NCBI GenBank assembly: GCA_028717245.1
Contig: JAQUOD010000001.1
Location: forward strand, 85,514-149,513
Length of the DNA stretch: 64,000 nt
Origin: Candidatus Omnitrophota bacterium
GTDB lineage: Bacteria > Omnitrophota > Gorgyraeia > Gygaellales > Profunditerraquicolaceae
Direction: 5' to 3'
Part shown: positions 1-64,000 of the stretch, piece by piece
Layout of the letters: every line of letters starts with the position of its first letter
How positions within the stretch are numbered: the stretch's first letter is position 1
The notes under the pieces: model-generated
The model's database searches: none
Seen by the model: the letters and a program-made list of their open reading frames with translations, nothing else
Told to the model about the DNA's origin: nothing
Position numbers and translations under genes: made by a program

Positions 1-606
1 TATTTTATCGATTACCTCGCCATAAAATTCTACTGCTTTATATGTGGCTCCGTTAGAGCCTATACTGCTGATAATATGTAAAATAATATCCTTAGCGAAT
101 ATCCCCTTAGGCATCTTACCCTTTACAATTATTTTTATGCTCTGAGGTACTTTAAACCAGTTTTTTCCCGTAGCCAAGGCGACTGCCAGGTCAGTTGAAC
201 CTACTCCCGTAGCAAAAGCGCCCAGCGCCCCGTAAGTACAGGTATGCGAGTCTGCGCCCAGTACTAAATCCCCGGGCAGGATCTGCCCGGATTCGGGGAT
301 AACCTGATGGCACACGCCGCAACCGGCTTCATAAAGGCCCACATTATAAGCATCGGCGAAGGCACGCATCCTTTTGTGGATCCTGGAGACGCCTTCGTTT
401 GGCGAAGGGGCGTTGTGGTCAATCACCATGCAGAATCTTGTTTTTATCCGTTTTACCTCTAATTCTTTTAACCTGTCCAGAATAATGGACGATGTCCCGT
501 CTTGGCCGAAAGCAAAATCAACCTTGCATATAGCAAGGTCCCCTGCTTTAAGTTTTCTTCCGGCATGGCTGCTAAGTATTTTTTCGGCGATAGTCTGATA
601 AATCAT
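1..606 (-). CDS. leuC: 3-isopropylmalate dehydratase/homoaconitase large subunit (aconitase family), N-terminal 201 aa; continues past window start
   Basis: Manual translation of minus strand: MIYQTIAEKILSSHAGRKLKAGDLAICKVDFAFGQDGTS...GADSHTCTYGALGAFATGVGSTD. ATG at 604-606 overlaps stop of upstream gene (ATGA). Not in ORF track because truncated. Confidence 0.7.
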   Translation of the reverse strand, partial: MIYQTIAEKILSSHAGRKLKAGDLAICKVDFAFGQDGTSSIILDRLKELEVKRIKTRFCMVIDHNAPSPNEGVSRIHKRMRAFADAYNVGLYEAGCGVCHQVIPESGQILPGDLVLGADSHTCTYGALGAFATGVGSTDLAVALATGKNWFKVPQSIKIIVKGKMPKGIFAKDIILHIISSIGSNGATYKAVEFYGEVIDKI

Positions 607-1778
607 AATTTTTTGGCCCAGCCTTCTATTCTATCCATGCCTTTTTCCAGTTGCGCCAGGCTGGTGGCGAAACTTATACGCACGTAATCATCACAGCCAA
701 AACCCGAACCAGGGATGAGGCTTACGGAGGCCTCATCAAGCAGGCGGCCGGCAAAGGTAAGGGAATCCATTTTAAACTTAGAAATATCGCAGAATATATA
801 AAATGCGCCCTGCGGCTTTACGGGTTTAAACCCCTTGATTTTAATCAGCCTGTTAAAGGCATAGTCCCTTTTCTTCTGGAATTCGCTAGCCATAAGTTTA
901 GAAAAATCATCCGTAGCGTTAAGGGCTTCTAGGGCTGCTTTCTGGCTGATTGAAGCAGGGTTTGAAGTAGAGTGGTCCTGCAATTTGGATATGGCCTCTG
1001 CTATATCCAAAGGGGCCCCCAGGTAGCCGATACGCCATCCGGTCATGGAATGGCTTTTAGATACGCCGTTAACAGTAATAACGGATTCGTATATATCTTT
1101 ACCGAGGGAGGCGATAGAGGTATGTTTTAAATTGTCGTAGATAAGCTTTTCATATACCTCGTCGCTGATTATGAAAATTTTTTTTGCTGTACAGATACGC
1201 GCTATCCCTTTTAGCTCTGCCTCTGTATAAACACAGCCGGTAGGATTGGATGGGCTATTTAGTATCAGCAGTTTTGTTTTGGAATTAATGTGTTTTTCTA
1301 AGTCTTTAGGGGTAATCTTGAAATGATTCTGCGCAAGGGTAGGTATGAAACGGATTTTACCTTCGCATAGATTTACCATTTCCGGATAACTCACCCAATA
1401 AGGAGAAGGTATTAAGACTTCGTCGCCCTCCTCCACTAATACAAACAGGGCATTGAAGATGCTGTGTTTTGCCCCGCAGGAAACAATTATCTGGTTGGGG
1501 GCGTAATCAAGGGAGTTATCTCTTTTGAATTTTTCGCAAATCGCTCCTTTTAATTCCGGGATACCGGTGGTAGGGGTGTATTTTGTAAATCCAGCTTTTA
1601 TCGCGTTTATGGCAGCTTCTTTAATGAAATCAGGCGTATCAAAATCCGGTTCTCCGGCGGCAAAGTTAACGACATCGCGCCCCTCGGATTTTAATTTTTT
1701 AGCTTTTGCGGTTATGGCAAGAGTTTGGGAAGGATTTATTTTCTTAAGGCGTTTTGCCAGCCTTGCATCTTTTTGCAT
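603..1778 (-). CDS. class I PLP-dependent aminotransferase (aspartate aminotransferase-like)
   Basis: 391 aa ORF; SKSHSMTGWRIGY lysine motif region, NPTG motif. Confidence 0.8.
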   Translation of the reverse strand: MQKDARLAKRLKKINPSQTLAITAKAKKLKSEGRDVVNFAAGEPDFDTPDFIKEAAINAIKAGFTKYTPTTGIPELKGAICEKFKRDNSLDYAPNQIIVSCGAKHSIFNALFVLVEEGDEVLIPSPYWVSYPEMVNLCEGKIRFIPTLAQNHFKITPKDLEKHINSKTKLLILNSPSNPTGCVYTEAELKGIARICTAKKIFIISDEVYEKLIYDNLKHTSIASLGKDIYESVITVNGVSKSHSMTGWRIGYLGAPLDIAEAISKLQDHSTSNPASISQKAALEALNATDDFSKLMASEFQKKRDYAFNRLIKIKGFKPVKPQGAFYIFCDISKFKMDSLTFAGRLLDEASVSLIPGSGFGCDDYVRISFATSLAQLEKGMDRIEGWAKKL

Positions 1779-1794
1779 CGAGATTTCTTTATGG

Positions 1795-2358
1795 TTATAA
1801 AGAGTCCCGCTCTTTTTTGAATATTCCCCGAAGCCCCCCTAAGAATTTTTTGGTAGGCTTTTTAGTAATGGGCGGTTTTTCCTTTACCGCTATTTCTGTC
1901 TTTGATTTTTCTTCTCTGAGTTTTTCTTCTTTTAAGGGCCTCTCTTCGGCTATTTCCGTTTTCTTTGGGGTTTCGGCCTGAATTTTCTTAGGCTTTTTTT
2001 CCTTAATTTCGGTAAGCGCCAGGATTGCTAATTGCGCATTATCCCCCCGCCTTACCCCTAAATTTAAAATTCTGGTGTAGCCGCCGATTCTATTGGTAAA
2101 ACGCGGGGCGATATCCTTAAAAAGCAGGCTGACCAGCTTATGGCTGCCCAGTATTTTATAGGCCTGCCTTTTGGCAAAAAGGGAGTTCTTTTTGCCTAAA
2201 GATATAAGCTCCTCTACCAATGGTTTTGCGGCCTTGGCCCTATGCAAGGTAGTTTTAATCTGTTGGTGAATGATCATGGCCCTTGCCAGGCTGATGAGCG
2301 TTGCCTTACGCCAACTGGTAAAACGGTTTAATTGTAATCTAGCCTTTGCGTGTCTCAT
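1795..2358 (-). CDS. rplQ: 50S ribosomal protein L17 with ~65-aa K/E-rich C-terminal extension
   Basis: MRHAKARLQLNRFTSWRKATL... L17 N-terminus; tail EIKEKKPKKIQAETPKK... Confidence 0.9.
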   Translation of the reverse strand: MRHAKARLQLNRFTSWRKATLISLARAMIIHQQIKTTLHRAKAAKPLVEELISLGKKNSLFAKRQAYKILGSHKLVSLLFKDIAPRFTNRIGGYTRILNLGVRRGDNAQLAILALTEIKEKKPKKIQAETPKKTEIAEERPLKEEKLREEKSKTEIAVKEKPPITKKPTKKFLGGLRGIFKKERDSL

Positions 2359-2393
2359 CTAGTTTATCCTTTATTATATTATCTATATTTAAT

Positions 2394-3383
2394 TTATGTT
2401 TTCTTTAATTTCTTAGAATCAACCTGCATGCCTAGGTTCACACCCATGCCCGCGAGCAATTCCTTTATTTCGGTCAGGGATTTCTTGCCGAAATTTTTAA
2501 AACTCAACATTTCCTCTTCCGTCTTCTTTACTAAATCAGCTATGGTCTTGATATTAGCTTCCCTCAGGCAATTTGAGCTCCTTACCGATAATTCCAGCTC
2601 CGATATGGGCAGCTTTAATTTTTCATATAGCATCATTTCTTCCCGGCTCATCTGCGGCTCTTCTTCTATTTCCTCGGGTAGCTGGCCGAAACTGACAAAG
2701 ATATCCAGGTGCCTCTGCAGGATATTGGAGGCATAAAGAAGGGCGTCCTTTGGGGTTATGGCGCCGTTGGTTAATATTTCTAATATCAGTTTATCGTAGT
2801 CTGTCCTTTGCCCTACGCGCGTATTCTCTACGTAAAAATTCACCTTTTTAACCGGGCTGAATATGGAGTCTATGGGGATTACGTTTATACTGGCGCCGTC
2901 TTTTTTATTTGCTTCCTGAGGCACATAACCCCGGCCCCTGGCTACCTCAAGTTCCGCCTGGAACTTTATATCTTTAGTAAGGGTGGCGATATGCAGGTCA
3001 GGGTTAATTATTTCTATAGTTTCATCGACCTCAATATCTTTTCCCTTGACCTCGCCTTTGGTATTTTTTTTCACGTAGATAGTCTTGGGTATCTTTGAGT
3101 GGGAATTCAAGACCAGGCTCTTTATGTTTAAAATTATCTCCGGGATATCTTCCAGTACCCCGGGGATAGTAGAGAATTCATGCTCTACCCCCAAAAATTT
3201 AACCGAGGTAACCGCGCTGCCTTCTATAGAAGAAAGCAAAACCCTTCTTAAGGAACTGCCTAAGGTTACGCCGTAGCCTCTCTCGAAAGGGGCAGCAGAA
3301 AATTTACCATAGGTATTAGTGTAGCTAGCTTCATCGCACTCCAGCTTCTTCGGTAATTGAAAATCCCTCCATTTTGTGCCCAT
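2394..3383 (-). CDS. rpoA: DNA-directed RNA polymerase subunit alpha
   Basis: 329 aa, follows rpsD/rpsK/rpsM as in alpha operon. Confidence 0.9.
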   Translation of the reverse strand: MGTKWRDFQLPKKLECDEASYTNTYGKFSAAPFERGYGVTLGSSLRRVLLSSIEGSAVTSVKFLGVEHEFSTIPGVLEDIPEIILNIKSLVLNSHSKIPKTIYVKKNTKGEVKGKDIEVDETIEIINPDLHIATLTKDIKFQAELEVARGRGYVPQEANKKDGASINVIPIDSIFSPVKKVNFYVENTRVGQRTDYDKLILEILTNGAITPKDALLYASNILQRHLDIFVSFGQLPEEIEEEPQMSREEMMLYEKLKLPISELELSVRSSNCLREANIKTIADLVKKTEEEMLSFKNFGKKSLTEIKELLAGMGVNLGMQVDSKKLKKT

Positions 3384-3416
3384 CTTCCCTCGCTTTCACT
3401 CTTAAGCAATAAAATG

Positions 3417-4046
3417 TTATTTAGAATACAACTCTACAATCAGCTGTTCCTGGATCGGTTGTTGTATATCCTCTTTTTCCGGTAATCTTAAGACCATTGC
3501 CTTTAGTTCTTTGGTGTCGAATTGCAGCCAGGAAGGTACCCCCCTATCGTTAGATAATTCAAGGTTCTCCCGGATTTTCTTTTGTCCCTTTTCTTTTGTT
3601 TTTATCTGAATAACATCGTCTTTACTTATAAGATACGAAGGTATGTTAACCCGCGTAGAGTTTACATAGACTAAATTATGGCGTACTATCTGGCGGCTCT
3701 GTGCCCGGGATAGGCCTAGGCCCAGCCTGAATACGACATTATCCAGCCTTCTCTCTAATAATTGCAATAGCACCTTTCCGGTTACGCCTTTTGTTTTAGA
3801 GGCAATATGGAAATACCTGCGGAATTGTTTTTCTAGGACCCCGTACATCCTTTTGGCCTTTTGTTTTTCTCTTAGCTGTAGCCCGTAGTTAGATAGTTTT
3901 TGCCTCCTGCCCTGGCCGTGTTGCCCCGGGGCATAGCTTCTTTTAGCAATGGCGCATTTGGGTGTGTTACATCTTGGCCCTTTTAAGAATAATTTTTCTC
4001 CCTGGCGCCTGCAGAGCCTACAAACAGCATTTATATATCGGCCCAT
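3417..4046 (-). CDS. rpsD: 30S ribosomal protein S4 (Zn-finger type N-terminus CxxC..CxxC)
   Basis: MGRYINAVCRLCRRQGEKLFLKGPRC... 209 aa. Confidence 0.9.
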   Translation of the reverse strand: MGRYINAVCRLCRRQGEKLFLKGPRCNTPKCAIAKRSYAPGQHGQGRRQKLSNYGLQLREKQKAKRMYGVLEKQFRRYFHIASKTKGVTGKVLLQLLERRLDNVVFRLGLGLSRAQSRQIVRHNLVYVNSTRVNIPSYLISKDDVIQIKTKEKGQKKIRENLELSNDRGVPSWLQFDTKELKAMVLRLPEKEDIQQPIQEQLIVELYSK

Positions 4047-4051
4047 TTATT

Positions 4052-4441
4052 TTATACTCTCCTTCTTTTTCTGGCACGGCATCCGTTATGAGGGATCGGC
4101 GTGACATCCCTGATTGAGACAACAGTCAGGCCCGCAGCCTGTAGCGCCCTGATTGCCGATTCCCTGCCTGAGCCAGGCCCTTTTACGTAGACCTCGATTT
4201 CTTTAATCCCGATTTCTTTGGCTTTTCTTGCCGCGTCGGTTGCAGCTATCTGGGCGGCAAAAGGCGTGGACTTTTTCGAACCGCTGTAACCTACGATACC
4301 GGGCGCCGACCAGACCAGGGCATTACCCTGTTTATCGGTTATGGTAATTATGGTATTATTGAAGCTTGCCTGTATATGGGCTATGCCGTTGGTTATGCCC
4401 TTTGCGATCTTTTTCTTTTTTGCCTTGTCCTTTACCGCCAT
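4052..4441 (-). CDS. rpsK: 30S ribosomal protein S11
   Basis: 129 aa, ...RKRRRV C-terminus. Confidence 0.9.
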
Positions 4442-4459
4442 ATTTTTTCACTCCATTAA

Positions 4460-4879
4460 TTATTTTGCAGGCTTAGCTGCAGGGGCGGCCTTTTTATCGT
4501 CGGTAGATTTCTTTATCACGGCCATGCCGCCTTTACGCGGGCCCTTTCTGGTCCTTGCGTTTGTACGCGTACGTTGCCCTCTTACGGGAAGGCCCTTTTT
4601 ATGGCGCATCCCCCTCCATGACCCGATATCCATCAATCTTTTGATATTTTGCGAGATCTCACGCCTTAGGTCGCCTTCTACCCTCATCCCGCTTTTCTGT
4701 ATGGTATTGGTGAGGCGCACGGTTTCCTCTTCAGTCAGGTCTTTGGCGCGCTTACCGGCATCGATAGCGGCTTCCTTAAGGATTTTATTGGAGGTATCCC
4801 TGCCTATGCCATAAAGATAGGTAAGGGCAATTTCGATTCTTTTTTCCTTGGGTATATCTACGCCTACGATTCTGGGCAC
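4460..4879 (-). CDS. rpsM: 30S ribosomal protein S13 (GTG start; short K/A-rich C-tail)
   Basis: [10 protein letters not shown]...; plus-strand 'cac' at 4877-4879 = GTG start. Confidence 0.9.
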
Positions 4880-4907
4880 TTCTTCCTCCTTTAAAACTTA
4901 ATTACTT

Positions 4908-5021
4908 TTAGCCCTGTTTTTGTTTATGTTTTGGATTAGGACAGATTACCCGGACAATCCCTCTCCTTTTGATAATCTTGCACCTGTCACAGATTTTTTT
5001 TACCGAAGCCTTTACTTTCAC
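4908..5021 (-). CDS. rpmJ: 50S ribosomal protein L36 (37 aa, GTG start), not in ORF track
   Basis: Manual translation: (M)[36 protein letters not shown]; C-x2-C-x12-C-x4-H zinc motif. Confidence 0.85.
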
Positions 5022-5076
5022 CCCGCCCTTCCTTCCGTATATTTCCCCACTCTCCCTTTTTTTAGGAAGGGCGGGG
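5021..5076 (-). promoter_or_regulatory. perfect 12-bp GC-rich stem (ccccgcccttcc / ggaagggcgggg) with 32-nt loop; on mRNA it sequesters the rpmJ GUG start and a GGAAGG SD-like tract
   Basis: Inverted repeat read directly; 3' arm on mRNA ends in the G of GUG. Confidence 0.5.
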
Positions 5077-5084
5077 TTCATATT

Positions 5085-5312
5085 TTATTTTGATCTAAAA
5101 GTAATCCTGCCTCTGGTTAAGTCATAAGGAGAAAGCTCCAGCTTTACTTTATCTCCCGGCAGTATCCTGATAAAATTCATGCGCATTTTACCCGAAACGT
5201 GGGCGAGCACGCGGTGCCCGTTTTCTAATTCTACCCGAAACATAGCATTAGGCAAAGCTTCAATTACCGTACCCTCGGTTTCAATCAGCTCTTCTTTTGC
5301 CATATTTGTCAA
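5085..5312 (-). CDS. infA: translation initiation factor IF-1
   Basis: 75 aa S1-like fold, ...[18 protein letters not shown]... Confidence 0.9.
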
Positions 5313-6052
5313 TCAGTCAATACCTGCGGCCCATCGTCCGTGATGGCTACCGTATGTTCAAAATGCGCCGAAGGCATACCGTCTTTTGTCACTGCGGTCC
5401 AACCGTTATCCAGGATCTCGCATTCCCAAGTTCCCATATTTACCATAGGCTCAATGGCAAAGACCATGCCGTTTTTTAATAATTCGCCCTCGTGGGGCCT
5501 GCCGAAATTAGGTATTTCAGGGGTTTCATGTAAGCTGTGGCCTATACCGTGGCCTACAAACTGCCTGACCACGGAAAAACCGTGTTTTTCCACATAGGTT
5601 TGGATCGCATAAGATATATCCGACAGGCGGTTATTTACCCTTGCCCGTTCTATGCCTTTTAAGAGAGCGTTTTTAGTTACGGCGATCAATCTATCCGTGC
5701 CGGAGGCAAGGCGGCCTACGCCCACGGTAATTGCCCCGTCGCAGAAATAACCTTTATAGTTTATACCTAAGTCCAGGCCGATAATATCGCCTTCTTTTAA
5801 TCGCCTGGGCCCGGGTATGCCGTGCACCACTTCTTCGTTAATGGAAGCGCAGATATTTCCCGGGAAGCCTTTGTAGCCTTTAAATGCCGGCAGGGCCTTT
5901 TCTTTATCCACTAGTTTTTGCGCCAATTCGTCAATTTCTAACGTCGAGACCCCTGCCTTAACAGAGCTTTTCAGCCTCTGCATTATTTCAGCAAGGATCT
6001 TTCCGGATTTTTTCAGCATTTTCAGGTCCTCTTTAGACTTTATGGGAATCAT
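5309..6052 (-). CDS. map: methionine aminopeptidase type I
   Basis: 247 aa; metal ligands region [12 protein letters not shown]. Confidence 0.9.
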
Positions 6053-6692
6053 TAGGTTCTTTTGTTAACTCAATAATTTTATTCAGCACCATTTCCGCAT
6101 CCCCGTCTGCCGAAAGGCGGTAAAGGCTGCCTTTTTGATTGTAGTATTGAACTACAGGAGAAGATTCCTTTAGATAGACCTCAAGACGTTTTTTAATCGT
6201 CTGGGGATTGTCATCGTTTCTTTGATAAAGTTTACCGCCGCATTTATCACAGGCCATATCTACTTTCGGCGGCATGTTCTTAATATGAAAATTCTCCGAA
6301 CAAACGCTGCAGACTAAGCGCCCAGAGAGCCGTTGTATGATTACCGGTTCGCTGGTATCAAGATAAATTACTAAATCCGGACCGGATTTTTTTAACATGT
6401 TATCCAGCGCTTCCGCTTGGCTGATATTACGGGGGTAACCGTCTAAAATAAATCCTCTTTGGGTATCCGATTGGTTAATACGCTCACTTAACATCTGCGT
6501 AACCAATTCATCGGGTACTAAAGCGCCCCTGTTCATAAAATCCTGGGCCTGTTTACCTAACGGGGTATTGCCTGAGACATTTTGCCTGAGTATATCTCCG
6601 GTAGAGATGTGCGGCAGGCCTAACTTCTCTGCCAATACCTTTGCCTGCGTGCCTTTTCCCGCACCCGGCGGGCCCAATAATATTATTTTCAT
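6033..6692 (-). CDS. adk: adenylate kinase (Zn-lid type CxxC..CxxC)
   Basis: ORF track start 6737 is an upstream extension; MKIILLGPPGAGKGTQA start at 6692, 1 nt after secY stop. Confidence 0.9.
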   Translation of the reverse strand: MKIILLGPPGAGKGTQAKVLAEKLGLPHISTGDILRQNVSGNTPLGKQAQDFMNRGALVPDELVTQMLSERINQSDTQRGFILDGYPRNISQAEALDNMLKKSGPDLVIYLDTSEPVIIQRLSGRLVCSVCSENFHIKNMPPKVDMACDKCGGKLYQRNDDNPQTIKKRLEVYLKESSPVVQYYNQKGSLYRLSADGDAEMVLNKIIELTKEPNDSHKV

Positions 6693-6693
6693 T

Positions 6694-8040
6694 CTATCTC
6701 CTTCCCCTGATGCGTCCACCCTTGATAAACCCTTCATAGTGGTGCATGAGAAGGTGTGATTCTATCTGTTTTATCGTATCCAATACGACGCCTACTACAA
6801 TTAATATTCCTGTGCCGCCGAAAAAAGAAGCCACCAAGTAAGGAATCTTAAGCCAGGCCATAATAAAATCCGGAAAGATCGCGATAAAGGCGATAAAAGA
6901 CGCTCCGGCTAAGGTTATGCGCGTCATCACGTAATCCAGGAATTCGGTAGTGGAAGTCCCCGGCCTGATCCCCGGGATAAAGCCGCCGTATTTTTTCATA
7001 TTTTCGGATAAATCCACGGGATTAAACACGATAGCGGTATAGAAATAGCAGAAGAATATAATCAATAACGCATATACAGCCGTATAGAGCAGGTGCCCTC
7101 TTACGAGCCCCTGGGCCCAGCTTTGAAATGTGGGGTTAGGTATGAATGAAGCCAAAGTAGCGGGAAAAAGGATTATTGATTGGGCAAAGATTATGGCAAT
7201 AACGCCGGAGGTGTCTACTTTTAAAGGTATGTAAGTGCTCTGGCCGCCGAAAATCTTTCTTCCTACAACCCTGCGCGCATACTGCACGGGGATCTTTCTT
7301 TGCCCCTGGGTAATGAGGATTACCGCAAAGACTACGCCTACCAAGAGAGCTGCCATAATCAACAAGGTAAAAGGCTGGATTTGCCTGCGGCCAGGCGAGA
7401 AAGGCGAAATCAATATGAATAATTGGTGCATTGCCGGCCAGAGCCGGGAAATAATACCGCAGGTGATGACTAAAGAGATGCCGTTACCGATACCCCTTTC
7501 CTGTATCTGTTCGCCTAACCACATAATAAATATCGTGCCGGTAGTTAAAGTAAGGACGGTTAATATGCGAAAACCCCATCCGGGGTATACGACTATCCTT
7601 AAACCTTCAAAACGCGCGGGATTCTCAAGCCACAGGGCGATAAAGAAGGATTGTATTAAAGAAAGCGCTACTGTCCCGTAACGGGTGTATTGATTTATTT
7701 TTTCATAACCGGCCTTGCCCTCCTTGGCTAGTTTTTCTAAGGCGGGTATGACCGCGGTTAAGAGCTGCAGTATGATAGAGCTGGATATGTAAGGCATGAT
7801 CCCCAAGGCAAAAATAGTAAGCCTTTCCATTGCCCCGCCGGAGAACATATTGATGATACCGAAGATTGTTCCGCCCTGGGTTTTGGCCATGCGATTGAAG
7901 AATTCGGCCAGTGCCGCTCCGTCGATACCGGGGGTAGGTATATAGCAGCCTATGCGGTAGACAATAATAAGGACTGCTGTTACGATAATCCTTTTTTTTA
8001 GGTCGGGGATCTTAAAGGAATTAACCAGCGCGCTAAACAC
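6694..8040 (-). CDS. secY: preprotein translocase subunit SecY
   Basis: 448 aa multi-TM, position between rplO and adk. Confidence 0.9.
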   Translation of the reverse strand: MFSALVNSFKIPDLKKRIIVTAVLIIVYRIGCYIPTPGIDGAALAEFFNRMAKTQGGTIFGIINMFSGGAMERLTIFALGIMPYISSSIILQLLTAVIPALEKLAKEGKAGYEKINQYTRYGTVALSLIQSFFIALWLENPARFEGLRIVVYPGWGFRILTVLTLTTGTIFIMWLGEQIQERGIGNGISLVITCGIISRLWPAMHQLFILISPFSPGRRQIQPFTLLIMAALLVGVVFAVILITQGQRKIPVQYARRVVGRKIFGGQSTYIPLKVDTSGVIAIIFAQSIILFPATLASFIPNPTFQSWAQGLVRGHLLYTAVYALLIIFFCYFYTAIVFNPVDLSENMKKYGGFIPGIRPGTSTTEFLDYVMTRITLAGASFIAFIAIFPDFIMAWLKIPYLVASFFGGTGILIVVGVVLDTIKQIESHLLMHHYEGFIKGGRIRGRR

Positions 8041-8539
8041 TAATAACCTCTATCTTTCCTCCGGCACCCTGGATCTTCTCCATAGCTTTACGGGAAAACG
8101 CGTGCGCCTGTATAGTAACGGGATTTTTGATGTCTCCGTCGCTCAATATTTTAACCCATTTACTTTTGTCCTTAATCATGCCCTTTTCCTGCAATAATTC
8201 CGGGTTTATGGTTTCTGTTTTTATTTTATTCAGGTCGCCTAAATGTATAATCTGATATTCCTTTTTGGACCTGCTGGTAAAACCGCGTTTGGGAATTCTG
8301 CGGATTAAGGGGGTCTGTCCGCCTTCAAATCCGAGATATTTGTGTTTTCCTGAACGCGAAGTCTGGCCTTTGCTGCCGCGGGTAGAAGTTTTGCCGTGGC
8401 CGGAACTGGAACCTCTGCCTAAAATCTTTTTACGCTTATGGGCACCCTTAGGCGTGCTTAAATTATAGAGACCAGTTGCAACAGGAACCGCTGTCTTTAC
8501 TTTGGGATGCGCCTTATTCTTTACTCTCTTTGTTTTCAT
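8033..8539 (-). CDS. rplO: 50S ribosomal protein L15 (23-aa N-terminal extension overlapping rpsE 3' end by 26 nt)
   Basis: ...[25 protein letters not shown]... L15 core; no rpmD (L30) between rpsE and rplO. Confidence 0.85.
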
Positions 8540-8996
8540 TTTGCATTACCTTTAAGTTCTTTAACCCCTGGACAGTAGCTTTAATTACGTTTAACGGGTT
8601 ATTAGACCTGAGACATTTGGTCAAAATATCCTTTATGCCCACGGCTTCGCATATTGCCCTGACCGGGCCGGCAGCGATAACGCCCGTCCCTTCCGAAGCA
8701 GGCTTCAAGAGTACCTTGGCCGCGCCGAATTCGCCAATAATTTCATGCGGTATAGTCGAACCTTCCATGGTTACGTTAAAAAGTTCTTTTTTTGCCTTAG
8801 TTAATCCTTTACGGATAGCATCTGCAACCTCGTTGGCTTTACCCAGGGCAAAACCCATACGGCCTTTGGTATTGCCTACTACTACCAGGGCGCTGAAAGA
8901 AAGTTTCTTCCCGCCCTTAGTTACCTTAGCTACCCTATTGATAGTAATAACCTTTTCTATAAATTCCTGGTTTTGCTCAATCCTTAATTCTTGCAT
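8514..8996 (-). CDS. rpsE: 30S ribosomal protein S5
   Basis: 160 aa, ...[14 protein letters not shown]... Confidence 0.9.
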
Positions 8997-8999
8997 TTA

Positions 9000-9362
9000 T
9001 TAAAACTCCATTCCGCCTTTTCTTAAGGCATCTGCAAACGCCTTGACTCTCCCGTGGTATAAATAACCCGCACGGTCAAAAACAATAGAATTGATGCCTT
9101 TTTCTTTAGCCTTTTTGGCAAAGACTTCGCCAAATAATTCCGCTGCCTTTAAATTTCCGGCAGAGGCGAATTTTTGCTTTATTTCTTTATCCAGCGTGGA
9201 TAGGGAAAACAAGGTCGCATTTTTTGTATCGTCTATAATCTGGGCATAGATATTTTTTAAGCTGCGGCGTAAAATTAAACGCGGCCTTTCTTTTGTGCCG
9301 GATAACAATAAACGTATACGCCGGTGCCTCTTCAATCTGGATAAATCTTTTTTCTTTTTCAT
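9000..9362 (-). CDS. rplR: 50S ribosomal protein L18
   Basis: 120 aa. Confidence 0.9.
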   Translation of the reverse strand: MKKKKDLSRLKRHRRIRLLLSGTKERPRLILRRSLKNIYAQIIDDTKNATLFSLSTLDKEIKQKFASAGNLKAAELFGEVFAKKAKEKGINSIVFDRAGYLYHGRVKAFADALRKGGMEF

Positions 9363-9365
9363 ATA

Positions 9366-9911
9366 TTATTTAGTCGTGGCTTGAGCCTTGCCTACCTTTT
9401 TCTTTATGTATTCCCCCGCGTAGCGAATACCTTTGCCTTTATACGGTTCAGGAGGATAAACCGCGCGTATTTCAGAAGCGATCTTGCCTATCTTTTCTTT
9501 GTCGATACTCCTGATTACAATCTGGGTCTGCTTGGGTGTTTCTATTTTTATTCCTTCGGGTATGGGGAAATTCACCGGGTGAGAAAAACCCAGCTGCATG
9601 TTTAGATTATTACCTTGGACCTGCGCGCGAAATCCCATTCCCTGGATTTCTAATTCTTTGGTATATCCTTCGGTAACTCCTTTAATCATATTAAAGACTA
9701 GGGAGCGATAAAGGCCGTGCAGGGCTTTATCGGATTTTATATTGGTTGCCCTTTTAAAAAAGACCTGGCCGTCTTTCATTTCTAACTTTATGCGGTCCGA
9801 AACGAGACAGTCCAATTTTCCTTTAGGGCCCTCGATATAGATTTTGCCCTCTTTTACCTCTACTTTTACTTCTTTGGGTATAGTTACAGGTTTAGCGCCT
9901 ATTCTAGACAT
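9366..9911 (-). CDS. rplF: 50S ribosomal protein L6 (likely start MSRIGAKP at 9911; ORF-track start 9926 lies inside an intergenic palindrome)
   Basis: L6 N-terminus consensus MSRI/V-AK-P. Confidence 0.85.
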   Translation of the reverse strand: MSRIGAKPVTIPKEVKVEVKEGKIYIEGPKGKLDCLVSDRIKLEMKDGQVFFKRATNIKSDKALHGLYRSLVFNMIKGVTEGYTKELEIQGMGFRAQVQGNNLNMQLGFSHPVNFPIPEGIKIETPKQTQIVIRSIDKEKIGKIASEIRAVYPPEPYKGKGIRYAGEYIKKKVGKAQATTK

Positions 9912-9924
9912 TTTTAATGAGCCC

Positions 9925-9947
9925 ATAACTTACGGAACGTAAGTTAT
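9925..9947 (-). repeat. perfect 10-bp palindrome ataacttacg-gaa-cgtaagttat (stem-loop) in rpsH-rplF spacer
   Basis: read directly. Confidence 0.7.
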
Positions 9948-9959
9948 TTGGGCGAATTA

Positions 9960-9983
9960 ATCCGCCAATGCTTTGTGGCGGAT
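9960..9983 (-). repeat. 8-bp stem hairpin atccgcca-atgctttg-tggcggat just downstream of rpsH stop
   Basis: read directly. Confidence 0.6.
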
Positions 9984-9990
9984 ATCCTAG

Positions 9991-10386
9991 TTACCAGATG
10001 TAACCGATAATTTCTCCGCCTGAACCGGAATCCCTTGCTTGTTGGTCGGTAGTGATCCCCTTAGGCGTAGAGACTATGGCTATGCCTCTTCCTCTTAATA
10101 CAGATGGCAGTTTTTTATGTTTTACGTATACGCGCAATCCCGGCTTAGATACGCGGCTTATATTTCTTATCGCGGGCTTTCCCGAAATATATTTCAAATA
10201 GACCCTAAGCAACCCTTGCTTTTTGTCTTCCATGAGCTTGAAATTTTCGATATAATTTTCCTTTTTCAGGATATCTAAAATCGCATTTAACTGCTTAGAG
10301 GCCGGTATATCCACGATTTCTTTTTTTGCCATCATGGCATTGCGTATCATCGCGAAAGCATCCGCAATTAAGTCTGTCCTGGACAT
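9991..10386 (-). CDS. rpsH: 30S ribosomal protein S8
   Basis: 131 aa. Confidence 0.9.
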   Translation of the reverse strand: MSRTDLIADAFAMIRNAMMAKKEIVDIPASKQLNAILDILKKENYIENFKLMEDKKQGLLRVYLKYISGKPAIRNISRVSKPGLRVYVKHKKLPSVLRGRGIAIVSTPKGITTDQQARDSGSGGEIIGYIW

Positions 10387-10426
10387 TTATCCCCCACTTC
10401 GTTCTAATTAACTTGTTAACTGATTT

Positions 10427-10612
10427 TTACCAGCTTGCTTTTCTGACGCCGGGTATCAAACCCTGCCAGACTAACTCCCTAAAACAGATACGGCAGAGCT
10501 TAAACCTTCTCAAGTAACCGCCTGACCTGCCGCAAATAGAACAACGGTTATATTTGCGCGTAGAAAATTTTGGCGCCCTTTTCCATCTTGCTATTTGTGA
10601 ATTTTTAGCCAT
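10427..10612 (-). CDS. rpsN: 30S ribosomal protein S14 type Z (Zn-ribbon, 61 aa)
   Basis: [23 protein letters not shown]. Confidence 0.9.
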
Positions 10613-10620
10613 ATTTTTAG

Positions 10621-11172
10621 TTAATCCCCGCTCTTAAAAGGCATGCCGAATAACCTTAATAATTCCCTGGCCTGTTCTTTATTCTTAGCATTTTTAATTA
10701 CTAAAGTTATATCCATGCCTTGCGGCCGGGTTATCTTATCATAATCTATATCAGGAAAAATGCCCTGTTCCGAAAGGCCCAGGGTATAATTGCCTTTTTC
10801 GTCAAAAGAATCCGGCGAAACGCCCCGGAAATCTCGGATACGGGGCAGGGCAACGTTTACTAACCTATCCAGAAATTCATACATCATTAAGCGCCTGAGA
10901 GTAACCTTGCAGCCTATGGGATGGCCCTCTCTAATTTTAAAGTTCGCGATTGCCTTTTTCGCCCGCCTTAAGATGGGCCTCTGCCCCGTGATCATGGCTA
11001 ATTCTTCCATGGCCTTCTCCAGAATTTTGATATCCTGCATGCCTTCACCCACTCCCATATTTACCACTATTTTTTCCAGGCGCGGGGCTGCCAATTTGTT
11101 CTTTAGGGAAAAGGTCTGGGCTATCTGCGGTGCGATTTCCTTCCTGTATTTTTCTAATAGCCGGGGAGTCAT
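10621..11172 (-). CDS. rplE: 50S ribosomal protein L5
   Basis: 183 aa. Confidence 0.9.
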
Positions 11173-11480
11173 AACACCTCTTTACAGCGTTTACAGATGC
11201 GGGATTTACTTTTGTCTTTTAAAAAGATAAATCCGGCCCTGGCACGACGGTTACAGTTTTTGCAAAAAAGCATAAGATTAGAAAGTTTAATAGGCACCTC
11301 GATAGAAACAACACCGCCCTGCTGGTCTTGTTGCGTCTTACGCCTGTGTTTCTTGGCTAAATTGATGCCCTCTACGAGTGCCCTGCCGGTTGAAGTAATA
11401 ACCTCAAGGACCCTGGCTTTTTTGCCTCTGTCTTTACCTTTAATAACCTCTACGGTATCGCCTTTTCTGATTTTAAACAT
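11169..11480 (-). CDS. rplX: 50S ribosomal protein L24 with C-terminal CxxC...CxxC zinc-ribbon-like tail
   Basis: KOW N-terminus; C-terminus [33 protein letters not shown]. Confidence 0.85.
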
Positions 11481-11504
11481 CGTCTTAACAGCTTTTAATC
11501 TTTT

Positions 11505-11541
11505 AATTACGAGTTACTAGTTACGAGCTTACGAGTTACTG
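11505..11541 (-). repeat. tandem heptamer array TTACGAG/TTACTAG x5 in rplN-rplX spacer
   Basis: aattacgag ttactag ttacgag c ttacgag ttactg. Confidence 0.8.
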
Positions 11542-11545
11542 AAAT

Positions 11546-11914
11546 TTAAATAACTTCCGGTGCTAACGATATAATCTTAGTAAAGTTCTTTTCTCTTAAC
11601 TCTCTGGCCACAGGCCCGAAGACGCGCGTGCCCATCGGGTTTGACTGGGCGTCGATAAATACAATGGCATTGCGGTCAAACCTTAATACAGAGCCGTCGC
11701 TACGCCTTATGGGTTGTTTTGTCCTTACTATGATTGCTTTGGCAACCGTCCCTTTTTTAACTATAGCATCAGGAGAGGATTCTTTTATATTGACATTAAC
11801 GATATCGCCTATTTCGGCGGCGAATCTTCCTTTTCTACCCAGGGGGGCGATGAAAGATGCGCGTTTTGCCCCGGTGTTATCCGCTACATCTAAAATAGTC
11901 CGTAGTTGGATCAT
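11546..11914 (-). CDS. rplN: 50S ribosomal protein L14
   Basis: 122 aa. Confidence 0.9.
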
Positions 11915-11917
11915 ACC

Positions 11918-12190
11918 TTAAGGCTCCTTGACTTCGATATGGGTTTGCGCCTTTTTGATAACTTCGGTTAACCGGAAACGCTTATCTTTTGATAATGGCC
12001 TGGTTTCTTCTATACGCACCACGTCTCCCTGCTTGGCGCTGTTTTTTTCGTCGTGGACTTTAAATTTATTGTGCTTTTTCATAATCCTGCCGTATTTGGG
12101 GTGTTTGCTTATGCGCGTTACCCTGACAATAATAGTTTTCTGCATCCTGTCGCTTATTACCGTACCCGTAAATTCTTTTCTTTTGTCCAT
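11918..12190 (-). CDS. rpsQ: 30S ribosomal protein S17
   Basis: 90 aa. Confidence 0.9.
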   Translation of the reverse strand: MDKRKEFTGTVISDRMQKTIIVRVTRISKHPKYGRIMKKHNKFKVHDEKNSAKQGDVVRIEETRPLSKDKRFRLTEVIKKAQTHIEVKEP

Positions 12191-12195
12191 CTAAT

Positions 12196-12414
12196 TTAGC
12201 CTTTCTTGACTGACGCCTCTGGGGTAGACTTGGAGATTACGCTTAAAACAGTCTGAATCCTGGCGATATCCCGCTTGATTAAAGAAAACATATGGGGTTT
12301 CTCTACCCTGCCGCCGTAACGCTGCATATTAAGTTTGAATAGGTCCTCTTTTAAGGCCTTTTCCTTTTGCAGCAATTCTTCTTTAGAAAGGTTATGTAAA
12401 TCTTGTATTTTCAT
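12196..12414 (-). CDS. rpmC: 50S ribosomal protein L29
   Basis: 72 aa. Confidence 0.85.
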   Translation of the reverse strand: MKIQDLHNLSKEELLQKEKALKEDLFKLNMQRYGGRVEKPHMFSLIKRDIARIQTVLSVISKSTPEASVKKG

Positions 12415-12437
12415 CCCGCTCTTCCTCTTTTATCTAT

Positions 12438-12464
12438 ATCCCTGCCCATTAGGAAGGGCGGGAT
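12438..12464 (-). repeat. GC-rich hairpin in rplP-rpmC spacer sharing 13-nt motif TAGGAAGGGCGGG with the rpmJ hairpin
   Basis: atccctgccc-attaggaa-gggcgggat; motif identical to 5062-5074. Confidence 0.6.
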
Positions 12465-12469
12465 TCATC

Positions 12470-12886
12470 TTATCTGTGAGTACGGCTGATAAATTTTGTT
12501 TTAAAAGGCAACTTATAGGCAGCTAGCCTGAAACACCTGCGCGCGAATTCCTCCGGTACGGCCCCCAGCTCAAACAAGATACGGCCCCTCTTTATTACCG
12601 CGACCCAATGGTCAAGATCGCCCTTACCTTTACCCATACGTACTTCTGCGGGTTTTTTGGTTATGGATTTATCGGGAAAGGCCCTGATCCAGAGTTTTCC
12701 GCCCCTGTGCAGCTGGCGGGCTAAAATAACACGTACTGCTTCTATCTGGGTATTTTTAAGCCAGCCGTTCTCCAGGGATTTTAACCCGAATTCACCGAAA
12801 GCTAAATTACAACCCGTAGTGGCTATCCCGCGCTTTGTCCCGCGCTGTAATTTACGATATTTTACCCTTTTGGGCATTAAAACCAT
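12470..12886 (-). CDS. rplP: 50S ribosomal protein L16
   Basis: 138 aa (true start probably MPKRVKYRK). Confidence 0.9.
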   Translation of the reverse strand: MVLMPKRVKYRKLQRGTKRGIATTGCNLAFGEFGLKSLENGWLKNTQIEAVRVILARQLHRGGKLWIRAFPDKSITKKPAEVRMGKGKGDLDHWVAVIKRGRILFELGAVPEEFARRCFRLAAYKLPFKTKFISRTHR

Positions 12887-12903
12887 TTTGCACCTGTTTT
12901 ATA

Positions 12904-13581
12904 TTACTGATTAGCTTCTTGCGCCTGTTTTGAAGCTTCTTCAGCAGTATTTTTAGTAAGTATATCGCCTTTGTAAAGCCAAGTCTTAACCCCGATTAAA
13001 CCGTAAGTGGTCAAGCTCTCTGCAAAGCCGTAATCTATGTCTGCGCGTAACGTAGCCAGAGGTATCTTGCCTTGCCGGTAAGTTTCGGTACGGGACATTT
13101 CTGCGCCGCCAAGCCTGCCTGCGCAGGTTATCTTTATCCCCTGGGCCCCTGCGCTCATCGTTTGCTCCATCGCCCGTTTTACTGCCCGACGGAAAGCAAT
13201 CCTCTTTTCCAACTGCAACGCAACGTTTTCCGCCACTAACTGCGCGTCCATAGCCGGGTTCTTTACTTCCTCTATGTCAATAGACAGCTCTTTATTTACT
13301 AGGCTATTTAAGTCTGCCCTCAGGCGTTCAATATCTGAGCCGTGCCTGCCGATAATTATACCGGGCCTGGCGCTGAATATCCTGATCCTGACGCGTTCTG
13401 CCAGCCTCTCTATGATAATCTTTGCGATAGCCGCCTGCTTAAACTTATTCTTAATAAACTTTCTGATTTTATAATCTTCTTCGATAAACTTGGCAAAATC
13501 CTGATGTTTAGCAAACCATCTGCTGTGCCATGTCCTGATAAAACCGATTCTTTGCAAAAACGGACTAACTTTTTGTCCCAT
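12904..13581 (-). CDS. rpsC: 30S ribosomal protein S3
   Basis: 225 aa KH domain. Confidence 0.9.
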   Translation of the reverse strand: MGQKVSPFLQRIGFIRTWHSRWFAKHQDFAKFIEEDYKIRKFIKNKFKQAAIAKIIIERLAERVRIRIFSARPGIIIGRHGSDIERLRADLNSLVNKELSIDIEEVKNPAMDAQLVAENVALQLEKRIAFRRAVKRAMEQTMSAGAQGIKITCAGRLGGAEMSRTETYRQGKIPLATLRADIDYGFAESLTTYGLIGVKTWLYKGDILTKNTAEEASKQAQEANQ

Positions 13582-13588
13582 CTTTCTC

Positions 13589-13924
13589 CTAACGCGCTTT
13601 TACTTCCAGCTCTATTTTAATATGCGCTGTCCTTTTTTTTATGGGCGTCGCCCTGCCGAATGCCGCTGCCTTAAACCTCTTCCAGCTGGGGCCAACGTCG
13701 CATATAGCCTTGGATATGTATAAAGCATCGGCGTTGAAACCTTTTACCTTTGCGTTAGCTACGGCTTGTTTTAATATTTTCCTAAGGTATTCGCAGGCCC
13801 TCTTGTTTAAATTGAGCAATAAGGCCTGTGCCTGAGGCACGTCTTTATTGCGGATTAAATCCATTACTTGCCTTATCTTAGGAGGCGAAACCCTGATAAA
13901 TTTTGCTTCTGCTTTTGCTATCAT
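13589..13924 (-). CDS. rplV: 50S ribosomal protein L22
   Basis: 111 aa. Confidence 0.9.
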   Translation of the reverse strand: MIAKAEAKFIRVSPPKIRQVMDLIRNKDVPQAQALLLNLNKRACEYLRKILKQAVANAKVKGFNADALYISKAICDVGPSWKRFKAAAFGRATPIKKRTAHIKIELEVKAR

Positions 13925-14212
13925 TTATGTTTTTTCCGGTGCCTTCTTGGCTTTTACGCCGCCGTGCTTTCTGAATATCCGGCTGGGTGCAAATTCCCCT
14001 AATTTATGCCCGACCATGTTCTCAGTGATAAAAATCGGTACGTGTTTTTTACCGTCATAGACCGCAAAAGTCAACCCAACGAAATCCGGTATAATAGTAG
14101 AACGCCTGGACCAGGTTTTTATGGCCTGGCGTAACCCCGAGCGTTTTAACCGCTCTACTTTTTCCAATAGCCTTTCTTCCACAAAGGGGCCTTTTTTTAA
14201 TGAACGTGGCAT
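13925..14212 (-). CDS. rpsS: 30S ribosomal protein S19
   Basis: 95 aa. Confidence 0.9.
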
Positions 14213-14214
14213 GG

Positions 14215-15048
14215 TTATTTCCTTCTTTTTATAATGAATTTATTCGAATACTTATTTTTCTTTCTTGTTTTGTAACCTTTAGTAGGCATGCCCCAAGGTG
14301 TTACTGGATGGGGATTGCCCTGGCCTGATTTTCCTTCGCCGCCGCCATGGGGATGATCCACGGGATTCATCGCCAGCCCCCTGACCGTAGGCTTAATCCC
14401 TAACCAACGTATCCTTCCTGCCTTGCCATAACTTATGGCCTCATGTTCAATATTGCTGACCTGGCCTATAGTGGCATGGCAGTCTAAATCTACAAGCCTG
14501 ACTTCTCCCGAGGGCAGCCTGATGTGCGCCCATTCCTGTTCTTTAGCCATAATCTGGGCGGATGAACCTGCGCTCCTGACGATCTGCCCGCCGTTACCTT
14601 TGATTAATTCGATGTTGTGGATCATGGTTCCCGAGGGGATATATCTTAAAGGAAGGCAGTTACCGATTTTGATTTCGGCGTTTTTCTGGTCAGAGGCGAT
14701 AATTTCATCTCCTACCCTTAATCCCTGGGGGCTTAAAATGTATTTTTTTTCCTTATTAGGATATTCAACCAACGCGATCCTGGAGGTACGGTTAGGGTCA
14801 TACTCAATGGCAATAACCTTTGCGTTCACCTCAAGGAGAGCCCTCTTAAAATCAATAAGGCGCAGCATTCTTTTATGCCCGCCGCCGATATGCCTTGTGG
14901 TTATGCGGCCATAAACGTTTCTGCCCCCGGTCTTCTTGAGAGGGGCGATGAGTGACTTTTCGGGTTTATCTTTAGTAATTTCCGAAAAGTCGCACCCGCT
15001 CATCCAGCGCCTTGAATGTGTTGTTGGCTTAAATTTTTTAATTCCCAT
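14215..15048 (-). CDS. rplB: 50S ribosomal protein L2
   Basis: 277 aa. Confidence 0.9.
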
Positions 15049-15051
15049 GGT

Positions 15052-15072
15052 ATTAGAATTACTAGTTACTAA
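15052..15072 (-). repeat. short TTACTAG-family heptamer tract in rplW-rplB spacer
   Basis: tattaga attacta gttacta ag. Confidence 0.5.
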
Positions 15073-15347
15073 GCAACAGTTATCTTCTGCCCTTCTTTTA
15101 GGGTGACTACTGCTTTCTTAAAATCCGGGGTCTTGCCTAATTGATACCTTACCCTTTTTAATTTTCCGCTGGCTATAAGGGTATTGACACCTTTAACCCC
15201 TACTTTATATATATCCTCCACGGCCTTTTTAATTTGAATTTTATTCGCTGCCTTATCTACCAGAAAAAGGTATTGGTTTTCTGGTTCGTGCAGGGTTGAT
15301 TTCTCGGTCTTTAATAAAGCCTTGATGATTTCGTGAGAATAAGTCAT
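15069..15347 (-). CDS. rplW: 50S ribosomal protein L23
   Basis: 92 aa. Confidence 0.9.
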
Positions 15348-16015
15348 TTTTTTAATCTTGCGGTCAACTCGCGCAGGCCATCTTTGGTAATAATCAATTT
15401 ATGGGCAGCCAGAATCTCATATGCATACGTATCCTGCGCGCGGTTAATACTTAAAAAATCAATATTACGCAAAGCCAATTTTAAATTTTCGCCCATTTTA
15501 TCTAATAATAGGAGCGCTTTTACATGCTTTGAGCCGGAGCCCTTTCTGTTTTTCTTGTTTGGATTAATTTTTAAATGAGAAAGGATCTTGACAGCCTCTT
15601 TTGTTTTTGGCGTTTCTATTTTTAGGTTATCCAGGACAATTAAATTATTTTCATTCACCTTTGCGTTAAGGCTGGACATTAGGGCCAAGTTTTTTATTTT
15701 CACAGGCAGGGTATAAGAAAAATCCCGCGGATGGGGCCCGAAGATTACGCCGCCGTGCCTCCAGAGAGGAGAACGTATGGAACCGACCCTGGCGCGCCCG
15801 GTCCCTTTCTGCCTCCAGGGTTTACGTCCGCCGCCGGATACCTCGCCCATAGTCTTGGTAGAGGCCAAGCCCTTTCTTTGGGATGCCCTGTAAGCGACCA
15901 CAGCCTGATACATAGCCTTGGTATTGACCTGGCCGTTAAAAACAACAGCATCAAGCTTTAAGGTTTCTATTTCCTGGCCTTGCGTATTATATATAGGTAA
16001 AGTAATGCTGTTCAT
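15344..16015 (-). CDS. rplD: 50S ribosomal protein L4
   Basis: 223 aa. Confidence 0.9.
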   Translation of the reverse strand: MNSITLPIYNTQGQEIETLKLDAVVFNGQVNTKAMYQAVVAYRASQRKGLASTKTMGEVSGGGRKPWRQKGTGRARVGSIRSPLWRHGGVIFGPHPRDFSYTLPVKIKNLALMSSLNAKVNENNLIVLDNLKIETPKTKEAVKILSHLKINPNKKNRKGSGSKHVKALLLLDKMGENLKLALRNIDFLSINRAQDTYAYEILAAHKLIITKDGLRELTARLKK

Positions 16016-16024
16016 TATCGTTGT

Positions 16025-16654
16025 TTATTTTTTAGTTTCCGGTCTCTTCTTTTTTTTCGCCTTAGTAATAACTAAATAACTATTATTACATCCCGGCACC
16101 GCGCCTTTTATTAATATAAGGTTATTTTGTGCGTCTATCTTAACTACCCGTAAATTCTGTAAGGTTACGCGAGCGGCACCCATATGTCCGGGAGCGTGAT
16201 GGCCTTTAAATACCCTGCCGGGAGTAGTGCTGGAACCCATGGAACCTACGCGGCGGTGCGATGTTGAGCCGTGCGTCTTGGGCCCGCCATGCCAATTCCA
16301 ACGCTTCATCCCTCCTTGAAACCCCTTACCCTTGGATATACCGGATATATCTACAAAATCCCCGATTTGAAACAAATCCACTTTTAATTCCTCTCCGACT
16401 TTATATTCTCTACCAGGTTCTTTTATAAACTCTCTAATTAATTTCCGGGGGGTAATGTTTAGTTTTTTAAAATATCCTGCCAGCGGTTTTTTTGTGCGTT
16501 TCTCGGTAGCGGCATCAAACCCCAGCTGTATGTGTTTGTCTTTGACGGCTAAGACAGGGCATGGGCCTGCCTCAATGGCTGTAACGCAGACCTTTTTATT
16601 ATCCGCGCTAAAAACCTGCGTCATCCCTATTTTTTTTCCTAATATCCCTGTCAT
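16025..16654 (-). CDS. rplC: 50S ribosomal protein L3
   Basis: 209 aa. Confidence 0.9.
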
Positions 16655-16953
16655 TTGATTTCCACATCTACCCCTGCCGGCAGATTGAGTTTTCTTAACG
16701 AATCAATCGTCTTGGAGGTAGGCTCGAAGATATCGATAAGGCGCTTATGCGTAGAGAGCTCGAATTGTTCGCGCGATTTCTTATCGATAACCGGAGACCG
16801 TAACACGGTATAAATTTCTCTTTTAGTAGGCAACGGCACCGGCCCGGAAATTTTTGCGCCGGTGCGTTTTACGGTTTCCACGATCTCTTCTACTGCCTGG
16901 TCCAAAAGACGGTGATCGTAGGCTTTTAGTTTTATGCGTATCTTCTGTAGCAT
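16651..16953 (-). CDS. rpsJ: 30S ribosomal protein S10
   Basis: 100 aa. Confidence 0.9.
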
Positions 16954-16987
16954 GTCCGTTTTAGTCCGTTGTTAGTCTGTCAGCCGG
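16954..16987 (-). repeat. direct repeats GTCCGTT / TTAGTC(C/T)GT in tuf-rpsJ spacer
   Basis: gtccgttttagtccgttgttagtctgtcag. Confidence 0.5.
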
Positions 16988-18190
16988 TTAAGCAATAACT
17001 TCAGTTACTACGCCTGCGCCGACGGTACGCCCGCCTTCGCGTATGGCAAAACGTGATTCTTTTTCCATGGCAATAGGCGTGATTAACTCTATTTCTACAT
17101 TCACATTATCTCCGGGCATAACCATTTCTACGCCCTGCGGAAGAGTTACGCTTCCGGTAACGTCAGTGGTACGAAAATAGAACTGCGGCCTGTACCCCTT
17201 GAAGAAAGGAGTATGCCTTCCGCCTTCCTCTTTGGCTAATACGTAGACCTGGGCCTTAAATTTGGTATGGGGGGTAATGGATTTAGGTGCGGCTATAACC
17301 ATACCGCGCTCAATACCGTCTTTTTCGACACCCCTTAAGAGCAGCCCGACGTTATCGCCGGCCTGGCCTTCATCCAAAAGTTTCCTGAACATTTCAATGC
17401 CCGTGACTACTGTTTTCCTTACTTCTGGCCTTAAACCAACCAGTTCGACTTCATCGTTTAATTTGACTTTGCCGCGCTCGATTCTTCCTGTCCCGACCGT
17501 TCCTCTGCCTTCAATGCTAAATACATCTTCCACGGCCATAAGCAAAGGTTTGTCGAGATCTCTTACAGGAATGGGAATAAACTCATCCACTGCTTTCATC
17601 AAATCTAAAATAGGTTTAGCTTCAGGGCTATTTGGGTCATCTGTTGCCATTGCCTTTGAGGCGCTCCCTTTAATAATAGGTGTCTTGTCGCCGGGATAGC
17701 CATATTTTGTCAGCAGTTCCCTGACCTCCATTTCTACTAAATCAAGGAGCTCTTTGTCGGTAACCAAGTCCACCTTATTTAAAAATACTACCATTGACGG
17801 AACGTTTACCTGCCTTGCCAAAAGAATATGTTCTCTTGTCTGAGGCATGGGCCCGTCGGCTGCAGAAACAACGAGTATTGCCCCGTCCATCTGGGCTGCC
17901 CCCGTAATCATGTTTTTGATATAGTCGGCATGGCCCGGGCAATCTATATGGGCGTAGTGGCGCGCATCGGTTTCGTATTCAACGTGCGCAACCGAAATCG
18001 TAACTACTTTTGTTTCGTCCCTTACGGTACCGCCTTTGGCAATATCAGCATAATCTCTTGCAGTAGCCTTACCGAGTTTTGAGAGTACCTTTGTAATAGC
18101 TGCCGTTAACGTTGTCTTGCCATGGTCAATATGGCCTATGGTCCCGATATTTACGTGAGGCTTGCTCCTGACAAACTTTTCTTTAGCCAT
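16988..18190 (-). CDS. tuf: elongation factor Tu
   Basis: 400 aa, [10 protein letters not shown]. Confidence 0.95.
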
Positions 18191-18209
18191 TTATACACCT
18201 CCTGTTTAT

Positions 18210-20306
18210 TTAAAGAGTTTTCCTTGTCCCCGTAGTTGTAAAACCTGACTTTATCTTTTCTGCTATATGTGAAGGCACCTCAGCGTAAAACGAGGGCTCC
18301 ATTGTATAGGACGCCCGGCCTTGCGTTAAAGAACGCGATACGGTTGCGTAATTAAATACTTCTGCCAAGGGCACATAATTTCTGATTGTACGCACATTCC
18401 CGCGCACGGCAAGCGAGGTTATCTTTGCCCTCCGGGAATTTAAGTCGCCGATTATCTGCCCCATATATTCCTCCGGCACGACAATCTCCATGTCCATAAT
18501 CGGCTCTAATAAAATAGAATTTGCTTTCTTGAGGCCTTCATTAAAAGCGATTGCCCCGGCCATTTTAAAGGCCATCTCCGAAGAATCTACTTCATGGAAC
18601 GAACCGTCTATTAATTCCACTTTTACATCCGTAACCGGATAGCCCGCTAATACGCCGCTTTTAGCCGCGCCTAACACACCGTCTTCGACCGACGGGATAA
18701 ATTCTCTAGGGATAGCGCCGCTCCTTATTTTATTCTCAAAGGTTATCCCGGCACCGGGCATCTCCTGGGGCGACATCTCCAAGACCGCATGTCCGTATTG
18801 TCCGTGGCCACCGCTTTGTTGGATAAATTTTCCCGTTGAGATTACCTTTTTAGTAATAGTTTCGCGATAGGCAACCTGGGGTAAACCTACCTGTGCCTCC
18901 ACACTAAATTCGCGTAATATTCGGTCGATAACTATCTCTAAATGTAACTGGCCCATTCCTGAAATAATGGTCTGCCCTGTTTCGTGATTATAGGTTACGC
19001 GAAAAGAAGGGTCCTCTTCCGCTAATTTATGTAAAGCCATGCCCATTTTTTCCTGGTCTTGTTTAGTTTTGGGTTCTACTGCCTGCTGGATTACCGGTTC
19101 GGGAAAACGCATTGCTTCAATAAGTATGGGGTTAGCCTCCTCGCAAAGCGTGTCCCCTGTTTTAGTCTCTTTTAATCCCGCAACCGCAGCAATATCGCCG
19201 GTAGAAATGTTGTCTACGACCTCTTGGCGGTTAGCATGCATAAACATTAATTTTGTAATGCGTTCCCTGGTCCTGCGCGAGGCATTATAAATATAAGACC
19301 CGGAATTCAGGACTCCGGAGTATACCCGCAGGTAATTAATCCTCCCTACATAAGGATCCACCATTACCTTAAAGCATAAAGCGCAGAAGGGCGCTTCGTC
19401 TGAGGCAGCTATCTCCTCGTGCTCCCGCGTTTCCGGCTCCATACCCTTTATCGGCGGTAAATCCAGAGGCGAAGGCAGATAATCGCAGATGGCATCCAAA
19501 AGCATCTGCATGCCTTTGTTCCTTAAAGAGGAGCCGCACAAAACCGGGATAAACTTATCCTCAATAACCTTTCTCCTTATCGTTTCTTTTATCAAGGCCG
19601 CAGTTATTTCTTTATTCTGTACGTAATAACTCATTATCGTATCGTCTACCTCTGCCAATTTTTCCAGCAGTATGTGGTGGTATTTATCTAATTCAGCCAA
19701 TTTGTCAGCGGGCACATCCATAATATCGAACTCTCTGCCTGCGTCGTCTTTATATACGATTAGTTTTTTTTCTATGATATCAATAATACCTTTAAAATTT
19801 TCTTCCTGGCCAAAAGGCAGCTGTATCGCGGCAGCGTTTGCCCCTAATTTTTTATGTATTTCTTCAATAGTGCCGAAAAAGTTGCTTCCGATACGGTCCA
19901 TTTTATTTACGAAGGCGATCTTGGGCACGCCGTAACGCTCAGCCTGGCGCCAGACTGTCTCTGACTGCGGCTCAACCCCGCCCACTCCGCAGAAAACAAT
20001 TACTGCCCCATCCAGCACCTTCAGGGACCTTTCGACCTCTACGGTAAAATCAACATGCCCGGGGGTATCAATGATATTGATGCGAAAGTCATTCCAGTTA
20101 CAGGTAGTACAGGCAGCAGTAATAGTAATGCCCCTTTCCTGTTCCTGGACCATCCAGTCCATAGTAGCAGTGCCTTCGTCTACCTCTCCGATTTTATAGG
20201 TCTTGCCCGTAAAATAAAGTATGCGTTCGGTAGTGGTAGTCTTACCCGCATCAATATGGGCGATAATACCGATATTTCTAAGTTTAGTTAAAGATTTTTC
20301 TTTCAT
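18210..20306 (-). CDS. fusA: elongation factor G
   Basis: ORF-track N-terminus is an extension; [24 protein letters not shown] start at 20306, 13 nt after rpsG stop. Confidence 0.9.
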
Positions 20307-20319
20307 CGTGATAACGAAA

Positions 20320-20790
20320 TTACCACCTAAAATGCGCAAATGCCTTATTAGATTCTGCCATCTTATGCGTGTCGTCCCTTTTCTTAATAGCCGCGCCTTC
20401 TCCTTTATAAGCAGCGATGATTTCATCGGCTAATTTTTCCTTCATACTTTTACCTTTTCTGGTCCGGGAAAAGTCCCTTATCCAGCGTAGTGCAATGGAT
20501 GTGCCGCGTTCCTGTTTTACCTCAATCGGCACCTGGTAAGTCGCGCCTCCCACGCGCCTGGGTTTTACTTCCAGGCGTGGCCTAACATTATCTATTGCCT
20601 TATGAAAAATCTTCAATACGTCCGGATCATTGAGCTGTTGTTTTATTACTTCAAATGCGCCGTAAACTATCCTTTCGGCAATGGACTTTTTACCTTCCAG
20701 CATAACCATATTGACAAACTTGGCTACTATTTTACTGTTAAACTTAGGGTCAGCTAATACTTCTTTTTCCTGTGCTTTTCGTCTTCTCAT
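20320..20790 (-). CDS. rpsG: 30S ribosomal protein S7
   Basis: 156 aa. Confidence 0.9.
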
Positions 20791-21161
20791 TGCTTAGGCC
20801 TCTTGGCTCCATATTTTGAACGCGACTTCTTGCGTTGATTAACTCCGGCCGCATCCAGGGTGCCCCTGACAATATGGTATCTTACGCCAGGTAAATCTTT
20901 CACGCGTCCGCCCCTGACTAAAACTATGGAGTGTTCCTGTAAATTATGACCTTCGCCAGGTATATACGAAGTTACCTCTATCCCCGTCGTTAACCTTACC
21001 CTGGCAATTTTACGTAAGGCAGAATTAGGTTTCTTGGGAGTCATAGTACGCACCTGTAGACACACGCCCCTTCTCTGAGGGCAACCTTTTAAGGCTGGCG
21101 ATTTTGTCTTTTTCTTTTTTAAGATCCTACCCTGCCTGATTAATTGTGCAATAGTCGGCAT
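20787..21161 (-). CDS. rpsL: 30S ribosomal protein S12
   Basis: 124 aa. Confidence 0.9.
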
Positions 21162-21167
21162 TTAACC

Positions 21168-24100
21168 TTACTTACTTTCTACGGTAACAGCTTCTTTAGG
21201 TTCGTTTACTGTTTTAGTTACTTCAATATCGCGATGGGTATAAAAACCCGTGCCAGCCGGGATAAGATGGCCTACTATAACGTTTTCTTTGAGGCCGAAT
21301 AATTCATCACTTTTGCCTGAAGCCGCGGCATCGGTAAGGACCCTTGTTGTTTCCTGAAAACTGGCCGCAGAAATAAAACTTTCCGTGGTCAGGGCGGCCT
21401 TAGTAATACCTAAGAGTAAAGGCGTGGCGACCGCGGGCTTCTCGCCTTTTTTGATTACGCGCATATTCTCCTTCTGGAATTTCCATTTATCTACCTGTTG
21501 CGTAGCCAGGAATTCCGTATCGCCCGGATCTTCTATTCTGATTTTTTTTAACATCTGCCTGATAATTGTCTCAATATGTTTATCGTTTATGCGTACGCCT
21601 TGCAACCGGTAAACCTCCTGGACTTCATTAACCAGGTATTCCTGTAAAACCTTATCGCCGCAGACCCTTAAAATATCCTGCAATACTACCGGCCCGTCGG
21701 TTAATTGCTGTCCGGCTGAGACCTTATCGCCCTTATATACGTTGGGGTGCTTTCCGTGAGGAATACTGTATTCCCTCTGCATACCGGTAGGCGATTTTAC
21801 GATAATCACGCGTTGGCCTTTCTTAGTCTCGCCGAATTCTACGAAACCGTCTATTTCGCTGATGATTGCCGGATCTTTGGGCCGCCTGGCTTCAAATAAT
21901 TCCGCTACGCGCGGTAGGCCGCCGGTAATATCCCTGGTTTTCACGATGTGCCTGGGGATTTTCGCTAAGAGCTCGCCCGCAGTTGTTTTCTGGCCGTCAT
22001 TGACCAATATATGTGCCCCCGCAGGGATAGGATATATACCCATAACTTCTTTTTTGTCGTCCAGGATTATTATTTGCGGGTGGTATTCCTGCTTGTGTTC
22101 TACGACCACGCGTTCGGTTAATTTGGTTACGGGATTCAGTTCTTCCCTGATAGTAACATTATCGCGCAGGTCCTCATATTTTACCTGCCCGGCCACTTCA
22201 GTAAGAATAGGCTGGGTATAGGGGTCCCAACGGATAAAAGAGATGCCTTTTGCTACCTCTTCTCCGTCAGCAATACTGATAAAAGAACCTTGCGGCACGG
22301 CATAACGTTCAAGTTCTCTTCCCTGTTTATCGTTTATGCTTATGGAACCATTTCTGTTTAAGACTATAACCCCTTTATTTTTTTCTACAACCCTTAAGCT
22401 GTGGTATTTGATTTCCCCCTTATTTTTTGCCTTTATAAATGACTGCGCAACGATCCTGGAAGCAGTACCGCCGATATGGAAGGTCCTCATGGTCAGCTGT
22501 GTGCCGGGTTCGCCTATGCTCTGCGCGGCGATTACGCCTACTGCCTCACCTAACTCTACGGGCCTGCCGGTGGCGAGATTGCGGCCATAACATTTCACGC
22601 AAACTCCTCTGCCTACTTCGCAAGTGAGGACGCTGCGTATACGTATCTTCTCAATGCCCAATTTCTCGATCATCTCGGCTTTTTCTTCGGTAATTTCAGA
22701 ACCCGCTTCTATGATCACCGCATCAGTAATGATATCCACGACATTATCCAGCGCCACTCTTCCTATTATACGGTCCTTCAGGCTGACTACTACTTCGTCG
22801 CCCTCAATAATCGCAGAAACCGTAATACCGTTTAGCGTGCCGCAGTCACCCTCAGTCACAATAACTTCCTGAGCCACATCTACGAGCCTGCGCGTAAGAT
22901 ACCCTGCGTCCGCGGTCTTCAGCGCCGTATCGGCAAGCCCCTTGCGCGCGCCGTGAGTAGAAATAAAATATTCCAAAACGTTCAAGCCTTCCCTAAAATT
23001 GGCGGTGATAGGGCTTTCGATGATTTCTCCCGAAGGCTTGGCCATCAGGCCGCGCATGCCCGCTAACTGCCTTACCTGGAGCCTTGAACCTCTTGCCCCT
23101 GAATCCGCCATCATAAATATGGGGTTAAACGGCTCCATCTCTTTAAATAATAAATCGGAGACCTTATCGGTAGCGTGGGTCCAGACATCAATAACCTTAT
23201 TATAGCGTTCTCTCTCTGTAATAATGCCGTTACGATACTGCTCCTCGATCTTGGCGACTTCATCCTTGGCTTCTTTTAAGACCTCTCCCTTGGCTTTGGG
23301 GATCTTGAGGTCATCTATACCGATAGATATTCCTCCGAGGGTAGCGAATTCAAATCCCATTTTTTTGATATCATCGAGCAGCACGATTATCCTGGAGTGC
23401 CCGAAACGTTTATAGCATTCGGCTACGATATCGCCTACCTTGCTTTTGTTTAATTCTCTATTCACAAAACCAAACCCGGAAGGTAATATCTGATTAAAAA
23501 TAATCCTGCCTACGGTGGTAGAGATAATCTGTTTTTCCGTAATGACTTTTTTTTCTTCTAAATCATAAAGGGAATTTATCCTTAATTTTATTTTGGCATG
23601 CAGGTCCAGTTCTTTATCTTCGTAAGCGATGATGGCCTCATCGGAATTAGCGAATATTTTATTCTCGCCCTTTGCCCCGGGTTTCTCTTTGGAAAGATAC
23701 GATACCCCTAAGATTGTGTCCTGGGTAGGGCTGATAATCGGCCTTCCGTCTGCCGGAGAAAATACGTTGTTTATGGAGAGCATGAGTATTTTTGCTTCGA
23801 TTTGGGATTCTAGCGAAAGGGGCACATGCACTGCCATCTGGTCGCCGTCAAAATCCGCGTTAAAAGCAGTGCATACTAAAGGATGAATTTTTATGGATTT
23901 GCCTTCGATTAAAACGGGTTGAAAGGCCTGTATGCTTAAGCGGTGAAGGGTGGGTGCGCGATTTAAAAGAACGGGATGGTCTTTGATTACTTCATCCAGG
24001 ATATCCCATACTTCAATCTTTCCGTGTTCTACCATTCTGCGCGCGCCTTTAATGGTATGCACAAACCCTCTTTCTCTTAATTTTTTGATGATAAACGGTT

Positions 24101-25202
24101 CAAATAATTCCAGGGCCATCTGTTTAGGCAGGCCGCATTCGTGCAATTTGAGTTCCGGCCCTACTACAATGACGGAACGGCCGGAATAATCCACGCGTTT
24201 GCCCAGGAGGTTCTGCCTGAACCTGCCCTGTTTGCCTTTAAGCATGTCCGCAAGCGACTTAAGCGGCCGGTTATTCGCGCCCATTACCGGCCGGCCGTGG
24301 CGGCCATTGTCCAGAAGGGCATCCACTGCTTCCTGGAGCATGCGTTTTTCGTTACGGATAATGATTTCCGGGGCGTTTAATTCTATAAGTTTCCTTAAAC
24401 GATTGTTGCGGTTAATAACCCTGCGGTATAAATCATTGAGGTCAGAGGTAGCAAATCTTCCGCCGTCTAAGGGCACCAGGGGCCTTAGATCCGGGGGTAT
24501 AACCGGTAGAATATCCAAAATCATCCACTCCGGCTTATTACCGGATTTCTTAAAATCTTCAATAATCTTTAAGGTTTTTAGGGTTTTGCGGTTAGCCATT
24601 ATTTCTTTGGACTTGCCTAAATCCCGGCGCAGCTTACGGCAGTAAGTATCCATGTCTAATTCTTTTAATAAATCCTGCACTGCTTCTGCGCCGATCTTGG
24701 CCTTAAAATTACCGCCGTATTTACTTAATGCCTCCTGGTATTTCTCTTCGCTTAAGAGCTCTTTTTTCTTTAAAGTAGTGGTGCCGGGGTCAATGACCAC
24801 ATATTCTTCATAATAGATTATTTTTTCTAAATCCCGTAGCGTCATATCTAAGAGTGCTGATAAGCGGCTGGGGACAGCTTTAAAAAACCAGATATGCGTA
24901 ACGGGCGCGGCTAATTCAATGTGCCCCATACGTTCCCTGCGTACGGCTGAGCGCTCTACGGTTACGCCGCAACGGTCGCAGGTGACCCCTTTAAATTTTA
25001 TGCCTTTATATTTACCGCAGTTACACTCCCAGTCACGCACAGGGCCAAAGATTTTTTCGCAGAACAAGCCGTCTTTTTCCGGCTTAAGGGTACGGTAATT
25101 TACCGTCTCTGCCTTTCTAACCTCTCCCTTGGACCAGGATTTTATCACCTGGGAGGATGCAATTTTAATCGAGATACTGTTAAACTGGATAATTTCTTCC
25201 AT
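21168..25202 (-). CDS. rpoC: DNA-directed RNA polymerase subunit beta'
   Basis: 1344 aa, NADFDGD motif. Confidence 0.95.
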
Positions 25203-25204
25203 GC

Positions 25205-28200
25205 TTATTTGTCCTTGTCCATATGCACATCCAGGCCTAACCCCTGGAGTTCTTTTATCAAGACATTAAATGATTCGGGCGTGCCATGGGTCAACCTCTG
25301 CTCTCCCTTGACAATTGCCTCGTATATACGAGTCCTTCCTGAGACATCGTCGCTTTTTACGGTAAGCATCTCCTGTAAGGTAAATGCCGCCCCGTATGCC
25401 TCTAATGCCCAGACTTCCATTTCTCCTAATCTTTGGCCGCCAAACTGGGCCTTGCCGCCCAAAGGCTGCTGTGTAACCAAAGAATAAGGCCCGATGGAAC
25501 GGGCGTGGATCTTTTCATCTACCAGATGAATCAGTTTCATCATATAGATATAACCTACAGTGACCTTCTGGTCAAAAGGCTCGCCGTTAAATCCGTCGTA
25601 AAGGGTTATTTTGCCGTCTTCGGGTAAGCCCGCTTTTTTCAACATTTCTTTAATTTCTGCTTCTGTGGCACCGTCAAATACCGGAGTGGTCACCGCAAGG
25701 CCCAAGGCCTTGGCTGCCCAGCCCAGATGCGTCTCCAGGATTTGCCCTACATTCATACGGGAGGGGACGCCCAGGGGGTTTAATACTATATCAATAGGCG
25801 TGCCGTCGGGTAAATAAGGCATGTCCTGCTCGGGGACTATTTTTGCCACTACCCCTTTATTGCCGTGCCTGCCGGCTAATTTATCGCCTTCGGAAAGCTT
25901 GCGCTTTGTGGCAATATAAACCACTACCCTTTTTAAAACCCCGGGCGGCAATTCATCGCCGCGTCTGACCTTTTCTATTTCCTGTTCCTGTTCGGCTAAT
26001 AGTTTTTGTATCTGCTCGTCGAATGAAGAAGCCAGAATTTTTGCCTCTTCATTATTAGTAAAATCCATGGTCTCTATTTTTCTTTTATCTACGCCTAAAA
26101 CCTGGCTCAGGCGCGCTGTTTTTTCGGTCTGTATAAAATCCATTTCCTGTTTATAGTAAGCCTTTAGTTCCCGGATTTTTGCCAATTCCTTGGTCTTATC
26201 TTCCTTGGATTTCCTGCCTCTTTCTTTACGCTGGAAGATGTGTACGTCTATAACTACGCCTTCTACGCCCGGCGGAACGGTTAAAGAAGTATCGCGTACA
26301 TCCCCGGCCTTTTCGCCGAATATGGCGCGTAGGAGCCTCTCTTCCGGAGAAAGCTCTGACTCGGTCTTGGGCGTAACTTTGCCTACCAGGATATCCCCTG
26401 AAGCTACTTCTGCGCCGATACGGATTATACCTGTTTCGTCTAAGTTGTTTAAAGATTCTTCGCTGACATTGGGGATATCGCGGGTTATCTCTTCGTTACC
26501 CAGGCGCGTTTCAGTGGCTTCTGTTTCAAATTTTTCTACGTGTATAGAAGTAAAGGCGTCTTCTTTAGTCACCTTTTCGCTGACCAGGATAGCATCTTCA
26601 AAATTATACCCTCGCCAGGGCATAAAGGCGCAGAGTAAATTCTTTCCCAGCGCCAATTCCCCATTTTTTGTAGCTGTGCCGTCGGCAATGACCTCGCCTT
26701 TTTCGACATGCTGGCCCGGTTTTACCAGCGGCCTTTGATTTAAACAGGTATCTGCGTTTGTACGCAAAAATTTATTAAGGTGATATGTCTTTTTACCTAT
26801 AGTTATGGTTGAAGCATCGACATAGGCCACCTTGCCTGATTCCGCGGCTACTATTACAGTGCCCGAATCAACGGCAACCTTCTTCTCCATGAATGTCCCT
26901 ACGATAGGCGCCTCAGTAATCATTAATGGCACAGCCTGTCTTTGCATATTTGAACCCATCAATGCGCGGTTAGCATCATCATGTTCCAGGAAAGGGATTA
27001 AAGAAGCAGCAACGGAAACCAGCTGTTTTGGGGAGACGTCCATATATTCCACGCGCTTAGGGCTGACTTTGGGAAAATCGCCTTTATAGCGGCAGGATAT
27101 TTCGCGTTCTAAGAAATGCCCTTCGTCGTCTATGGGGACGTTCGCCTGGGCGATTACCTTTTCTTCCTCAATATCCGCGGTTAAATATTCAATCTTACGC
27201 GTAACCCGGCCCTCTTCTGCCTTACGATATGGCGTCTCCAGTAATCCCAGGGGATTTACCCGGGCATAAGTACTCAGAGAGGCGATCAAGCCGATATTCG
27301 GGCCTTCAGGGGTTTCAATGGGGCAAACCCTGCCATAGTGCGAAGGGTGTATATCCCTGACTTCAAACCCGGCGCGTTCCCGGGATAACCCGCCGGGGCC
27401 TAAGGCGCTAAGCCTGCGTTTATGGGTCATCTCAGCCAGAGGATTTACCTGGTCCATAAATTGCGAGAGCTGGCTGCGCATAAAGAAATCGCGGATCTGG
27501 TTAGATAATAGCTTGGAATTTATCAGGTAATGCACGCTTATGTTGTCAAAATCGCCCAATATGCTTAATCTCTCGCGTATCGAACGTTCGATCCTGCTTA
27601 GGCCTATCCTTACCTGGTTCTGCACTAATTCGCCGATAGTCTTGACGCGGCGGTTGCCCAAATGGTCTATATCGTCAATTTTTCCCTGGCCGTCTTTTAA
27701 TTTAATCAAGTATTCTATTACCTTAATAATAGTAGCCGAATCAAGGATCCTTTTTTCTAAAGCTACGTCCATGCCTAATTTTCTGTTTAAGATAAACCTG
27801 CCCGCCCTTTCTAAATCGTACCTGTTGGGGTCAAAGAATAAGCGGTAGAATAAGGCCTCAGCTGCTTCTTTAGTAATCGGCTCAGTCGGCCGCATCTTGC
27901 GATAAAAATCTAAATAAGCCTCTTCTTTATTTTTGGTATAGTCTTTCTTTAAGGTATTGGTTATCTCCGGATACTCATGGCCGAAGGCCGCAATAATCTC
28001 CTGGTCGGTGGAAAAACCGAGTATCCTTAATATCTGGGTGGCGGGAAAATTTCTGCGCCTGTCTACATAAGCAAGGATGGTTTCGGATAAGTCATATTTA
28101 AACTCAAGCCATGCCCCGCGGTAAGGGATAACCCGGCCGTGGAATATCTTTTTGCCGGTAGGATGGCTTTCTTCTTCAAAGGAAACTCCCGGAGAACGCT

Positions 28201-28609
28201 GCAATTGGCTGACTACTACGCGTTCATCGCCGTTTATGATAAATGTACCGGTTTCTGTCATTAAAGGTATTTCGCCGAAGTAGGCATCCTGTTCTTTGAT
28301 TTCTTTGGGGGTAGTCAACCTGAACTTTACCTTTAAAGGTGCAGCGTAGCTTAATGCCCGGCGCTTGGATTCGGCAATATCATATTTGGGTTTCCCGAGA
28401 GAATAACTGATAAATTCCAGCCTCACTGTGCGGCTTGCGTTTTCTATCGGGAATATATCCAGGAATACCTCCTGTAATCCCTGATGTTTTTTTTCGCGGG
28501 AGGGAATATCTATCTGCAGAAATTCACAGTAAGATTCAAGCTGGATATCAAGAAGATTAGGCAGGCCGTAATATTCCTTAAATTTTGCAAAGTTTTTATG
28601 TTTAAGCAT
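25205..28609 (-). CDS. rpoB: DNA-directed RNA polymerase subunit beta (compact, 1134 aa)
   Basis: [10 protein letters not shown]... rpoB; 2-nt gap to rpoC. Confidence 0.95.
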
Positions 28610-28620
28610 ATTGTCTATCA

Positions 28621-28722
28621 GGTTACGTAAGGTTGCCTAAGGTTACGTAAGGTTCCATAAAGCTGCCTTTTTTAAGGTAACCTTATGTAACGTTATGGAA
28701 CCCCATGGAACGTTAGGTAACA
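28621..28722 (-). repeat. inverted arrays of 10-mers GGTTNNNTAA forming a ~45-bp imperfect hairpin in rplL-rpoB spacer
   Basis: ggttacgtaa ggttgcctaa ggttacgtaa ggttccataa ... ggtaacctta tgtaacgtta tggaacccca tggaacgtta ggtaac. Confidence 0.8.
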
Positions 28723-28729
28723 TTTCTTA

Positions 28730-29122
28730 TTATTTTAATTCTACCGTTGCCCCGGCGGCTTCCAATTTTTTCTTCATCTCCTCAGCCTCTTCCTTAGCTA
28801 CGTTTTCCTTTACGGGCTTGGGAGCTGCGTCTACTAAGTCCTTTGCTTCTTTTAGGCCGAGGCTGGTCATTGTCCTCACTTCTTTTATTACCGCAATCTT
28901 ATTGGCACCTGCGCTAGCCAAAACTACGGTAAAGGTACTTTTTTCTTCCGGCGCTGCGGCAGCGGCCCCTGCAGCAGCCCCCCCGGCAGCTGGTGCCGCC
29001 ATAATCGGCATATTCGCCTGCACGCCGAACTTCTCCTCCAAGGCCTTCACTAAATCCGATAGCTCTAATACGCTCATCTCCTCTATGGATTTAATCAGCC
29101 CTTCCATATTTTCTTTAGCCAT
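28730..29122 (-). CDS. rplL: 50S ribosomal protein L7/L12
   Basis: 130 aa. Confidence 0.9.
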
Positions 29123-29149
29123 TTTATGAACCTCCTTTTAGACAAGTTT

Positions 29150-29221
29150 GTATCAAAGTATCAGGTATCAAGGTATCAAAGTTTTTTCTTTGACACTTTT
29201 GACACATTGATACTTTGACAC
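29150..29221 (-). repeat. GTATCAA/TTGACAC inverted octamer arrays (hairpin, loop ttttttc) in rplJ-rplL spacer, directly upstream of rplL RBS
   Basis: gtatcaaagtatcaggtatcaaggtatcaaag-ttttttc-tttgacacttttgacacattgatactttgacac. Confidence 0.85.
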
Positions 29222-29225
29222 TATT

Positions 29226-29753
29226 TTAGTTTTCTTTCTTCTTCTTTATCTGCTCTAAACAATAAACTAATTTTCTTAAATTCCCCTTAAGAACCATTAC
29301 TAAACCAAAGATAGGTGATTTTAAAGCCATTACAGCCTGATATCTCAAAATTTCCTTACAGGGAAGCCGGGCCATCCTTTCGATATCTTTTTTATCCAGG
29401 ATCTTGTCTTCTAAAAATCCTGCTTCTAATTTTAACTGTTCATGCTCACGGAAAAAGCCATATAACACGCGCGAGGTATCTACTGGTTCTTCTTTGGCAA
29501 ATACTAAACCGCAGGGCCCCTCTACGGACTTAATTAAACCTTCTAAACCGGAGTCTTTCAGGGCGCGCCTGGCTACGCTATTTTTGGTCACGAAGAGCTT
29601 GGCCTTTGCGCCTTTTAGCGATTTCCTCAGGGTAGTCAGATCCGGACTGGATAATTTCGAATATCCCACGATAAAAAGGCCCTGCGATTCCTTAAAATAT
29701 TTTTTAAGGCGGTTTTCCAGAGTTTCCCTGAATACTAAACCCAGTTTTTTCAT
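29226..29753 (-). CDS. rplJ: 50S ribosomal protein L10
   Basis: 175 aa. Confidence 0.9.
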   Translation of the reverse strand: MKKLGLVFRETLENRLKKYFKESQGLFIVGYSKLSSPDLTTLRKSLKGAKAKLFVTKNSVARRALKDSGLEGLIKSVEGPCGLVFAKEEPVDTSRVLYGFFREHEQLKLEAGFLEDKILDKKDIERMARLPCKEILRYQAVMALKSPIFGLVMVLKGNLRKLVYCLEQIKKKKEN

Positions 29754-29755
29754 CT

Positions 29756-30436
29756 TTAGAATACCAGCCTTAAGCCCTGGTTCATGGTAGTAGAAACGAA
29801 CATACTGTCTATAAATTTACCCTTGACCGATGCGGGCTTGGCTTCATTAAGCGCCTCTATTACCCGCGAAGCGTTTTCGTAAATTTTATCTTCCGGGAAG
29901 GAAAGTTTGCCTACGGATAAATGTATGCCGCCCTGCTTATCTACGCGGAATTCAACCTTACCCTTCTTTACGTCTTCGATGGCCTTGGCAATATCATTAG
30001 TCACTGTGCCGGTCTTAGGGCTAGGCATCAAGCCGCGCGGCCCCAAAATCTTCCCCAGTTTACTTAAGTCTTTCATCATTTCCGGGGTAGCGATGGCGCA
30101 ATCAAAATCCAGGAATCCTGCGGACACTTTATCTATCAGATCATTAGCCCCTATGTAATCGGCAGCAGCTTCTTTTGCCTGTTTTTCGTGTTCTCCCCTG
30201 CAGAATACAGCCACCCTTACCTTTTTTCCGGTGCCGTGCGGCAGGACTACCGTGCCGCGGATCATCTGGTCTGATTTTTTCGGGTCAACATTAAGATGAA
30301 AGTGCAAATCTACAGAGGGGTCGAATTTAGGGAACGACAACTTCTTTAAAACAGAAATTGCCTCTTTTAATATGTAAGCCTTATTTCTATCTACTTGTTT
30401 TTCAGATTCCCGGTAACGTTTACTGTGCGTTTTCAT
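29756..30436 (-). CDS. rplA: 50S ribosomal protein L1
   Basis: 226 aa. Confidence 0.9.
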   Translation of the reverse strand: MKTHSKRYRESEKQVDRNKAYILKEAISVLKKLSFPKFDPSVDLHFHLNVDPKKSDQMIRGTVVLPHGTGKKVRVAVFCRGEHEKQAKEAAADYIGANDLIDKVSAGFLDFDCAIATPEMMKDLSKLGKILGPRGLMPSPKTGTVTNDIAKAIEDVKKGKVEFRVDKQGGIHLSVGKLSFPEDKIYENASRVIEALNEAKPASVKGKFIDSMFVSTTMNQGLRLVF

Positions 30437-30451
30437 CTCTTTTTTTGGCCT

Positions 30452-30877
30452 TTAACCCTCTATGGCTATACCCATACTCTTAGCCGTGCCTGCTATGATC
30501 TTAATTGCCTCTTCCATATCGGTAGTATTTAAGTCCTTTGCTTTCTGTTTCGCAATTTCTTCAACCTGTTTTTTGGTCACCTTACCGATGATTTCTTTAC
30601 CGCTTATGCCTGATGCCTTGGCGAGGTTGGCTGCGCGTTTCAGGAGCACTGAAGAGGGGGGGCTTTTTATAATAAAACTGAAGGTCCTGTCTTCATACAC
30701 GCTGATCACTGCCGGTAGAATTAAGCCGTCCCTGCCTTTAGTCTGGTCATTGAACTGTTTGCAGAATTGCATAATATTTACTCCGTGCTGGCCTAACGCG
30801 GGCCCGACCGGAGGAGCGGGATTCGCCTGCCCTGCGGGAACGTGTAATTTAATTTGCGCGACTACCTTCTTAGCCAT
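30452..30877 (-). CDS. rplK: 50S ribosomal protein L11
   Basis: 141 aa. Confidence 0.9.
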
Positions 30878-30880
30878 AAC

Positions 30881-31408
30881 TTATACCTTTTCTACCTGCC
30901 AATACTCTAATTCTACGGGCGTTGACCTGCCGAATATGGAAACGTTCACCTTCAATTTACCCCTTTCGGGATGGATTTCTTCAATGGTGCCGTTGAAATT
31001 CAAAAAAGGCCCTTCGTTTACCCTGACCTGTTCGCCTTTTTCAAAAACAATCTTAGGGCTGGGTTTGGCCTGGGTCTCCTGCGTCCTCTTTAAAATATTT
31101 TCAACTTCCGCTTCCGATAAAGGCATAGGTTTTTTTCCTAAGCCGATAAACCCGGTTACTCCCGGCGTAGTCTTAATATGGAAATAAGTGTCTTCATTTA
31201 ATTCCATTTCCACAATAAGATAACCCGGGAAAAATTTTCTTTGCGATATCTTCTTTCTGCCGGAACGAACTTCGGAAATCTGCTCGGTAGGGATAATAAC
31301 TTTGGTGACAAATTCCCCGAGCCCTTGCAAGGCGATTTTATTCTCTAATGCCTGCTTTACTTTACTCTCTAAACCGGTCTGTGTGTGAACAACGTACCAC
31401 TTCTTCAT
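30881..31408 (-). CDS. nusG: transcription termination/antitermination factor NusG
   Basis: 175 aa NGN+KOW. Confidence 0.9.
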   Translation of the reverse strand: MKKWYVVHTQTGLESKVKQALENKIALQGLGEFVTKVIIPTEQISEVRSGRKKISQRKFFPGYLIVEMELNEDTYFHIKTTPGVTGFIGLGKKPMPLSEAEVENILKRTQETQAKPSPKIVFEKGEQVRVNEGPFLNFNGTIEEIHPERGKLKVNVSIFGRSTPVELEYWQVEKV

Positions 31409-31596
31409 CTAAATACCAACCTCAATATGCGGGAAAGTAAGATGTCGATTACGCCTATAAATAAAGCCATAATAAAGGTGGCCGCGATCACCACGGCAGT
31501 AGAACCCATCAATTCCTGGCGGGTCGACCAGGATACCTTGCTTAGCTCTGCTTTGACCTCTTTTAAAAAGGTCGTTATCTTTTTGAATACGTTCAT
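31405..31596 (-). CDS. secE: preprotein translocase subunit SecE
   Basis: 63 aa single TM. Confidence 0.85.
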   Translation of the reverse strand: MNVFKKITTFLKEVKAELSKVSWSTRQELMGSTAVVIAATFIMALFIGVIDILLSRILRLVFR

Positions 31597-31621
31597 TTTT
31601 TAGGTTCGGCCTTCAATTAAG

Positions 31622-31692
31622 CAGGAGCGGCAGGAGTCGAACCTGCAGTAACGGTTTTGGAGACCGTTGGTTTGCCATTAACCGACGCTCCT
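31622..31692 (-). tRNA. tRNA-Trp (anticodon CCA), no encoded CCA end
   Basis: Manual fold: acceptor AGGAGCG/CGCTCCT, anticodon loop CTCCAAA, T-arm GCAGG-TTCGACT-CCTGC. Confidence 0.85.
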
Positions 31693-31807
31693 ATTTTTAT
31701 ACCGTTTTCTTTCCCTCGTTTATACGTTTGCAGCCACAAAACGCAGGCGGAACTTGGCCGCTTGAGTATTCAGCTCCGGGAAACCGCGTGCTTTAACCCG
31801 CGGAGCT

Positions 31808-31957
31808 TCATTTTATCTCCTTGTGGAGGGTATGCTTATAACAGAATCTGCAGAACTTTTTTATCTCTAACTTATCCTGATGCAATTTTTTATTCTTAGT
31901 GGTGGTATAATTCCTATTTTTACAAACCGTGCATTCTAATGTAATAATTTCGCGCAT
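31808..31957 (-). CDS. rpmG: 50S ribosomal protein L33 (49 aa, C4 zinc ribbon), not in ORF track
   Basis: Manual translation [49 protein letters not shown]. Confidence 0.85.
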
Positions 31958-31963
31958 CTTTGT

Positions 31964-32035
31964 AGTGTCAAGGTGTCAAAGTATCAGAGTGTCAAAGTAA
32001 AACTTTGATACCTTGATACATGATACTTTGATACA
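31964..32035 (-). repeat. GTGTCAA/TTGATAC inverted octamer arrays (hairpin) between rpmG and tRNA-Thr
   Basis: gtgtcaaggtgtcaaagtatcagagtgtcaaag-taaaac-tttgataccttgatacatgatactttgatac. Confidence 0.85.
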
Positions 32036-32044
32036 GCTTTTACA

Positions 32045-32117
32045 AGCTGGAGACGGGAATCGAACCCGTGACCCCGTCCTTACCAAGGACGTGCTCTACC
32101 GACTGAGCTACTCCAGC
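32045..32117 (-). tRNA. tRNA-Thr (anticodon GGT), no encoded CCA end
   Basis: GCTGGAGTAGCTCAGTCGGTAGAGCACGTCCTTGGTAAGGACG...GGTTCGATTCC...CTCCAGCT. Confidence 0.9.
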
Positions 32118-32549
32118 GGTTTACCATAAGCCACGTCATTAGTAAAAAACCCTTTAGACGATTTTATCGTCGGGCTATAATCCATTGTTATCCTATGGAG
32201 CCCCACGGCTTTACAGCCGTGGTACCTATATTTACCCGCCTACACTTCGCTACGGCGGGTCCGCCTTAGACACGTTTATACGACATCCGCCGTAATGCTA
32301 CCTCCCTGCATTCATCTACGGGTTTACACCCGTGGATTTCTGCACGAAGGCGGATAAAAATAATTTCAGGATAAAAAAACTCACCCCATGAAGAATTTAT
32401 AAAATTCTCCTTAACCTTATATGCCGTATATCTATACAGAGAGATATAGAAAAGCGACTTTAGGTTTGCGTAAAGGAAAAAGTATATATTAAAAATCTAC
32501 CTTTGTCAACCTTTTTTTAATATTTTTTTATAGGCTAGCGGGGTATGGC

Positions 32550-33362
32550 CTATTCCACCTCTAAAACGGAACAGGTTTTAATGTTGGATAGATTGGCGAA
32601 ATCCTGAAGAGTAAGGTCTTCGGGCCGGATATTTCTATTGATCCCGTATTTTTCAAAAAATGCGGTTAGTTTCAAAACAGGGATAATGCCAGAAAGGCTG
32701 TTCCTTAAGGTTTTTCTCCTTTGGTTAAATGCCTTTCTGATAATGGTAAAAAATAACTTTTCATCTTTTAACCTGACAGCGCCTTCCTCCCTGACCTCTA
32801 GCTCTATAAAGCAGGAATCTACTTTGGGGGCGGGGAAAAAACTGTTCTTTTTAATAAAAAATAACGGCCTAGCGGCGCAATAATACTGCACATAGCAGCT
32901 AAAAGAGCCGTAGTCCTTTGAGCCGGCTTTAGCGGTTATCCTTTTAGCGAATTCCTTCTGGACGGTAATAAAGATGGATTCAATCTTATCGCGGTATTTT
33001 AAAAGATGCTCGATAATAGGCGTGGTAATATAATATGGGATATTTCCCACCACTTTTATTCTCCCCTTCACTTTCTTAAAATAATTCTTCAGGTTAAATT
33101 TCAGGATATCCCGGTTAATTATCCTTATATTTGCGTAATCCTTGGTACTATCCTTTAAAACCCTGCTTAAATCTGGATCTATCTCCAGCGCATAGATAAA
33201 GGCGCAATGCTGTCCTAGTAACCTGGTTAAATCGCCGTAACCCGAACCTATTTCTAATACATGGTCGCCTGCCCCTAATTGACAGGATACGGCTATCTTT
33301 CTCTGGATATTTTTATCTACCAGGAAATTCTGGCCTAATCTTTTTTTTGGTTTAAGGTACAT
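32550..33362 (-). CDS. rsmA: 16S rRNA (adenine1518/1519-N6)-dimethyltransferase
   Basis: KKRLGQNFLVD..., SAM motif LEIGSGYG. Confidence 0.9.
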   Translation of the reverse strand: MYLKPKKRLGQNFLVDKNIQRKIAVSCQLGAGDHVLEIGSGYGDLTRLLGQHCAFIYALEIDPDLSRVLKDSTKDYANIRIINRDILKFNLKNYFKKVKGRIKVVGNIPYYITTPIIEHLLKYRDKIESIFITVQKEFAKRITAKAGSKDYGSFSCYVQYYCAARPLFFIKKNSFFPAPKVDSCFIELEVREEGAVRLKDEKLFFTIIRKAFNQRRKTLRNSLSGIIPVLKLTAFFEKYGINRNIRPEDLTLQDFANLSNIKTCSVLEVE

Positions 33363-34300
33363 CTGTATGCGAGCATGGTTGCCTCAATTAATGATGCGGG
33401 ATTGGCCAACCGGTAGTTTTTTGCGATATCAAAGGCAGTCCCGTGTAAAGGAGATGTTCTGATAAAAGGAATGCCCAATGTCAAATTTACACCGCTAAAG
33501 CCGGCTGATACCTTCAAAGGGATTAATGCCTGGTCGTGATACATGGCAATCATGCAGTCGTATTGTTTTTGCAGTGTTTTTAAGGCTGCTATATCCGCCC
33601 CCTGCGGCCCGGCTATGCTTATGCCTTTTATTTTTTTTCTTAAAAGCGACAGAACAGGTTTAATCACCCTATTTTCTTCCTTTCCTATCAGCCCATTATC
33701 AGAGGCGTGCGGATTAAGCCCGCACAATACGATGCGCGGGTTTCTTGTACGGAAGAGTTTTTTTAAGGATTCATAAGTTAAAATTACGGTTTGAAATATT
33801 GCTTTTTTGCTTAAGCATAGGGGGACGTCTTTTAAAGCAATGTGGCGCGTAACCAGGGTGATTTTTAATTTTTTATTTAAAAGCATCATGGCAAAATTTT
33901 TCGTATTTGTAACAGAGGCCAAATATTCCGTATGCCCGCTGAAATTTTTAAACCCCGCCAAACTCACTGCCTCCTTGGATATAGGGCAGGTAACCAGAGA
34001 ATCTATCTTGTTATGATTAATTAAATCCATTGCCTTATCCAGGTATTCTATGGATGCCTTGCCATATTCAGCCCGCATTTCACCGAATCTAAAATTTTTA
34101 CGTGCTACATTATTTAAATCTATAAATTTTATATCTGACACCTGACACCTGGCACCTGACACCTGATTAAATACCCACCTATCTCCTATGATAACAAAAT
34201 CAGCCAAACCTCTTAATTGAGGTATTGCTTTAGCGATAATAGCAGGGCCTACACCCGCCGGGTCGCCTATGGTAATGCCGATTTTTATTTTATTATGCAT
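33335..34300 (-). CDS. pdxA: 4-hydroxythreonine-4-phosphate dehydrogenase
   Basis: IGITIGDPAGVGP..., HTEY, synteny surA-pdxA-rsmA. Confidence 0.9.
   Translation of the reverse strand: MHNKIKIGITIGDPAGVGPAIIAKAIPQLRGLADFVIIGDRWVFNQVSGARCQVSDIKFIDLNNVARKNFRFGEMRAEYGKASIEYLDKAMDLINHNKIDSLVTCPISKEAVSLAGFKNFSGHTEYLASVTNTKNFAMMLLNKKLKITLVTRHIALKDVPLCLSKKAIFQTVILTYESLKKLFRTRNPRIVLCGLNPHASDNGLIGKEENRVIKPVLSLLRKKIKGISIAGPQGADIAALKTLQKQYDCMIAMYHDQALIPLKVSAGFSGVNLTLGIPFIRTSPLHGTAFDIAKNYRLANPASLIEATMLAYRCTLNQKKD
34135..34165 (-). repeat. in-frame tandem heptamer tract CACCTGA/CACCTGG x4 inside pdxA (encodes periodic QVSGARCQVS)
   Basis: ctgacacctgacacctggcacctgacacctg. Confidence 0.8.
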
Positions 34301-34310
34301 TTATTTGTTT

Positions 34311-34392
34311 CCGTAATCCGTAATTGGTAATTCGTAATTCTTATTTTATTTTAAAAAATTACGATTTACGATTTATGAATTACGATTTACGG
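34311..34392 (-). repeat. inverted heptamer arrays CCGTAAT x4 / ATTTACG x5 (hairpin) in pdxA-surA spacer
   Basis: ccgtaatccgtaattggtaattcgtaatt ... aattacgatttacgatttatgaattacgatttacgg. Confidence 0.85.
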
Positions 34393-34417
34393 CTTTTAAA
34401 TTACTATTTACTAAAAG

Positions 34418-35365
34418 TTAATCTTGCATAATTTTAATATAAGACTGCTTTTTGAGTTCGTCCAACCACGTTGCTAATGCCTCTTGCATCTTTTGGTCAA
34501 AAAGGAAGGTATAAATATCACCCTGGGCCCCAGAGATACTTTGCTGCCGGGGGGGTATTATATTATCCAGTTTAAAAATATAATATTGTTCTTCTATTTT
34601 GACCGGTGCGGAGATTTCACCTACCTTCAACCTGAATATTTTTTCTTCGATGTCTTTTCTCAACTGCCCATTCCCTGCCCCGCTCATTTTATTTACAGCC
34701 AGGAAATATTTACTGGCGACATCCTGAAATTCCTGCCCATTCCTTAAATCATTAAAGACTTTGCTCGCCAGGTCCTCTTCACCGGTATTTATGGATTCAA
34801 ATTCGCGCTGTTCGGGTAGTTTAAATTTATCGATGTTTTGCTGATAGAAATCGGTGACTTCTGCGGGATTAACCAGAATCTTGCTCTTTATCTTTATTTC
34901 GATAATAGTATACATAAGCAGCTGGTCTCTTATCTTTGATTCTAAGTCTGCCTGCACCAGCCCTTGCTTAGCCAGGGAAGTTTGAAAATCCTTCTCTGAA
35001 TCGTAACGCCTGCGGATATCGTCTATCCTAGCTTTGATCCTGCTCTCGTCTATTCTGATATTGCTTTTTTTGGCTTCCTGTAAAATAATGCGGTCTTCAA
35101 TAAGCTTGTCCATTAAATCCAGCTTTATAGATTGCATTTTACTTTCCAGGCTTCTCCCTTTAAATTCTCCCATTAATTGTACGCGCGTAAAATTAACGAA
35201 GTCGTCTAAGTCTTTCTGGGTGATGACATCGTTATTCACGATAGCGACGATTTTGTCTTCGGCGTGTAAGTTGTAAGCTGTAAGTTGTAAGCTGTAAGCA
35301 ATGGAAAAAAGCAAAAATAATGATATTTTTAAACCCTTTAACCCTTGGTTTTTGATTTTATCCAT
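34418..35365 (-). CDS. surA: SurA-like periplasmic chaperone/peptidyl-prolyl isomerase (signal peptide, short form)
   Basis: 315 aa, N-terminal signal peptide; position upstream of pdxA-rsmA as in E. coli. Confidence 0.6.
   Translation of the reverse strand: MDKIKNQGLKGLKISLFLLFSIAYSLQLTAYNLHAEDKIVAIVNNDVITQKDLDDFVNFTRVQLMGEFKGRSLESKMQSIKLDLMDKLIEDRIILQEAKKSNIRIDESRIKARIDDIRRRYDSEKDFQTSLAKQGLVQADLESKIRDQLLMYTIIEIKIKSKILVNPAEVTDFYQQNIDKFKLPEQREFESINTGEEDLASKVFNDLRNGQEFQDVASKYFLAVNKMSGAGNGQLRKDIEEKIFRLKVGEISAPVKIEEQYYIFKLDNIIPPRQQSISGAQGDIYTFLFDQKMQEALATWLDELKKQSYIKIMQD
35264..35299 (-). repeat. in-frame tandem heptamer tract (C/T)TGTAAG x5 inside surA signal-peptide region (encodes AYSLQLTAYNLH)
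   Basis: gtgtaag ttgtaag ctgtaag ttgtaag ctgtaag c. Confidence 0.8.
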
Positions 35366-37262
35366 TTTGAAATACGCCTGTATTCTTAAAATTTCCGATT
35401 GTTTCTCTTAATAACCTGCAGTATAAATCGAATCCTACCGCAGCTATAAAACCGTGCTGTTCTAGGCCTAAAAGGTTGCCCGCGCCCCTAAGTTCTAAAT
35501 CCTGCATGGCAATTTTAAAACCCGCGCCTAACTCGGAATGTTCCTGAATAGCTAAGAGCCTCTTTTGCGCATCCGTATCCAGCATTTCTTTTCTAGGGAC
35601 CATATAATAAGCATAAGCAGGCTTATCAAACCGGCCCACCCTTCCGCGCAACTGGTGCAGGTCGGATAATCCAAAGTGCTGGGCATTATTGACAATGATG
35701 GTATTGGCATTAGGGATATCAATGCCGGATTCTATAATCATGGTACAAACTAAAACGTCTATCTTAGCTTTAAAAAAATCCAGCATCACATCCTCCAGTA
35801 AGCTCGCGTTCATCTGGCCATGTGCTACGGTTAATCTGGTAGTGACGGGTAAAAGCCTCAATATCCGTTCCTTGATTTTTTCGATATCAAGGATGCGGTT
35901 ATGCACGAAATAAACCTGGCCTTTTCTTTGGATCTCCCTCAAGATGGCCTGCCTGATCAGGTCCTCATCGTATTCTACCACAGTTGTCTTTATAGGCAAT
36001 CTATTTTCAGGAGGGGTATTGATTACGGATAAATCCTTAGCGCCCATCAGGCTCATATATAAGGTGCGGGGTATAGGTGTAGCAGTAAGGGTGAGGACAT
36101 CGCAGTCAAGCCTTAAGGTCTTAAGCCTCTCTTTTGCCAAGACCCCGAAACGCTGCTCTTCGTCAATAATTACTAACCCCAGGTTCTTAAAGATTACGTC
36201 CTTCGATAATAATCTATGCGTCCCGATTACTATATCCACGTTGCCGTTATTGAGCCTCCTGATGATTTCATCCTGCTCTGTTTTAGTTTTAAAACGCGAG
36301 AGCATCTGGATATGCACGGGAAAATCCTTCAGGCGCCGGCTGAAATTCTGATAATGCTGTTCTGCCAGAATTGTCGTGGGCACTAGATAAACTACTTGCT
36401 TATTATCCATAAGCGCCTTAAAGGCTGCGCGCATGGCTACCTCAGTCTTTCCATACCCTACATCCCCGCATAGAAGCCTGTCCATGGGCTTAGCTGATTC
36501 CATATCGGTTTTTACCTCTTGGGTCGCCTTGATTTGGCCGGCGGTCTCTTTGTAAGGAAAGGTAGCCTCAAATTGCTTCTGCCAGTCCGTATCCGCAGAA
36601 TAAGCGAAACCCGAAACACTTAAGCGCATTGCCTGTAACGAAAGAAGCTCCAGGGCTAATTTACGTATGCCTTTCTTTGCCCTCTCCTTTGTCCGTAGCC
36701 AATCTTTGGTGCCTAAACGATAAAGCTTGGGCCTTCTAGTTTGAAAGGCAATGTATTTTTGCACCAGGTGCATATCTTCGATGGGTACATATAATTTTTC
36801 CTGCTGGTCATACTCAATAGTCAGGTGGTCTTTGTAGGTACCCGCAACCTTTATTTTATCTAACCCCAGAAACCTGCCTATGCCGTGCTGCGTATGCACC
36901 ACATAATCGCCTATATCTAAATCCAGAAAGTTTTCTACGGGAAAGTTTTCTGTCAGCAGCGCGGCTTTAAAAGCATGGGCCCTTTTTAAAGGCAGTATAA
37001 TAACCATTTTGTGTTCCCAAAGAGGAATTCCGTCGGAAGGATTAAACGTTTTTATAGAGGCAATCCTGCCTTCTCTATCCAGTTCGAAGCGTATGGGCAG
37101 TTCAAAGGCAAAGGGAAATATGTCCAGGATTGCGCCCCTCCGGGAAAAATCCCCTTCTTCAGAAGGCATTTCCTGCCTTTTATAGCCAAAGTCAATGAGG
37201 GCAGCACAGGTGTCTTCCAAATCCACTGCCCCACCTACATATAACTTTAAGGATTTAAACAT
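35358..37262 (-). CDS. mfd: transcription-repair coupling factor Mfd, minimal form (RID + SF2 translocase only, 634 aa)
   Basis: GYKRQEMPSEEGDFSRRGAILDIFP; RID-like IGDYVVHTQHGIGRF; LLCGDVGYGKTEVAMRAAF, DEEQRFGV, TATPIPRT, ELRGAGNLLG. Confidence 0.75.
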   Translation of the reverse strand: MFKSLKLYVGGAVDLEDTCAALIDFGYKRQEMPSEEGDFSRRGAILDIFPFAFELPIRFELDREGRIASIKTFNPSDGIPLWEHKMVIILPLKRAHAFKAALLTENFPVENFLDLDIGDYVVHTQHGIGRFLGLDKIKVAGTYKDHLTIEYDQQEKLYVPIEDMHLVQKYIAFQTRRPKLYRLGTKDWLRTKERAKKGIRKLALELLSLQAMRLSVSGFAYSADTDWQKQFEATFPYKETAGQIKATQEVKTDMESAKPMDRLLCGDVGYGKTEVAMRAAFKALMDNKQVVYLVPTTILAEQHYQNFSRRLKDFPVHIQMLSRFKTKTEQDEIIRRLNNGNVDIVIGTHRLLSKDVIFKNLGLVIIDEEQRFGVLAKERLKTLRLDCDVLTLTATPIPRTLYMSLMGAKDLSVINTPPENRLPIKTTVVEYDEDLIRQAILREIQRKGQVYFVHNRILDIEKIKERILRLLPVTTRLTVAHGQMNASLLEDVMLDFFKAKIDVLVCTMIIESGIDIPNANTIIVNNAQHFGLSDLHQLRGRVGRFDKPAYAYYMVPRKEMLDTDAQKRLLAIQEHSELGAGFKIAMQDLELRGAGNLLGLEQHGFIAAVGFDLYCRLLRETIGNFKNTGVFQNG

Positions 37263-37271
37263 TCTACTAAA

Positions 37272-39476
37272 TCAAGCGCGGGATTTTTTTCTCTGCCAGG
37301 CAAGGACTAAAGGCGAAGCAATGTAAACCGTAGAATATACGCCGGAGATAAAACCTACCAATAAGGCAAAGGCGAAGTTGCTCAATACCTCTCCGCCGTA
37401 AAACAGGATAGCAACGACTATCAATAGAGTAAAACCGGAGGTAAGCAGGGTCCTGCCTAATGTCTGGTTTACGCTTAAATTGATCAGTTCACGTAGGCTA
37501 ATTTTGTGTAAAAGGCGGCTATTCTCCCTTACCCTGTCATAAATAACAATCGTATCATTTATGGAATAACCGGCGATGGTCAAAAAGGCAGTGACGCTTA
37601 AGAGGTCTATTTGCCTGCCGGTTACAGCCAAAAATCCCAAAGTGACCAGTACGTCGTGAATGAGGGCAATTACGCCGGCTATGGCAAAGTTAGGGTGCTT
37701 GAATCTAAAGGCCACGTAAATAAGAATCCCGAGCATTGACCAGATAAGGGCATGGACAGCTTTGTTTTTAAGGTGTTTGCCGGCTACCGGGCCGACATGC
37801 TCTATGCGCAATACCTGGATATCCTGTTCGGGGAATTTCTCTTTTAATTTACTGGTAATCAGGTCGCTTTTATTAGCCGCTGTCCTGATAAGCACAATCC
37901 TGGGATTCTCCTTGAACTGCTGTATGGAGGCATCGCCTAAGTTCAATTCCTTCAGCGTCTCTCGCACGGCATCCGGGGCAACGGGTGCTTTAAAACTATA
38001 TTCCTGTAATTCCCCTCCGGCAAAATCAATCCCATAGGCATTTTTACCTTTAGCGAAGAAGGCGACGAGCCCGAATATGATGACAAATAGTGAGATAGCA
38101 TAAAAAATTTTTCTTTTACCGATAAAATCCAGCTTTGTCTCTTTGATAAGCCTGAGCATGGGTAAAGATCTTAGAATCCCAAGATCCAGGAGGATTTCAA
38201 AGATAGTGCGCGTAACCACGATAGCCGTAAACATACTGGCAATAAGGCCGATGGTCAGGGTAACGGCAAAACCCCTGATTGCGCCTGTCCCGAACTGAAA
38301 TAATAAAAAGGCAGCAATTAAAGTGGTAAGGTTAGAATCAAAAATTGCGCTAAAGGCCTTATTATAGCCATTGGCTATAGCAGTGCGCAGGGCCTTGCCC
38401 GTAGAAATCTCTTCCCTGATACGCTCATTAATAAGTACATTGGCATCTACAGCCATGCCTAAGGATAAGGCTATACCGGCAATACCGGGTAAGGTTAAGG
38501 TCGCGGATACGCCCGGAAATAAAAGCGGCAACAACCCCAGACCGCCTAAAATAATCAGCAAGTTTAGTAAAAGCGCTATATCGGCGATAACCCCGGCCAA
38601 AAGATAATAAGCAGCCATAAAAATGAATACCAACGCGCTTCCTATAATAGTAGCTCTTATCCCTTTATTTATGGAATCCTGCCCCAATAAGGGGCCGATG
38701 GTCCTCTCTTCTTCTATATACATAGGCGCAGGCAAAGCGCCTACCCTTAAGACAATGGATAAATCCTGGGCCTGCTCAACGCTAAAACGGCCGGTAATGA
38801 CTGCCTCTCCCGTAGGTATAGCTTCTTTTATACGCGGGGCAGACTGCACCTTACCGTCTAGCACAATAGCCAGGCGCCTGTCTATATTATTTCTGGTAAT
38901 CTCGGCAAATTTCTTTGCTCCCTGGGCATTAAATTCCAAGGAAACTACCGGTTCGTTGAATTGGCTCTGGCTGAAACGTACCGAGGCATTAGTCAGGGCA
39001 TCGCCGGTTAAAACCGCTTCTTTTTCTAAAAGCAGAGGCTCATTATCTTCCTGGGAATATTTTAATTCATAGCCTTCTACTGCATTATTTTGCAGGGCTT
39101 GTTTTAATTTATCCGGGTCGGACGAGACAAGCTTAAATTCCAGCATGGCGGTCTTGCCGATTATATCTATCGCGCGTTCTCTATCAGTGACCCCGGGTAA
39201 TTGCACCACGATTTCATCCTGCCCCTGTTTTTGTATAGAGGTCTCCCTGACGCCGAACTGGTCAACCCTGTTTCTGATTACCTCTATGGCGCGGTCAGCC
39301 GCATCCTCCTTGGCCTGCCCCGTAAGGCGGCTGGCATCGACTTTCAACAAAAGATGCATACCACCCCTTAAATCCAGGCCTAAATTTATCCTTTTTTCCA
39401 GAGGAAAGGAAAAATATACGCAGATGCCCAGTACGGCTAAGATAAAAATTATTTTGTAAATAAGTTTTCTTCCCAT
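37272..39476 (-). CDS. secDF: protein translocase subunit SecDF (fused)
   Basis: SecD and SecF halves in one ORF; start MGRKLIYKII at 39476. Confidence 0.85.
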   Translation of the reverse strand: MGRKLIYKIIFILAVLGICVYFSFPLEKRINLGLDLRGGMHLLLKVDASRLTGQAKEDAADRAIEVIRNRVDQFGVRETSIQKQGQDEIVVQLPGVTDRERAIDIIGKTAMLEFKLVSSDPDKLKQALQNNAVEGYELKYSQEDNEPLLLEKEAVLTGDALTNASVRFSQSQFNEPVVSLEFNAQGAKKFAEITRNNIDRRLAIVLDGKVQSAPRIKEAIPTGEAVITGRFSVEQAQDLSIVLRVGALPAPMYIEEERTIGPLLGQDSINKGIRATIIGSALVFIFMAAYYLLAGVIADIALLLNLLIILGGLGLLPLLFPGVSATLTLPGIAGIALSLGMAVDANVLINERIREEISTGKALRTAIANGYNKAFSAIFDSNLTTLIAAFLLFQFGTGAIRGFAVTLTIGLIASMFTAIVVTRTIFEILLDLGILRSLPMLRLIKETKLDFIGKRKIFYAISLFVIIFGLVAFFAKGKNAYGIDFAGGELQEYSFKAPVAPDAVRETLKELNLGDASIQQFKENPRIVLIRTAANKSDLITSKLKEKFPEQDIQVLRIEHVGPVAGKHLKNKAVHALIWSMLGILIYVAFRFKHPNFAIAGVIALIHDVLVTLGFLAVTGRQIDLLSVTAFLTIAGYSINDTIVIYDRVRENSRLLHKISLRELINLSVNQTLGRTLLTSGFTLLIVVAILFYGGEVLSNFAFALLVGFISGVYSTVYIASPLVLAWQRKKSRA

Positions 39477-39478
39477 AT

Positions 39479-39778
39479 TTAATTTCCCGGGTTTATGCCT
39501 TGTGTTTTCTTGATATAAGCTATGCAATTTTTCTCTATTTCTATCTTTACGTTATCGTCTACCCTTAAGATTACGCTCTTATCCTTTACATTAATGATTG
39601 TGCCATGGATGCCGCTGGAGGTCACTACCTCATCATTCTTATTAAGGCTGCTCAACATCTTCTGGTGTTCTTTCTCCTTTGTTTTTTGCGGACGGATAAG
39701 CAGAAAATAAAAAATAACGAAGATAAGGATTAACGGAAAAAACTGCATGATAGGATTAACTGCCGGTGCCTGTGGCAT
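39479..39778 (-). CDS. yajC: preprotein translocase subunit YajC
   Basis: 99 aa, single TM. Confidence 0.8.
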   Translation of the reverse strand: MPQAPAVNPIMQFFPLILIFVIFYFLLIRPQKTKEKEHQKMLSSLNKNDEVVTSSGIHGTIINVKDKSVILRVDDNVKIEIEKNCIAYIKKTQGINPGN

Positions 39779-39779
39779 C

Positions 39780-40034
39780 TTATGCCTCCTTTTGGGTAAC
39801 GGATTGTTTTTTCATCAGACTTTTAACTGTCAGAGAAAGCTGGGCGCCATTCTTTTTCCAGAATTCCAGCCTCTCCTTATTTATCCTGGTAGCCCCTGAA
39901 ACCGGATTGTAAAAACCTATTTCTTCGATGAACTTACTATCCCGCCCGGAGCGTTCATCAAAGACGCTGAGGCGAAAATGCGGCCTCTTCTTGGGATTTT
40001 TACCTATCCTTCTTAGACGTATAATTACTGCCAT
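39780..40034 (-). CDS. rpsP: 30S ribosomal protein S16
   Basis: MAVIIRLRRIGKNPKKRPHFRL... Confidence 0.9.
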   Translation of the reverse strand: MAVIIRLRRIGKNPKKRPHFRLSVFDERSGRDSKFIEEIGFYNPVSGATRINKERLEFWKKNGAQLSLTVKSLMKKQSVTQKEA

Positions 40035-40062
40035 TTCGTTAGCCTCCTTTTTAGATACGTTT

Positions 40063-40125
40063 GTATCAAAGTGTCAGGTATCAGGGTATCAAAGTTTTTT
40101 CTTTGATACTTTGATACTTTGACAC
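40063..40125 (-). repeat. GTATCAA/TTGATAC inverted octamer arrays (hairpin, loop ttttttc), paralogue of the 29150-29221 element; abuts trpE stop and rpsP RBS
   Basis: gtatcaaagtgtcaggtatcagggtatcaaag-ttttttc-tttgatactttgatactttgacac. Confidence 0.85.
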
Positions 40126-41612
40126 TATTTAACAATTGCCTCTATTAATGCCTTTGCCTTGTTTATAGATTCCTGGTATTCATTTTTTGGCACCGAATCA
40201 GCGACGATACCGGCACCTGCCTGAATATATGCCATCCCATCTTTAATAATTACGGTCCGAAGGGTTATGCAGGTATCCATATTATGCGAAAAGCTGAAAT
40301 ACCCTACGCATCCGGCATAGGGCCCGCGCCTTAAATTTTCCAGCTCGTCTATAATTTCCATAGCGCGTATCTTAGGGCTGCCGCTTACTGTCCCGGCGGG
40401 AAAACAGGCCCTTAAAACATCGTAGATATTATATCTCTTATCCAAAATACCCTCAACTTCACTGACTATATGCATTACGTGGGAGTATCTTTCTATGGAC
40501 ATAAACTCACTCACCGCTACCTTGCCTTTTTTACAGACCTTGCCTAAATCATTCCTGCCTAAATCTACCAGCATCAGGTGTTCTGCGCGTTCTTTCTTAT
40601 CTTCAAGAAGCTCCTTTTCTAATTGCTTGTCTTCTTTTTCATTTTTCCCGCGGGGCCGGGTACCGGCAATAGGCCGGGTGCGGGCAATGCCGTCTTCACA
40701 GCGTACCAGTATCTCAGGAGAAGAGCCGACTAAGGTAACTTCCTTTAATTTCAAAAAAAACATATAGGGAGAAGGGTTCAGGCTCCTTAAATCCCTGTAG
40801 ATATCGAAGGGGTCTTTATCTATCTTTATTTCAAAGCGCTGCGACAATACTGTCTGGATGATATCCCCCTTTTTTATATAATCCCTCGCCTTATTTACTA
40901 TTTTACAAAATTCCTTTTCTTTAAAGTTAGAAATTACTTTTATGCTGCGCTTACCAGTATCATTACGCTTTGCTTTCTTGAGCAAGGGTTTCTTCAGTTC
41001 ATTGCATATGGAATCTATTTTTTTCAGCGCCTGATAATAAATCTGCGTTTTTTTAACCCGGGGGATTTTTTTATGCGCCGGCAGGATAATGTTAACAATG
41101 ATCTTTATGGTATGGTTAATATGGTCAAAGACTAGGATGCTATCGGTAAGTATAAAGACGGAATCGGCGATCTTTAGGTCATCCGGATTTCTATCGGGCA
41201 GGTCCTCAAAGAACCTTACCATATCATAAGCCATGAAACCCACGAGCCCTCCGTAAAAGCGCGGTAGTTCTTTAATCCGGGCGGCCTTAAAATCCTGCAT
41301 GATTTTTTTAATTTCATCCAGGGGGTCATTGCGGGTAACAAAATGCCTGGCTGAACTTCTTGCAGGATAAATGACCCGGACATCCCTGCCTTTACTTCTA
41401 AAAATAAGCGCGGGGTTACTCCCTAAGAAAGAATAGCGGGCGATCTTTTCCTGTCCTTCTACGGACTCAAGGAGAAAGGCATAATCGCCTTTTTTTATTT
41501 TTAAGAAGGCAGACACAGGCGTATCTAAATCCGCGCTGATCTCCTGATAAACCGGAATAAGATTATATTTTTTAGATAGTTCCAGAAATTCTTTTAGTGA
41601 TGGATAGTACAT
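40125..41612 (-). CDS. trpE: anthranilate synthase component I
   Basis: TPVSAFLKI, LLESVEGQEKIARYSF motif. Confidence 0.8.
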   Translation of the reverse strand: MYYPSLKEFLELSKKYNLIPVYQEISADLDTPVSAFLKIKKGDYAFLLESVEGQEKIARYSFLGSNPALIFRSKGRDVRVIYPARSSARHFVTRNDPLDEIKKIMQDFKAARIKELPRFYGGLVGFMAYDMVRFFEDLPDRNPDDLKIADSVFILTDSILVFDHINHTIKIIVNIILPAHKKIPRVKKTQIYYQALKKIDSICNELKKPLLKKAKRNDTGKRSIKVISNFKEKEFCKIVNKARDYIKKGDIIQTVLSQRFEIKIDKDPFDIYRDLRSLNPSPYMFFLKLKEVTLVGSSPEILVRCEDGIARTRPIAGTRPRGKNEKEDKQLEKELLEDKKERAEHLMLVDLGRNDLGKVCKKGKVAVSEFMSIERYSHVMHIVSEVEGILDKRYNIYDVLRACFPAGTVSGSPKIRAMEIIDELENLRRGPYAGCVGYFSFSHNMDTCITLRTVIIKDGMAYIQAGAGIVADSVPKNEYQESINKAKALIEAIVK

Positions 41613-41622
41613 ATTGGGCTTT

Positions 41623-41676
41623 GAGCTTTAAGTTGTAAGCCATAAGCTTAAAGCTTAGAGCTTACAGCTTATAGTC
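41623..41676 (-). repeat. heptamer array AGCTTAN (consecutive agcttaa agcttag agcttac agcttat) with inverted partner; overlaps hisI stop codon
   Basis: gagctttaagttgtaagccataagcttaaagcttagagcttacagcttatag. Confidence 0.85.
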
Positions 41677-42018
41677 TATTTTTCTATAAAAGCACGATCT
41701 ATTTCCCGTATGGCAGGCAACGCCTGACTGGCGCACCTTAATCAGCAACGCATCCATATCGCAATCGTAAGCCACTGACTTGACAAGCTGGTAATTACCC
41801 GACGTTGCGCCTTTAATCCAGTAAACTTTGCGCGAGCGCGACCAGAAGCAGGTCTTGCCTGTTTTCAACGTCCTCTTTAGAGAAAATATATTCATATAAG
41901 CGAGCATGAGCACTTCACCGCTTCTATAGTCCTGTATTATCGCGGGGATTAACCCCTGTTTATCCAGCTTTAATTTTTTTAAACTAAATCCTTTTTTCAT
42001 TTTTATAGGCGCACGCAT
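41662..42018 (-). CDS. hisI: phosphoribosyl-AMP cyclohydrolase
   Basis: GLIPAIIQD...LMLAYMN...YWIKGATSG...[10 protein letters not shown]. Confidence 0.9.
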
Positions 42019-42758
42019 ACCCCTTTTTCTTTCAGATATTCCTTTACCTGCCTGACGGTATATTCCTGGTAATGAAAGATGGAGGCTGCCAAGCTTGCAG
42101 AAGCCTCTGTTTTAGCCAGGACATCATAAAAATGCTCCGGTTTTCCTGCCCCACCGGAAGCTATCACCGGAATGTTCACCTTTTGCGCGACAGCCCTGGT
42201 TAAAGGTAAATCGTAACCGTCTTTGGTGCCGTCATAGTCCATACTTGTCAGGAGTATCTCACCTGCACCCAGTTCCTCTGCTTTTTTTGCCCACTCCAGG
42301 GCATCTAATTCCGCAGAGGTCCTGCCACCGTTAATATAAACCTGCCAGCTATTGTCCTGTTTCTTTGCGTCTATCGCTACCACGATACACTGACTGCCGA
42401 ATTTTCTGGAAGCATCGCTGATTAAATCCGGGCATTTTACCGCCGCGGTATTTATGGAAACTTTATCCGCGCCTGCATTTAAAAGGTCGCGGATATCTTC
42501 AATATCCCTGATTCCGCCGCCTACGGTAAAAGGCATAAATATATTCTCGGCGATCTTCTCGACCAAACCAATAAGCGTCTTCCTGTTCTCAAAACTGGCA
42601 GTAATATCTAAAAATACTAGCTCATCTGCCTGCTGCTGGTCGTAAATCTTAGCTACTTCAACAGGGTCGCCCGCGTCCTTTAAGGCCACAAACCTCATAC
42701 CTTTAACCACCCTGTTTTCTTTGATATCCAGGCAGGGGATAATACGTTTCGTTAACAT
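42003..42758 (-). CDS. hisF: imidazole glycerol phosphate synthase cyclase subunit
   Basis: [13 protein letters not shown]... Confidence 0.9.
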
Positions 42759-42765
42759 TTATTTT

Positions 42766-42818
42766 GCTTTAAGTTGTAAGCTATAAGCTGTAAGCTTAAA
42801 GCATAAAGCTTATAGCTA
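42766..42818 (-). repeat. tandem heptamer array GCTNTAA x7; overlaps lipoprotein stop codon, 8 nt upstream of hisF start
   Basis: gctttaa gttgtaa gctataa gctgtaa gcttaaa gcataaa gcttata gcta. Confidence 0.85.
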
Positions 42819-43268
42819 TTTAACTTTCTTATCCAAATACCCTTTCAGCAAGTCCCAGGTTTTATTACCCATTTTACCATCTGGACTGAGATTATTTGCT
42901 TTCTGAAAAGCCCTTATTGCTTCACGGGTCTGCTTACCCATACGGCCATCAACAGATCCGGGATTATAGCCGGCATTAGTTAAAGCAACCTGTATCTGTT
43001 TTATAGTTGGCCGTGATTTTGTTTCTTGGCTGACCTTCTTTTTACCTGTTGCTTTTACCAGGCTTTCTTTCTGCTCAACAGTACTAGTTAAGGTGTCCCT
43101 TAGGCCGCCGATCTCTTGGTCTTTGGCTTCAATTTCTGCCTGTAAAACCGAAATCTGATTTTTTAATCCCTGAATTTCCAAATCCTTATCTTTGCGGCCG
43201 GTAGCGCATCCACCCAGAGAAATTAGAAAAATAGAACAGACGAAAAAAATAACTACCCTTTTAAACAT
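42816..43268 (-). CDS. lipoprotein with coiled-coil and C-terminal peptidoglycan-binding (PG_binding_1-like) domain
   Basis: signal peptide + lipobox LGGC; ...GYNPGSVDGRMGKQTREAIRAFQKANNLSPDGKMGNKTWDLL. Confidence 0.7.
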   Translation of the reverse strand: MFKRVVIFFVCSIFLISLGGCATGRKDKDLEIQGLKNQISVLQAEIEAKDQEIGGLRDTLTSTVEQKESLVKATGKKKVSQETKSRPTIKQIQVALTNAGYNPGSVDGRMGKQTREAIRAFQKANNLSPDGKMGNKTWDLLKGYLDKKVK

Positions 43269-43290
43269 ACCTGCCTCCTTTTTTTACCTC

Positions 43291-44010
43291 TTATAATATT
43301 TTTATGGCCTCAGCTAAAGTAAATTTTCCTTCATATAAGGCCTTGCCTATAATTACACCTACTAATTCTTTTTTATCCAGCAGCCTAAGTTTAGATATAT
43401 CAGCCAGAGAAGAAATCCCGCCTGAAGCAATCACCCCTAAGCCTGTTTCCTTAATTATACTCTTTATGCCTTTTATATTAGGTCCCTTTAAAGTCCCGTC
43501 CTTGAGGATATCAGTATAAATTACCTGCTTAAACCCTATTTGTTTTAAGCGGCATGCCAACTTTAAGATATCTACGCTTGCGGAATTACTCTGCCAACCC
43601 TTGGCTAAGACACGGTTAGCCTTAGCATCAAGGCTAACGATAATCTTATCTTTAAATTTCTTAAAGGATTTTTCCAGAAAACCCTTATCTTCTACTGCCT
43701 TAGTGCCCAAAATTATACGCCAGATACCGCAATCAAGCAATGTTTTTATTATTATTTCATTTCTTACGCCGCCGCCGAATTGAACGGGTACGTCTATCTC
43801 TTTTACTATCTTTTTTACTATATCCAGGTTTTTCGGCTTACCGCTTATCGCGCCGTCTAAGTCTACTATATGGATTAACCTTGCTCCCTGTTTCTGCCAG
43901 TGCCGGGCAGTCTTTAGGGGGTCGCGGGAATAAACCTTTTTGTCAAATCTTCCCTGCGTGTATCTGACTACACACCCATCTTTTAAATCTATAGCGGGAA
44001 TGATTAGCAT
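43291..44010 (-). CDS. hisA: ProFAR isomerase
   Basis: MLIIPAIDLKDGCVVR... Confidence 0.9.
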   Translation of the reverse strand: MLIIPAIDLKDGCVVRYTQGRFDKKVYSRDPLKTARHWQKQGARLIHIVDLDGAISGKPKNLDIVKKIVKEIDVPVQFGGGVRNEIIIKTLLDCGIWRIILGTKAVEDKGFLEKSFKKFKDKIIVSLDAKANRVLAKGWQSNSASVDILKLACRLKQIGFKQVIYTDILKDGTLKGPNIKGIKSIIKETGLGVIASGGISSLADISKLRLLDKKELVGVIIGKALYEGKFTLAEAIKIL

Positions 44011-44639
44011 AATTCTACAAAATTTTTCAGTATTTTTAAACCGGTTTCCTGGCTTTTCTCAGGATGAAACTGCACGCCGTATATATTCTCCCGCCAAAGA
44101 ACCGGGCTAAAGCTAATCCCGTATTCAGTAGTAGCAGCGATGATATCTTTATCCTTGGGTTGCGGATAATAGGAATGGCAGAAATATACGTAAGCATTAT
44201 CCGGTATATCTTTTAACAGGGGGCATTCCTTTGACACCTTGACACCCTGACACCTTGATACTATTTTCAACTGGTTCCAGCCCATATGCGGGACCTTCAA
44301 ATTGCCTTTAATTTTAAATTTCTTTACCTCGCCTTTTAATATCCCTAATCCTTTTATCCCTTTTGCTTCATCGCTTCTCTCAAAGAGAAGCTGCATCCCT
44401 AAACAGATACCCAGAAATATCTTTTTTGCCTTAATATGCTCCTTTAGCGCCGTCAACAGATCCTGTTTCTTTAATTCTGCTACAGCATCGGCGAATGCCC
44501 CTACCCCCGGCAATACTACCTTATCACAAACCTTGATATCTGCGGGCTTGTTGGTAACTATTGTCTTTGCGCCCATAGACTCTAAGGCCTTTTGCACGCT
44601 ATGAATATTTCCCATGCCGTAGTCAATTATGGCAATCAT
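44004..44639 (-). CDS. hisH: imidazole glycerol phosphate synthase glutaminase subunit
   Basis: MIAIIDYGMGNIHSV..., GICLGMQ, HSY. Confidence 0.9.
   Translation of the reverse strand: MIAIIDYGMGNIHSVQKALESMGAKTIVTNKPADIKVCDKVVLPGVGAFADAVAELKKQDLLTALKEHIKAKKIFLGICLGMQLLFERSDEAKGIKGLGILKGEVKKFKIKGNLKVPHMGWNQLKIVSRCQGVKVSKECPLLKDIPDNAYVYFCHSYYPQPKDKDIIAATTEYGISFSPVLWRENIYGVQFHPEKSQETGLKILKNFVELC
44229..44262 (-). repeat. in-frame octamer tract TTGACACC x3 inside hisH (encodes SRCQGVKVSKE; about 9-aa insertion relative to HisH homologs)
   Basis: ctttgacaccttgacaccctgacaccttgatactatttt. Confidence 0.8.
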
Positions 44640-45242
44640 CTAGTCAATTACGCCTTTCGTTGAGGGGATACCTTTTCTGCGGGGATCAATTTGAGTAGCT
44701 TCATCTAACGCCTTGCCTAAGGCCTTAAAGACGGGTTCAATAGTAGCATGCAAATCGTCATTGGGATTTTCAACCGATATATTCAGGTTCATTCCTAGTT
44801 GTTTAGCAAAAGCATCTAGGAAATGCTCTGCGCAATTAAGCTCGTAGCCATCTTTGTCAGCAACTGTTGTTGGAGCTATGTTAAATCTTGACGACCCCCT
44901 CCCGCTTATATCAACTGACACACTTGCAGTCACATCTTCCATCGGGACAGATGCAGAACCAAGCCTTTTAATTCCTTCCTTATCCCCCAAGGCTTCTTTG
45001 AACGTTTGTCCCAAAAGAATCCCCGTATCCTCATTTGTATGGTGTATATCGATTTTAAAATCGCCTTTGTTAACCTTTATTTTTAAATCAAAATGCCCCC
45101 AAAAAGCAAATAATTCAAGCATATGATCCAAAAAACCTATGCCCGTATCTATTTCGTATTCCCCGGCACCATCGATATTTAATTCGACGATTATGTCAGT
45201 CTCTTTAGTTTTTCTTTCTTTCTTTGCTATTCTTTCTTTCAT
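44640..45242 (-). CDS. hisB: imidazoleglycerol-phosphate dehydratase
   Basis: 200 aa IGPD. Confidence 0.9.
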   Translation of the reverse strand: MKERIAKKERKTKETDIIVELNIDGAGEYEIDTGIGFLDHMLELFAFWGHFDLKIKVNKGDFKIDIHHTNEDTGILLGQTFKEALGDKEGIKRLGSASVPMEDVTASVSVDISGRGSSRFNIAPTTVADKDGYELNCAEHFLDAFAKQLGMNLNISVENPNDDLHATIEPVFKALGKALDEATQIDPRRKGIPSTKGVID

Positions 45243-45258
45243 ATGCGCTCGCTTTTTA

Positions 45259-46482
45259 TCAAAACCTTATCTTCACCGAATCCAAATGTTTATCCAAGCC
45301 TTCAATACCGGCCATCTTTTCCAGGGGCTCTTTAATTTTCTCGAGGGCCTTACGCGAGTAACCGATGATGTGGCTGCTCTTCATAAAATCCAGCACCGAG
45401 AGCCCGGAAAAGAACCTGGCAGTGCCGCCTGTAGGTAAAACGTGGCTCGGGCCTGCTACATAGTCGCCTACTGCAGTCGGGCTATGCGGGCCTAAAAATA
45501 TAGCCCCGGCATTCCTGATTCCTTTTAATAATCTTTGTGGATTCTTGACCAGAATCTCCAGGTGTTCGGGTGCAATCTTGTTGGCAATATCAACTGCCTG
45601 TTCCAGGTTTTTTGTCAGAATAATAAAACCCGGGTTATCCGCGCATTGAGATTTTATTTCTCTCGCCAGGCTCTTAGAATTGGTAATCAATACCGCTAAA
45701 CCTCCGGCGTGTTCAGTCTGTGCCCTAAGGTCAGCGACAATAAATTTAGGGTCGCTGAAACGGTTGGCAATAATCACCAGCTCCGTAGGCCCGGCGATCA
45801 TATCAATATCCACTGACCCGAATACCTGCCTTTTCGCTTCGCTTACATAAATATTGCCTGGCCCGACTATTTTGTCTACCCGCGGAATAGTCTTTGTCCC
45901 ATACGCTAAAGCAGCAATGCCTTGCGCGCCTCCTACGCGATAAATTTCATCTACCTTAAGCAGGTCTGCTACTACAAGTATGTGGGGATTTATAAGCCCT
46001 TGTTTATCCGGGGGGCTAGCCAGGGTTATCTTCTTTACCCCGGCCATTTTTGCGGGAAGCACTGTCATATAAACAGTAGAAACCAGTGGCGCTGTGCCCG
46101 CGGGGATATATATGCCTACCCTGTCTAAAGCAGTATAATTCTCGCCTAAAATAGCGCCATCCCCGGCTTTCATCCTCCAGGATTTCTTTATGGTCCTGCG
46201 GTAAAAACGGTTGATATTTTCAATGATAACCTTGAGGCTGGAAACAAAATTAGGGCTGATATTCTGATATGCGCCGCTGATTTCAATTTCAGAAACTTTT
46301 AGCTGTCTGGGTAGCATTTTAACGCCGTCAAATTTACGCGTATACTTTAAGAGCGCTTCATCACCGAGAAGGCGCACATCATCAATAATCTGCCTGACTT
46401 TTTCTTCAACTCGCCTGGATTTAATAAACCCGCGGTTATAAATCTTCTCTAACTTTTTGCTGCTAAAGCGTATGATTTTCAT
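45259..46482 (-). CDS. hisD: histidinol dehydrogenase
   Basis: 407 aa. Confidence 0.9.
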   Translation of the reverse strand: MKIIRFSSKKLEKIYNRGFIKSRRVEEKVRQIIDDVRLLGDEALLKYTRKFDGVKMLPRQLKVSEIEISGAYQNISPNFVSSLKVIIENINRFYRRTIKKSWRMKAGDGAILGENYTALDRVGIYIPAGTAPLVSTVYMTVLPAKMAGVKKITLASPPDKQGLINPHILVVADLLKVDEIYRVGGAQGIAALAYGTKTIPRVDKIVGPGNIYVSEAKRQVFGSVDIDMIAGPTELVIIANRFSDPKFIVADLRAQTEHAGGLAVLITNSKSLAREIKSQCADNPGFIILTKNLEQAVDIANKIAPEHLEILVKNPQRLLKGIRNAGAIFLGPHSPTAVGDYVAGPSHVLPTGGTARFFSGLSVLDFMKSSHIIGYSRKALEKIKEPLEKMAGIEGLDKHLDSVKIRF

Positions 46483-49097
46483 TTTAGTTCCCTGATAATC
46501 TCTTTAAGTTTCTTGAATGCCTGCGGAAAATTCTCCGGTTTATTTCCCCCTGCCTGGGCAAAATCCTTCCTGCCTCCGCCGCTACCGCCGATTTCCGGGG
46601 CGATTGCTTTTATTATCTTAGCGCTATCAATATCTAAAATTTGCGTATTTAAATTTGTACCCGTAACCAACAGGGCCCCTCCAACGGAAGTAGTTGTCCC
46701 TAAGGCAACGATAACGCTTTTTTCCTTCGCTTTGATTAAATCCACGGCCTTTCTTAAGGCGTCCATATCCTGGCCTTCAATAAAACGGGCGATAACATTA
46801 ATACCGTTAATAATTTCTCCCTCTTTAATATAATTATCTATTGAGGCTCTAAGCATATCCGTCTTGCGGTAACTTAGCTTTTTTTCCAGTTCTTTTATCT
46901 GAAATAGCTTCTTCTCTAATTCCTGGGTTATCTTTTGGCTAGGGACATTTAAAAGAGAAGAAATATCAGCCAGGATATTCTCTTCTTCCTTAAGCGCCTT
47001 ATAGGCACAATCTCCTGTAAGCGCTTCTATCCTTCTTATCCCGCTGGCTATCGACCCCTCGTTAACTATCTTAAAGAGCCCGATTTGGCCGGTGCATTCA
47101 AGGTGTGTTCCGCCGCAGAGTTCTTTAGAGAAATCTCCGATTGCTACCATACGCACCTTTTCTGCGTATTTCTCCGTAAAGAATGCCAATGCCCCTTGTC
47201 TTTTAGCCTCTGCGAGGGTCAGCGTCTTTGCCTTCAAGCACGTATTATTTACTATGTAGTTATTGACTAATCCTTCTATTCTATCCAACTGTTCCCTAGT
47301 CACATCCTTAAAATGCGTAAAGTCAAAACGTAATCTATCTTCGGCTACTAATGAACCTTGCTGTTGCACATGCGCTCCCAAAATTACGCGTAATGCTGCC
47401 TGCAATAGGTGTGTGGCAGTATGATTTCTGGCTATGGATAGCCTGCGTTTAATATCCACACAGGACATTAACTCATCTGTGGTTCTAAAACTTCCGGTTT
47501 TTACCCTTCCTTTATGCACAATAACATTATCAAATTTACGGGTACCGGTTATCTGAAAGACATTCTTCCCTTTTATCAATTCACCCGTATCGCCTACCTG
47601 GCCGCCGGATTCAGGGTAAAGAACGGTTTTATCTAAAATTATCCGGGCCTCTTCGCCCGCGCTTATTTTTTTTACCGGAGTATTATCTTTAATAATCTTG
47701 ATAACCTTTGCCTTTGTCTCGTATTTGGAGTAACCCAGAAAACTAGTCTTAGCGCCTGCTAAATGCAATTCTTTAATATCAAAGACATCGCCTTTCATCC
47801 GACTCTGTAATTTAGAACGGTTTTTCTGCTCTCCTAATTCCTTATCAAATGCCTCCTGCGAGAAATTTATGCCGGCTTTCTCCAGCCAACCCCTGGTTAA
47901 CTCTAAAGGTATCCCGTAGGTATCGTACAACTGAAAGGCAAGCCTGCCGGCCCTTTGCGCGTCCTGCTTATTACTAAAACCCTTAAATTTTTCTTCAAAC
48001 AAAACGCTGCTAGAATCTAAAGTAGAAATAAAATTATTCTCTTCAGCCAGAATAATCTGGGAGATATTTTCTTTACGTTTATCCAACTCTGGATATGGCA
48101 ACTTCATAATATCGGATAAAAGAGGGGTTAATTTATAAAGAAAAGGTTTAGCTATCCCTAACGCCCTTAAATGCAGCATGCTTTTACGGATTATTTTTCT
48201 TACTACATACCCGCGGCCTTCATTAGAAGGCAATACGCCATCATAAATAGCAAAAACAATGGCACGTATATGGTCACTAACAGCATAAATAAATTCCTTA
48301 TCTGACACTTTGACACTTTGACACTTTGACACTATCTCTTTCACTATGGGTTGGAATAAATCCGTTTCAAAATTATTCGGCACCCCCTGCATAACCGCTG
48401 CCAATCTTTCCAGCCCCATACCCGTGTCAATATTCTTTTTGGGTAAAGGTTCTAATTTTCCGTCTGCTTTGCGGTTAAATTGTGTAAACACTAAATTCCA
48501 TATTTCCGGGAACCTGCCGCAACTGCAAGCCGGGCCGCAGCCAGGCTTCCCGCAACCTGCGCCCTGGTCAAAGAATATCTCAGAACATGGCCCGCATGGC
48601 CCATTTGGGCCGTTAGCTTTGGCTTCTGATGGCCAGAAATTTTCTTTATCGCCTAATTTTACGATTTTATTTACCGGAACCTTTATTTTATCTTTCCATA
48701 TGTTATACGATTCATCATCGTCTTTATATACAGAAACCCAGAGTTTATCTTCTTTAATCTTAAGCTCTTCGGTCAGGAACTCCCACGCCCAGGTAATTGC
48801 CTCTTCCTTAAAATAGTCCCCGAAAGAAAAATTTCCCAGCATCTCAAAAAAGGTATGGTGAGACGGGGTCTTGCCTACCTTATCTAAATCATCGGTGCGC
48901 AGGCAGCGCTGGCTGCTGGCAGCGCGGCTAAAACCGGTTAAATGCCCCAGGAATTGCCTCTTGAATTGGTTCATTCCGGCAGGAGTAAATAATACGGTAG
49001 GGTCGTCCTTGGGGATAAGCGAATCGCTTTCTACGATTTTATGCTTTTTAGCTTTAAAAAAGATGGGGAATTTTTCTCTTAATAAATCCGCTTTCAT
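46479..49097 (-). CDS. alaS: alanine--tRNA ligase
   Basis: start MKADLLREKF at 49097 overlapping recX stop (ATGA..TAA); ORF-track start 49154 is an extension. Confidence 0.9.
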   Translation of the reverse strand: MKADLLREKFPIFFKAKKHKIVESDSLIPKDDPTVLFTPAGMNQFKRQFLGHLTGFSRAASSQRCLRTDDLDKVGKTPSHHTFFEMLGNFSFGDYFKEEAITWAWEFLTEELKIKEDKLWVSVYKDDDESYNIWKDKIKVPVNKIVKLGDKENFWPSEAKANGPNGPCGPCSEIFFDQGAGCGKPGCGPACSCGRFPEIWNLVFTQFNRKADGKLEPLPKKNIDTGMGLERLAAVMQGVPNNFETDLFQPIVKEIVSKCQSVKVSDKEFIYAVSDHIRAIVFAIYDGVLPSNEGRGYVVRKIIRKSMLHLRALGIAKPFLYKLTPLLSDIMKLPYPELDKRKENISQIILAEENNFISTLDSSSVLFEEKFKGFSNKQDAQRAGRLAFQLYDTYGIPLELTRGWLEKAGINFSQEAFDKELGEQKNRSKLQSRMKGDVFDIKELHLAGAKTSFLGYSKYETKAKVIKIIKDNTPVKKISAGEEARIILDKTVLYPESGGQVGDTGELIKGKNVFQITGTRKFDNVIVHKGRVKTGSFRTTDELMSCVDIKRRLSIARNHTATHLLQAALRVILGAHVQQQGSLVAEDRLRFDFTHFKDVTREQLDRIEGLVNNYIVNNTCLKAKTLTLAEAKRQGALAFFTEKYAEKVRMVAIGDFSKELCGGTHLECTGQIGLFKIVNEGSIASGIRRIEALTGDCAYKALKEEENILADISSLLNVPSQKITQELEKKLFQIKELEKKLSYRKTDMLRASIDNYIKEGEIINGINVIARFIEGQDMDALRKAVDLIKAKEKSVIVALGTTTSVGGALLVTGTNLNTQILDIDSAKIIKAIAPEIGGSGGGRKDFAQAGGNKPENFPQAFKKLKEIIRELK
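48302..48333 (-). repeat. in-frame octamer tract TTGACACT x4 inside alaS (encodes SKCQSVKVSDKE)
   Basis: ctgacactttgacactttgacactttgacact. Confidence 0.8.
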
Positions 49098-49558
49098 TAT
49101 TGATTCAATGCCTCTAAAATTATACCGGGAGAAAAACCGCGGCGTAAAAGGCATGCATAGATACGCCTTTTTATTTTTTGGGGATCGCTGCCTTTTGCTT
49201 TATTGAGTTTATCTTGGATAATCCGCGTAACTATCTCCTTTTCAGGATAGTTTTTTTTGATTTCGTTTATCTGGTTCTCAATGATTTCTTTATCAACGCC
49301 TTTTACCTGTAATTCCTGCCTTAGCCTCCTTATCCCTAACGGCCTTTTTATGCGCGATTCAATCCAGGCCCTGGCAAAATGATTATCGTCAATAAAGGCC
49401 TTGTCTTTTAAAAAAGAAAGGGTTTCTTCTATAATCCCGGGGGTGAATTTTTTCTTTTTCAGCCGTTGGCGAATCTCCTGCTCGCTACGCGGCCTGAATT
49501 TAAGCAGCAAAAAGGCGTAATTTTTTGCCTTTTCCAATAAACCTTTATCCTTATCCAC
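49097..49558 (-). CDS. recX: recombination regulator RecX
   Basis: 153 aa. Confidence 0.8.
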   Translation of the reverse strand: MDKDKGLLEKAKNYAFLLLKFRPRSEQEIRQRLKKKKFTPGIIEETLSFLKDKAFIDDNHFARAWIESRIKRPLGIRRLRQELQVKGVDKEIIENQINEIKKNYPEKEIVTRIIQDKLNKAKGSDPQKIKRRIYACLLRRGFSPGIILEALNQ

Positions 49559-51053
49559 CCGCTTTTATCAGAAAGAATCCCCTGTCGGTTTTTACCAGGC
49601 AATCGCCTTTTAAGCCTTTGGTTAGCTTCTGGTAATCCGCAAGGTTATTGACTTCTTGTCTATTCAGCTCTAAAATTACATCCCCGGGAATTATACCTGC
49701 TTCATCTACCGGGCTGTTTGATTCCACATCTATCACTACTACGCCTCTCTTCTCCTCAATCCCAAAGCGCTTGATGTTTTCCGGGTTTAAATCTTCTACG
49801 GCTAAGCCGCGCCATTTATCCTGCGCTTTTTCAACGGCGGCCTCTTCCTTTTCCTCTAAGTCCTGGGGCCTTTCGCCTATGACTACCTCTAAAGATACGG
49901 GATGCTTATCCCGGATAACGTTTAATTTTACCTTCTGGCCGACTTCTTCTTTTCCGACGATACTCAACAACTCCCTTACGTTATTAACCCGCTTATTATC
50001 GAATTCTTTGATAATATCGCCTTCTTTTATGCCGCCTTTCTCTGCCGGGCTATTCTCCAGGGTCTTGGCTACTAAAACACCGTTTTTATCGGCTAACCCG
50101 AAATGTTTAGCCAGGTCTTCGGTTAAATCCTGCACAGTTACGCCTAACCAGCCATACATTATCTTTTTACCTTCAATCAGCCGCGAAATGATTCTTTTAG
50201 CGCTATTAATGGGTATGGCAAAACCTATGCCCTGATAACCGCCGCTTGTAGAGAATATAGCCACATTAATGCCCACTATTTCGCCTTTAAGATTGACTAA
50301 GGGCCCTCCTGAATTACCGGGATTTATGGCAGTGTCGGTCTGGATCAGGTCATTATAATCCCGCTCGCGGGAAACAGTCCTGCCTAAGGAGCGGTGCAGT
50401 GCGCTGATGACTCCTACGGTTACCGTAGGCTCGGAATTCTGCATGGCAAAGCCAAAAGGGTTACCGATAGCCACTACCCACTGCCCGATTTTTAAATTAT
50501 CCGAATCCCCTAAAGATGCTATGGGTAAATTACGCGCGTTTATTTTGATGACGGCTAAATCCGAACGCAAATCCTTGCCCTTTAATTCGCCCTTAAACTC
50601 TCTCCCGTCGGGTAAAATCACGTTTATTTTATCGGCATCATTAACCACATGCTCATTAGTCAGAATGTAGCCTTCGGCATCAATGATTACGCCGGAACCC
50701 AGGCCCATTTGTTTATATTCTTTCTGCGGCATCTCGCCAAAAAATTCATCAAAGAACCGGCGGAAAAACTCGTCTTCCCCAAAAGGCGCTTCTTGTCCAA
50801 AGGGAGAATTAAAATAAAACCTCTTGCCTCCCCCGATCTTTGCCGTATGCTCTGTGCTGATAGATACTACTGCCTTACCGGCAATATTCGCCACATTAAC
50901 TACCGCATCTTCCATCCCGGAACCTTCAAGAGAAGGGTTTTTTGCTTCCTGGCTCTCTGCGGGCGAAAAAAGATTCAACTTAGCGGTAGAAATGACCCCC
51001 ATAGTTAAGCCCAGTAATAAAGTTATCGCGAAGAATATTATTTTTTTCTTCAT
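49551..51053 (-). CDS. degP: HtrA/DegP-family periplasmic serine protease with two PDZ domains
   Basis: signal peptide; GNSGGPLVNLKGEIVGINVAIFS. Confidence 0.85.
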   Translation of the reverse strand: MKKKIIFFAITLLLGLTMGVISTAKLNLFSPAESQEAKNPSLEGSGMEDAVVNVANIAGKAVVSISTEHTAKIGGGKRFYFNSPFGQEAPFGEDEFFRRFFDEFFGEMPQKEYKQMGLGSGVIIDAEGYILTNEHVVNDADKINVILPDGREFKGELKGKDLRSDLAVIKINARNLPIASLGDSDNLKIGQWVVAIGNPFGFAMQNSEPTVTVGVISALHRSLGRTVSRERDYNDLIQTDTAINPGNSGGPLVNLKGEIVGINVAIFSTSGGYQGIGFAIPINSAKRIISRLIEGKKIMYGWLGVTVQDLTEDLAKHFGLADKNGVLVAKTLENSPAEKGGIKEGDIIKEFDNKRVNNVRELLSIVGKEEVGQKVKLNVIRDKHPVSLEVVIGERPQDLEEKEEAAVEKAQDKWRGLAVEDLNPENIKRFGIEEKRGVVVIDVESNSPVDEAGIIPGDVILELNRQEVNNLADYQKLTKGLKGDCLVKTDRGFFLIKAGG

Positions 51054-51073
51054 CCCACGCCCCTTTTTTAAGT

Positions 51074-52099
51074 TTATGCTAAGGAGATTTTCTTACGGAT
51101 TTCTTTTTCTATCTCTTCCTGTAATTTTGGTTTTTCTCTCAGCGCCTTTACTGCCTGGTCTCTTCCTTGGCCAAGCTTCTCGCCTCCAAAAGAAAGCCAG
51201 GTCCCGGTTTTCTCGATAATTTCTAAATTCACCGCGGCATCTATAACGCTGCCGGGCTTGACAATGCCTTCATTATGCATGATTTCAAATTCTGCCTCGC
51301 GAAAAGGAGGGGCTACTTTGTTTTTAACTACCCTGGCCCTGACCCGGTTGCCGATAACCATATCGCCGGATTTTAGGGTAGCAATCCTTCTTAAATCCAG
51401 CCTTACAGAGGCATAAAATTTTAGTGCCCGTCCCCCGGGCGTGGTTTCCGGCGAACCAAACATTACGCCGATTTTTTCCCTGATCTGATTAATAAAAATC
51501 ACGCAGGTGCGCGACTTGCTGATGGCCGCGGTAAGTTTACGCAGTGCCTGCGACATCAGCCGGGCCTGCAAACCCATATGCGAATCTCCCATCTCGCCTT
51601 CTATTTCCGCGCGGGGAGTAAGCGCGGCTACGGAATCAATCACCACCATATCTACGGCATTTGAACGCACTAATGTCTCGGCAATCTCCAGCGCCTGTTC
51701 TCCGGTGTCCGGCTGAGAAATCAAAAGTTCGTCTAAATTTACCCCGATAATCTTAGCATAAGTAGAATCAAAGGCGTGTTCGGCATCAATAAAAGCAGCA
51801 ACTCCGCCTTTCTTCTGAATTTCCTTGATTACGCTTAAGGTGAGCGTAGTCTTACCTGAAGCCTCTGGACCGAAAATCTCGATTACCCTGCCGCGGGGAA
51901 GGCCGCCTACGCCTAAGGCAACATCCAAAGTAAGCGCGCCCGTAGGGATGGCCTCTACGTCTACTTTTATGTCCCCGCCCAGCTTCATAATTGAACCTTT
52001 ACCGAATTGTTTTTCTATCTGGGAGAGCGCCAATTCCAGTGCTTTTTGACGGTCAGAAATGTCCTTTGCGCCTTCTTTCTTTATGTCTTTGGTAACCAT
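51074..52099 (-). CDS. recA: recombinase RecA
   Basis: [13 protein letters not shown], 341 aa. Confidence 0.95.
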
Positions 52100-52133
52100 G
52101 ATAACCTCCTTTTTTTCTGCAAATTAGATTTTA

Positions 52134-52173
52134 ATTATATCTTAACACCCCTTGCCTGTCAATACATATTGAC
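52134..52173 (-). promoter_or_regulatory. recA promoter: -35 TTGACA (52157-52162), 17-nt spacer, -10 TATAAT (52134-52139); 7-2-7 palindrome GTCAATA-CA-TATTGAC (52158-52173) overlaps -35
   Basis: rc reads TTGACAggcaaggggtgttaagaTATAAT...aaaaaaaggaggttatcATG. Confidence 0.55.
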
Positions 52174-52401
52174 CCATACTTAACATTTAACGGGTGGCTT
52201 GGTTTGGTTTCGCACAGCAGTTTTAAAGGGGACCCCGCGAGTGGGTGTGGGCGAGGAAAATTTGACGAGTACACACCCTAAAAGCAGGGGATATTTTTAA
52301 TCCCTGTGGGAAGCAAAACAAGACAGCCGCAATAAAAATCCCTCCTTTCTACTCCTAATAGACGCAGGAGTAAGAAAAATCTAACAGTCAGTCCTCCTGG
52401 C

Positions 52402-52430
52402 TTGACAATAAGCTGAAAATATGTTAGATT
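52402..52430 (+). promoter_or_regulatory. candidate sigma70 promoter for GGDEF gene: TTGACA-17-TAGATT, start codon ~10 nt downstream (near-leaderless)
   Basis: cTTGACAataagctgaaaatatgtTAGATTtataacattATG. Confidence 0.4.
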
Positions 52431-52439
52431 TATAACATT

Positions 52440-53606
52440 ATGGAAGAGATAAATAAAATCAAACAAGAAATCGAGCGCACCAAAACCGAACTGGCTATCC
52501 TTTATGAAATATCCAATGCCATGCGTACCACTCTTAAGCTGGATGAAATACTCTACATTATCCTGACCGGGGTCACCGCGCATATAGGATTGGGGTTTAA
52601 CCGCGCCATCCTCTTTTTAGTCAACGAAAAAAATAGTGTTATCGAAGGTAAAATGGGTATTGGCCCGGGAGACGGCGAAGAAGCTAATCAAATCTGGACC
52701 AGGGTAGAACGCGAGCAGATGGATTTAGACGACCTGATTAATGCTTATAAGGTTTCTAAGGATATCCTGGAATCCAGCTTCAACCAGCAGATACGCGCCC
52801 TGAAGATGCCCTTAAAAGAACAAAATGGCGGATTACTGGCTTTGGGGGTACTGGAGGGCATGCCTTTGCATCTAACCGCTGAAACCATACAAAACTATAG
52901 TAAGGATCCTATTATACGGATATTAAAGGCTGATGAGTTGGTAGTAATCCCCCTGAAAGCAAAGGATAAAGTAAACGGAATAATTTTAGCAGATAATTTT
53001 ATTACTAAAAAGCCTATTACCAAAGATGATATACGCATGCTGATTATGCTGGCTAACCAGGCGGGTCTAGCCGTTGAGAATTCACAACTTTACGAAAAAG
53101 CCGTTATCCGCGCCCATACTGACTTGCTTACCGAACTTTATAATCATGGGCATTTCCAGTACCTTTTATCTACAGAGATAGAGAAGGCAAAGGCGAGTTC
53201 CCTTCCTTTAAGCCTGATTATGCTGGATATCGATAATTTTAAGGTCTATAACGATGCGCTCGGGCATCAGGCCGGGGATAAAATCTTAAAGGCGCTGGCG
53301 TTGCTGCTAAAGAACCAATCCCGCAAAATGGATTATGTCTGCCGTTACGGCGGGGAGGAATTTACCATTATCCTGCCGCAGACGGAAAAAAAAGAGGCGT
53401 TCTTAATCGCTGAACGCCTGAGGATGGATATTGAAAAATACACCTTTATCAATGAAGAAATCCTGCCTAATAAAAAATTAACCGTGAGTATGGGTTTGGG
53501 TTCTTACCCGGAAAACGGGGCTACTGCCTCTGATTTAATCACCAGTTCTGACCAAGCCCTCTATCAGGCCAAGCATAAAGGAAAAAATAATACCTGCTGT
53601 TGTTAA
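52440..53606 (+). CDS. diguanylate cyclase with N-terminal GAF-like sensor domain
   Basis: RYGGEEF motif, LIMLDIDNFKVYND. Confidence 0.85.
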   Translation: MEEINKIKQEIERTKTELAILYEISNAMRTTLKLDEILYIILTGVTAHIGLGFNRAILFLVNEKNSVIEGKMGIGPGDGEEANQIWTRVEREQMDLDDLINAYKVSKDILESSFNQQIRALKMPLKEQNGGLLALGVLEGMPLHLTAETIQNYSKDPIIRILKADELVVIPLKAKDKVNGIILADNFITKKPITKDDIRMLIMLANQAGLAVENSQLYEKAVIRAHTDLLTELYNHGHFQYLLSTEIEKAKASSLPLSLIMLDIDNFKVYNDALGHQAGDKILKALALLLKNQSRKMDYVCRYGGEEFTIILPQTEKKEAFLIAERLRMDIEKYTFINEEILPNKKLTVSMGLGSYPENGATASDLITSSDQALYQAKHKGKNNTCCC

Positions 53607-56600
53607 GCCCCGGCAGGTTCAACTACGGCTACATCCGCCTCTTTATCTTTTACGGCTTTACTCCCCCCGAACTTCACGGAAACAATCTTAGAAACCCCGG
53701 ATTCCTCCATAGTGATCCCGTACATCACGTCCGCGTTGGCAATGGTTTTCTTGTTGTGGGTAATCACGATAAACTGGGAGGTCCTAATAAACTCCTGCAG
53801 CATGCGGCCGAACCTGTCCACATTGGCTTCATCCAAGGCAGCGTCTATCTCATCCAATACGCAGAAAGGCGAAGGCTTAACTTTAAATATGGCAAAAATA
53901 AGCGCTATCGCAGACATGGATTTTTCTCCGCCGGAGAGTAAAAGCACATTCTGTAATTTTTTGCCCGGAGGCCGGCAGATAATTTCAATCCCCGATTCCA
54001 GCGGGTCCTGTTCATCAACTAAAAAAACCTGGGCATCGCCGCCGTTAAAGAGCAGCCGGAAATAATTCTTAAACTCCAGGCGCACCTTTTCAAAGGTCTC
54101 TAAAAACATTTTTTTAGTGGTGCGGTTAATCTTTAAGATCGCCTCATGCACTGATTCGCGCGCCGTTACCAGATCATTCTGCTGCTGGGTCAGGAAATCA
54201 TAGCGTTTCTTTAATTCGTCATATTCTTCTATGGCTACCAGGTTAACCGTGCCATAGGAATCTAACCTGTCTTTTAATTTTTCTATTTCCTGGGAAAGCG
54301 TATCCTTATCTATTGCCTCCTGGAGGCTATTACAGGGCATATCCAAATCCGCCTTATAGGACTGCAGGATCCTCTCTTTAAGGCTAGTGATTTTAAAATC
54401 TACGTCTTTATTTTGCATCTGTAGCTCGTATAATTTATTTTTTATGTTGTCCAATTCTTTCCTGTCTGCCTCTACCTTGCCTACGGCATCGCTTACACCT
54501 TCATTAATCCCGCGGTATTTATCTTCTGTTTCTTTGAGGAGATTATTTTGCTCCTGAATATCCAACTGCGCCTGCTCAATCCTGCCCTCTGAATTTTTAA
54601 TCTCCAAGGCCAGTTGTTGTTGTTTATCCGCATTTTCTTTGACTTGCTCCTCAAAATTCAGGAGGCTCTCCTTATCCTGTTGACAGGTATCTTCCAAAAT
54701 TTTAAGCGTAGCTCCTTCAGAATCTATGCGCTTACTTAAACCCTCCAGCTCTGTTTTAGCCTGGGTAATCGCCACTAACGTCTGCTCTTTAAGGCTATGA
54801 TTTGCATTAATGTTATTCTGTTCTTTAAGGATCAGCTCTTCATGTCCCTTTTGCTCTTTATCCAGCTCTGCTGCCTGGGTTTGTAGGCCCACTAGCGTAT
54901 TCTCAAGACTGGATAAATCCTGCCCCACTTCAGATAATTCTAAAACTATTACCTCCTCTTCATCCCTTATTTTATTAAACTGCTCCAGGACTGCCTGATG
55001 AGATGCTTTTTTATTGGCTAAGGTTATTTCCTGGTTACGTAAGGCCTCCTGAAGATGAAAGATAGCCTGATTTAATTCTGCGATACGCGCCTGGCTTGCT
55101 GTCTTAGCGCCCTCCATGGCCCTTAGGCTGTCTTCAAGTATAGATAATTTCTGGTTAATTTTCTGCGCATCCAAATCAATGGGTTTAGCTTCTCCGTATA
55201 ATTTAAATTTTGCGCCTTCGATAAGTCGGCCATCCAACGTCGAGCCGGATGGATCTTTTATTTTTATTACTAAAGCGGTTATTTTATCCGATGGCTGCCT
55301 GTCTAAATAAATCTGCGCATTCATGGATTCACTGATATCTTCGTATTTTGTCTTTAGCTTATCCAGGAATTCTTTGTGGGACAACAAACCCGACTTTTCT
55401 CTTTCTAAATTAGAGATGTCTGTATTTAAGTTATTCAGGCCCTGGGTTTCCCGCTGTAATTTATCCTTAGCATCGGATATCTTCGAACTTAAATCCTGGA
55501 AGTCTTTTTCCAGCTCTTTTAGTTCTTGGTTGAGATTATCCAGATTATCCTGAATCTTCGCCTTTTCTTCATTGACCTTTATCTTTTCGATTTCCAGCCT
55601 CTTTTTACGCGCTGAATAAATGTGCTGCTTGCCGGTTAAATCAGCAATCTCATTTTTAACCTGCGTAAATTTAGTAACCAGCCCAAGAATGCTTCTATTG
55701 GTTTTAGCAATAGCCTCCAGGGAATTTTTAGTGGATAAGGTTATATTGCTCAGCCGCCCTTCTTTATCCTGCAGGAAGAGCCTTTTTTCTTCAATGGTTT
55801 GGTTTATCGCATTGCGTTCGTTCTTTAAATTATTTAATTTTTCTTCATCCAGCGAGAGCCTCTTCTTGGTCTGCTCAATCTGCCCCTCTAGGTGCTTCTG
55901 GCTTACGTCTAATTCCTTTATCTTTTCTTGGTTAAAATTGACGCGCTCTTTATTGGCTAAAATAGAGTTCTCCAGGGTCATGATTTGATTTTTTATGGCC
56001 ATGATCGCCTCTTCCATGGCTTTTAGTTCACCGCGTTGGTCGCTATTCTTTGATTCATGCCCCTGGATGATGCTTAAAAGCCGGTCTTCTGCTACCTGCA
56101 ATTCCTTCAGCTGGTTTATGATATTATCTTTTTCTAAGGCCAATTGGTTCTTATCCCATAGGGCCAGGCTGATTTCTTTTTGTTTTAATTCCTCAAAGGC
56201 TTCTTTATACCGGCGCGCCTTATTGGCCTGGCGCTCTAAAGAGCCGATCTGGCGTTTTACTTCCGTAATGATATCATTGACCCTTAAAAGGTTCTGTTGG
56301 GTTTCTTCTAATTTCCTCATTGCCTCTCTTTTTTGAACCTTATATTTAGTAATCCCTGCGGCCTCATCAAAAACCAGGCGCCTGTCTTCCGGCCGGGAAC
56401 TTAAGACTAAATCTATCTTTCCCTGCTCTACCAGAGAATAACTTTCAGCCCCAATGCCGGTACCCATCAGCAAATCCAGGATATCCTTAAGCCGCACCTG
56501 GGTTTTATTTAACAGGTATTCGCTCTCGCCTGACCTGAAGATCCTTCTAGTAATGGTCACCTCATCATGATCAATACTGAAATATTTCTGGTCATTATCA

Positions 56601-56851
56601 AAGGTGAGGCTGACTTCTGCCATGCTTAAGGGCTCTTTAATATCCGTGCCGTTAAAAATCACATCCTGCATATCCGAGCCGCGTAGCGACTTTACTGACT
56701 GCTCGCCCAGAACCCAGCGTATAGAATCAAAGATATTGGATTTCCCGCAGCCGTTTGGGCCGACTACCGCAGTAACCCCGGGTTCAAAATGTAAAACGGT
56801 TTTATTCAAAAATGACTTGAAACCCACTATCTCCAGTTTTTTGAAATACAT
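53603..56851 (-). CDS. smc: chromosome segregation protein SMC
   Basis: MYFKKLEIVGFKSF...GPNGCGKSN, long coiled coils, 1082 aa. Confidence 0.9.
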   Translation of the reverse strand: MYFKKLEIVGFKSFLNKTVLHFEPGVTAVVGPNGCGKSNIFDSIRWVLGEQSVKSLRGSDMQDVIFNGTDIKEPLSMAEVSLTFDNDQKYFSIDHDEVTITRRIFRSGESEYLLNKTQVRLKDILDLLMGTGIGAESYSLVEQGKIDLVLSSRPEDRRLVFDEAAGITKYKVQKREAMRKLEETQQNLLRVNDIITEVKRQIGSLERQANKARRYKEAFEELKQKEISLALWDKNQLALEKDNIINQLKELQVAEDRLLSIIQGHESKNSDQRGELKAMEEAIMAIKNQIMTLENSILANKERVNFNQEKIKELDVSQKHLEGQIEQTKKRLSLDEEKLNNLKNERNAINQTIEEKRLFLQDKEGRLSNITLSTKNSLEAIAKTNRSILGLVTKFTQVKNEIADLTGKQHIYSARKKRLEIEKIKVNEEKAKIQDNLDNLNQELKELEKDFQDLSSKISDAKDKLQRETQGLNNLNTDISNLEREKSGLLSHKEFLDKLKTKYEDISESMNAQIYLDRQPSDKITALVIKIKDPSGSTLDGRLIEGAKFKLYGEAKPIDLDAQKINQKLSILEDSLRAMEGAKTASQARIAELNQAIFHLQEALRNQEITLANKKASHQAVLEQFNKIRDEEEVIVLELSEVGQDLSSLENTLVGLQTQAAELDKEQKGHEELILKEQNNINANHSLKEQTLVAITQAKTELEGLSKRIDSEGATLKILEDTCQQDKESLLNFEEQVKENADKQQQLALEIKNSEGRIEQAQLDIQEQNNLLKETEDKYRGINEGVSDAVGKVEADRKELDNIKNKLYELQMQNKDVDFKITSLKERILQSYKADLDMPCNSLQEAIDKDTLSQEIEKLKDRLDSYGTVNLVAIEEYDELKKRYDFLTQQQNDLVTARESVHEAILKINRTTKKMFLETFEKVRLEFKNYFRLLFNGGDAQVFLVDEQDPLESGIEIICRPPGKKLQNVLLLSGGEKSMSAIALIFAIFKVKPSPFCVLDEIDAALDEANVDRFGRMLQEFIRTSQFIVITHNKKTIANADVMYGITMEESGVSKIVSVKFGGSKAVKDKEADVAVVEPAGA

Positions 56852-56863
56852 CGCCTCTCCTTG

Positions 56864-57055
56864 TTATGAATGTACTTTGGTTTCTAACCAGGCATCAATT
56901 TTATCTTTTTTAAAACGCCACTGGCCGACAAGCTTTACTGCCGGGATCTTATTATTTTTGAGCCAGTCATAAATGGTCCTGCGGGTTACTTTTAAGTAAC
57001 CGGCTAAATCTTCAATAGTCATTAATGCACTGTTATTCATCATAACTTGCCTCAT
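56864..57055 (-). CDS. small helix-turn-helix (excisionase/MerR-like HTH_17) DNA-binding protein
   Basis: MTIEDLAGYLKVTRRTIYDWLKNNKIPAVKLVGQWRF. Confidence 0.65.
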   Translation of the reverse strand: MRQVMMNNSALMTIEDLAGYLKVTRRTIYDWLKNNKIPAVKLVGQWRFKKDKIDAWLETKVHS

Positions 57056-57067
57056 AGTATTGTTTTA

Positions 57068-57096
57068 ATTATAAAGAAAAAAACAAAATTTGTCAA
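57068..57096 (-). promoter_or_regulatory. perfect-consensus sigma70 promoter TTGACA-17-TATAAT for the HTH-smc pair; predicted transcript is leaderless or near-leaderless
   Basis: rc reads TTGACAaattttgtttttttcttTATAATtaaaacaataATG. Confidence 0.5.
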
Positions 57097-57431
57097 GGAA
57101 AATCTTTACATTCTTTTACATATATATCCAAAAGGGATAGTTTTAGTGCTAAAAGGTATGAAAATAGGAAGAATTTCTAAAATAACGGTTTAGCGGGTGA
57201 CGAGGCATGTTTTAAGCAGCATCTTGAAGATGCGAGCGGGCAGGGTTCACCTGCTCTTAGAAACCAGTGAGAGCGAGCAGCTTCACCGAAGCGAGAAAAT
57301 TCCACGCTGGGGAATTTCGAGCGGTGCTGCGAAAACATGACTCGGCAGGACCCGCTACCTCGTAAGAGAAAAGATCGATAGCGCTATAAAAAAATATGCA
57401 AGGCAGGACCCGCTCTAAATGGATGGGAAAA

Positions 57432-58634
57432 TTATTTCCTGAGGGTTTGTTGGAATTGTTTGGTTAAGACAGGAACTATTTGGAAGAGGTCACCGACAAT
57501 ACCATAGGTCGCTACTTTAAAGATAGGCGCATCGGGATCTTTATTGATGGCGATGATGATTTTTGAGGACTGCATGCCTACGAGATGCTGGATCTGGCCG
57601 GAGATGCCGCAGGCAATATAAATTTTAGGCGATACTGTTCTTCCGGTCTGGCCTACCTGATGCGAATAAGGCATCCACCCGGAATCTACTGCTGCGCGCG
57701 AAGCACCCACTGCGGCACCTAAAACATGTGCGAGCTCTTCTAAAATTTTAAAGTTCTCCGGTCCTCCCATCCCCCGGCCGCCTGAAACAATAATATCCGC
57801 CTCTGATAAATTTATCAGGGCCTCTACTTCTTCTACTATATCCAGGAGTTTTGCGCGCGAAGCGTAGAGAGAATTATCAAAAGTTTCCCGGATAATTTTA
57901 CCCTTTCTCTTTTTATCCGGCTCCATCGGTTGCATTACCTTATGCCGGACAGTGGCCATCTGCGGCCGGTAGTTTGGGCTGATGATAGTAGCCATGATGT
58001 TTCCGCCGAATGCCGGCCGGGTCTGCAGGAGTATTTTCTTTTCCTGGTCAATATCCAGGCCCGTGCAATCCGCAGTCAGGCCTGTTTTTATTTTAACGGC
58101 CACGCGCGAGATTAAAGAACGGCCGATAGCCGTTGCCCCGCAGAGCACGATCTCGGGCTTATGTTTCTTGACTAACTCAACTAAGATATTAGTGTAAGGT
58201 TCATCCTGAAAATTAGCTAATTCCGGGGCCTCTATTAGATAAATATTATCCGCCCCGCGCCAAGCCAACTCATCCAATTGGTCATCTAGATTGTGGCCGA
58301 TTAAAATACCGCTTACCTGACAATTAAGTTTTTGGGATAATTCCCGGGCCTTGCCTAAGAGTTCATAGGAGACAGACTGGACTTTACCTTTCTTCTGTTC
58401 GATGAATACCCAGATCCCTTTATAATCTTTTATATCCGGTAAAACGCAGGCAGTAACCTCTTTTTCTAAAAACACTGCCTTAAATTTACAGGCAGGAACG
58501 CAAGCGCCGCAGAGATTACATTTATGTAAGTCAATCACTGCCTTCTTGTCCATTATGCGGATTGCGTCAAAAGGGCAAGCCTTAACGCAAAGCGTGCATC
58601 CCGTGCATTTTTCTATAATTATTTGTATACCCAT
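57432..58634 (-). CDS. etfA: electron transfer flavoprotein alpha subunit with N-terminal 2x[4Fe-4S] ferredoxin domain
   Basis: [12 protein letters not shown]...[11 protein letters not shown]; Etf alpha FAD-binding C-terminus. Confidence 0.85.
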
Positions 58635-58643
58635 ATCTTTTTT

Positions 58644-58702
58644 GGCACCTGGTGCAAATTCAATCGGGTACCTGGTGCGAATTTAAGATTGTACCTGTCC
58701 CC
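58644..58702 (-). repeat. 57-nt element copy A (two CACCTGGTGC palindromes 23 nt apart) in etfB-etfA spacer
   Basis: ggcacctggtgcaaattcaatcgggtacctggtgcgaatttaagattgtacctgtccc; about 90% identical to 60671-60728. Confidence 0.8.
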
Positions 58703-58706
58703 AGCG

Positions 58707-59486
58707 CTATACCTGGACCTGCAATAGCTCTACTAATTGCGCGGCAATCTCAGGAATCTCACCCTTAAGTATCTGGCCACCGGTTCTCTGAGGAGGAGTA
58801 AAAATCTTCACTACTTGCGTAGGAGAACCGCATAATCCGATCTGTTGGGGATCTAAATTTAGTTCTTTCTGCGTCCAGAGGGTAATTTTAGCCTGCTTAG
58901 CGCGCATCATCCCTTTTAAAGAGGGCAGCCGCGGTTCATTTATCTCTTTGACCACAGTTAAAAGCGCCGGCAGGGGTACTTCAATTATCTCAAAACCCTC
59001 TTCCATTAATCTCTCTACGCGCAGAGTTTTTTCTTTTATCTCTTCTATCTTTTTGACATAAGTAACCTGGGGTATGTCTAAATGCGTGGATATCCCCGGC
59101 CCAACCTGGGCAGTGTCGCCGTCAGAGGCCTGCTTACCGCAGATAATTAAATCAAACCCCCCTATTTTTTTGATGGCAGCGGATAAGGTATAACTGGTGG
59201 CCCAGGTATCGCTTCCGGCAAAGGCGCGGTCGCAAACCAGGATACCTTCATCTATGCCCATGGAAATCGCTTCTCTTAAGGCCGCTTCTGCCTGCGGAGG
59301 ACCCATAGTAATCACCGTGACCTTGCCGCCGGTTTTTTCTTTCAGCCGCACTGCCTCTTCAATAGCATACATGTCAAAGGGATTAATAATGGACTTTACC
59401 CCTTCGCGGATTAAGGTATTCGTTTCCGGGTTAATTTTTACTTCGGTGGTTTCCGGGACCTGTTTGATGCAGACGATGATATTCAT
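58707..59486 (-). CDS. etfB: electron transfer flavoprotein beta subunit
   Basis: MNIIVCIKQVPE... Confidence 0.9.
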   Translation of the reverse strand: MNIIVCIKQVPETTEVKINPETNTLIREGVKSIINPFDMYAIEEAVRLKEKTGGKVTVITMGPPQAEAALREAISMGIDEGILVCDRAFAGSDTWATSYTLSAAIKKIGGFDLIICGKQASDGDTAQVGPGISTHLDIPQVTYVKKIEEIKEKTLRVERLMEEGFEIIEVPLPALLTVVKEINEPRLPSLKGMMRAKQAKITLWTQKELNLDPQQIGLCGSPTQVVKIFTPPQRTGGQILKGEIPEIAAQLVELLQVQV

Positions 59487-59500
59487 TTTCAGCCTTAAGC

Positions 59501-60652
59501 TTATTTAGCCATTTCTTTGATTAACTGCAATGCGATAATGTTACGCTGAATCTGGTTTGTACCTTCGTAAATTTGGGTAATCTTGGCATCGCGCATATAT
59601 TTTTCCGCGGGATAATCCCTCATATAACCGTAACCGCCGAGTATCTGTACGGCATCAGTAGTAACTTTCATGGCTACGTCTGAGGCATACATCTTGGCCA
59701 TGGCCGAATCCTTGCCTACGTCTTTACACCCGCCATCTATTTCCCTGGCGCAGGAATAAACTAAGGCCCGGGCAGCTTCAATTTCCGTAGCCATATCTGC
59801 CAACATCCATTGTATACCCTGAAAGCTAGCTATGGTTTTACCAAACTGCTGCCTCTCTTTAGCATATTTTACCGCCACATCCAGCGCCCCCTGGGCAATA
59901 CCTAAGGCTTGAGCAGCTACTCCCGGCCGCGACATATCAAAGGTCTTCATAGTCACGATAAAACCCATGCCTTCTCTGGATAAAAGATTTTCTTTGGGGA
60001 TTTTGCAATCAGTGAAAATAAGTTCACGCGTTGAAGAAGCGCGGATGCCTAATTTTTCTTCTTTTTTACCAAAGGTAAAACCAGGCGTGCCCTTTTCTAC
60101 TATAAATGCCGAAGCACCCCGAGCCCCCTTAGTCTTATCCGTCATGGCAATAACCGTATAGACATCGGCATCCCCGCCGTTAGTAATAAAGTGTTTAAGG
60201 CCATTTAAGATATAATGGTCCCCGTCTTTACGCGCAGTAGTCTTAATGCCGGAGGCATCAGAACCTGCTTCCGGTTCAGTAATGCCGAAGGCAGCGATTT
60301 TTTTGCCTTTTGCCAGCTCCGGCAGGTATTTTTTCTTCTGCTCGTCATTGCCGAATAAGACAATCGGAAATGTCCCTAAGGCCGAGGCAGCATAGCATAC
60401 CGCGATACCTCCGCAGGCACGCGATAATTCTTCGGTAGCAATACACAAGTTTAATACGCTGTTAGCCATACCGCCATACTCAGCAGGAATAAATAAACCG
60501 AATAAATCCGCATCCGCAATGATCTTGATAATTTCCCAAGGGAATTCTTCGGTTTGATCGTGTTTGGCCGCTACCGGGCGGATCTTCTCGTCGGCGATTT
60601 TACGCGCCAGTTCCTGAATCATCTTTTGTTCGTCACTTAGCAGGTAATCCAT
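59501..60652 (-). CDS. acyl-CoA dehydrogenase (butyryl-CoA dehydrogenase-like)
   Basis: 383 aa ACAD fold; adjacent to etfBA. Confidence 0.85.
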
Positions 60653-60670
60653 CCCTTCCTCCTAAAAATT

Positions 60671-60728
60671 AACACCTGGTGCAAAGTCAATCGGGCACCT
60701 GGTGCGAAACTAATCTTGTACCTGTCCC
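60671..60728 (-). repeat. 57-nt element copy B in the 5'UTR of the acyl-CoA dehydrogenase gene, between predicted promoter and RBS
   Basis: aacacctggtgcaaagtcaatcgggcacctggtgcgaaactaatcttgtacctgtccc. Confidence 0.8.
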
Positions 60729-60746
60729 TTTAAATAAATCTTAAGA

Positions 60747-60774
60747 ATTATACCATACTGAAATTATTTTACAA
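60747..60774 (-). promoter_or_regulatory. candidate sigma70 promoter TTGTAA-16-TATAAT for bcd-etfBA; -35 overlaps the GNAT gene stop codon
   Basis: rc reads TTGTAAaataatttcagtatggTATAAT. Confidence 0.4.
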
Positions 60775-61218
60775 GGTTTTTAGAAGGGCGATTTCCTGGC
60801 AATTGGGGAATTTGCAGCAGTTAATGCATTCTGCCCAAATTTTATGGGGGAGAGCAGAATTCTTTACTCTTTTGAACCCGAATTTCTTAAAATACCCGGG
60901 CTGATAGGTAAGCACAAATATCCTCCTGGCTGCTAAGGCCCTGGCTTCATTTAAACATGCCAGGATTAATTCCCTGCCTATACCCTTGCCTTGTTTTTGT
61001 TTGGCTACGGCCAGGGATTTTATCTCCGCCAGGTCCTCCCAGGAGATATGTAAAGCACAACAACCGATAATTTTCCCGCCTTCTTCAATTACCCAGAAAT
61101 CCCGCAAGTTTTCATATAATTCATTAAGCGAGCGCGGTAACATCAGGTCCTGTTTGGCAAAAAAATTAATCAAACCCTGTATTTGTTTTATATCTTTTAT
61201 CTTTGCTTTTCTAATCAT
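60769..61218 (-). CDS. GNAT-family N-acetyltransferase with C-terminal Cys cluster (CINCCKFPNC)
   Basis: 149 aa; acetyl-CoA binding motif QKQGKGIGRELI. Confidence 0.7.
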   Translation of the reverse strand: MIRKAKIKDIKQIQGLINFFAKQDLMLPRSLNELYENLRDFWVIEEGGKIIGCCALHISWEDLAEIKSLAVAKQKQGKGIGRELILACLNEARALAARRIFVLTYQPGYFKKFGFKRVKNSALPHKIWAECINCCKFPNCQEIALLKTL

Positions 61219-61224
61219 CTTCTT

Positions 61225-61260
61225 CGGCTTATAGCTTACAACTTATGGCTTACGGCTATT
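61225..61260 (-). repeat. tandem heptamer array (G/A)GCTTA(T/C) x5 overlapping glgC stop codon
   Basis: cggcttat agcttac aacttat ggcttac ggctatt. Confidence 0.8.
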
Positions 61261-62482
61261 TAATTTCTGCCCCCTTCTCCACTACCACGATGCCCGATTT
61301 GGTAACATAAAACCTTTTTCTATCCTCTTCAAGATCATAGCCGATTACCATACCTTGCGGGATATGCACATCCTTATCAATAATGGCCTTTTTTATCTTG
61401 GCGTATCTGGCTACATTGACGCCTTCCATAATTATAGAATCATAAACCTCTGAATAGCTGTGGATTCTTACATCCGGAGAAAGTATAGAACGCTGAACTT
61501 TGCCTCCGCTGACAATGCATCCTCCGGCAATCAGTGAATCCAGCACCAGCCCGACGCGGCCGGTGATCTGATCCCCGGAAAAGACTGTCTTAGCCAGGGG
61601 AAACTGCTCTTGATAGGTCCTGATCGACCAGTCTTTATCGTAAAGATTAAATACCGGGTCAACCTGCACTAAATCCATATTTGCTTCATAATAAGCATCA
61701 ATAGTTCCGATATCCCGCCAATACTGCGCCTCTTTTTTATTCTCATCAACAAAATTAAAAGCAACGACCTTAAGGCCTTTTTTGAGCATCTGCGGGATGA
61801 TGTCTTTGCCGAAATCATGGGTAGAATTGTGTTTCTTAGCGTCCTGCTGCAGTTCCTCTTCCAGGACCGGATGTTTAAAAACATAGATGCCCATAGAGGC
61901 ATAGACCTTATCCTGATTCTGGGGTATGGTCTTGGGCCTTGCCGGCTTCTCCTGAAAACCGCTCACCCTGCCTATTGCGTCTACCTCTACTACGCCTAAA
62001 TGCGGGGCTTTATTTTTATCCATCTCTACCACCCCGACGGTCAAATCCGCATCAGCCTGACGATGAAAATCTATCAGGGTATAATAATTCATTTTATAGA
62101 TGTGGTCTCCGGCCAGGATTAAAACTTCATCCGGATTATCAATTTCCAGGGTATAGAGGTTTTGATAAATGGCATCGGCAGTGCCTAAATACCAGGAATC
62201 CCCTACTCTTTGTTGTGCCGGTAATAATTCGATAAACTGGCCTAACTCAGAAGGCAGGATATTCCATCCCAAACGGATGTGCCTCTGTAAAGATGCGGAC
62301 TTATATTGCGTGAGGACATAAATTTTGCGCAGCCCCGAATTGATGCAATTACTCAGGGTAAAATCAATAATCCGGTATATCCCGCCAAAAGGCACTGCGG
62401 GTTTGGTGCGGTCTTTGGTCAGGGGCAATAGCCGCTCGCCCTTACCGCCTGCCATGATAAAAGTTAAAACGCGTTTCCTCAT
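61256..62482 (-). CDS. glgC: glucose-1-phosphate adenylyltransferase
   Basis: [25 protein letters not shown]. Confidence 0.9.
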
Positions 62483-63078
62483 TTGAATAAGATACCGGTT
62501 AACCCGCGCCTGACCATCATTACGCCGATGGCTGCCAGTAAGATATACATCACCTTAGAAAATGCCCTTGTCCCGCCCTGCCCCATAATTTTCATAAAAA
62601 ATTCTGCCTTTACCAGGGCGATCCAGACAATCAGCATATTCAGCACCAGAGAAACAAAAGTAGGCACAACGCCGAAAGTATCCAGCATGATTAAGGTAGT
62701 AGTTAAGACTGCCGGCCCGGTAATCAAGGGTGTACCTAAGGGAAACACACCAGCATCTTTATCATGGCCATCGGATAAAATAATCTTGCGCGCACCGGGT
62801 AACAATAGGCGCACAGAAATTACAAAGAGGAGCGCGCCGCCGGCAATCTGAAAATCAGGGATACTAATACCGATGAGGCGAAATACCCATTTACCGACAA
62901 ACATAAAAAGGATTGCCAATACCGTGGCTGTGGTTACGGATTCGGTAATCGTCCTTTTCTTCTGGTGTTTACTGATTCCTTCTACCAGAGAAATAAATAA
63001 CGGGATAGTGCCGATAACATCCACGGCCACAAAAATGGGGATAAAGGTAAGTATATACGGCTCTAATATCTTTAACAT
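62479..63078 (-). CDS. marC: MarC-family integral membrane protein
   Basis: 199 aa, 6 TM, UPF0056 pattern. Confidence 0.7.
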
Positions 63079-63124
63079 AATTTTATATTATACCGAAGAG
63101 TTGCCTAAAAGGCAAGAAAGAAAC

Positions 63125-64000
63125 TCATTCTATTTTCTTAATTAAAAACAGGCATAAGAAACTAGTCAGGGAAGATAAAACGATGAGCCATTTTAATCCC
63201 AGAATAGGCAGTAAAAAAGCCCCTGATAAATTACTTGTTACGAGTGCCAGGTTACTTATGCTGCATAAAAGCGCAAAGGAAGTGGCCTCTAGTCCTGGTA
63301 TGGTATTTCTAGCCATAAAGTCCATAACCATGATAAATATAAACATACCTATCAGGCTATAGAGCGTATCATAAATCACCGCGGTAACGGGCGTATAATA
63401 AAGGTAGCTTAAAGAAGTCAAGGCCCCTAAAAATACCGATATATATAGCCATTTCTTAATATTAATCTTTTGGCTGATTTTATAATAGACCAATGACCCA
63501 ACAATCCCAAAAACCGTGCTGATTGTCCCCAATCCCCCTATCCATATTTTACTCCACTTAAAACTATCTCTCTGTATAAAGAAAAGCGGCGTCCCGAAAG
63601 ACGGAGAGTATCTGTATAAAAATATAAATAACCCTACAATGAGCAGCTTTTTATGGGAAAATAATTTTTTTAAGTCTAGAAGCAGTGTTGTGGATGGCTT
63701 ATTCTGTGAAGCATTATCTTCCTTATAGAAATACGCGGGGATCCCTACTAACACATAAACAGGAACCAGGCACAAGAATGCCGCGCGATACCCCCATTTC
63801 TCTGCGATATATCCTCCCAATATCCCCGTAAGTAACCCTGCTATGGAAATAGATATCCACTGAATACTCTGGATCCTGCCTGTAGCATTATATTTTTTTC
63901 CTTCTACGCACATAATCCCGTCTACGGCGACATCCCGGAAGGCGGCATTAGCAGAATTAATAATTAATATAGCGATAAGGATAACAAGCGGTAACTGAGT
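63125..64000 (-). CDS. MFS-type transporter, C-terminal part (frame stays open upstream to window end)
   Basis: multi-TM; manual extension ...NSANAAFRDVAVDGIMCVEG... has no stop before position 64000. Confidence 0.6.
   Translation of the reverse strand, partial: TQLPLVILIAILIINSANAAFRDVAVDGIMCVEGKKYNATGRIQSIQWISISIAGLLTGILGGYIAEKWGYRAAFLCLVPVYVLVGIPAYFYKEDNASQNKPSTTLLLDLKKLFSHKKLLIVGLFIFLYRYSPSFGTPLFFIQRDSFKWSKIWIGGLGTISTVFGIVGSLVYYKISQKINIKKWLYISVFLGALTSLSYLYYTPVTAVIYDTLYSLIGMFIFIMVMDFMARNTIPGLEATSFALLCSISNLALVTSNLSGAFLLPILGLKWLIVLSSLTSFLCLFLIKKIE

Follow-up and report, generated by a model that had tools for sequence, protein, structure and literature searches.

Short tandem-repeat arrays, often palindromic, in spacers and genes of an Omnitrophota genome

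The window analysed here is the whole 64-kb stretch (64,000 nt) of a 374,736-bp contig from a Candidatus Omnitrophota bacterium. Its genes include rplJ, rplL, rpoB, pdxA, trpE, rpsP, hisI, hisF, hisH and alaS, and arrays of head-to-tail 7-8-nt units occur both between and within them. At a cut-off of period 6-10 and at least three copies, which leaves weaker sites uncounted, TRF finds 18 arrays in the 64 kb, compared with a mean of 0.65 in 40 dinucleotide-preserving shuffles of the window, an excess of about 28-fold. A repeat scan against composition had been named as a test, for the whole genome, by an earlier sequence-only reading; carried out within the window, it bears out that the arrays are real. 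They form 13 sites, seven with direct and inverted arrays paired and six one-armed, across which there are three unit families: A (GTRTCAA), B (GCTTANA) and C (TTACGAN). Non-coding DNA, which is 5.2% of the window, holds 431 of the 573 array bases, and four arrays lie in ORF interiors. The sites, and the tRNA gene beside one of them, are as follows.

11507..11539: one-armed array, family C, TTACGAG x4.6, rplN-to-rplX spacer (names inferred from operon order and size); TRF
28620..28721: 10-mer pair, AGGTTACGTA x3.5 then GTAACCTTAT x4.5, rplL-to-rpoB spacer; TRF
29150..29222: family A 8-mer pair with an A6 loop, rplJ-to-rplL spacer; TRF and folding
31964..32034: family A pair, inverted relative to the 29150 copy, 10 nt downstream of tRNA-Thr
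32045-32117, minus strand: tRNA-Thr, beside the 31964 pair
34135..34166: family A, sense GGTGTCA x4.6, in frame in pdxA, residues 45-56 (NQVSGARCQVSD)
34312..34391: family C 7-mer pair (CGTAATT / TTACGAT), PPIase-to-pdxA spacer; TRF and folding
35265..35299: family B, sense GCTTACA x5, in frame in the PPIase ORF, residues 23-34
40063..40126: family A pair, from the trpE stop codon (its TAG coincides with the first unit) to the rpsP Shine-Dalgarno sequence
41623..41671: family B pair (GCTTANA / TNTAAGC), hisI-to-trpE spacer, overlapping the hisI stop codon; TRF and folding
42766..42817: family B palindromic arrays, spacer between a peptidoglycan-binding protein gene and hisF; the upstream TAG stop codon coincides with the first unit
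44231..44258: family A, sense GGTGTCAA x3.5, in frame in hisH, residues 128-137 (SRCQGVKVSK)
48303..48333: perfect family A array, sense AGTGTCAA x3.9, in frame in alaS, residues 274-284 (VSKCQSVKVS)
61225..61257: one-armed degenerate family B array, CGGCTTA x4.7, spacer between NTP-transferase and GNAT genes; TRF

The modal copy number is 4.0-4.9 (50 of 91 arrays), more than five copies are rare, and arm length is sharply peaked with a median of 31 nt; the one-armed arrays inside ORFs show the same ~31-nt peak. The only Rfam matches above the gathering threshold in the whole window are two tRNAs, and no array site matched an Rfam covariance model. No transposase or other candidate enzyme was found in the 64 kb. 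The earlier count of at least 16 array sites falls to 13 true ones, since some of the positions proposed hold other things: 9925-9990 carries a copy of a conserved MITE-like palindrome distinct from the arrays, 15052 has about two weak copies, below the TRF threshold, and the sites at 58644 and 60671 both belong to another element, of ~60 nt with a 23-nt direct repeat, in an acd-etfB-etfA operon. Most arrays are intergenic, the exceptions being the four inside intact ORFs, which that reading had not listed.

A direct array followed by its reverse complement, foldable as a hairpin, had been described as the usual structure of a locus. This holds for the seven paired sites, which form 30-40-bp hairpins of -20 to -38 kcal/mol with loops of about 4-25 nt; the six one-armed arrays give no hairpin on folding (-3 to -8 kcal/mol at 11507..11539). 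For the 28620..28721 hairpin, the sense strand folds to -33 kcal/mol and the antisense strand to -38. Copies of one family are 79-86% identical, irregular units and flanks included, and occur in both orientations: the 29150 copy is 79% identical to that at 40063 and 86% identical to the oppositely oriented one at 31964, and the 41623 and 42766 copies share 80% identity. Intrinsic (Rho-independent) terminators are recognised by a stem-loop rich in G+C with a T-run behind it on the transcribed strand. None of the array hairpins is called as such on the sense strand, in agreement with the view that these spacers lack canonical terminators; their stems are AT-rich, with the Shine-Dalgarno sequence of the next gene coming after them.

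The four arrays inside ORFs all lie on the minus strand and are in frame. That of the PPIase occupies the signal-peptide region, and those of hisH and alaS lie in protein loops that are also occupied in relatives. Within coding sequences generally, orientation and single-unit mutations are exactly those that avoid stop codons. As can be read from the units themselves, one of the three frames of tandem TTGACAC and TGTAAGC has a TGA or TAA stop codon, and the orientation of the in-ORF arrays on the sense strand is consistent with this. In the hisF gene of one relative (L009), the single TAGTTCA unit whose TAG would have been in frame reads GAGTTCA.

Comparison with 80 related metagenome loci shows that the arrays are a real, lineage-wide trait of many Omnitrophota, and not specific to this locus as had been suggested. 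Many of these loci carry arrays at matching junctions and protein loops, with lineage-specific units, and density in related contigs reaches 4.4 arrays per 10 kb. The alaS loop, the hisH loop, an insert in hisF and five spacers are fixed positions with differing units, and this recurrence spans deeply diverged lineages, the unit sequence having been replaced wholesale (concerted evolution). In the alaS loop, six different array units are found across 8 relatives, with decayed versions in others, and in the hisH loop arrays of other units occur in five loci (L032, L053, L061, L069, L077) and a palindromic pair adding 17 aa in L018. Palindromic inserts of 60-100 nt are present in frame in hisF and hisH of relatives (hisF: L009, L011, L015, L037 and L055; the window has no hisF insert). 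They are built of microsatellite units, share no consensus across lineages and have no homology to RPEs.

The spacers behave similarly, and at many sites in relatives the array is likewise paired with its reverse complement. At the trpE-rpsP junction the hairpin has an orthologue in L015 (77% identical), and hairpins built of other units occur in at least 8 further lineages; the arms there are complementary with at least 7 different unit pairs. In L003 (L10 83% identical) the rplL-rpoB spacer holds a 10-mer pair whose unit has diverged, and the spacer before hisF carries arrays in L009, L037, L038, L061, L077 and L079. Presence and absence differ between close relatives. The comparison of orthologous spacers proposed earlier gives a clear case in L089, the closest relative (TrpE 87% identical), which lacks the trpE-rpsP hairpin and has a 16-nt spacer; at the hisI-to-trpE site the same relative has an AT-rich heptamer palindrome in place of the family B pair. 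At every site, the genes of most lineages overlap or are separated by a tiny junction. Such junctions being common, and with the hairpin missing from L089 and the hisF insert from the window, the elements are dispensable. Unrelated palindromic elements, a MITE-like family among them, are found at these junctions too, which thus act as general landing sites.

Sites within one genome share units far more than sites of different genomes. Sharing was found for 36 of 167 within-genome site pairs, compared with 8.0 expected (0/500 and 0/1000 permutations), and for 17 of 86 compared with 3.5 (0/1000 permutations) after removal of the window and of duplicate loci. Units shared between sites, together with flanks shared by whole elements, imply that sequence has been copied between sites. 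The suggestion of an active process, whether slippage plus inversion or a miniature mobile element, rather than one conserved regulatory site is in keeping with this sharing, and with unit turnover, the identity of copies and their presence or absence.

The explanation we favour, with a probability of about 0.5, is that the arrays are selfish or neutral palindromic microsatellite elements, maintained by slippage, correction between arms and copying between sites, and persisting only where the position is permissive. Each arm is built of 4-5 tandem 7-8-nt units (~31 nt), often joined to its own reverse complement, and the elements would perpetuate themselves at the DNA level. Replication slippage may homogenise the units inside an arm, hairpin-templated (quasipalindrome) correction may preserve arm complementarity, and ectopic conversion or transposition could spread a family through the genome. 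Selection would then act only as a filter on location. In compact operons the permissive positions would be gaps between stop codon and Shine-Dalgarno sequence, where a hairpin would bring the upstream stop codon near the downstream start site, and variable surface loops of proteins, where in-frame inserts are probably tolerated. If the elements influence mRNA processing, mRNA stability or the binding of nucleoid proteins, such effects would be secondary.

Four observations sit uneasily with this explanation. One is the lack of an enzyme candidate in the window. Another is the sharply peaked arm length, which simple slippage does not predict and for which a protein footprint or some templated process could be responsible. 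The third is the likeness between the window and L015, which have the same 8-mer array in alaS (their AlaRS proteins are 67% identical). Together with the 77% identity of the trpE hairpin and its flanks, and with a closer relative differing, this suggests constraint or horizontal spread of a family, and it is not readily given by neutral drift. Finally, slippage by one unit in alaS, hisH or pdxA would cause a frameshift, and homogenisation in these genes would therefore call for some mechanism that leaves length unchanged.

It is possible, though rather unlikely, that the hairpins work in polycistronic mRNA as RNase III processing sites or barriers to 3' exonucleases, setting the relative expression of adjacent cistrons in operons without terminators, a role played in E. 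coli by REP elements and by the processing site between rplL and rpoB. Strong hairpins do lie between stop codon and Shine-Dalgarno sequence at the seven paired sites and in most relatives' spacers of at least 45 nt; they are not terminators, one is in the rplL-rpoB spacer of both the window and L003, and arm complementarity survives unit turnover. However, the sense strand has no advantage in folding or G-U usage (it folds better at 31 sites, the antisense strand at 26; p=0.96), and copies occur in both orientations relative to transcription. Six arrays in the window are one-armed, and arrays and whole hairpins occur inside ORFs, where the sense hairpin is weaker (-21 versus -48 kcal/mol in L011). 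Overlapping junctions suffice in most lineages, and the closest relative does without the trpE-rpsP hairpin.

A lineage-specific protein acting in trans, with the arrays as its binding sites or substrates, is likewise doubtful. It might be an IHF/HU-like nucleoid protein, an RNA-binding protein that forms multimers, or an enzyme of the RAYT/HUH type by which cognate hairpins are copied. One protein specificity would then go with each unit family, and one footprint with four to five units. The tight peak of arm length, ~31 nt or 4-5 units, agrees with this, as do the 4-5 repeats of Geobacter (PMC2700814) and the four units of most Xanthomonas arrays (PMC4692102). There are few unit families per genome, common to several sites; the window and L015, from distant lineages, have an identical family A unit and hairpin flanks; and the strand symmetry fits recognition at the DNA level. 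On the other hand, the window holds no candidate gene, a change of specificity would need many sites to change in step, close relatives dispense with sites, and there is no evident reason why regulatory sites should lie well inside alaS, hisH, hisF and pdxA.

That the arrays are chance microsatellites, or artefacts of assembly, without any common biology is extremely improbable: short-read contigs often end at arrays (including L062 compared with L061), which means that arrays are hard to assemble, but this reading is refuted by the ~28-fold excess over shuffles, by identical arrays in independent assemblies and samples (L001 and L002; L025 and L071; L057 and L084; L072 and L074), by in-frame placement within conserved ORFs and by positions that recur across the 80 loci. 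Logan contigs from two samples (L001 and L002) carry the 29150 array and end inside it, and its presence in these independent assemblies speaks against an artefact specific to the window, the objection that the earlier reading had itself raised.

Several known systems resemble these arrays. REP/BIME/REPIN elements are short imperfect palindromes, dispersed at high copy number in compact genomes in genome-specific sequence families, as Bertels and Rainey reportedly described in 2011. REPs occupy intra-operon spacers, as the Omnitrophota arrays do; each of their families has a conserved tag, GTAG or CGTC, and is associated with RAYT transposases, the cognate RAYT being an IS200/IS605-like Y1 transposase flanked by repeats. 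RPEs are palindromes of about 100-150 bp with a family consensus, found in frame in ORFs; Ogata et al. are said to have reported in 2000 their insertion into protein-coding genes and translation as extra loop segments. The arms of RPEs and REPs are unique sequences, not tandem microsatellites. A likeness to REP/BIME and RPEs had been noted before and is apt, as the hisF and hisH palindromic pairs of relatives are translated in frame, like RPEs. The Omnitrophota arrays do not have the REP/BIME/REPIN form: their arms are tandem repeats of variable units without a conserved terminal GTAG/CGTC tag, and no transposase was found in the 64 kb of the contig covered here. MITEs are marked by terminal inverted repeats, duplication of the target site and polymorphism in presence or absence. 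The paired array is an inverted repeat throughout; presence and absence are seen, and no target-site duplication is recognisable at trpE-rpsP relative to the empty site of L089. Background on REPs is given in PMC3733652.

The architecture is already on record in other bacteria, although the sequence-only reading knew of no described element with this structure. Long simple-sequence repeats of heptanucleotides were treated by Mrazek et al. (2007), as cited in PMC4692102 and PMC4679880. The cyanobacterial STRR heptamers and the TAACTGA repeats of Beggiatoaceae and cyanobacteria (MacGregor 2015, PMC4679880) are dispersed tandem heptamers of few families per genome. They lie in spacers, including those of ribosomal-protein operons, and occasionally inside ORFs, with orientation limited by stop-codon content, and show indels in 7-nt steps between close strains. 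TAACTGA sets are mostly direct (there is one indirect repeat) and immediately upstream of start codons, often without a recognisable Shine-Dalgarno sequence, whereas the Omnitrophota arrays abut the upstream stop codon, are followed by a Shine-Dalgarno sequence and in about half of cases are palindromic pairs. Heptamer arrays of GGGAATC in Xanthomonas and GGGGAYT in Nostoc (Rehm et al. 2015, PMC4692102), usually of four units and mainly intergenic (7-11% intragenic in Xanthomonas), keep their positions between species as length and sequence vary; Xanthomonas has 70-75 convergent, stem-loop-capable GGGAATC pairs per genome. Each of these genomes has a single G-rich family with G-quadruplex potential, in contrast to the several AT-rich families without G-tracts in Omnitrophota.

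In Geobacter metallireducens (Aklujkar et al. 2009, PMC2700814), the class 1-3 'global regulator binding sites' consist of 3-5 tandem hepta-, octa- or nonanucleotide repeats, mostly in opposite-strand pairs (GTTGCTYN x4, TCTCCGTS[Y] x3, MTYCTGA x5), which the authors read as putative IHF/HU binding sites, and Gmet_H4, made of four heptamers (GGGACCG), is present at 49 sites, some intergenic and some inside genes. Some of the class 1-3 sites lie in intra-operon spacers, for example between proB and proA, and the elements are absent from G. sulfurreducens. Shared with Omnitrophota are several families per genome, paired tandem arrays, intra-operon and intragenic sites, and lineage specificity. 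The units and the phylum differ, the distance between paired arrays is variable there compared with a loop of ~4-25 nt here, and fixed positions with unit turnover, shown here, are unreported for G. metallireducens (PMC2700814). These paired sites with Gmet_H4, and the GGGAATC pairs of Xanthomonas, are the nearest described analogues. As in the Geobacter and Xanthomonas type, the window has an excess of tandem arrays, a few dispersed families, frequent pairing and mostly intergenic positions, and we rate its arrays as belonging to a kind already known from Geobacter, Xanthomonas and cyanobacteria, of which Omnitrophota are a new member.

In the 64-kb window, TRF detects 18 tandem arrays (period 6–10, at least 3 copies), against a mean of 0.65 in 40 dinucleotide-preserving shuffles; the repeat arrays described in the sequence-only reading are therefore genuine. 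Reading of the sequence and folding of both strands place the arrays at 13 sites, some of which mix 7- and 8-nt units. Paired sites consist of a direct array, an A/T-rich loop and a reverse-complement array, forming a 30–40-bp imperfect hairpin. This direct-then-inverted layout, at first attributed to the arrays in general, is present at seven of the 13 sites, while the other six have one arm and do not fold. The arrays and the other elements discussed below are as follows.

Arrays and other elements of the window
28620, 29150, 31964, 34312, 40063, 41623, 42766: paired sites, hairpin-forming (n = 7)
11507, 61225, 34135, 35265, 44231, 48303: one-armed sites, no fold (n = 6)
Unit family A: GTRTCAA[R]
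Unit family B: GCTTANA/TNTAAGC
Unit family C: TTACGAN/CGTAAT, including the 10-mer GGTTACGTAA
pdxA, residues 45–56: in-frame array
PPIase, signal-peptide region: in-frame array
hisH, residues 128–137: in-frame array
alaS, residues 274–284: in-frame array, perfect 8-mer, 3.9 copies
29199–29227 (+), 44239–44267 (+), 31971–31944 (−): promoter-like matches at arrays
About 9905–9962, minus strand: conserved hairpin in the rpsH-rplF spacer, AATTCGCSC..AACTTACG-loop-CGTAAGTT..GSGCTCATTAA-ATG
58647–58697 and 60671–60720: two copies of a ~60-nt element with a 23-nt direct repeat, sense TTGCACCAGGTRCC...

Although non-coding sequence makes up just 5.2% of the window, it contains 431 of the 573 array bases, so the assignment of the arrays to spacers is right for most of the array sequence; it missed the four that lie in frame inside intact ORFs. 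Some positions proposed as arrays are something else: the rpsH-rplF spacer (9925–9990) holds the conserved hairpin, 15052 amounts to about two weak copies, and 58644 and 60671 are the two copies of the ~60-nt element. Two independent Logan assemblies recover the 29150 array, and both contigs terminate within it, indicating that the arrays are real and hard to assemble; an assembly artefact is thereby rejected. The window has a G+C content of ~44% and is transcribed almost entirely from the minus strand. Its genes include ribosomal-protein operons, tuf, fusA, rpoBC, rplKAJL, nusG, ksgA, pdxA, a PPIase gene, an mfd-like helicase gene, secDF, trpE, most his genes, alaS, htrA, SMC and an acd-etfBA operon. 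The sole large plus-strand gene (52440–53606) encodes a GAF-GGDEF diguanylate cyclase, the only exception to the housekeeping content; it is flanked by an unnamed 341-aa ORF (51074–52099) and SMC, and overlaps a probably spurious 101-aa minus-strand ORF (52278–52583). Of the proteins encoded at the two edges of the window, one has no database record and the other occurs on a 1.8-kb Logan contig alone.

Contrary to what had been supposed, the arrays are not specific to this locus. A metagenome scan based on AlaRS gave 80 loci (56–72% identity, ~1.1 Mb) with well-kept synteny, and 7–8-mer arrays occur in many of them. Array density in these loci reaches 4.4 per 10 kb, compared with 2.8 in the window and ~0.1 expected by chance. 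By L10, the closest genome representatives found are Omnitrophota MAGs. In L003, an Omnitrophota MAG with 83% L10 identity to the window, the rplL-rpoB spacer carries a direct and inverted 10-mer pair with a unit diverged from the window's, and the rplJ-rplL spacer a heptamer array that also differs. Positions are kept while units change, and the variable AlaRS loop between LFQPIVKEI and IYAVADHIRA, where the alaS arrays lie, shows this across the related loci (L numbers).

Repeat units in the alaS loop
Window and L015: AGTGTCAA (VSKCQSVKVS)
L025 and L071: GTGTCAG (VSGVRCQVSG)
L011: GCCGCAG
L033: GTATCGA
L037: GTTACGG
L057 and L084: GTCAGCT

Several further lineages have decayed yet recognisable arrays in this loop, the length of which is constant within one or two amino acids in most lineages. 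Self-similarity at lag 7 or 8 is above the 99th percentile of the null in 10 of the 80 alaS loops, with 7 the commonest best lag. In L027 (about 5091–5417) a 9-aa insertion, SATETLADR, splits the family A peptide VSKC...QSVKV, apparently an old array that was broken up by the insertion and retained in frame afterwards. The hisH loop between WNQLK and ECPLLKDIP follows the same pattern of fixed position and changing unit. After AIDAK in hisF, five related loci have an in-frame insert of 20–23 aa that is absent from the window: in L009 (TAGTTCA/AACTACG), L011 (CAGTCCA/CTATCGA) and L015 (GGAGCTC/AACTCCC) it is a complete palindromic array pair, and in L037 and L055 one array is detectable. The trpE-rpsP, hisI-trpE, PGb-hisF (PGb encoding a peptidoglycan-binding protein), hisH-hisA and hisD-hisB spacers each carry arrays with differing units in 4–8 lineages, and at trpE-rpsP the arms are complementary for at least seven distinct unit pairs. 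Two his-operon spacers of L045 (15230–15428 and 17961–18059) are filled by a composite repeat, far longer than the other arrays seen, in which a TTGGTATTTA 10-mer array lies within a longer repeat unit of ~65 nt.

Within genomes, 36 of 167 site pairs have a repeated 6-mer in common, compared with a permutation mean of 8.0 (0/1000), and 17 of 86 (vs 3.5) when the window and duplicate loci are left out. The likeness extends beyond the units: 29150 and 40063 share 79% identity along 106 nt, a stretch that takes in a 12-nt non-repeat tail, 29150 (minus strand) and 31964 (plus strand) are 86% identical, irregular short units included, and 41623 and 42766 are 80% identical. Whole elements are copies of one another, which is evidence that sequence has been copied between sites. 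The elements also appear to be dispensable, judging from the junctions compared. At every junction, overlap or a tiny spacer is the majority state across lineages, and the minority of spacers of 45 nt or more nearly always hold a strong hairpin (10/11, 10/11, 9/9, 6/6 and 15/20). In L089 (TrpE 87%), which is the closest of the relatives found, the trpE stop is 16 nt from the rpsP SD, where the window has a 75-nt hairpin, and hisI-trpE carries an AT-rich heptamer palindrome as against family B in the window.

Palindromes unrelated to the arrays share these junctions. The rpsH-rplF-type hairpin recurs in L012, L015, L019, L025, L027, L042, L057, L061 and others; its consensus (seven sequences) has 19 pairs, 6 of them with double compensatory changes, and the start codon follows directly in 6 of 8 regex matches. 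In 1.2 Mb of Omnitrophota loci a covariance model matches it 36 times, often in inverted pairs spaced by 50–130 nt, and by these features the hairpin looks MITE-like. A derivation of family C units from its stem AACTTACG was considered, but the likeness in the TTACG core is only a 5-mer. Hairpins of the form TGA-ACCCCGCACCTTC...GAAGGTGCGGGG-TG occupy the alaS-hisD and hisF-hisI junctions of L009, L012, L032, L041 and L054, with a variant in L011, L030 and L068. Other lineages have a 4-nt stop/start overlap at these junctions, and in the hairpins stop and start stand at the stem base, which suggests insertion into the overlap with the two codons kept adjacent. GATTACACAGATT palindromes are also found at junctions of relatives, and operon junctions are thus general landing sites for palindromic DNA. 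In the acd-etfB-etfA operon, one copy of the ~60-nt element directly precedes etfA and the other the acyl-CoA dehydrogenase gene; the element could be an operator or leader. Neither it nor the rpsH-rplF-type hairpin matches Rfam, where only two tRNAs were found (gathering threshold for the whole window, permissive threshold for the non-array motifs).

A role of the arrays in RNA processing or stability would give the hairpins a function in the transcript. On the sense strand none of the arrays is recognised as an intrinsic terminator, in agreement with the sequence-only reading, and terminator-like matches are not enriched (27 vs 20.1 ± 4.6), nor are promoters overall. The family A unit TTGACAC includes the sigma-70 −35 hexamer TTGACA; three arrays show promoter-like matches, one in the sense direction a short way past tRNA-Thr and the other two antisense to rplJ and hisH. 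Of 66 foldable sites, 31 fold more stably on the sense strand and 26 on the antisense (Wilcoxon p = 0.96), and the G-U versus A-C strand asymmetry that would mark selection on mRNA hairpins is absent. Copies occur in both orientations, and the sense strand is markedly weaker in hairpins inside ORFs. Among the three frames cycled by the 7-/8-nt period, tandem TTGACAC and TGTAAGC each have one that contains TGA or TAA; one-armed arrays inside ORFs are oriented as stop-codon avoidance requires, and in hisF of L009 the sole TAGTTCA unit with a would-be in-frame TAG reads GAGTTCA. Taken together, these observations give no sign of selection for mRNA structure, and an RNA role is unlikely; the visible filter is the protein reading frame.

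The best-supported reading, with a probability of about 0.5, is that the arrays are a DNA-level, self-perpetuating palindromic microsatellite element. Slippage would homogenise the units within an arm, hairpin-templated correction would keep the arms complementary, and conversion or transposition would spread families inside the genome, with selection perhaps doing no more than restrict the elements to gaps between stop and SD and to protein loops that tolerate them. Simple slippage is a poor fit to arm length and to one case of sharing. In 91 arrays (window and L003–L087) arms have a median of 31 nt (interquartile range 27–34); 50 have 4.0–4.9 copies and eight have five or more, and the peak, with its abrupt fall above five copies, also appears in one-armed arrays inside ORFs. 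The alaS array is identical in the window and L015, and their trpE-rpsP hairpins are 77% identical, yet AlaRS identity between the two is only 67% and a closer relative differs. The AlaRS tree is star-like with array-bearing lineages scattered over it, and by that tree inheritance, convergence and transfer are inseparable.

That the arrays serve to bind or be mobilised by a trans factor is about equally unlikely; no transposase was found within the 64-kb window. A more elaborate version, rather less probable still, makes them the cis part of an undescribed trans-acting Omnitrophota system, perhaps convergent in Geobacter and Xanthomonas. A putative enzyme or nucleic-acid-binding complex, its footprint covering ~30 nt (four to five units), would be responsible for writing, copying or maintaining the cognate tandem-heptamer arrays, even in essential genes, at unchanged length. 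The unit families would co-evolve with this factor, with occasional horizontal spread from one lineage to another. Such a partnership would be REPIN/RAYT-like, but built from microsatellites.

With synteny kept over ~80 sampled lineages, the same site can be observed keeping its array while the unit is replaced; the comparison also shows arms changing together and one unit at unrelated sites, including in frame in alaS, hisH and hisF. Whether such arrays are mutational by-products or functional elements becomes a tractable question. In practical terms, they break short-read assemblies and add repeat-encoded peptides to housekeeping enzymes.

To our knowledge, reports of dispersed heptamer arrays, from several phyla, go back 35 years, with no accepted origin or function. 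No description of such arrays in Omnitrophota was found in the literature searched. The architecture, thought undescribed in the sequence-only reading, is already known. Geobacter metallireducens has 24, 21 and 8 site pairs with 3–5 tandem octa-, nona- or heptanucleotide repeats on opposite strands, one in the proB-proA spacer, and an element of four GGGACCG units at 49 sites between and within genes; G. sulfurreducens has none of these elements (PMC2700814). Xanthomonas has ~185 GGGAATC arrays per genome, mostly of four units, with 70–75 convergent pairs and 7–11% intragenic (PMC4692102), and TAACTGA repeats are known from Beggiatoaceae, cyanobacteria and Bacteroidetes, with ribosomal operons and ORFs among their locations (PMC4679880). 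The arm-length peak agrees with the ‘four or five repeats’ of Geobacter and the modal four units of Xanthomonas. The arrays are accordingly not new in kind, a kind that is mechanistically unexplained; to these systems the Omnitrophota loci add a comparative view in which sites stay fixed and units turn over, units are shared across sites, and palindromes occur in frame.

Follow-up and report, generated by a model that had tools for sequence, protein, structure and literature searches.

The window analysed here, a stretch of 64,000 nt numbered 1-64000, covers the str, S10, spc and rplKAJL-rpoBC clusters. In the last of these, the spacer between rplL and rpoB (28610-28729, 120 nt) holds a long hairpin. 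The two genes have rplJ and rpoC on either side, and all genes around the hairpin are on the minus strand. The features of the spacer and its neighbours are as follows.

28730..29122, minus strand: rplL (L7/L12), upstream of the hairpin, with Pfam matches to Ribosomal_L12 and L12_N
28622..28721, minus strand (sense): 10-mer array hairpin, about ten in-phase copies of STTACSTAAC, with a 39-bp imperfect stem
28643..28723, minus strand: 26-codon open reading frame (MLPNVPWGSITLHKVTLKKAALWNLT, then a stop), starting 6 nt past the rplL stop codon, spanning the 5' arm and the loop, and ending within the 3' arm
25205..28609, minus strand: rpoB, downstream of the hairpin, with six Rpb2 domain matches

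The rplL stop codon (TAA, 28732-28730) lies 8 nt ahead of the stem, and the rpoB ATG (28609-28607) lies 12 nt past it. No Shine-Dalgarno sequence is recognisable for rpoB at 28595-28625 (minus strand), or at the rpoB starts of the related lineages L162, L167, L171 and L087; rpoB of this clade differs in this from rplL and rpsP, each of which has a strong AAGGAGG site. The 26-codon reading frame over the hairpin is probably fortuitous, and nothing comparable was found among the other elements examined, although its position might allow it to pass ribosomes on to rpoB.

Read on the sense strand, the array keeps an unbroken 10-nt phase over 102 nt: GTTACCTAAC GTTCCATGGG GTTCCATAAC GTTACATAAG GTTACCTTAA AAAAGGCAGC TTTATGGAAC CTTACGTAAC CTTAGGCAAC CTTACGTAAC. 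The unit is itself nearly palindromic (GTTAC|GTAAC), which makes the array self-complementary and hence a hairpin, so that "two inverted arrays" and "one array of a palindromic unit" describe the same thing. The 10-nt phase continues across what appears as the hairpin loop, and the axis of the hairpin is a unit boundary. Tandem Repeats Finder (TRF) reports two period-10 arrays, at 28620-28654 (3.5 copies, AGGTTACGTA) and 28677-28721 (4.5 copies), and a repeat finder gives 40-nt arms at 28622-28661 and 28672-28711 with 73% complementarity. Positions 2-3 (TT), 5 (C) and 8-9 (AA) of the unit are conserved, while positions 4, 6 and 10 vary in both arms. No mirrored (compensatory) variation is seen between the arms; with variants thus unmirrored, the stem has a single-nucleotide mismatch every 3-9 bp and carries no compensatory signal.

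The predicted fold of the sense RNA has 39 base pairs, of which 13 are G-C, joining a 5' arm at 28721-28674 to a 3' arm at 28669-28622 around an AAAA loop (28673-28670) that lies within a run of AAAAAA. At -32.8 kcal/mol (z -3.76), this fold was matched in stability by no sequence among 200 dinucleotide shuffles. The sense strand folds in nearly a single register (33.8 of 37.7 expected pairs), while pairing of the antisense strand is spread over registers 10 nt apart. The initial annotation, which had placed a 102-nt 10-mer hairpin in this spacer and proposed folding both strands, is thus borne out by TRF, the repeat finder and the fold alike, the antisense strand being the one that slips between registers; its estimate of about 45 bp was slightly generous. 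Set against the near-continuous duplex of at least some 20 bp that marks an RNase III substrate, the predicted 39-bp duplex is interrupted at each of its single-nucleotide mismatches. The stem is followed by CCUGAUAGACAAUAUG, with the tail CCUGAUAGACAAU, and the U-tract that had been reported missing is indeed absent: a terminator scan of 28300-29400 returned no sites, and the G+C-rich stem with an adjoining U run that marks an intrinsic terminator is not seen.

A sigma-70 promoter scan around the hairpin gave one chance-level match, at the end of rplL, and a promoter reading of the TTGACA and TTGATA units was rejected on account of their unfitting spacing to any -10-like hexamer. An integron attC site was likewise rejected: there is one GTTAGGT/ACCTAAC match, but the genes are core housekeeping genes and not cassettes. 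In Rfam 15 the spacer belongs to no family, the matches at E <= 10 being chance-level ones to microRNA precursors alone; across the whole window at gathering thresholds, Rfam identified two tRNAs alone and no ribosomal-protein leader (L10, L1 or others). The hairpin is not an assembly artefact, since an independent Logan short-read assembly (L081) shows no difference from rplL through the spacer into the beginning of rpoB. This identical sequence is also the sole homologue of the spacer that we found.

The rplL-rpoB array is far from the only one in the window, where TRF, with runs of three or more copies counted, finds 16 arrays whose period is 7, 8 or 10, against 0.02 expected (the mean of 50 third-order Markov simulations); a stricter periodicity scorer gave four. 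At least five unit families with periods of 7, 8 and 10 coexist in these 64 kb, and several of the arrays are inverted pairs with strongly significant folds. The rplL-rpoB array belongs with them, as a 7-10-nt unit repeated head to tail three times or more in a class far commoner than chance, and its 10-mer family is present in a single copy in the window. The other arrays at gene junctions are listed here.

29150..29221, minus strand: E1, rplJ-rplL junction, a hairpin of (TGTCAAAG)x4 - AAAAAA - (CTTTGATAC)x4; -37.8 kcal/mol, z -8.5
40042..40126, minus strand: E2, trpE-rpsP junction, a paralogue of E1 including its AAATAG lead-in and A6 loop, with the tail AAACGTATCTAAAAAGGAGG; z -6.8
31964..32034, plus strand: E3, tRNA-rpmG junction, of the 8-mer family of E1 and E2; z -4.3
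34312..34391, minus strand: inverted 7-mer arrays (CGTAAAT)x5 ... (AATTACG)x4 at the junction of a surA-like gene and pdxA; z -5.2
41629..41676, minus strand: 7-mer array, near-palindromic CTNTAAG/CTTANAG, at the end of hisI and overlapping its stop codon
42766..42817, minus strand: 7-mer array CTWTAAG/CTTAYAG, running from the TAG stop of a peptidoglycan-binding-domain gene, upstream of hisF
11507..11539, minus strand: direct 7-mer array of TAACTCG type at the rplN-rplX junction, with a unit akin to that in the hairpin arms of the L174 rplL-rpoB spacer
61225..61257, minus strand: direct 7-mer array CCGTAAG CCATAAG TTGTAAG CTATAAG, running from the TAG stop of a nucleotidyl-transferase gene

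E1, E2 and E3, though situated at three unrelated junctions, can be aligned from end to end, and E3 has the opposite orientation to E1 and E2 relative to transcription. An ATAG lead-in is common to all three. In E1 and E2 this is an AAATAG lead-in, and the two also have in common the tail AAACNTRTCTAAAAGGAGG, which provides the following gene with its ribosome-binding site; in the case of E1, the sequence that follows, AAACTTGTCTAAAAGGAGG, is the site of rplL. One 8-mer recurs at six separate loci, and A6 loops recur in different unit families. The antisense strand folds at least as stably as the sense strand in five of the six window hairpins, so selection on the sense RNA is unsupported. A G-U pair strand test was mixed in the window (sense favoured in one of six), while the sense strand was the more stable in most cases from other phyla, and we therefore do not count this test as evidence.

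Arrays of these same units are also found within coding sequences.

48303..48333, minus strand: TGTCAAAG x4, perfect, in frame in alaS, encoding ..VSKCQSVKVS..
44231..44258, minus strand: (TRTCARGG)x3.5, in frame in hisH
34135..34166, minus strand: (GTGTCAG)x4.6, in a variable loop of pdxA
35265..35299, minus strand: (GCTTACA)x5, in the N-terminal region of the surA-like gene

In all four genes, only the orientation free of stop codons is used. The alaS array lies in a variable segment and brings no net change in length relative to the E. coli alanyl-tRNA synthetase, and in pdxA, too, a variable segment has been replaced with its length kept; the hisH array is a nine-residue insertion relative to solved HisH structures. 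Like E1, E2 and E3, the alaS and hisH arrays are preceded by ATAG. At the N-terminal site of the surA-like gene, the relatives L167-L170 carry a different 7-mer array, of TTCGTCC (4369-4401; 4326-4358 in L169). The presence of unrelated units, GCTTACA and TTCGTCC, at one site in two species suggests that this region is a recurrent hot spot for arrays.

We gathered close relatives by exact-protein look-ups and compared the rplL-rpoB spacer in lineages with 77-90% identical RplL, sampling 14 related lineages. Four of the 14, including three of the nearest, have short spacers without a fold (18 nt in L167-170, 23 nt in L162, 25 nt in L087 and 34 nt in L171-173; RplL identity 78-90%). In the other ten the spacer is expanded, while most other junctions of the cluster are 30 nt or less. 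The inserts of the other lineages are mutually non-homologous.

L174: rplL-rpoB spacer of 159 nt, 7-mer periodic hairpin
L175: 98 nt, plain hairpin with an A6 loop
L082/L083: 130 nt, direct GTAAG 10-mer arrays
Other longer, unrelated spacers: L178, 102 nt; L165, 112 nt; L180, 188 nt; L084, 106 nt; L001, 73 nt; L003, 51 nt

A clear gain in stability over shuffles is confined to the spacers of the window, L174 and L175, and those of L003 and L082 are marginal. With ten of 14 spacers expanded and three to five of those ten significantly structured, there may be some positive selection for structure at this junction. The spacer comparison nonetheless indicates that the rplL-rpoB hairpin is not a conserved attenuator.

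Turnover of such elements can be followed among near-identical strains. L167 and L169 have identical RplL and flanks that are 99.9% identical, yet their rplJ-rplL hairpins differ, being an 8-mer GTRTCA hairpin in L167 and a 10-mer GGTTA hairpin with an A6 loop in L169; the two sequences (L167:9889-10000 and L169:9846-10000) are wholly different from the last ten or so codons of rplJ to the start of rplL, the ribosome-binding site included. An insert-bearing junction also differs between L171 and L172, and between L178 and L179, each pair with identical RplL. Across about 1.7 Mb of loci, GTRTCA arrays turned up nowhere but in the window and in three Omnitrophota relatives, L167, L168 and L170.

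Other insert families were observed in the relatives. L174 has structured inserts of 150-160 nt at rplL-rpoB, rpoC-rpsL, rpsL-rpsG and rpsG-fusA (10395-10540, 17980-18139, 18506-18669 and 19135-19292), the first of them built of TTACTAG units like the window array at 11507-11539. A second, G+C-rich family of palindromes, with the core GGGGACTGTCCCC or similar, is found at junctions of Omnitrophota relatives (L167:17824-17937 and 18307-18397; L162:8695-8772; L180:3081-3274; L178:10391-10492; L003:2769-2819), often followed by AAGATAAG or GATAAG just ahead of the next start codon.

Taken together, these observations place the rplL-rpoB hairpin in a class of short-period arrays that is spread genome-wide in this Omnitrophota lineage. 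The initial annotation had put it forward as a candidate attenuation or RNase processing structure, but a dedicated regulatory device sits poorly with the short foldless spacers of relatives, the non-homologous inserts of other lineages and the arrays found elsewhere, including those in coding sequences and those in inverted orientation. We instead favor, at a probability of roughly 0.55, a lineage-specific DNA-level repeat element with fast turnover that was not purpose-built as a regulator. Six observations lead us to prefer a DNA-level repeat over a regulator: the continuity of phase, the bidirectional paralogues, the copies inside genes, the replacement at strain level, the absence from close relatives and the lack of compensation between the arms. 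An unbroken 10-nt phase across the loop is expected if a palindromic unit expanded in place. The element might have arisen, and might be maintained, by slipped-strand expansion of a self-complementary 10-mer, by short-patch recombination or insertion, or by both, and arrays of 7-, 8- and 10-nt units would settle where they are tolerated, at gene junctions and in variable protein loops.

The rplKAJL-rpoBC message most likely includes the array, to judge from the position of rplL and rpoB on the same strand, only 120 nt apart, and from the absence of a terminator signature between them. Folding would then loop out about 100 nt, so that outside the stem some 20 nt (flanks of 8 and 12 nt) separate the rplL stop from the rpoB start, a distance resembling the 18-34-nt spacers of relatives that have no element. 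Intrinsic termination at the hairpin is unlikely. Its effect would be one of punctuation in a polycistronic mRNA, where the duplex could act as a barrier to 3' exonucleases, as a substrate for RNase III or as both. By analogy with REP/BIME, ERIC and Correia elements, a role as decay barrier or RNase III target is the one that we find most plausible, and either would make the abundant rplL message independent of rpoBC in its stability. Some observations count against the reading that we favor. Slippage alone leaves unaccounted for the presence of one 8-mer at six loci and the length-neutral replacements in alaS and pdxA, the 10-mer family has only its single copy within 64 kb, and the antisense folds lend no support to selection acting on the sense RNA.

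The possibility that the hairpin is after all a dedicated, non-canonical attenuator or RNase processing site, selected here to set the ratio of ribosomal protein to RNA polymerase, seems to us unlikely, despite a position that is suggestive. The E. coli rplL-rpoB spacer contains an attenuator (PMC4670729), as the initial annotation had stated, and a passage of PMC2777011 that cites Barry et al. 1980 places an RNase III processing site there as well. The window hairpin occupies the same rplKAJL-rpoBC junction, where a structured RNA, predicted in our case, divides a ribosomal gene of high expression from the polymerase genes. It is stable and its sense strand keeps to one register, the ten expanded spacers stand out against the short junctions elsewhere in the cluster, and the L174 and L175 hairpins at this site are significantly stable also. 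The likeness to the E. coli site does not extend to homology in sequence or structure, however: the window hairpin is built of tandem 10-mers, lacks a U-tract and is absent in close relatives. Selection for a dedicated site would also have to accommodate four related lineages with foldless spacers of 18-34 nt, inserts that are not homologous between lineages, arms without mirrored variation, and like elements at unrelated junctions and within coding sequences. A looser role in punctuating the message at the RNA level is still reasonable by comparison with other bacteria, given that E. coli has its attenuator and RNase III site at this junction and that a long spacer is the bacterial norm here, with a median of 167 nt over 114 loci from many phyla.

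Two further alternatives concern the DNA itself. The elements might have been inserted ready-made, as non-autonomous elements of MITE or REPIN type, by a transposase that recognises the unit, instead of growing in place. E1, E2 and E3 are indeed paralogues over their whole length, dispersed over unrelated sites in either orientation and with a common ATAG lead-in that also precedes the alaS and hisH arrays, and the presence of elements varies among near-identical strains. On the other hand, no target-site duplication is visible at the borders, nor a terminal inverted repeat separate from the units, no transposase was found in the window, the difference between L167 and L169 reaches into rplJ in the manner of a recombination patch and not of a clean insertion, and the rplL-rpoB array is in phase throughout, as fits growth in place; we consider such an origin quite improbable. 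Less probable still, in our judgment, is a double-stranded DNA array to which a dimeric protein would bind, its some ten palindromic decamers each one helical turn from the next. Regulators of the OmpR/PhoB type bind tandem 10-11-bp sites, and ribbon-helix-helix proteins bind heptad and metbox arrays of 7-8 bp. The 10-bp period does equal the helical repeat of B-DNA, and the conservation of positions 2-3, 5 and 8-9 against unmirrored change at 4, 6 and 10 is the pattern that a contact motif would give. Yet several proteins would be needed for at least five unit families of periods 7, 8 and 10, the sites lie within operons and coding sequences and not at promoters, the A-rich central loops suggest a fold of the single strand, and we identified no candidate binding protein.

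Among known repeats, the nearest in habit are the REP/BIME, ERIC and Correia/NEMIS families, co-transcribed intergenic palindromes with reported effects on the stability of mRNA, on attenuation or on cleavage by RNase III (PMC2229807, PMC3733652). The window elements resemble them as imperfect palindromes at junctions within operons, in dispersed families that occur in either orientation and vary between strains, but differ in having arms of four to five tandem 7-10-nt units, several unit families in one genome and no transposase seen in the window. A REP or BIME is a 20-40-bp palindrome with a GTAG/CGTC head and many copies, whereas the rplL-rpoB hairpin has no such tag, periodic arms of 48 nt and one 10-mer copy in 64 kb. 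Rickettsia palindromic elements are non-periodic and 100-150 nt long, unlike the in-gene copies of the window, which are single-direction arrays of 28-35 nt. These Rickettsia elements lie between genes and are also fused in frame into conserved protein genes (PMC2229807), as the window arrays are in alaS, hisH, pdxA and the surA-like gene. The TAACTGA heptamers of Beggiatoaceae and the STRR of cyanobacteria are abundant between genes, including those of ribosomal protein operons, and occasionally occur in open reading frames; they are direct repeats just upstream of starts, with one inverted case reported (PMC4679880). The TAACTCG/TAACTAG array at 11507-11539 resembles the TAACTGA unit, and the rplL-rpoB element, as a tandem array of short period, falls within this general type, differing in that its 10-mer array is self-complementary and forms a long hairpin. 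In a full-text literature search we found no account of such arrays in Omnitrophota.

Taken alone, the hairpin between rplL and rpoB is of little weight, and it is no conserved control of RNA polymerase synthesis. What matters is the class: short units arrayed into long hairpins at operon junctions, variable between strains whose flanks are 99.9% identical, with the same units found in frame within conserved enzymes. This points to an active and as yet unexplained repeat-generating process in this Omnitrophota lineage, and the arrays would be a source of ready-made RNA structures between cistrons. One could go further and suppose that hairpins with arms of tandem 7-10-nt units form a distinct, undescribed class, written by a sequence-specific process of repeat writing or patch conversion that also writes units into coding sequences, and used as modular punctuation between cistrons. 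We regard this as a tentative and rather doubtful extension. It would take in the Omnitrophota together with look-alikes around rplL in Acidobacteriota, Gemmatimonadota and other phyla, and some of the punctuating copies, E1 and E2, would bring their own ribosome-binding site.

Hairpins of tandem 7-10-nt units were indeed observed near rplL between genes of other phyla, with a unit that differs from genome to genome. In the Acidobacteriota L048, GTAATTGG/CCAATTAC units are found in five successive spacers, and the unit in the Gemmatimonadales L074 is GAGTGCGT. The look-alikes with periodic arms are located as follows.

L048: 349-3646
L074: 4361-4426 and 12006-12088
L103: 11180-11266
L056: 309-399
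L146: 707-790
L090: look-alike also present
L105: 1111-1227

Such similar architectures near rplL suggest that the phenomenon is broader than one lineage. On the practical side, arrays of this kind can pass for regulatory RNAs, and they may also break assemblies, as suggested by the short-read contig L081, which ends (positions 1-30) within the 8-mer array of the rplJ-rplL junction.

Follow-up and report, generated by a model that had tools for sequence, protein, structure and literature searches.

Tagged palindromes of tandem octamers at operon junctions in Candidatus Omnitrophota

The element in the window

The window, by which is meant the whole 64-kb stretch of DNA that was analysed, derives from a metagenome-assembled genome of Candidatus Omnitrophota, and every gene discussed here lies on its minus strand. 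Two intercistronic spacers, rplJ/rplL and trpE/rpsP, are occupied by similar hairpin elements, E1 and E2, that extend from the stop codon of the upstream gene to the ribosome binding site of the downstream gene, just as the first-pass annotation had described them. The four genes are assigned by NCBIfam, and the rplJ product L10 corresponds to NCBI proteins MDD4979878.1 / MDD5591803.1. The genes and the parts of both elements are as follows.

28730..29122, minus strand: rplL (L7/L12), downstream of E1
29131..29226, minus strand: E1, full tailed copy in the rplJ/rplL spacer
29226-29221, mRNA strand: E1 tag AAATAG, overlapping the final A of the rplJ TAA stop
29221-29188, mRNA strand: E1 5' arm, four octamers
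29187-29182, mRNA strand: E1 A6 loop
29181-29150, mRNA strand: E1 3' arm
29149-29136, mRNA strand: E1 tail ACAAACTTGTCTAAAA
29135-29131, mRNA strand: E1 end, which is the rplL Shine-Dalgarno (SD) sequence GGAGG
29226..29753, minus strand: rplJ (L10), upstream of E1
39780..40034, minus strand: rpsP (S16), downstream of E2
40044..40130, minus strand: E2, full tailed copy in the trpE/rpsP spacer
40130-40125, mRNA strand: E2 tag AAATAG, its TAG being the trpE stop codon
40125-40101, mRNA strand: E2 5' arm, three units
40100-40095, mRNA strand: E2 A6 loop
40094-40063, mRNA strand: E2 3' arm, four units
40062-40049, mRNA strand: E2 tail ACAAACGTATCTAAAAA
40048-40044, mRNA strand: E2 end, which is the rpsP SD
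40125..41612, minus strand: trpE, upstream of E2, with the TAG of the element tag as its stop

When aligned, E1 and E2 are identical in 83 of 103 columns (81%), or, with the single one-unit indel left out, in 90% of the shorter copy, and the alignment of the copies bears out a common A6 loop (ttttttc on the plus strand) and common flanks on both sides. The arms consist of about four imperfect GTRTCAAA octamers each, inverted to each other to give a stem of ~30 bp. The predicted fold of the mRNA-strand RNA has -37.8 kcal/mol (z -8.0) for E1 and -31.9 kcal/mol (z -6.1) for E2, in each case with 0 of 200 shuffles folding as well; the nhmmer scores are 72 and 62 bits, respectively, on the minus strand against 45 on the plus strand, and the window contains 20 TTTGAYAC units where 3.5 are expected. 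The cctcc at the left edge, earlier singled out as a complement of GGAGG, is indeed complementary to it, but is merely the downstream gene's own GGAGG SD read on the other strand. An assembly artefact is ruled out as the source of the elements by Logan assemblies, two of which, independently, reproduce E2 exactly; two others break within an E1 arm with ends that overlap consistently with the window, and such short-read breaks are expected of a multi-copy repeat.

A third full copy and two half copies complete the set, so that the window holds three full and two half copies in total.

31808..31957, minus strand: rpmG (L33), downstream of E3
31958..32044, plus strand: E3, full copy without tail, inverted relative to E1 and E2
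31962-31965, plus strand: E3 tag GTAG
32045..32117, minus strand: tRNA-Thr (GGT), upstream of E3
44221..44266, minus strand: half copy in hisH, tag AAATAG and four units of the 5'-arm type, in frame
48300..48335, minus strand: half copy in alaS, GATAG and four GTGTCAAA units, in frame

The third copy had been placed upstream of tRNA-Thr; the copy is real, but it sits 3' of the tRNA at a distance of 10 nt, with the rpmG start at 31957 another 7 nt beyond its far end, and it is inverted. Its orientation follows from nhmmer scores of 75 bits on the plus strand versus 50 on the minus strand and from an identity to E1 of 76% on the opposite strand versus 68% on the same strand. The partial copies suspected in hisH and alaS are both real. 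That of hisH encodes KIVSRCQGVKVSK, an insertion of 9-16 residues relative to solved HisH structures, and that of alaS encodes EIVSKCQSVKVS in a variable loop with no net gain in length.

The genome and its relatives also contain many other hairpin families built of 7-10-nt tandem units, of which the following members lie in the window.

28610..28729, minus strand: sister hairpin, inverted arrays of the 10-mer AGGTTACGTA, filling the rplL-rpoB spacer
34301..34417, minus strand: sister hairpin of the 7-mer family CGTAAAT/AATTACG
41613..41681, minus strand: sister hairpin/array of TAAGC-type 7-mers in the hisI/trpE spacer, with AAATAG ahead of it
42759..42821, minus strand: sister hairpin of TAAGC-type 7-mers 5' of hisF, behind a gene with TTAAATAG as its end
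61219..61261, minus strand: intercistronic direct array of TAAGCYR 7-mers, likewise behind a gene with TTAAATAG as its end

Homologous hairpins occupy the rplL-rpoB site at L004 and L057 (L numbers denote the other loci compared), and the CGTAAAT/AATTACG family, whose window copy has AAATAG (34409-34404) ~12 nt 5' of the first clear unit, also makes the rplL-rpoB hairpin of L059. Arrays from at least three unit families in the window begin directly after AAATAG, and the hexamer stands at 6 of 36 array flanks there versus 0.2 expected (p = 4e-8); likewise, just three genes of the window end in TTAAATAG, and each has an array directly downstream (three loci, two unit families). At the flanks of loci outside the window genome AAATAG is found in 1 of 160 cases and is not enriched. 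The exact hexamer is thus specific to the window genome, and only the TAG ending is general: by eye, a TAG-ending tag at one end only was counted on the flanks of ~9 GATAC-type hairpin loci, mostly as ATAG (E1, E2, hisH, L013, L029, L010), and otherwise as GTAG (E3, L032b, L039) or TTAG (L019, L036). That the tag generally serves to give a stop on the sense strand was considered and rejected, since it is antisense in E3, L014, L019, L024 and L029.

The family in other genomes

The anatomy of the family is an (A)ATAG tag at one end, four imperfect GTRTCAAA octamers, a short A-rich loop and four inverted octamers, in all about 65-95 nt with stems of ~22-31 pairs; a tailed subfamily ends in a mini-hairpin (GATAC-AAAC-GTATC) followed by TAAAAAGGAGG. 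Positions at which the arms differ mostly place G opposite T, so that the palindrome is imperfect as DNA, whereas one of its strands still folds by way of G.U wobbles. The copies agree in the 8-8-7-8 succession of units in one arm and in the spacers of the other, which run AAA/AAT/AGA/AAAG. Copies with identical unit irregularities and the 3' tail ACAAACGTATCTAAAAAGGAGG occupy intercistronic spacers of other Omnitrophota, among them groES-groEL (L013 and L016, L026) and rpsB-tsf (L015 and L025). Untailed copies were found in one Planctomycetales metagenome-assembled genome and on metagenome contigs of unknown taxon. Direct-only arrays of the 8-nt unit, with 7-nt variants, occur as well (L009, L010, L027 with ~20 units, L036, L038), and viral contigs carry GGTATCA and GTATCAAAG arrays beside divergent gene starts, with the look of operators or iterons.

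Judged by these sequence features E1, E2 and E3 are paralogous copies of one element and not products of independent slippage, as had been proposed for them on the strength of loop and flanks; the same unit irregularities recur in them, the same tailed element lies at unrelated Omnitrophota junctions, and both further copies and conserved flanks were found. A BLAST of E1 against plasmid and phage collections returned no match, to which the low-complexity filter may contribute. In Rfam 15 searched at permissive E-values only two tRNAs pass, with no ribosomal protein leader, and the hairpins draw chance-level matches to miRNA precursors (E 0.09-0.9, far below the gathering score). A likeness of the unit to the 16S rRNA 3' end and to PUF-type 8-nt sites was dropped as unsupported.

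Position was tabulated for 13 independent loci, all 13 of which lie between co-directional genes. The hairpin lies no more than 10 nt from the upstream stop or gene end in nine of the 13, and in 11 of 12 loci 7-30 nt separate it from the next start codon; the tag itself sometimes supplies the stop codon of the upstream gene. Translation or chaperone genes adjoin six or seven of the 13 junctions (rplJ|rplL, rpsP, rpmG, groESL, rpsB|tsf, rpmI|rplT, pheT). In untailed copies (E3, L014, L019, L033a, L029) the arm ends 7-15 nt before the start codon and thus occupies the position of the ribosome binding site.

Orthologous copies are alike, E1 being 82% identical to its L061 orthologue, E2 77% to that of L032b, E3 92-93% to those of L017 or L032a, and L013 84% to L026, figures to be read with the caveat that low-complexity arrays inflate alignment identity. 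By comparison, identity in the flanking genes is 35-55% at third-codon or four-fold positions, and other spacers are unalignable. The element sequence is apparently kept far better than neutral DNA; the high identity could reflect concerted evolution or repeated re-insertion rather than selection on function. The number of units differs between orthologues (3+4 in E2 versus 4+4 in L032b, 4+4 in E1 versus 3+4 in L061), which indicates that slippage does act on the arrays.

The rplJ-rplL junction itself turns over. The two genes abut or overlap in L007, L057 and L059, and hairpins of other unit families fill the junction in L004, L017 and L058, a junction that is empty or otherwise filled in relatives pointing to insertion rather than to an ancient structure. 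Both E1 and E3 are patchy, with no copy in the closer relatives L004, L007 and L057 and copies in the more distant L061, L017 and L032. The corresponding E. coli spacer, said to be unstructured, proves so (-8 kcal/mol, z -0.9).

At the RNA level the better-folding strand among the 13 loci is the sense strand in six, the antisense strand in six (including E2 and E3) and neither in one, so that a role as RNA on the mRNA strand is no general rule; the comparison of strands does not inform on selection at the RNA level. In 12 aligned copies the hairpin is conserved and its variable stem positions are most commonly G.U pairs, then A-U, and rarely A.C, which is compatible with pairing as RNA. Compensatory covariation was not seen among these 12 copies, stem pairs being invariant or changed on one side only, and covariation therefore cannot prove the structure. 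No transposase or other partner gene lies in the 64-kb window, which holds only housekeeping genes, and no parent IS of the element was seen. Clear target-site duplications are likewise missing: CTAAAA stands on both sides of E1 only, TAAA alone flanks E2, L013 and L026, and L015 is without a flanking repeat.

Origin and possible function

On balance E1-E3 are probably copies of a dispersed, REP/MITE-like palindromic repeat of Candidatus Omnitrophota that has been copied to many junctions and would act as an intercistronic RNA stem-loop; they are best read in this way, and not as structures evolved in place for rplL or rpsP. Spread would have been by a single-strand, tag-directed copy-and-paste of the REP/RAYT type, with surviving copies to be expected only where the compact genome tolerates insertion. 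Within the operon mRNA the ~30 bp stem would form an intercistronic stem-loop that could hold up 3' exonucleases, offer a processing site of the RNase III type, or both, and so uncouple the stability of the two cistrons. The stem may in addition obstruct the terminating ribosome, because it starts so near the stop codon, and would leave the downstream SD free. Selection would then preserve the stem-loop effect.

The alternative that survives best, although we regard it as somewhat unlikely, is a purely selfish or neutral repeat that brings the host no benefit and is kept uniform through transposition, gene conversion and slippage homogenisation, copies being confined to intercistronic spacers because other insertions are lethal in a compact genome. 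Such a repeat would readily account for the patchy phyletic distribution of E1 and E3, the turnover of unit families at rplJ-rplL, the occurrence of both orientations, the in-frame copies within hisH and alaS and a stem without covariation. It accords less well with an enrichment of copies at the junctions of highly expressed translation and chaperone operons, and with 77-93% identity at three orthologous sites despite saturated synonymous sites, since in the absence of selection this identity requires continuous homogenisation or repeated insertion at the same site.

A broader and more speculative proposal, which must be considered quite unlikely, is that of an undescribed cross-phylum system whose enzyme, RAYT-like or of another kind, would write arrays of short units, direct or inverted, or move them, beside (A)ATAG at gene boundaries. 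The cassettes would bring a TAG stop and, when tailed, a ribosome binding site, and would rebuild operon junctions with the unit families as interchangeable modules. If so, the cassettes separate formerly overlapping genes such as rplJ/rplL and reset the relative expression of the cistrons, and the long-unexplained STRR/TAACTGA repeats of cyanobacteria, Beggiatoaceae and Bacteroidetes would be explained as well.

Contiguous short repeats are bound by ribbon-helix-helix proteins, among them omega of pSM19035 with its 7-bp heptads in direct or inverted order and MetJ with its 8-bp metboxes, and the 7-8-bp units could similarly be sites for a protein that polymerises on double-stranded DNA, as operators or as centromere-like or nucleoid-organising sites, with the hairpin incidental. 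We hold this to be improbable. Conservation of the unit sequence itself across phyla, beyond what pairing demands, agrees with such an array, as do the existence of direct-only arrays (L027, L009, L036, L038), the operator- or iteron-like viral arrays and the lack of a fixed orientation relative to transcription. However, several unrelated unit families occur in one genome and interchange at one junction, so that a separate protein would be needed for each; the sites lie within operons rather than at promoters; and the arms differ systematically (GTGTCA versus the complement of GATAC), which fits single-strand wobble pairing and not one dsDNA specificity. No candidate protein emerged.

It is very improbable that the element is a translational operator, in which the hairpin masks or exposes the ribosome binding site of rplL or rpsP or binds an autoregulatory ribosomal protein. 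E1 and E2 do adjoin the SD on its 5' side, the untailed arm takes the place of the binding site, and the analogous TAACTGA repeats have been proposed as post-transcriptional regulator sites (PMC4679880). In tailed copies, however, the stem includes neither the SD nor the start codon, both of which are predicted to remain single-stranded, and simple masking of the SD is thus unlikely there; one element serves the unrelated groEL, tsf, rpsP and rplL; no Rfam ribosomal protein leader matches; and the element is missing at rplJ-rplL in the closest relatives, so that it is not a conserved ribosomal protein operator. A role in intrinsic termination or attenuation, or as a promoter that faces outward, given the TTGACA within the unit, is scarcely credible. 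The stem is strong, CTATTT(T) follows it on the antisense strand, and E1 has a -35/-10-like pair on the plus strand (TTGACA, 17 nt, TATTTT), but a scan of the mRNA strand for terminator-like sites was negative at each of E1, E2 and E3, where the A/U-rich stem is followed on its 3' side by A-rich sequence (AAAC...) and not by the U tract that would follow a G+C-rich stem, and promoter-like matches in the region are at the shuffle level (30 versus 28.7) and are not shared by the copies. Independent local slippage, each hairpin having grown in place from a short palindrome, would suit the variable unit numbers of orthologues but is refuted by the non-repetitive tag, loop, tail and mini-hairpin common to the copies and by unit-specific irregularities common across loci and genomes.

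The uncultured phylum Omnitrophota has compact genomes, whose operon-internal tuning of expression has to our knowledge not been described; here a non-coding family fills core operon junctions (rplJ-rplL, groES-groEL, rpsB-tsf, rpmI-rplT, rpsP). If the stem-loop alters mRNA processing or termination at the stop codon upstream, the family would amount to a mobile rewiring of cistron stoichiometry. A single junction that has no hairpin in some relatives and one or another unit family in the rest supplies testable cases. On the practical side, the elements break short-read assemblies within ribosomal operons, and gene callers can misplace stop and start codons at them.

Comparison with known systems

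Rickettsia palindromic elements are in-frame insertions of ~100-150 bp that add a peptide, the whole element being translated and without tandem units. The hisH copy is like these in being in frame and adding residues; the present element is unlike them in sequence, to which it is unrelated, and in that only the stop-free arm survives within genes. Among MITE and hairpin repeats, Correia/NEMIS of Neisseria, ERIC/IRU and RUP are ~100 nt, are co-transcribed with operons and make long mRNA hairpins; the Correia elements among them undergo processing by RNase III and are able to change the expression of neighbouring genes. The present element shares the length, the long mRNA hairpin and the location near genes in either orientation. 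MITEs are recognised by a unique core between terminal inverted repeats, by a target-site duplication and by a parent IS, whereas the present element is palindromic and made of tandem units over its full length, and a duplication is doubtful.

REP/BIME elements are mobilised by RAYT (TnpA-REP) tyrosine transposases, and REPs stabilise upstream mRNA; a REP within ~15 nt of the stop reportedly lowers expression of the upstream gene via ribosome stalling, in work of Liang, Rudd and Deutscher from 2015. Omnitrophota presumably belong to the PVC superphylum. The GTAG-tagged REP superfamily, which has been reported in that superphylum, comprises palindromes of 20-40 bp with stems of 6-13 bp and an unpaired GTAG at one end, the first G of which is conserved (Di Nocera et al. 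2013, PMC3733652). The present element may be REP-like in being a dispersed palindrome with a putative unpaired, TAG-ending tetranucleotide tag at one end only, and it is REP-like in lying mostly downstream of ORFs and between unidirectional genes, in the frequent G-T pairs of its stems, and in forming several families per genome with some copies within genes. It differs in its tandem octamers and in a stem of ~30 bp within 65-95 nt, which falls outside the REP size range, in a tag that is mostly ATAG and GTAG only in E3, L032b and L039, and in having a subfamily with a tail that carries a mini-hairpin and an SD.

The TAACTGA repeats that MacGregor 2015 (PMC4679880) describes from marine Beggiatoaceae, Cyanobacteria and Bacteroidetes, and the STRR sequences of cyanobacteria, share with the element 7-8 nt units in short tandem arrays, an intergenic location often ending a few nt before a start codon in place of a recognisable ribosome binding site, occasional in-frame copies in ORFs, stop codons in one orientation, and the presence of the same unit in distant phyla. 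Unlike these repeats, which are almost all direct (one inverted set of 170 in BOGUAY, PMC4679880), the arrays here typically form an inverted pair, and the copies are hairpins with defined ends and identifiable flanks. A literature search returned no paper that mentions the octamer repeat and none that describes repeats in Omnitrophota. With no earlier description of the octamer variant found, the element, as far as its sequence allows a comparison, resembles both the REP/MITE and the short-tandem-repeat elements, and it would thus tie tagged, REP-like palindromes to the unexplained 7-8-nt tandem repeats near start codons, two groups that have so far been treated apart.

Structure of the element and its tag in the window

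The window belongs to a metagenome-assembled genome of Candidatus Omnitrophota. The L10 protein of the window is 100% identical to NCBI MDD4979878.1 and MDD5591803.1, and the minus strand carries nearly all of the window genes. Two full copies of the repeat, E1 and E2, lie between rplJ and rplL and between trpE and rpsP, as the first-pass annotation had placed them.

Copies in the window and NCBIfam-assigned genes at the two junctions
28730-29122, minus strand, rplL
29131-29226, minus strand, E1
29226-29753, minus strand, rplJ
31958-32044, plus strand, E3, third full copy
39780-40034, minus strand, rpsP
40044-40130, minus strand, E2
40125-41612, minus strand, trpE
44221-44266, half copy in hisH
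48300-48335, half copy in alaS

Read in mRNA sense, a full copy consists of AAATAG, four imperfect GTRTCAAA units, an A-rich loop and four inverted TTTGAYAC units, one of which is a 7-mer; the G of AAATAG is base 1 of the first unit. In E1 and E2 a tail follows, ACAAAC-GTATC-TAAAA(A)GGAGG. Its GTATC could pair with the last GATAC across AAAC to give a mini-hairpin of 5 bp, and its GGAGG serves the downstream gene as Shine-Dalgarno sequence (SD). The two copies are identical in 83 of 103 alignment columns (mRNA strand), differ mostly by a single 9-nt (one-unit) indel, and have the A6 loop and both flanks in common. As sense RNA, E1 is predicted to fold with -37.8 kcal/mol (z -8.0) and E2 with -31.9 kcal/mol (z -6.1); for the rplJ-rplL spacer of E. 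coli the claimed lack of structure is confirmed (z -0.9). The TTTGAYAC octamer occurs 20 times in the window vs 3.5 expected. E2 is found unchanged in two independent short-read assemblies, and two further short-read contigs stop within an E1 arm with consistently overlapping ends, such breaks being expected of a multi-copy repeat. The gene order around E2 (39479-44639) is unusual: hisH, hisA-like, hisF, hisI and trpE lead straight into rpsP and yajC, with rpsP directly downstream of amino-acid biosynthesis genes and only the repeat element between.

A profile made from 12 copies scores E1 at 72 bits and E2 at 62 on the minus strand, vs 45 on the other strand; E3 scores 75 on the plus strand vs 50 on the minus, and is thus the same element, inverted. 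E3 had been thought to stand upstream of tRNA-Thr, which is wrong: it sits 10 nt 3' of that gene and 7 nt 5' of the rpmG start codon. The partial copies reported in hisH and alaS are both present and in frame, each made up of the tag and four stop-free units; compared with solved HisH structures the former adds 9-16 residues, and the latter lies in a variable loop with net length unchanged.

AAATAG occurs 50 times on the sense strand of the window, and seven of these coincide with the 5' end of an array or lie no more than ~12 nt from it, the arrays belonging to at least three unit families.

AAATAG at arrays of the window
29221-29226, minus strand
34404-34409, minus strand
40125-40130, minus strand
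41676-41681, minus strand
42816-42821, minus strand
44261-44266, minus strand
61256-61261, minus strand

In a formal test on the window, AAATAG is found at 6 of 36 array flanks vs 0.2 expected (p = 4e-8), and AATAG at the non-octamer families alone gives p = 0.002. TAG is the stop codon of 10 of the 60 called window genes, and an array follows each of the three with the ending TTAAATAG. From its placement AAATAG may be a shared end or target motif. The exact hexamer is not enriched at arrays of other genomes; a TAG-ending tetranucleotide, counted by eye in the flanks, stands at one end, on either strand, of ~9 octamer hairpin loci.

Copies in other genomes, their position and their conservation

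A scan of one genome per species (185,579 species) with the 22-nt signature of one arm gave 8 loci in species-representative genomes, and 25 came from JGI metagenomes; the strict signature makes these counts lower bounds, skewed to close family members.

Copies outside the window (L numbers denote loci of related genomes, metagenome or viral contigs)
Tailed full hairpin, groES-groEL: Omnitrophica WOR_2 RIFCSPLOWO2_01_FULL_41_12 (L013, L016); related contig L026
Tailed full hairpin, rpsB-tsf: Omnitrophica UBA1562 (L015, L025)
Tailed full hairpin, trpE-rpsP: syntenic relative L032b
Tailed full hairpin, rplJ-rplL: another relative (L061, L062)
Untailed hairpins: rpmI-rplT, rny-ymdB, icd-mdh, panE-polX, TPR-exbB; upstream of dnaE and of rarA
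Untailed hairpin: Planctomycetales metagenome-assembled genome
Direct-only octamer arrays: Curtissbacteria, Saccharimonadales, Draconibacterium and Sulfurovum metagenome-assembled genomes; several metagenome contigs

The aligned copies agree in their non-repetitive parts and in the way irregular units follow one another; they therefore descend from one master sequence, and the shared flanks and irregularities exclude independent slippage as their origin. The earlier proposal of paralogous copies of one element is thus borne out, with further copies at gene junctions in other genomes and conserved flanks; sequence comparison establishes a dispersed, tagged palindromic repeat family.

At each of the 13 independent hairpin loci whose gene context could be interpreted, the flanking genes are co-directional. 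Nine of the 13 have no more than 10 nt between the upstream stop codon (or tRNA end) and the first unit, and 11 of 12 have 7-30 nt between the last unit and the start codon downstream, so that the element is nearly the whole of the intercistronic spacer, to which its mapped positions confine it. Translation or chaperone genes are found at six or seven of the 13 junctions.

Identity between orthologous copies is 82% for E1 and L061 (93% excluding indels), 77% for E2 and L032b, 92-93% for E3 and L017 or L032a, and 84% for L013 and L026, whereas third-codon or four-fold sites of the flanking genes are 35-55% identical and other spacers do not align at all. The elements are evidently kept far above the neutral level, and slippage does act on them, since unit number differs between orthologues. 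Their distribution across relatives is patchy, as at the rplJ-rplL junction.

The rplJ-rplL junction in the window and its relatives
Window and L061: octamer element
L004: hairpin of AAATCCC-type units
L017: hairpin of GTTTACA-type units
L058: possible other array (GGTGATT repeats), cut by the contig end
L007, L057, L059: genes abut or overlap, SD within rplJ

E3 is absent from L004 and L007, which by rplA identity are closer to the window than is L017; coding DNA identity to the window is only 66-74% for L032, which carries no rplA, vs 72-82% for L004 and L007. L004 also has, between rsmA and tRNA-Thr (1592-2197), a 201-residue ORF with no precomputed Pfam match that is absent from the window.

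Possible function and rival explanations

By analogy with REPs and the REP-associated tyrosine transposases (RAYTs), the element would have spread by a single-strand, tag-directed mechanism. Where the stem varies, G.U pairs are the most frequent and A.C pairs infrequent; G opposite T makes an imperfect DNA palindrome, which would lessen palindrome instability at little cost in RNA. The ~30-bp stem in the operon transcript would act as REP and similar hairpins do, protecting the 3' end of the upstream cistron and/or giving an RNase III-type processing site. It may also obstruct the terminating ribosome, given that it starts so near the stop codon; Liang, Rudd and Deutscher reportedly described this in 2015 where E. 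coli REPs lie no more than ~15 nt from a stop codon. With the SD of the tail left free, the gene downstream could still be translated.

Two observations speak against a general role at the RNA level: the stem shows no compensatory covariation, and the sense strand folds better at only 6 of 13 loci (antisense at 6, including E2 and E3, neutral at 1). The above-neutral conservation could be due to selection or to continuing homogenisation, and a purely selfish element, its uniformity kept by concerted evolution, must be taken seriously as a rival. Less weight falls on the view of the arrays as double-stranded DNA binding sites of a ribbon-helix-helix-type protein. Other candidates have been rejected: an intrinsic terminator on the mRNA strand by fold and terminator scan, an SD-masking stem, for the tailed copies, by the predicted fold, and a conserved r-protein operator because the closest relatives are without the element; as a promoter the element is not convincing in the promoter scan, and no Rfam family matched.

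Other repeat families and comparison with known elements

Many other arrays of 7-10-nt units occur in the window, often as inverted pairs filling a spacer, and further families accompany the octamer in other genomes. The rplL-rpoB spacer, which in E. coli has an attenuator and an RNase III site, holds a hairpin whose inverted arrays consist of 10-mers around a GTTAC core (28610-28729), kept at that site in L004 (5628-5740) and L057 (1925-2050); in L007 and L061 the structure there is another one, richer in G+C. A 7-mer family (CGTAAAT/AATTACG, also CGTAATT/TTACGAG) forms a hairpin between a surA-like gene and pdxA (34301-34417) and, as CGTAATT/TTACGAG, a direct array (11507-11545) upstream of 11546; CGTAAAT/AATTACG units also build the rplL-rpoB hairpin of L059 (2190-2275). 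TAAGC-type hairpins or arrays are at 41613, 42759 and 61219.

Arrays within genes include TGTAAGC x5 near the 5' end of the surA-like gene (35265-35299) and CTGACAC x4.6 in pdxA (34135-34166), the latter with a weak nhmmer match to the octamer element (E = 0.014). A G+C-rich palindrome with CCCGCCCTTCC...GGAAGGGCGGG, a family separate from the tandem-unit hairpins, has two copies in ribosomal-protein operon spacers (~5013-5078 and ~12410-12469, minus strand), and two spacers of the ETF / acyl-CoA dehydrogenase cluster (58635-58706 and 60653-60768) have in common a repeat of ~23-nt period, GCACCAGGTGCC...GATTGA.TTTGCACCAGGT. The rplK-rplA (700-815) and rplL-rpoB (2497-2578) spacers of L061 share a ~65-nt repeat, GGGACTGACTCCGCAGATATC...GGTGTCTGTCCCACGACAA, part of which is similar to the rplL-rpoB hairpin of L007.

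In four viral IMG/VR contigs (L044, L051, L052, L053; 60-61% G+C), GGTATCA and GTATCAAAG units cluster in both direct and inverted orientation, with a ~50-nt spacer, beside a divergently oriented gene start. These look like operator or iteron arrays, and the octamer-type unit may in such other contexts be a double-stranded DNA protein-binding site. Long runs of different heptamer and octamer arrays lie adjacent in L011 (Draconibacterium metagenome-assembled genome; 3411-3559 and 6849-7045) and L027 (1528-1770), with units GGATACT, TCATTAG, TTGATAC (~20 in L027), CATTAAA and CACTCATT x10; they resemble the long TAACTGA arrays reported in Bacteroidetes.

No description of the octamer element was found in the searchable literature; among known elements it is most like the GTAG-tagged REPs (PMC3733652) and the short tandem heptamer repeats (STRR; TAACTGA, PMC4679880). 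Like REPs it has a one-sided tag ending in TAG (at ~9 loci), lies downstream of ORFs and between unidirectional genes, has many G-T stem pairs, and occurs with copies within genes and several families per genome; unlike theirs its tag usually reads ATAG, not GTAG, and its ~30-bp stem is outside the 6-13 bp by which REPs are defined (PMC3733652). With the heptamer repeats it shares unit size, closeness to start codons and spread across phyla, but it differs from these in being a defined inverted pair with conserved ends.

Follow-up and report, generated by a model that had tools for sequence, protein, structure and literature searches.

A putative promoter and long 5' leader of the tRNA-Thr-rpmG-tRNA-Trp-secE-nusG operon in a Candidatus Omnitrophota bacterium, with a conserved hairpin/U-run element and a structured core found in one genome

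The thrU-tyrU-glyT-thrT-tufB operon of E. coli is a tRNA operon with a 5' leader (external transcribed spacer). Hairpin-dependent pausing and attenuation are exemplified by the his-type pause and by the L4/NusA-dependent attenuator of the S10 leader, and the operator of E. coli thrS is known to mimic the anticodon arm of tRNA-Thr. NusG-dependent TTNTTT pauses and terminators, consisting of a hairpin and a T-tract, have been described in B. subtilis (PMC8060035, PMC11602163). Autoregulation of nusG is not reported in PMC8060035, in which the strings “autoregul” and “secE” never occur. The literature searches also returned no report of NusG autoregulation, no description of an L33/rpmG leader, and no paper on Omnitrophota ncRNA.

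The locus considered here lies in a 64-kb stretch of DNA from a Candidatus Omnitrophota bacterium, the whole of which is referred to as the window. The gene order on its minus strand is pdxA, rsmA, gap, tRNA-Thr(GGU), rpmG, tRNA-Trp(CCA), secE, nusG, rplK, rplA, and rplJ. The gap between rsmA (33362..32550) and tRNA-Thr(GGT) (32117..32045, minus strand like rsmA) covers 432 nt (32549..32118), and the tRNA-Thr, being the first gene of the operon, was recognised by both ARAGORN and the Rfam tRNA model (72.5 bits). A first-pass annotation had accurately placed the region downstream of rsmA and upstream of a tRNA-Thr-rpmG-tRNA-Trp-secE-nusG unit. It had proposed that the region might be a tRNA-operon leader, a complex terminator/promoter, or an ncRNA; a leader with its promoter is supported and a free-standing conserved ncRNA is not. 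With a probability of roughly 0.7, the gap holds the promoter and a 5' leader of about 355 nt of the tRNA-Thr(GGU)-rpmG-tRNA-Trp-secE-nusG-rplK-rplA-rplJ operon, and a promoter followed by a tRNA-operon leader is in itself an ordinary kind of feature.

According to the leader reading, a strong sigma-70 promoter (32509-32481), aided by its UP tract, would set off transcription a few nucleotides further downstream, and RNA polymerase would first transcribe an AU-rich hairpin (HP1), a G-rich spacer of about 10 nt, seven U residues, and a purine. This HP1/U-run element might tune how far polymerase reads through into the genes for NusG and the ribosomal proteins. A GC-rich five-arm domain of 180 nt would come next, apparently grown from a small ancestral hairpin in one lineage, followed by a new terminator-like hairpin with its U6 run (T2) and then by a box of 14-17 nt that should be able to pair with the nascent tRNA-Thr at its anticodon arm. 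RNase P would cut at 32118/32117, as is expected from general tRNA biology, the presumed fate of the leader being its release.

The two strands of the gap differ in their capacity to fold, the minus strand scoring z = -6.1 against shuffled sequences and the plus strand z = -3.1; the predicted transcript itself scores z = -5.4. The leader model draws on this far better folding of the minus strand and on its excess of G over C. A feature of the plus strand, either an antisense RNA from the promoter-like sequence TTTAGA-17-TATAAT (32153-32181) or a small protein gene, would be exceedingly improbable. The promoter-like sequence has 10/12 matches and mechanical ORFs of 32 aa and 36 aa can be drawn in the gap, but sites of this promoter-like kind occur at chance level (6 versus 4.4 expected), the plus-strand fold is much the weaker, and both the G-U pairs and the GC skew favour the minus strand. 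The first-pass annotation had noted no ORF on either strand, which is nearly right: the 32-aa frame lies on the minus strand and extends into the tRNA, the 36-aa one lies on the plus strand, and neither has a homologue in relatives because the region itself is absent there.

When one genome per species was scanned with NusG, only Candidatus Omnitrophota matched (best identity 83%), and a search of 5.8 billion proteins gave best non-self identities of 78% for RsmA and 93% for NusG, while exact look-ups of the NusG and L33 sequences returned no match. The closer relatives reached by the RsmA/NusG search are represented by short contigs only, all of which break off before or within the leader. 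What the relatives conserve is limited to the promoter, the element made up of the AAGAAUUU hairpin, G-rich spacer, and U-run, and a box complementary to the tRNA, all of which had escaped the first-pass annotation.

The putative promoter, TTGACA-17-TATACT (32481-32509, minus strand), agrees with the sigma-70 consensus at 11/12 positions, and it combines near-consensus hexamers at a spacing within 16-18 nt with the orientation and the orthologous conservation of a sigma-70 promoter. Abutting its -35 hexamer is a 20-nt A/T-rich tract, taaaaaaatattaaaaaaag (32511-32530), that may serve as an UP element; equivalent A-tracts are found upstream of TTGACA in relatives. Of about 90 Omnitrophota loci, most have TTGACA-N16-18-TATAMT ahead of tRNA-Thr(GGU), and the columns of both hexamers are invariant in a leader alignment (A3). 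The transcription start is predicted from the sequence to lie near 32476-32471, at a conserved leader-start box, CCTTTACGCAAA (32465-32476), for which the relatives have YTTACGTAAA in the same alignment. This box is followed by a 5' leader hairpin, P0 (32421-32458; -10.0 kcal/mol), which appears in the minimum-energy folds and whose region can be aligned with loci L082 and L162. The -10 hexamer lies 13 nt from the tRNA in distant lineages, 100-250 nt away in the clade of the window, and 363 nt away in the window itself, the longest distance among the approximately 90 Omnitrophota loci. No promoter or gene intervenes between the promoter and the first tRNA, and a scan of the gap detected no second promoter for tRNA-Thr.

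In these respects, the locus resembles the leaders of bacterial tRNA operons, which likewise have a strong promoter, an A-rich upstream tract, a leader before the first tRNA, and, as is expected here, its removal by RNase P. It also shares the ancestral gene neighbourhood of thrU-tyrU-glyT-thrT-tufB, since Thr-Tyr-Gly-Thr is kept before the secE-nusG cluster in distant Omnitrophota. It departs from them in length, since the roughly 355 nt of the window is many times the usual and exceeds all of the approximately 90 relatives, and in content, since it contains a closed GC-rich domain of 180 nt, a conserved hairpin/U-run, and an anti-tRNA box.

A conserved part of the leader is the HP1/G-rich/U-run element (32410-32373). 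It comprises the hairpin HP1, GGAGAAUUU-UAU-AAAUUCUUC (32390-32410; clade consensus AAGAAUUU/AAAUUCUU), and the G-rich spacer AUGGGGUGAG with its U7 run (32373-32389), and it was recovered in 47 related loci representing 43 distinct sequences. A spacer of 5-13 nt (56% G, 4% C; 10 nt in the window) leading into a T4-9 run was present in 43/43 leaders, and the base after the T-run was a purine in all of them. Pairs were counted by script: stem pairs 1-5 of HP1 are invariant, pair 6 is either U-A (28) or A-U (9), the upper pairs include C-G variants, and 12 G-U pairs occur on the sense strand. Such pair variation, taken with the sense-strand G-U pairs, argues for an RNA of the operon strand and against a DNA palindrome. 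The element is also specific to this locus, as 33 of the 39 matches to a strict HP1 pattern in 945 kb (both strands) lie upstream of tRNA-Thr at a distance of at most 400 nt. Of the six others, at least two (L006 and L100) are apparently the same palindromic hairpin on the opposite strand, and the remaining off-locus matches resemble chance. No further copy of HP1/U-run was found within the 64-kb window.

HP1 was considered as a canonical intrinsic terminator and rejected, given its AU-rich stem (-5.2 kcal/mol) and the 5-13 nt that separate it from the U-run instead of 0-2 nt; it is also absent from the output of the terminator scan. The spacer and U-run can alternatively pair with a downstream AUCCU into a weak hairpin, HP2 (-6.3 kcal/mol). 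The U-run is followed by the tRNA after 27-104 nt in 42 distinct relatives and after 255 nt in the window. In the relatives, this distance is too short to accommodate a promoter of the tRNA's own, so polymerase must pass through the element to reach the tRNA; the element therefore cannot be an efficient constitutive terminator.

Judged by its architecture, the HP1/U-run probably acts as a site of hairpin-stabilised pausing or attenuation, or else of factor binding. It shares with described pause and attenuation sites a hairpin in an operon leader, about 10 nt of spacer, a T-rich tract, and a purine, and the T-rich tract with an upstream hairpin that marks NusG pauses was seen in 43/43 leaders, a likeness at the level of sequence only. 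As in those systems, feedback is conceivable, for the operon encodes NusG and ribosomal proteins. HP1 differs from such sites in being AU-rich and in its invariant AAGAA/UUCUU, which suggests sequence-specific recognition. The arrangement also recalls the rrn boxB-boxA-boxC leaders, where a hairpin, UUCUU(U)RA, and a G/U-rich tract occur in a stable-RNA leader with a strong promoter. Although UUCUU(U)RA is similar to the boxA core, it sits inside the HP1 stem, whereas rrn boxA is single-stranded, and it has no A-rich boxA tail; rRNA genes, sought for this comparison, were found neither in the window nor in the related loci.

The genes secE, nusG, rplK, rplA, and rplJ are tightly packed, with intergenic gaps of 0-15 nt, and the Rfam scan detected no L1 or L10 leader in the window, so that the operon could plausibly be controlled from its 5' end. 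As the operon genes lack their usual internal leaders, the HP1 element becomes a candidate master control point. If confirmed, AAGAAUUU/G-rich/U-run would be an undescribed Omnitrophota leader element preceding the operon for NusG, SecE, L33, L11, L1, and L10; this conserved element and the anti-tRNA pairing discussed below are considered to be the most worthwhile parts of the locus.

Downstream of the U-run lies a GC-rich multi-hairpin core of 180 nt (32183-32362, minus strand; -78.2 kcal/mol). Its closing stem, P1 (32362-32352 with 32193-32183), surrounds five predicted arms, Pa, Pb, Pc, Pd, and Pe. Arm Pa (32351-32300; 52 nt, -29.4 kcal/mol) carries at its tip twin hairpin 1, CCACGGGU-GUAA-ACCCGUAG (32316-32335), and arm Pe (32226-32199; -14.7 kcal/mol) carries twin hairpin 2, CCACGGCU-GUAA-AGCCGUGG (32203-32222), both of which belong to repeat family D2. 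The twins have GNRA tetraloops on stems of 6-8 bp and differ from each other by a compensatory G-C to C-G change adjoining the loop. Arm Pd (32234-32260; -13.8 kcal/mol) is formed by ACCCGCC...GGCGGGU.

These hairpins were what the first-pass annotation had noticed, although it had read them on the plus strand; on the minus strand, which is the functional one, their loops are the GUAA tetraloops. Its first stem-loop, ccacggcTTTACAgccgtgg, was correctly located at 32203-32222, and the second copy exists but had been placed 2-3 nt away, at 32313-32333. The cccgcc-N13-ggcggg that it listed, now part of arm Pd, was recovered at 32237-32261. The long-range pair of tccgcctt (32260-32267) with aaggcgga (32347-32354) is real as well, enclosing 79 nt rather than the approximately 90 nt given.

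The 227-nt stretch containing the core has a fold z of -6.0, and the minimum-energy and centroid folds of the core agree on one common structure. Its GC content is 54-56%, compared with 28-31% in the conserved 5' leader, and G exceeds C on its minus strand. An 18-nt pattern of the twin hairpins, allowing up to 3 mismatches, gave 6 matches on both strands of the 64-kb window where 0.32 were expected, 4 of the 6 being the two hairpins themselves read on both strands. A search of the window and of about 1 Mb from related loci turned up no other twin-hairpin copy.

The core is absent in every available relative. In alignment A3, loci L082, L163, L001, and L162 match the UP tract, promoter, 5' leader, HP1, spacer, and U-run of the window, and the match extends past the U-run to ACYCUY..UUAU. 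The sequences align again at a 3' box, YTTACTAnAGACGTG, located 10-14 nt before the tRNA. Between the U-run side and this box, the window has about 165-195 extra nt relative to the aligned leaders, so that the core is missing in L082, L163, and L001 although both of its flanks align there. A short hairpin occupies the place of the core in relatives, and the AUCC...GGAU of the one in L001 corresponds to the closing pairs of P1 in the window. Searches for a homologue with blastn and nhmmer in 80 genome and 80 metagenome loci matched only the promoter and the 5' leader; none was found in 165 related loci (about 1 Mb of Omnitrophota DNA) or in the rest of the window, and none in the phage and plasmid collections. 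A single hairpin match in viral contigs was dismissed as being at chance level.

Several identities for the core were tried and rejected. A conserved structured ncRNA does not fit, there being no homologue in the accessible data and only one compensatory change, between its own twins. A tandem duplication was discarded because the likeness of its two halves is limited to the 18-nt hairpin. The z of about -6, the GNRA loops, and the twin pairing kept through a compensatory change make the core look selected rather than neutral, and it may have a function of its own. The best reading, as far as the sequence goes, is that the twin-hairpin part represents a species-specific expansion of a variable leader hairpin. 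It is rather unlikely that the core is a functional RNA, newly evolved in one Omnitrophota lineage within a conserved but undescribed regulatory leader comprising HP1/G-rich/U-run and the anti-tRNA box, that acts as a stable small RNA released by RNase P from the tRNA precursor or as a sensor gating read-through at T2.

The slot between the U-run and the tRNA is a hot spot that evolves very fast. At the place of the core, loci L018, L166, and L173-L176 hold an ORF, about 195 aa long, which extends into a divergent tRNA-Thr(GGU). The family of this slot ORF has 321 members, all unnamed and including Patescibacteria sequences, and at Daviesbacteria loci an ORF of the family lies about 60 nt downstream of tRNA-Thr(UGU). 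The protein shows a weak N-terminal helix-turn-helix match and has a confident AlphaFold model (pLDDT 85), and sequence searches of Pfam and the PDB and a fold search of the PDB revealed no relative; its only fold matches are weak ones to viral proteins named endonuclease or LAGLIDADG. A resemblance of its GLYWGEG to LAGLIDADG was set aside, being unconfirmed by Pfam, PDB sequence, or PDB fold. The contigs of the near relatives break at the slot: L162 stops within the U-run, and a second contig of the same sample, L170, begins 3 nt before the tRNA. If confirmed, the slot would variously hold a short hairpin (most lineages), a 180-nt domain (the window), or an ORF (others), and it would be a natural example of a new structured RNA arising.

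Another view is that the core is foreign or mobile DNA or a decayed gene, be it MITE/REP-like, a remnant of tRNA-Tyr/tRNA-Gly, or a remnant of the slot ORF. This view is very improbable. The GC content of the core lies far above that of its flanks, an imperfect terminal inverted repeat (UUAUUUUUAUCC/GGAUAACAAUGG, repeat I21) can be recognised, and in the loci named above an ORF of about 195 aa has been inserted at this place. Distant Omnitrophota, moreover, keep Thr(UGU)-Tyr-Gly-Thr(GGU), and the twin loop UGUAAA resembles the tRNA-Tyr anticodon loop CUGUAAA. A dispersed REP/MITE repeat is nevertheless contradicted, since neither the 64-kb window nor the roughly 1 Mb of related DNA contains an extra copy; phages and plasmids gave no match, and the one hairpin match in viral contigs is at chance level. 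Neither ARAGORN nor the Rfam tRNA model (E <= 10) finds a cloverleaf in the core, which speaks against a tRNA gene or pseudogene; a decayed tRNA is opposed by alignment scores against tRNA-Thr, Trp, Tyr, and Gly that stay within the range of shuffles. As for a decayed slot ORF, the core has no similarity to that family, tblastn having matched nothing but the tRNA gene.

The core is followed by the terminator-like hairpin T2, CCCGACGAU-AAA-AUCGUC-UAAA-GGG, and a U6 run (32144-32174), the hairpin proper spanning 32174-32150 with the U6 directly 3' of it. A CCGACG box of the clade lies within T2 and is interrupted in the window by a 10-nt insertion, which creates the hairpin; the relatives have CCGACGCTAAA at this site, without a hairpin. 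At -7.6 kcal/mol and interrupted by a 4-nt internal loop, the stem of T2 is weak; T2 is absent from the terminator-scan output.

If T2 did terminate transcription, the gap might encode a discrete small RNA of about 330 nt, extending from the promoter at 32509-32481 to T2 and its U6 run (32174-32144), with tRNA-Thr being transcribed by read-through only. The strong promoter, a terminator-like hairpin directly followed by U6, the GNRA-capped twin hairpins, and a compact closed domain with z = -6 and a tRNA-like GC content would all suit such an RNA. It is unlikely nonetheless, since in relatives the same promoter and 5' leader lead into the tRNA with neither T2 nor core, the core occurs in one genome only, T2 is weak, and no second promoter was detected for the tRNA.

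Alternatively, T2 could belong to a regulatory switch, riboswitch-like or protein-responsive, in which a ligand, a ribosomal protein, or NusG would set the balance of termination and read-through. Two CCGCC and three GGCGG tracts upstream of T2 allow mutually exclusive pairings, the alternatives being the pairs of the minimum-energy fold, those of repeats I7 and I13, and the long-range pair 32260/32347. A hairpin with a U-run stands at the end, and secE-nusG-rplK-rplA-rplJ are packed without leaders of their own, so control may sit 5' of them. Against these points, no Rfam riboswitch or ribosomal-protein leader was found at E <= 10, the minimum-energy and centroid folds agree on a single structure, and the core is unconserved in relatives whereas regulatory aptamers normally are conserved. 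A switch is accordingly regarded as improbable, and the leader of the tRNA-Thr operon remains the preferred reading of the gap.

The first-pass annotation had failed to place the region among tmRNA, SRP RNA, RNase P RNA, or tRNAs. With the covariance models of Rfam 15, a scan of the whole window at the gathering score found nothing beyond the two tRNAs, and scans of the gap alone, relaxed to E <= 1 and then to E <= 10, brought no family to its threshold. The families covered include tmRNA, RNase P, SRP, 6S, T-box, and riboswitches, as well as ribosomal-protein leaders, ribozymes, and group I/II introns. Two matches were seen on the gap alone at E <= 10, namely RAGATH-32 (18.4 bits) and Sr006 (15.3 bits). 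RAGATH-32 (RF02922) shows a weak local likeness at 32189-32253, where a partly matching single-stranded stretch is followed by a hairpin (twin hairpin 2). It was rejected with its 18.4 bits against a gathering score of 41.8; its E values of 0.054 (363-nt search) and 0.24 (1.6-kb search) mean that it would fail at genome scale. No paper naming RAGATH-32 was found in the literature searched.

Last in the leader comes the anti-tRNA box, UUACUAAUGACGUG, of 14 nt (32132-32145; inverted repeat I9). Apart from 2 changes, UUACUAAUGACGUG is the reverse complement of positions 26-39 of tRNA-Thr (window 32093-32080), and with its flanks the complementarity covers positions 25-41, that is, the anticodon arm. 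The box recurs in L001, L082, and L163/L164. In the minimum-energy fold of leader plus tRNA, its pairing to the anticodon arm extends over 17 positions, 1 of them mismatched, and the cloverleaf is lost.

As in the thrS operator and in T-box leaders, a segment of the leader would thus be dictated by the anticodon arm of tRNA-Thr, and the box includes the Thr codon ACU opposite the anticodon GGU. Unlike the thrS operator, the box is the complement of the arm and not a mimic, and its likely target is the downstream tRNA in cis. It also differs from both systems in lacking a synthetase gene under its control and in matching no T-box model. The pairing between leader and tRNA suggests selection, perhaps for a timing of tRNA folding or of RNase P processing; if confirmed, the many leaders complementary to their own tRNA-Thr would suggest that the folding or processing of the precursor is controlled. 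The observed match score between box and tRNA was reached by 0/200 shuffles. Complementarity to the own tRNA exceeded 95% of shuffles in 17/86 distinct leaders and 99% in 8/86, counts that are not independent because the sequences are related, and the arm of the tRNA that is targeted differs between lineages.

The leader, the 5' part of the operon that runs from tRNA-Thr(GGU) to rplJ (roughly 355 nt in the window), was found to be complementary to the tRNA more often than expected when the last 45 nt upstream of tRNA-Thr(GGU) in the related loci L001-L165 were scored against shuffled sequences, with 17 of the 86 distinct leaders exceeding 95% of shuffles and 8 of the 86 exceeding 99%. The region of the tRNA that is matched varies with lineage, being the anticodon arm, the D arm, or the variable/T arm, and the D-arm complementarity is carried by the CGACGGAG box of the leader.

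In some other Omnitrophota, an ORF of about 195 aa fills the slot that separates the U-run of the leader from tRNA-Thr(GGU), and its reading frame continues into the tRNA. ORFs of this family were located at L018 2876-3565, L166 1-143, L173-L176 1501-2178, and L177 1501-2094. The encoded protein family (321 members, none of them named) is hosted by Omnitrophota and Patescibacteria, and its genes are linked to tRNA-Thr genes; in Daviesbacteria loci, the ORF lies about 60 nt downstream of tRNA-Thr(UGU). No match was returned for the protein from Pfam or the PDB, and only a weak N-terminal helix-turn-helix match was obtained. Its AlphaFold model is confident, and the sole matches in the fold comparison, themselves weak, were viral proteins labelled 'endonuclease/LAGLIDADG'. 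Assemblies of near relatives tend to break in or beside the leader, given that the L162 contig ends in the leader U-run (1650-1658), the L170 contig begins 3 nt upstream of tRNA-Thr (positions 1-3), and the L166 contig begins within the slot ORF, 69 nt upstream of its tRNA-Thr. L162 and L170 are near relatives from the same metagenome, JGI 3300009538.

A search of 2.9 million viral contigs for the twin-hairpin pattern of the window's GC-rich core returned one exact match only (L172 159-178, from IMG/VR), a lone hairpin, CCACGGGTGTAAACCCGTGG, with unrelated surroundings, which is consistent with chance. On the minus strand at 32414-32382, a mini-ORF ATG-GGG-TGA, with a perfect AAGGAG 20 nt 5' of it, overlaps the conserved leader hairpin HP1 and the G-rich spacer; the arrangement is probably fortuitous, judging from the lack of the ATG in L082 and L001. 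Between the stop codon of rsmA and the promoter, the window lacks an additional hairpin-rich stretch of about 90 nt that is present in some relatives (L081 3290-3370 and L163 885-975; attgccttcggcaat..., gctccgtaggagc).

Downstream of tRNA-Thr, the spacer before rpmG contains a long imperfect palindrome (31964-32035) of 8-nt tandem units, which could serve in processing or termination. Four copies of GTGTCAAR stand opposite four of YTTGATAC, giving G-U pairs on the plus strand and A-C mismatches instead on the operon strand. A MIR5274 match arising from this palindrome was dismissed as spurious. In relatives, the spacer likewise holds long hairpins unrelated to that of the window (e.g., L082 1700-1790).

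Further along, secE, nusG, rplK, rplA, and rplJ (29226-31596) overlap or lie at most 15 nt apart, and no Rfam L1 or L10 leader was detected among them, so that the window seems to lack the autoregulatory leaders that normally lie inside this cluster, ahead of the rplKA and rplJL units. In this part of the operon (window 31692-32045), tuf is missing between tRNA-Thr and rpmG throughout the clade to which the window belongs. The classical thrU-tyrU-glyT-thrT-tufB arrangement is kept in Omnitrophota that are more distantly related (L050, L064, L071, L079, and L080), where tRNA-Thr(UGU)-Tyr-Gly-Thr(GGU) is separated from tRNA-Trp by about 1.5 kb.
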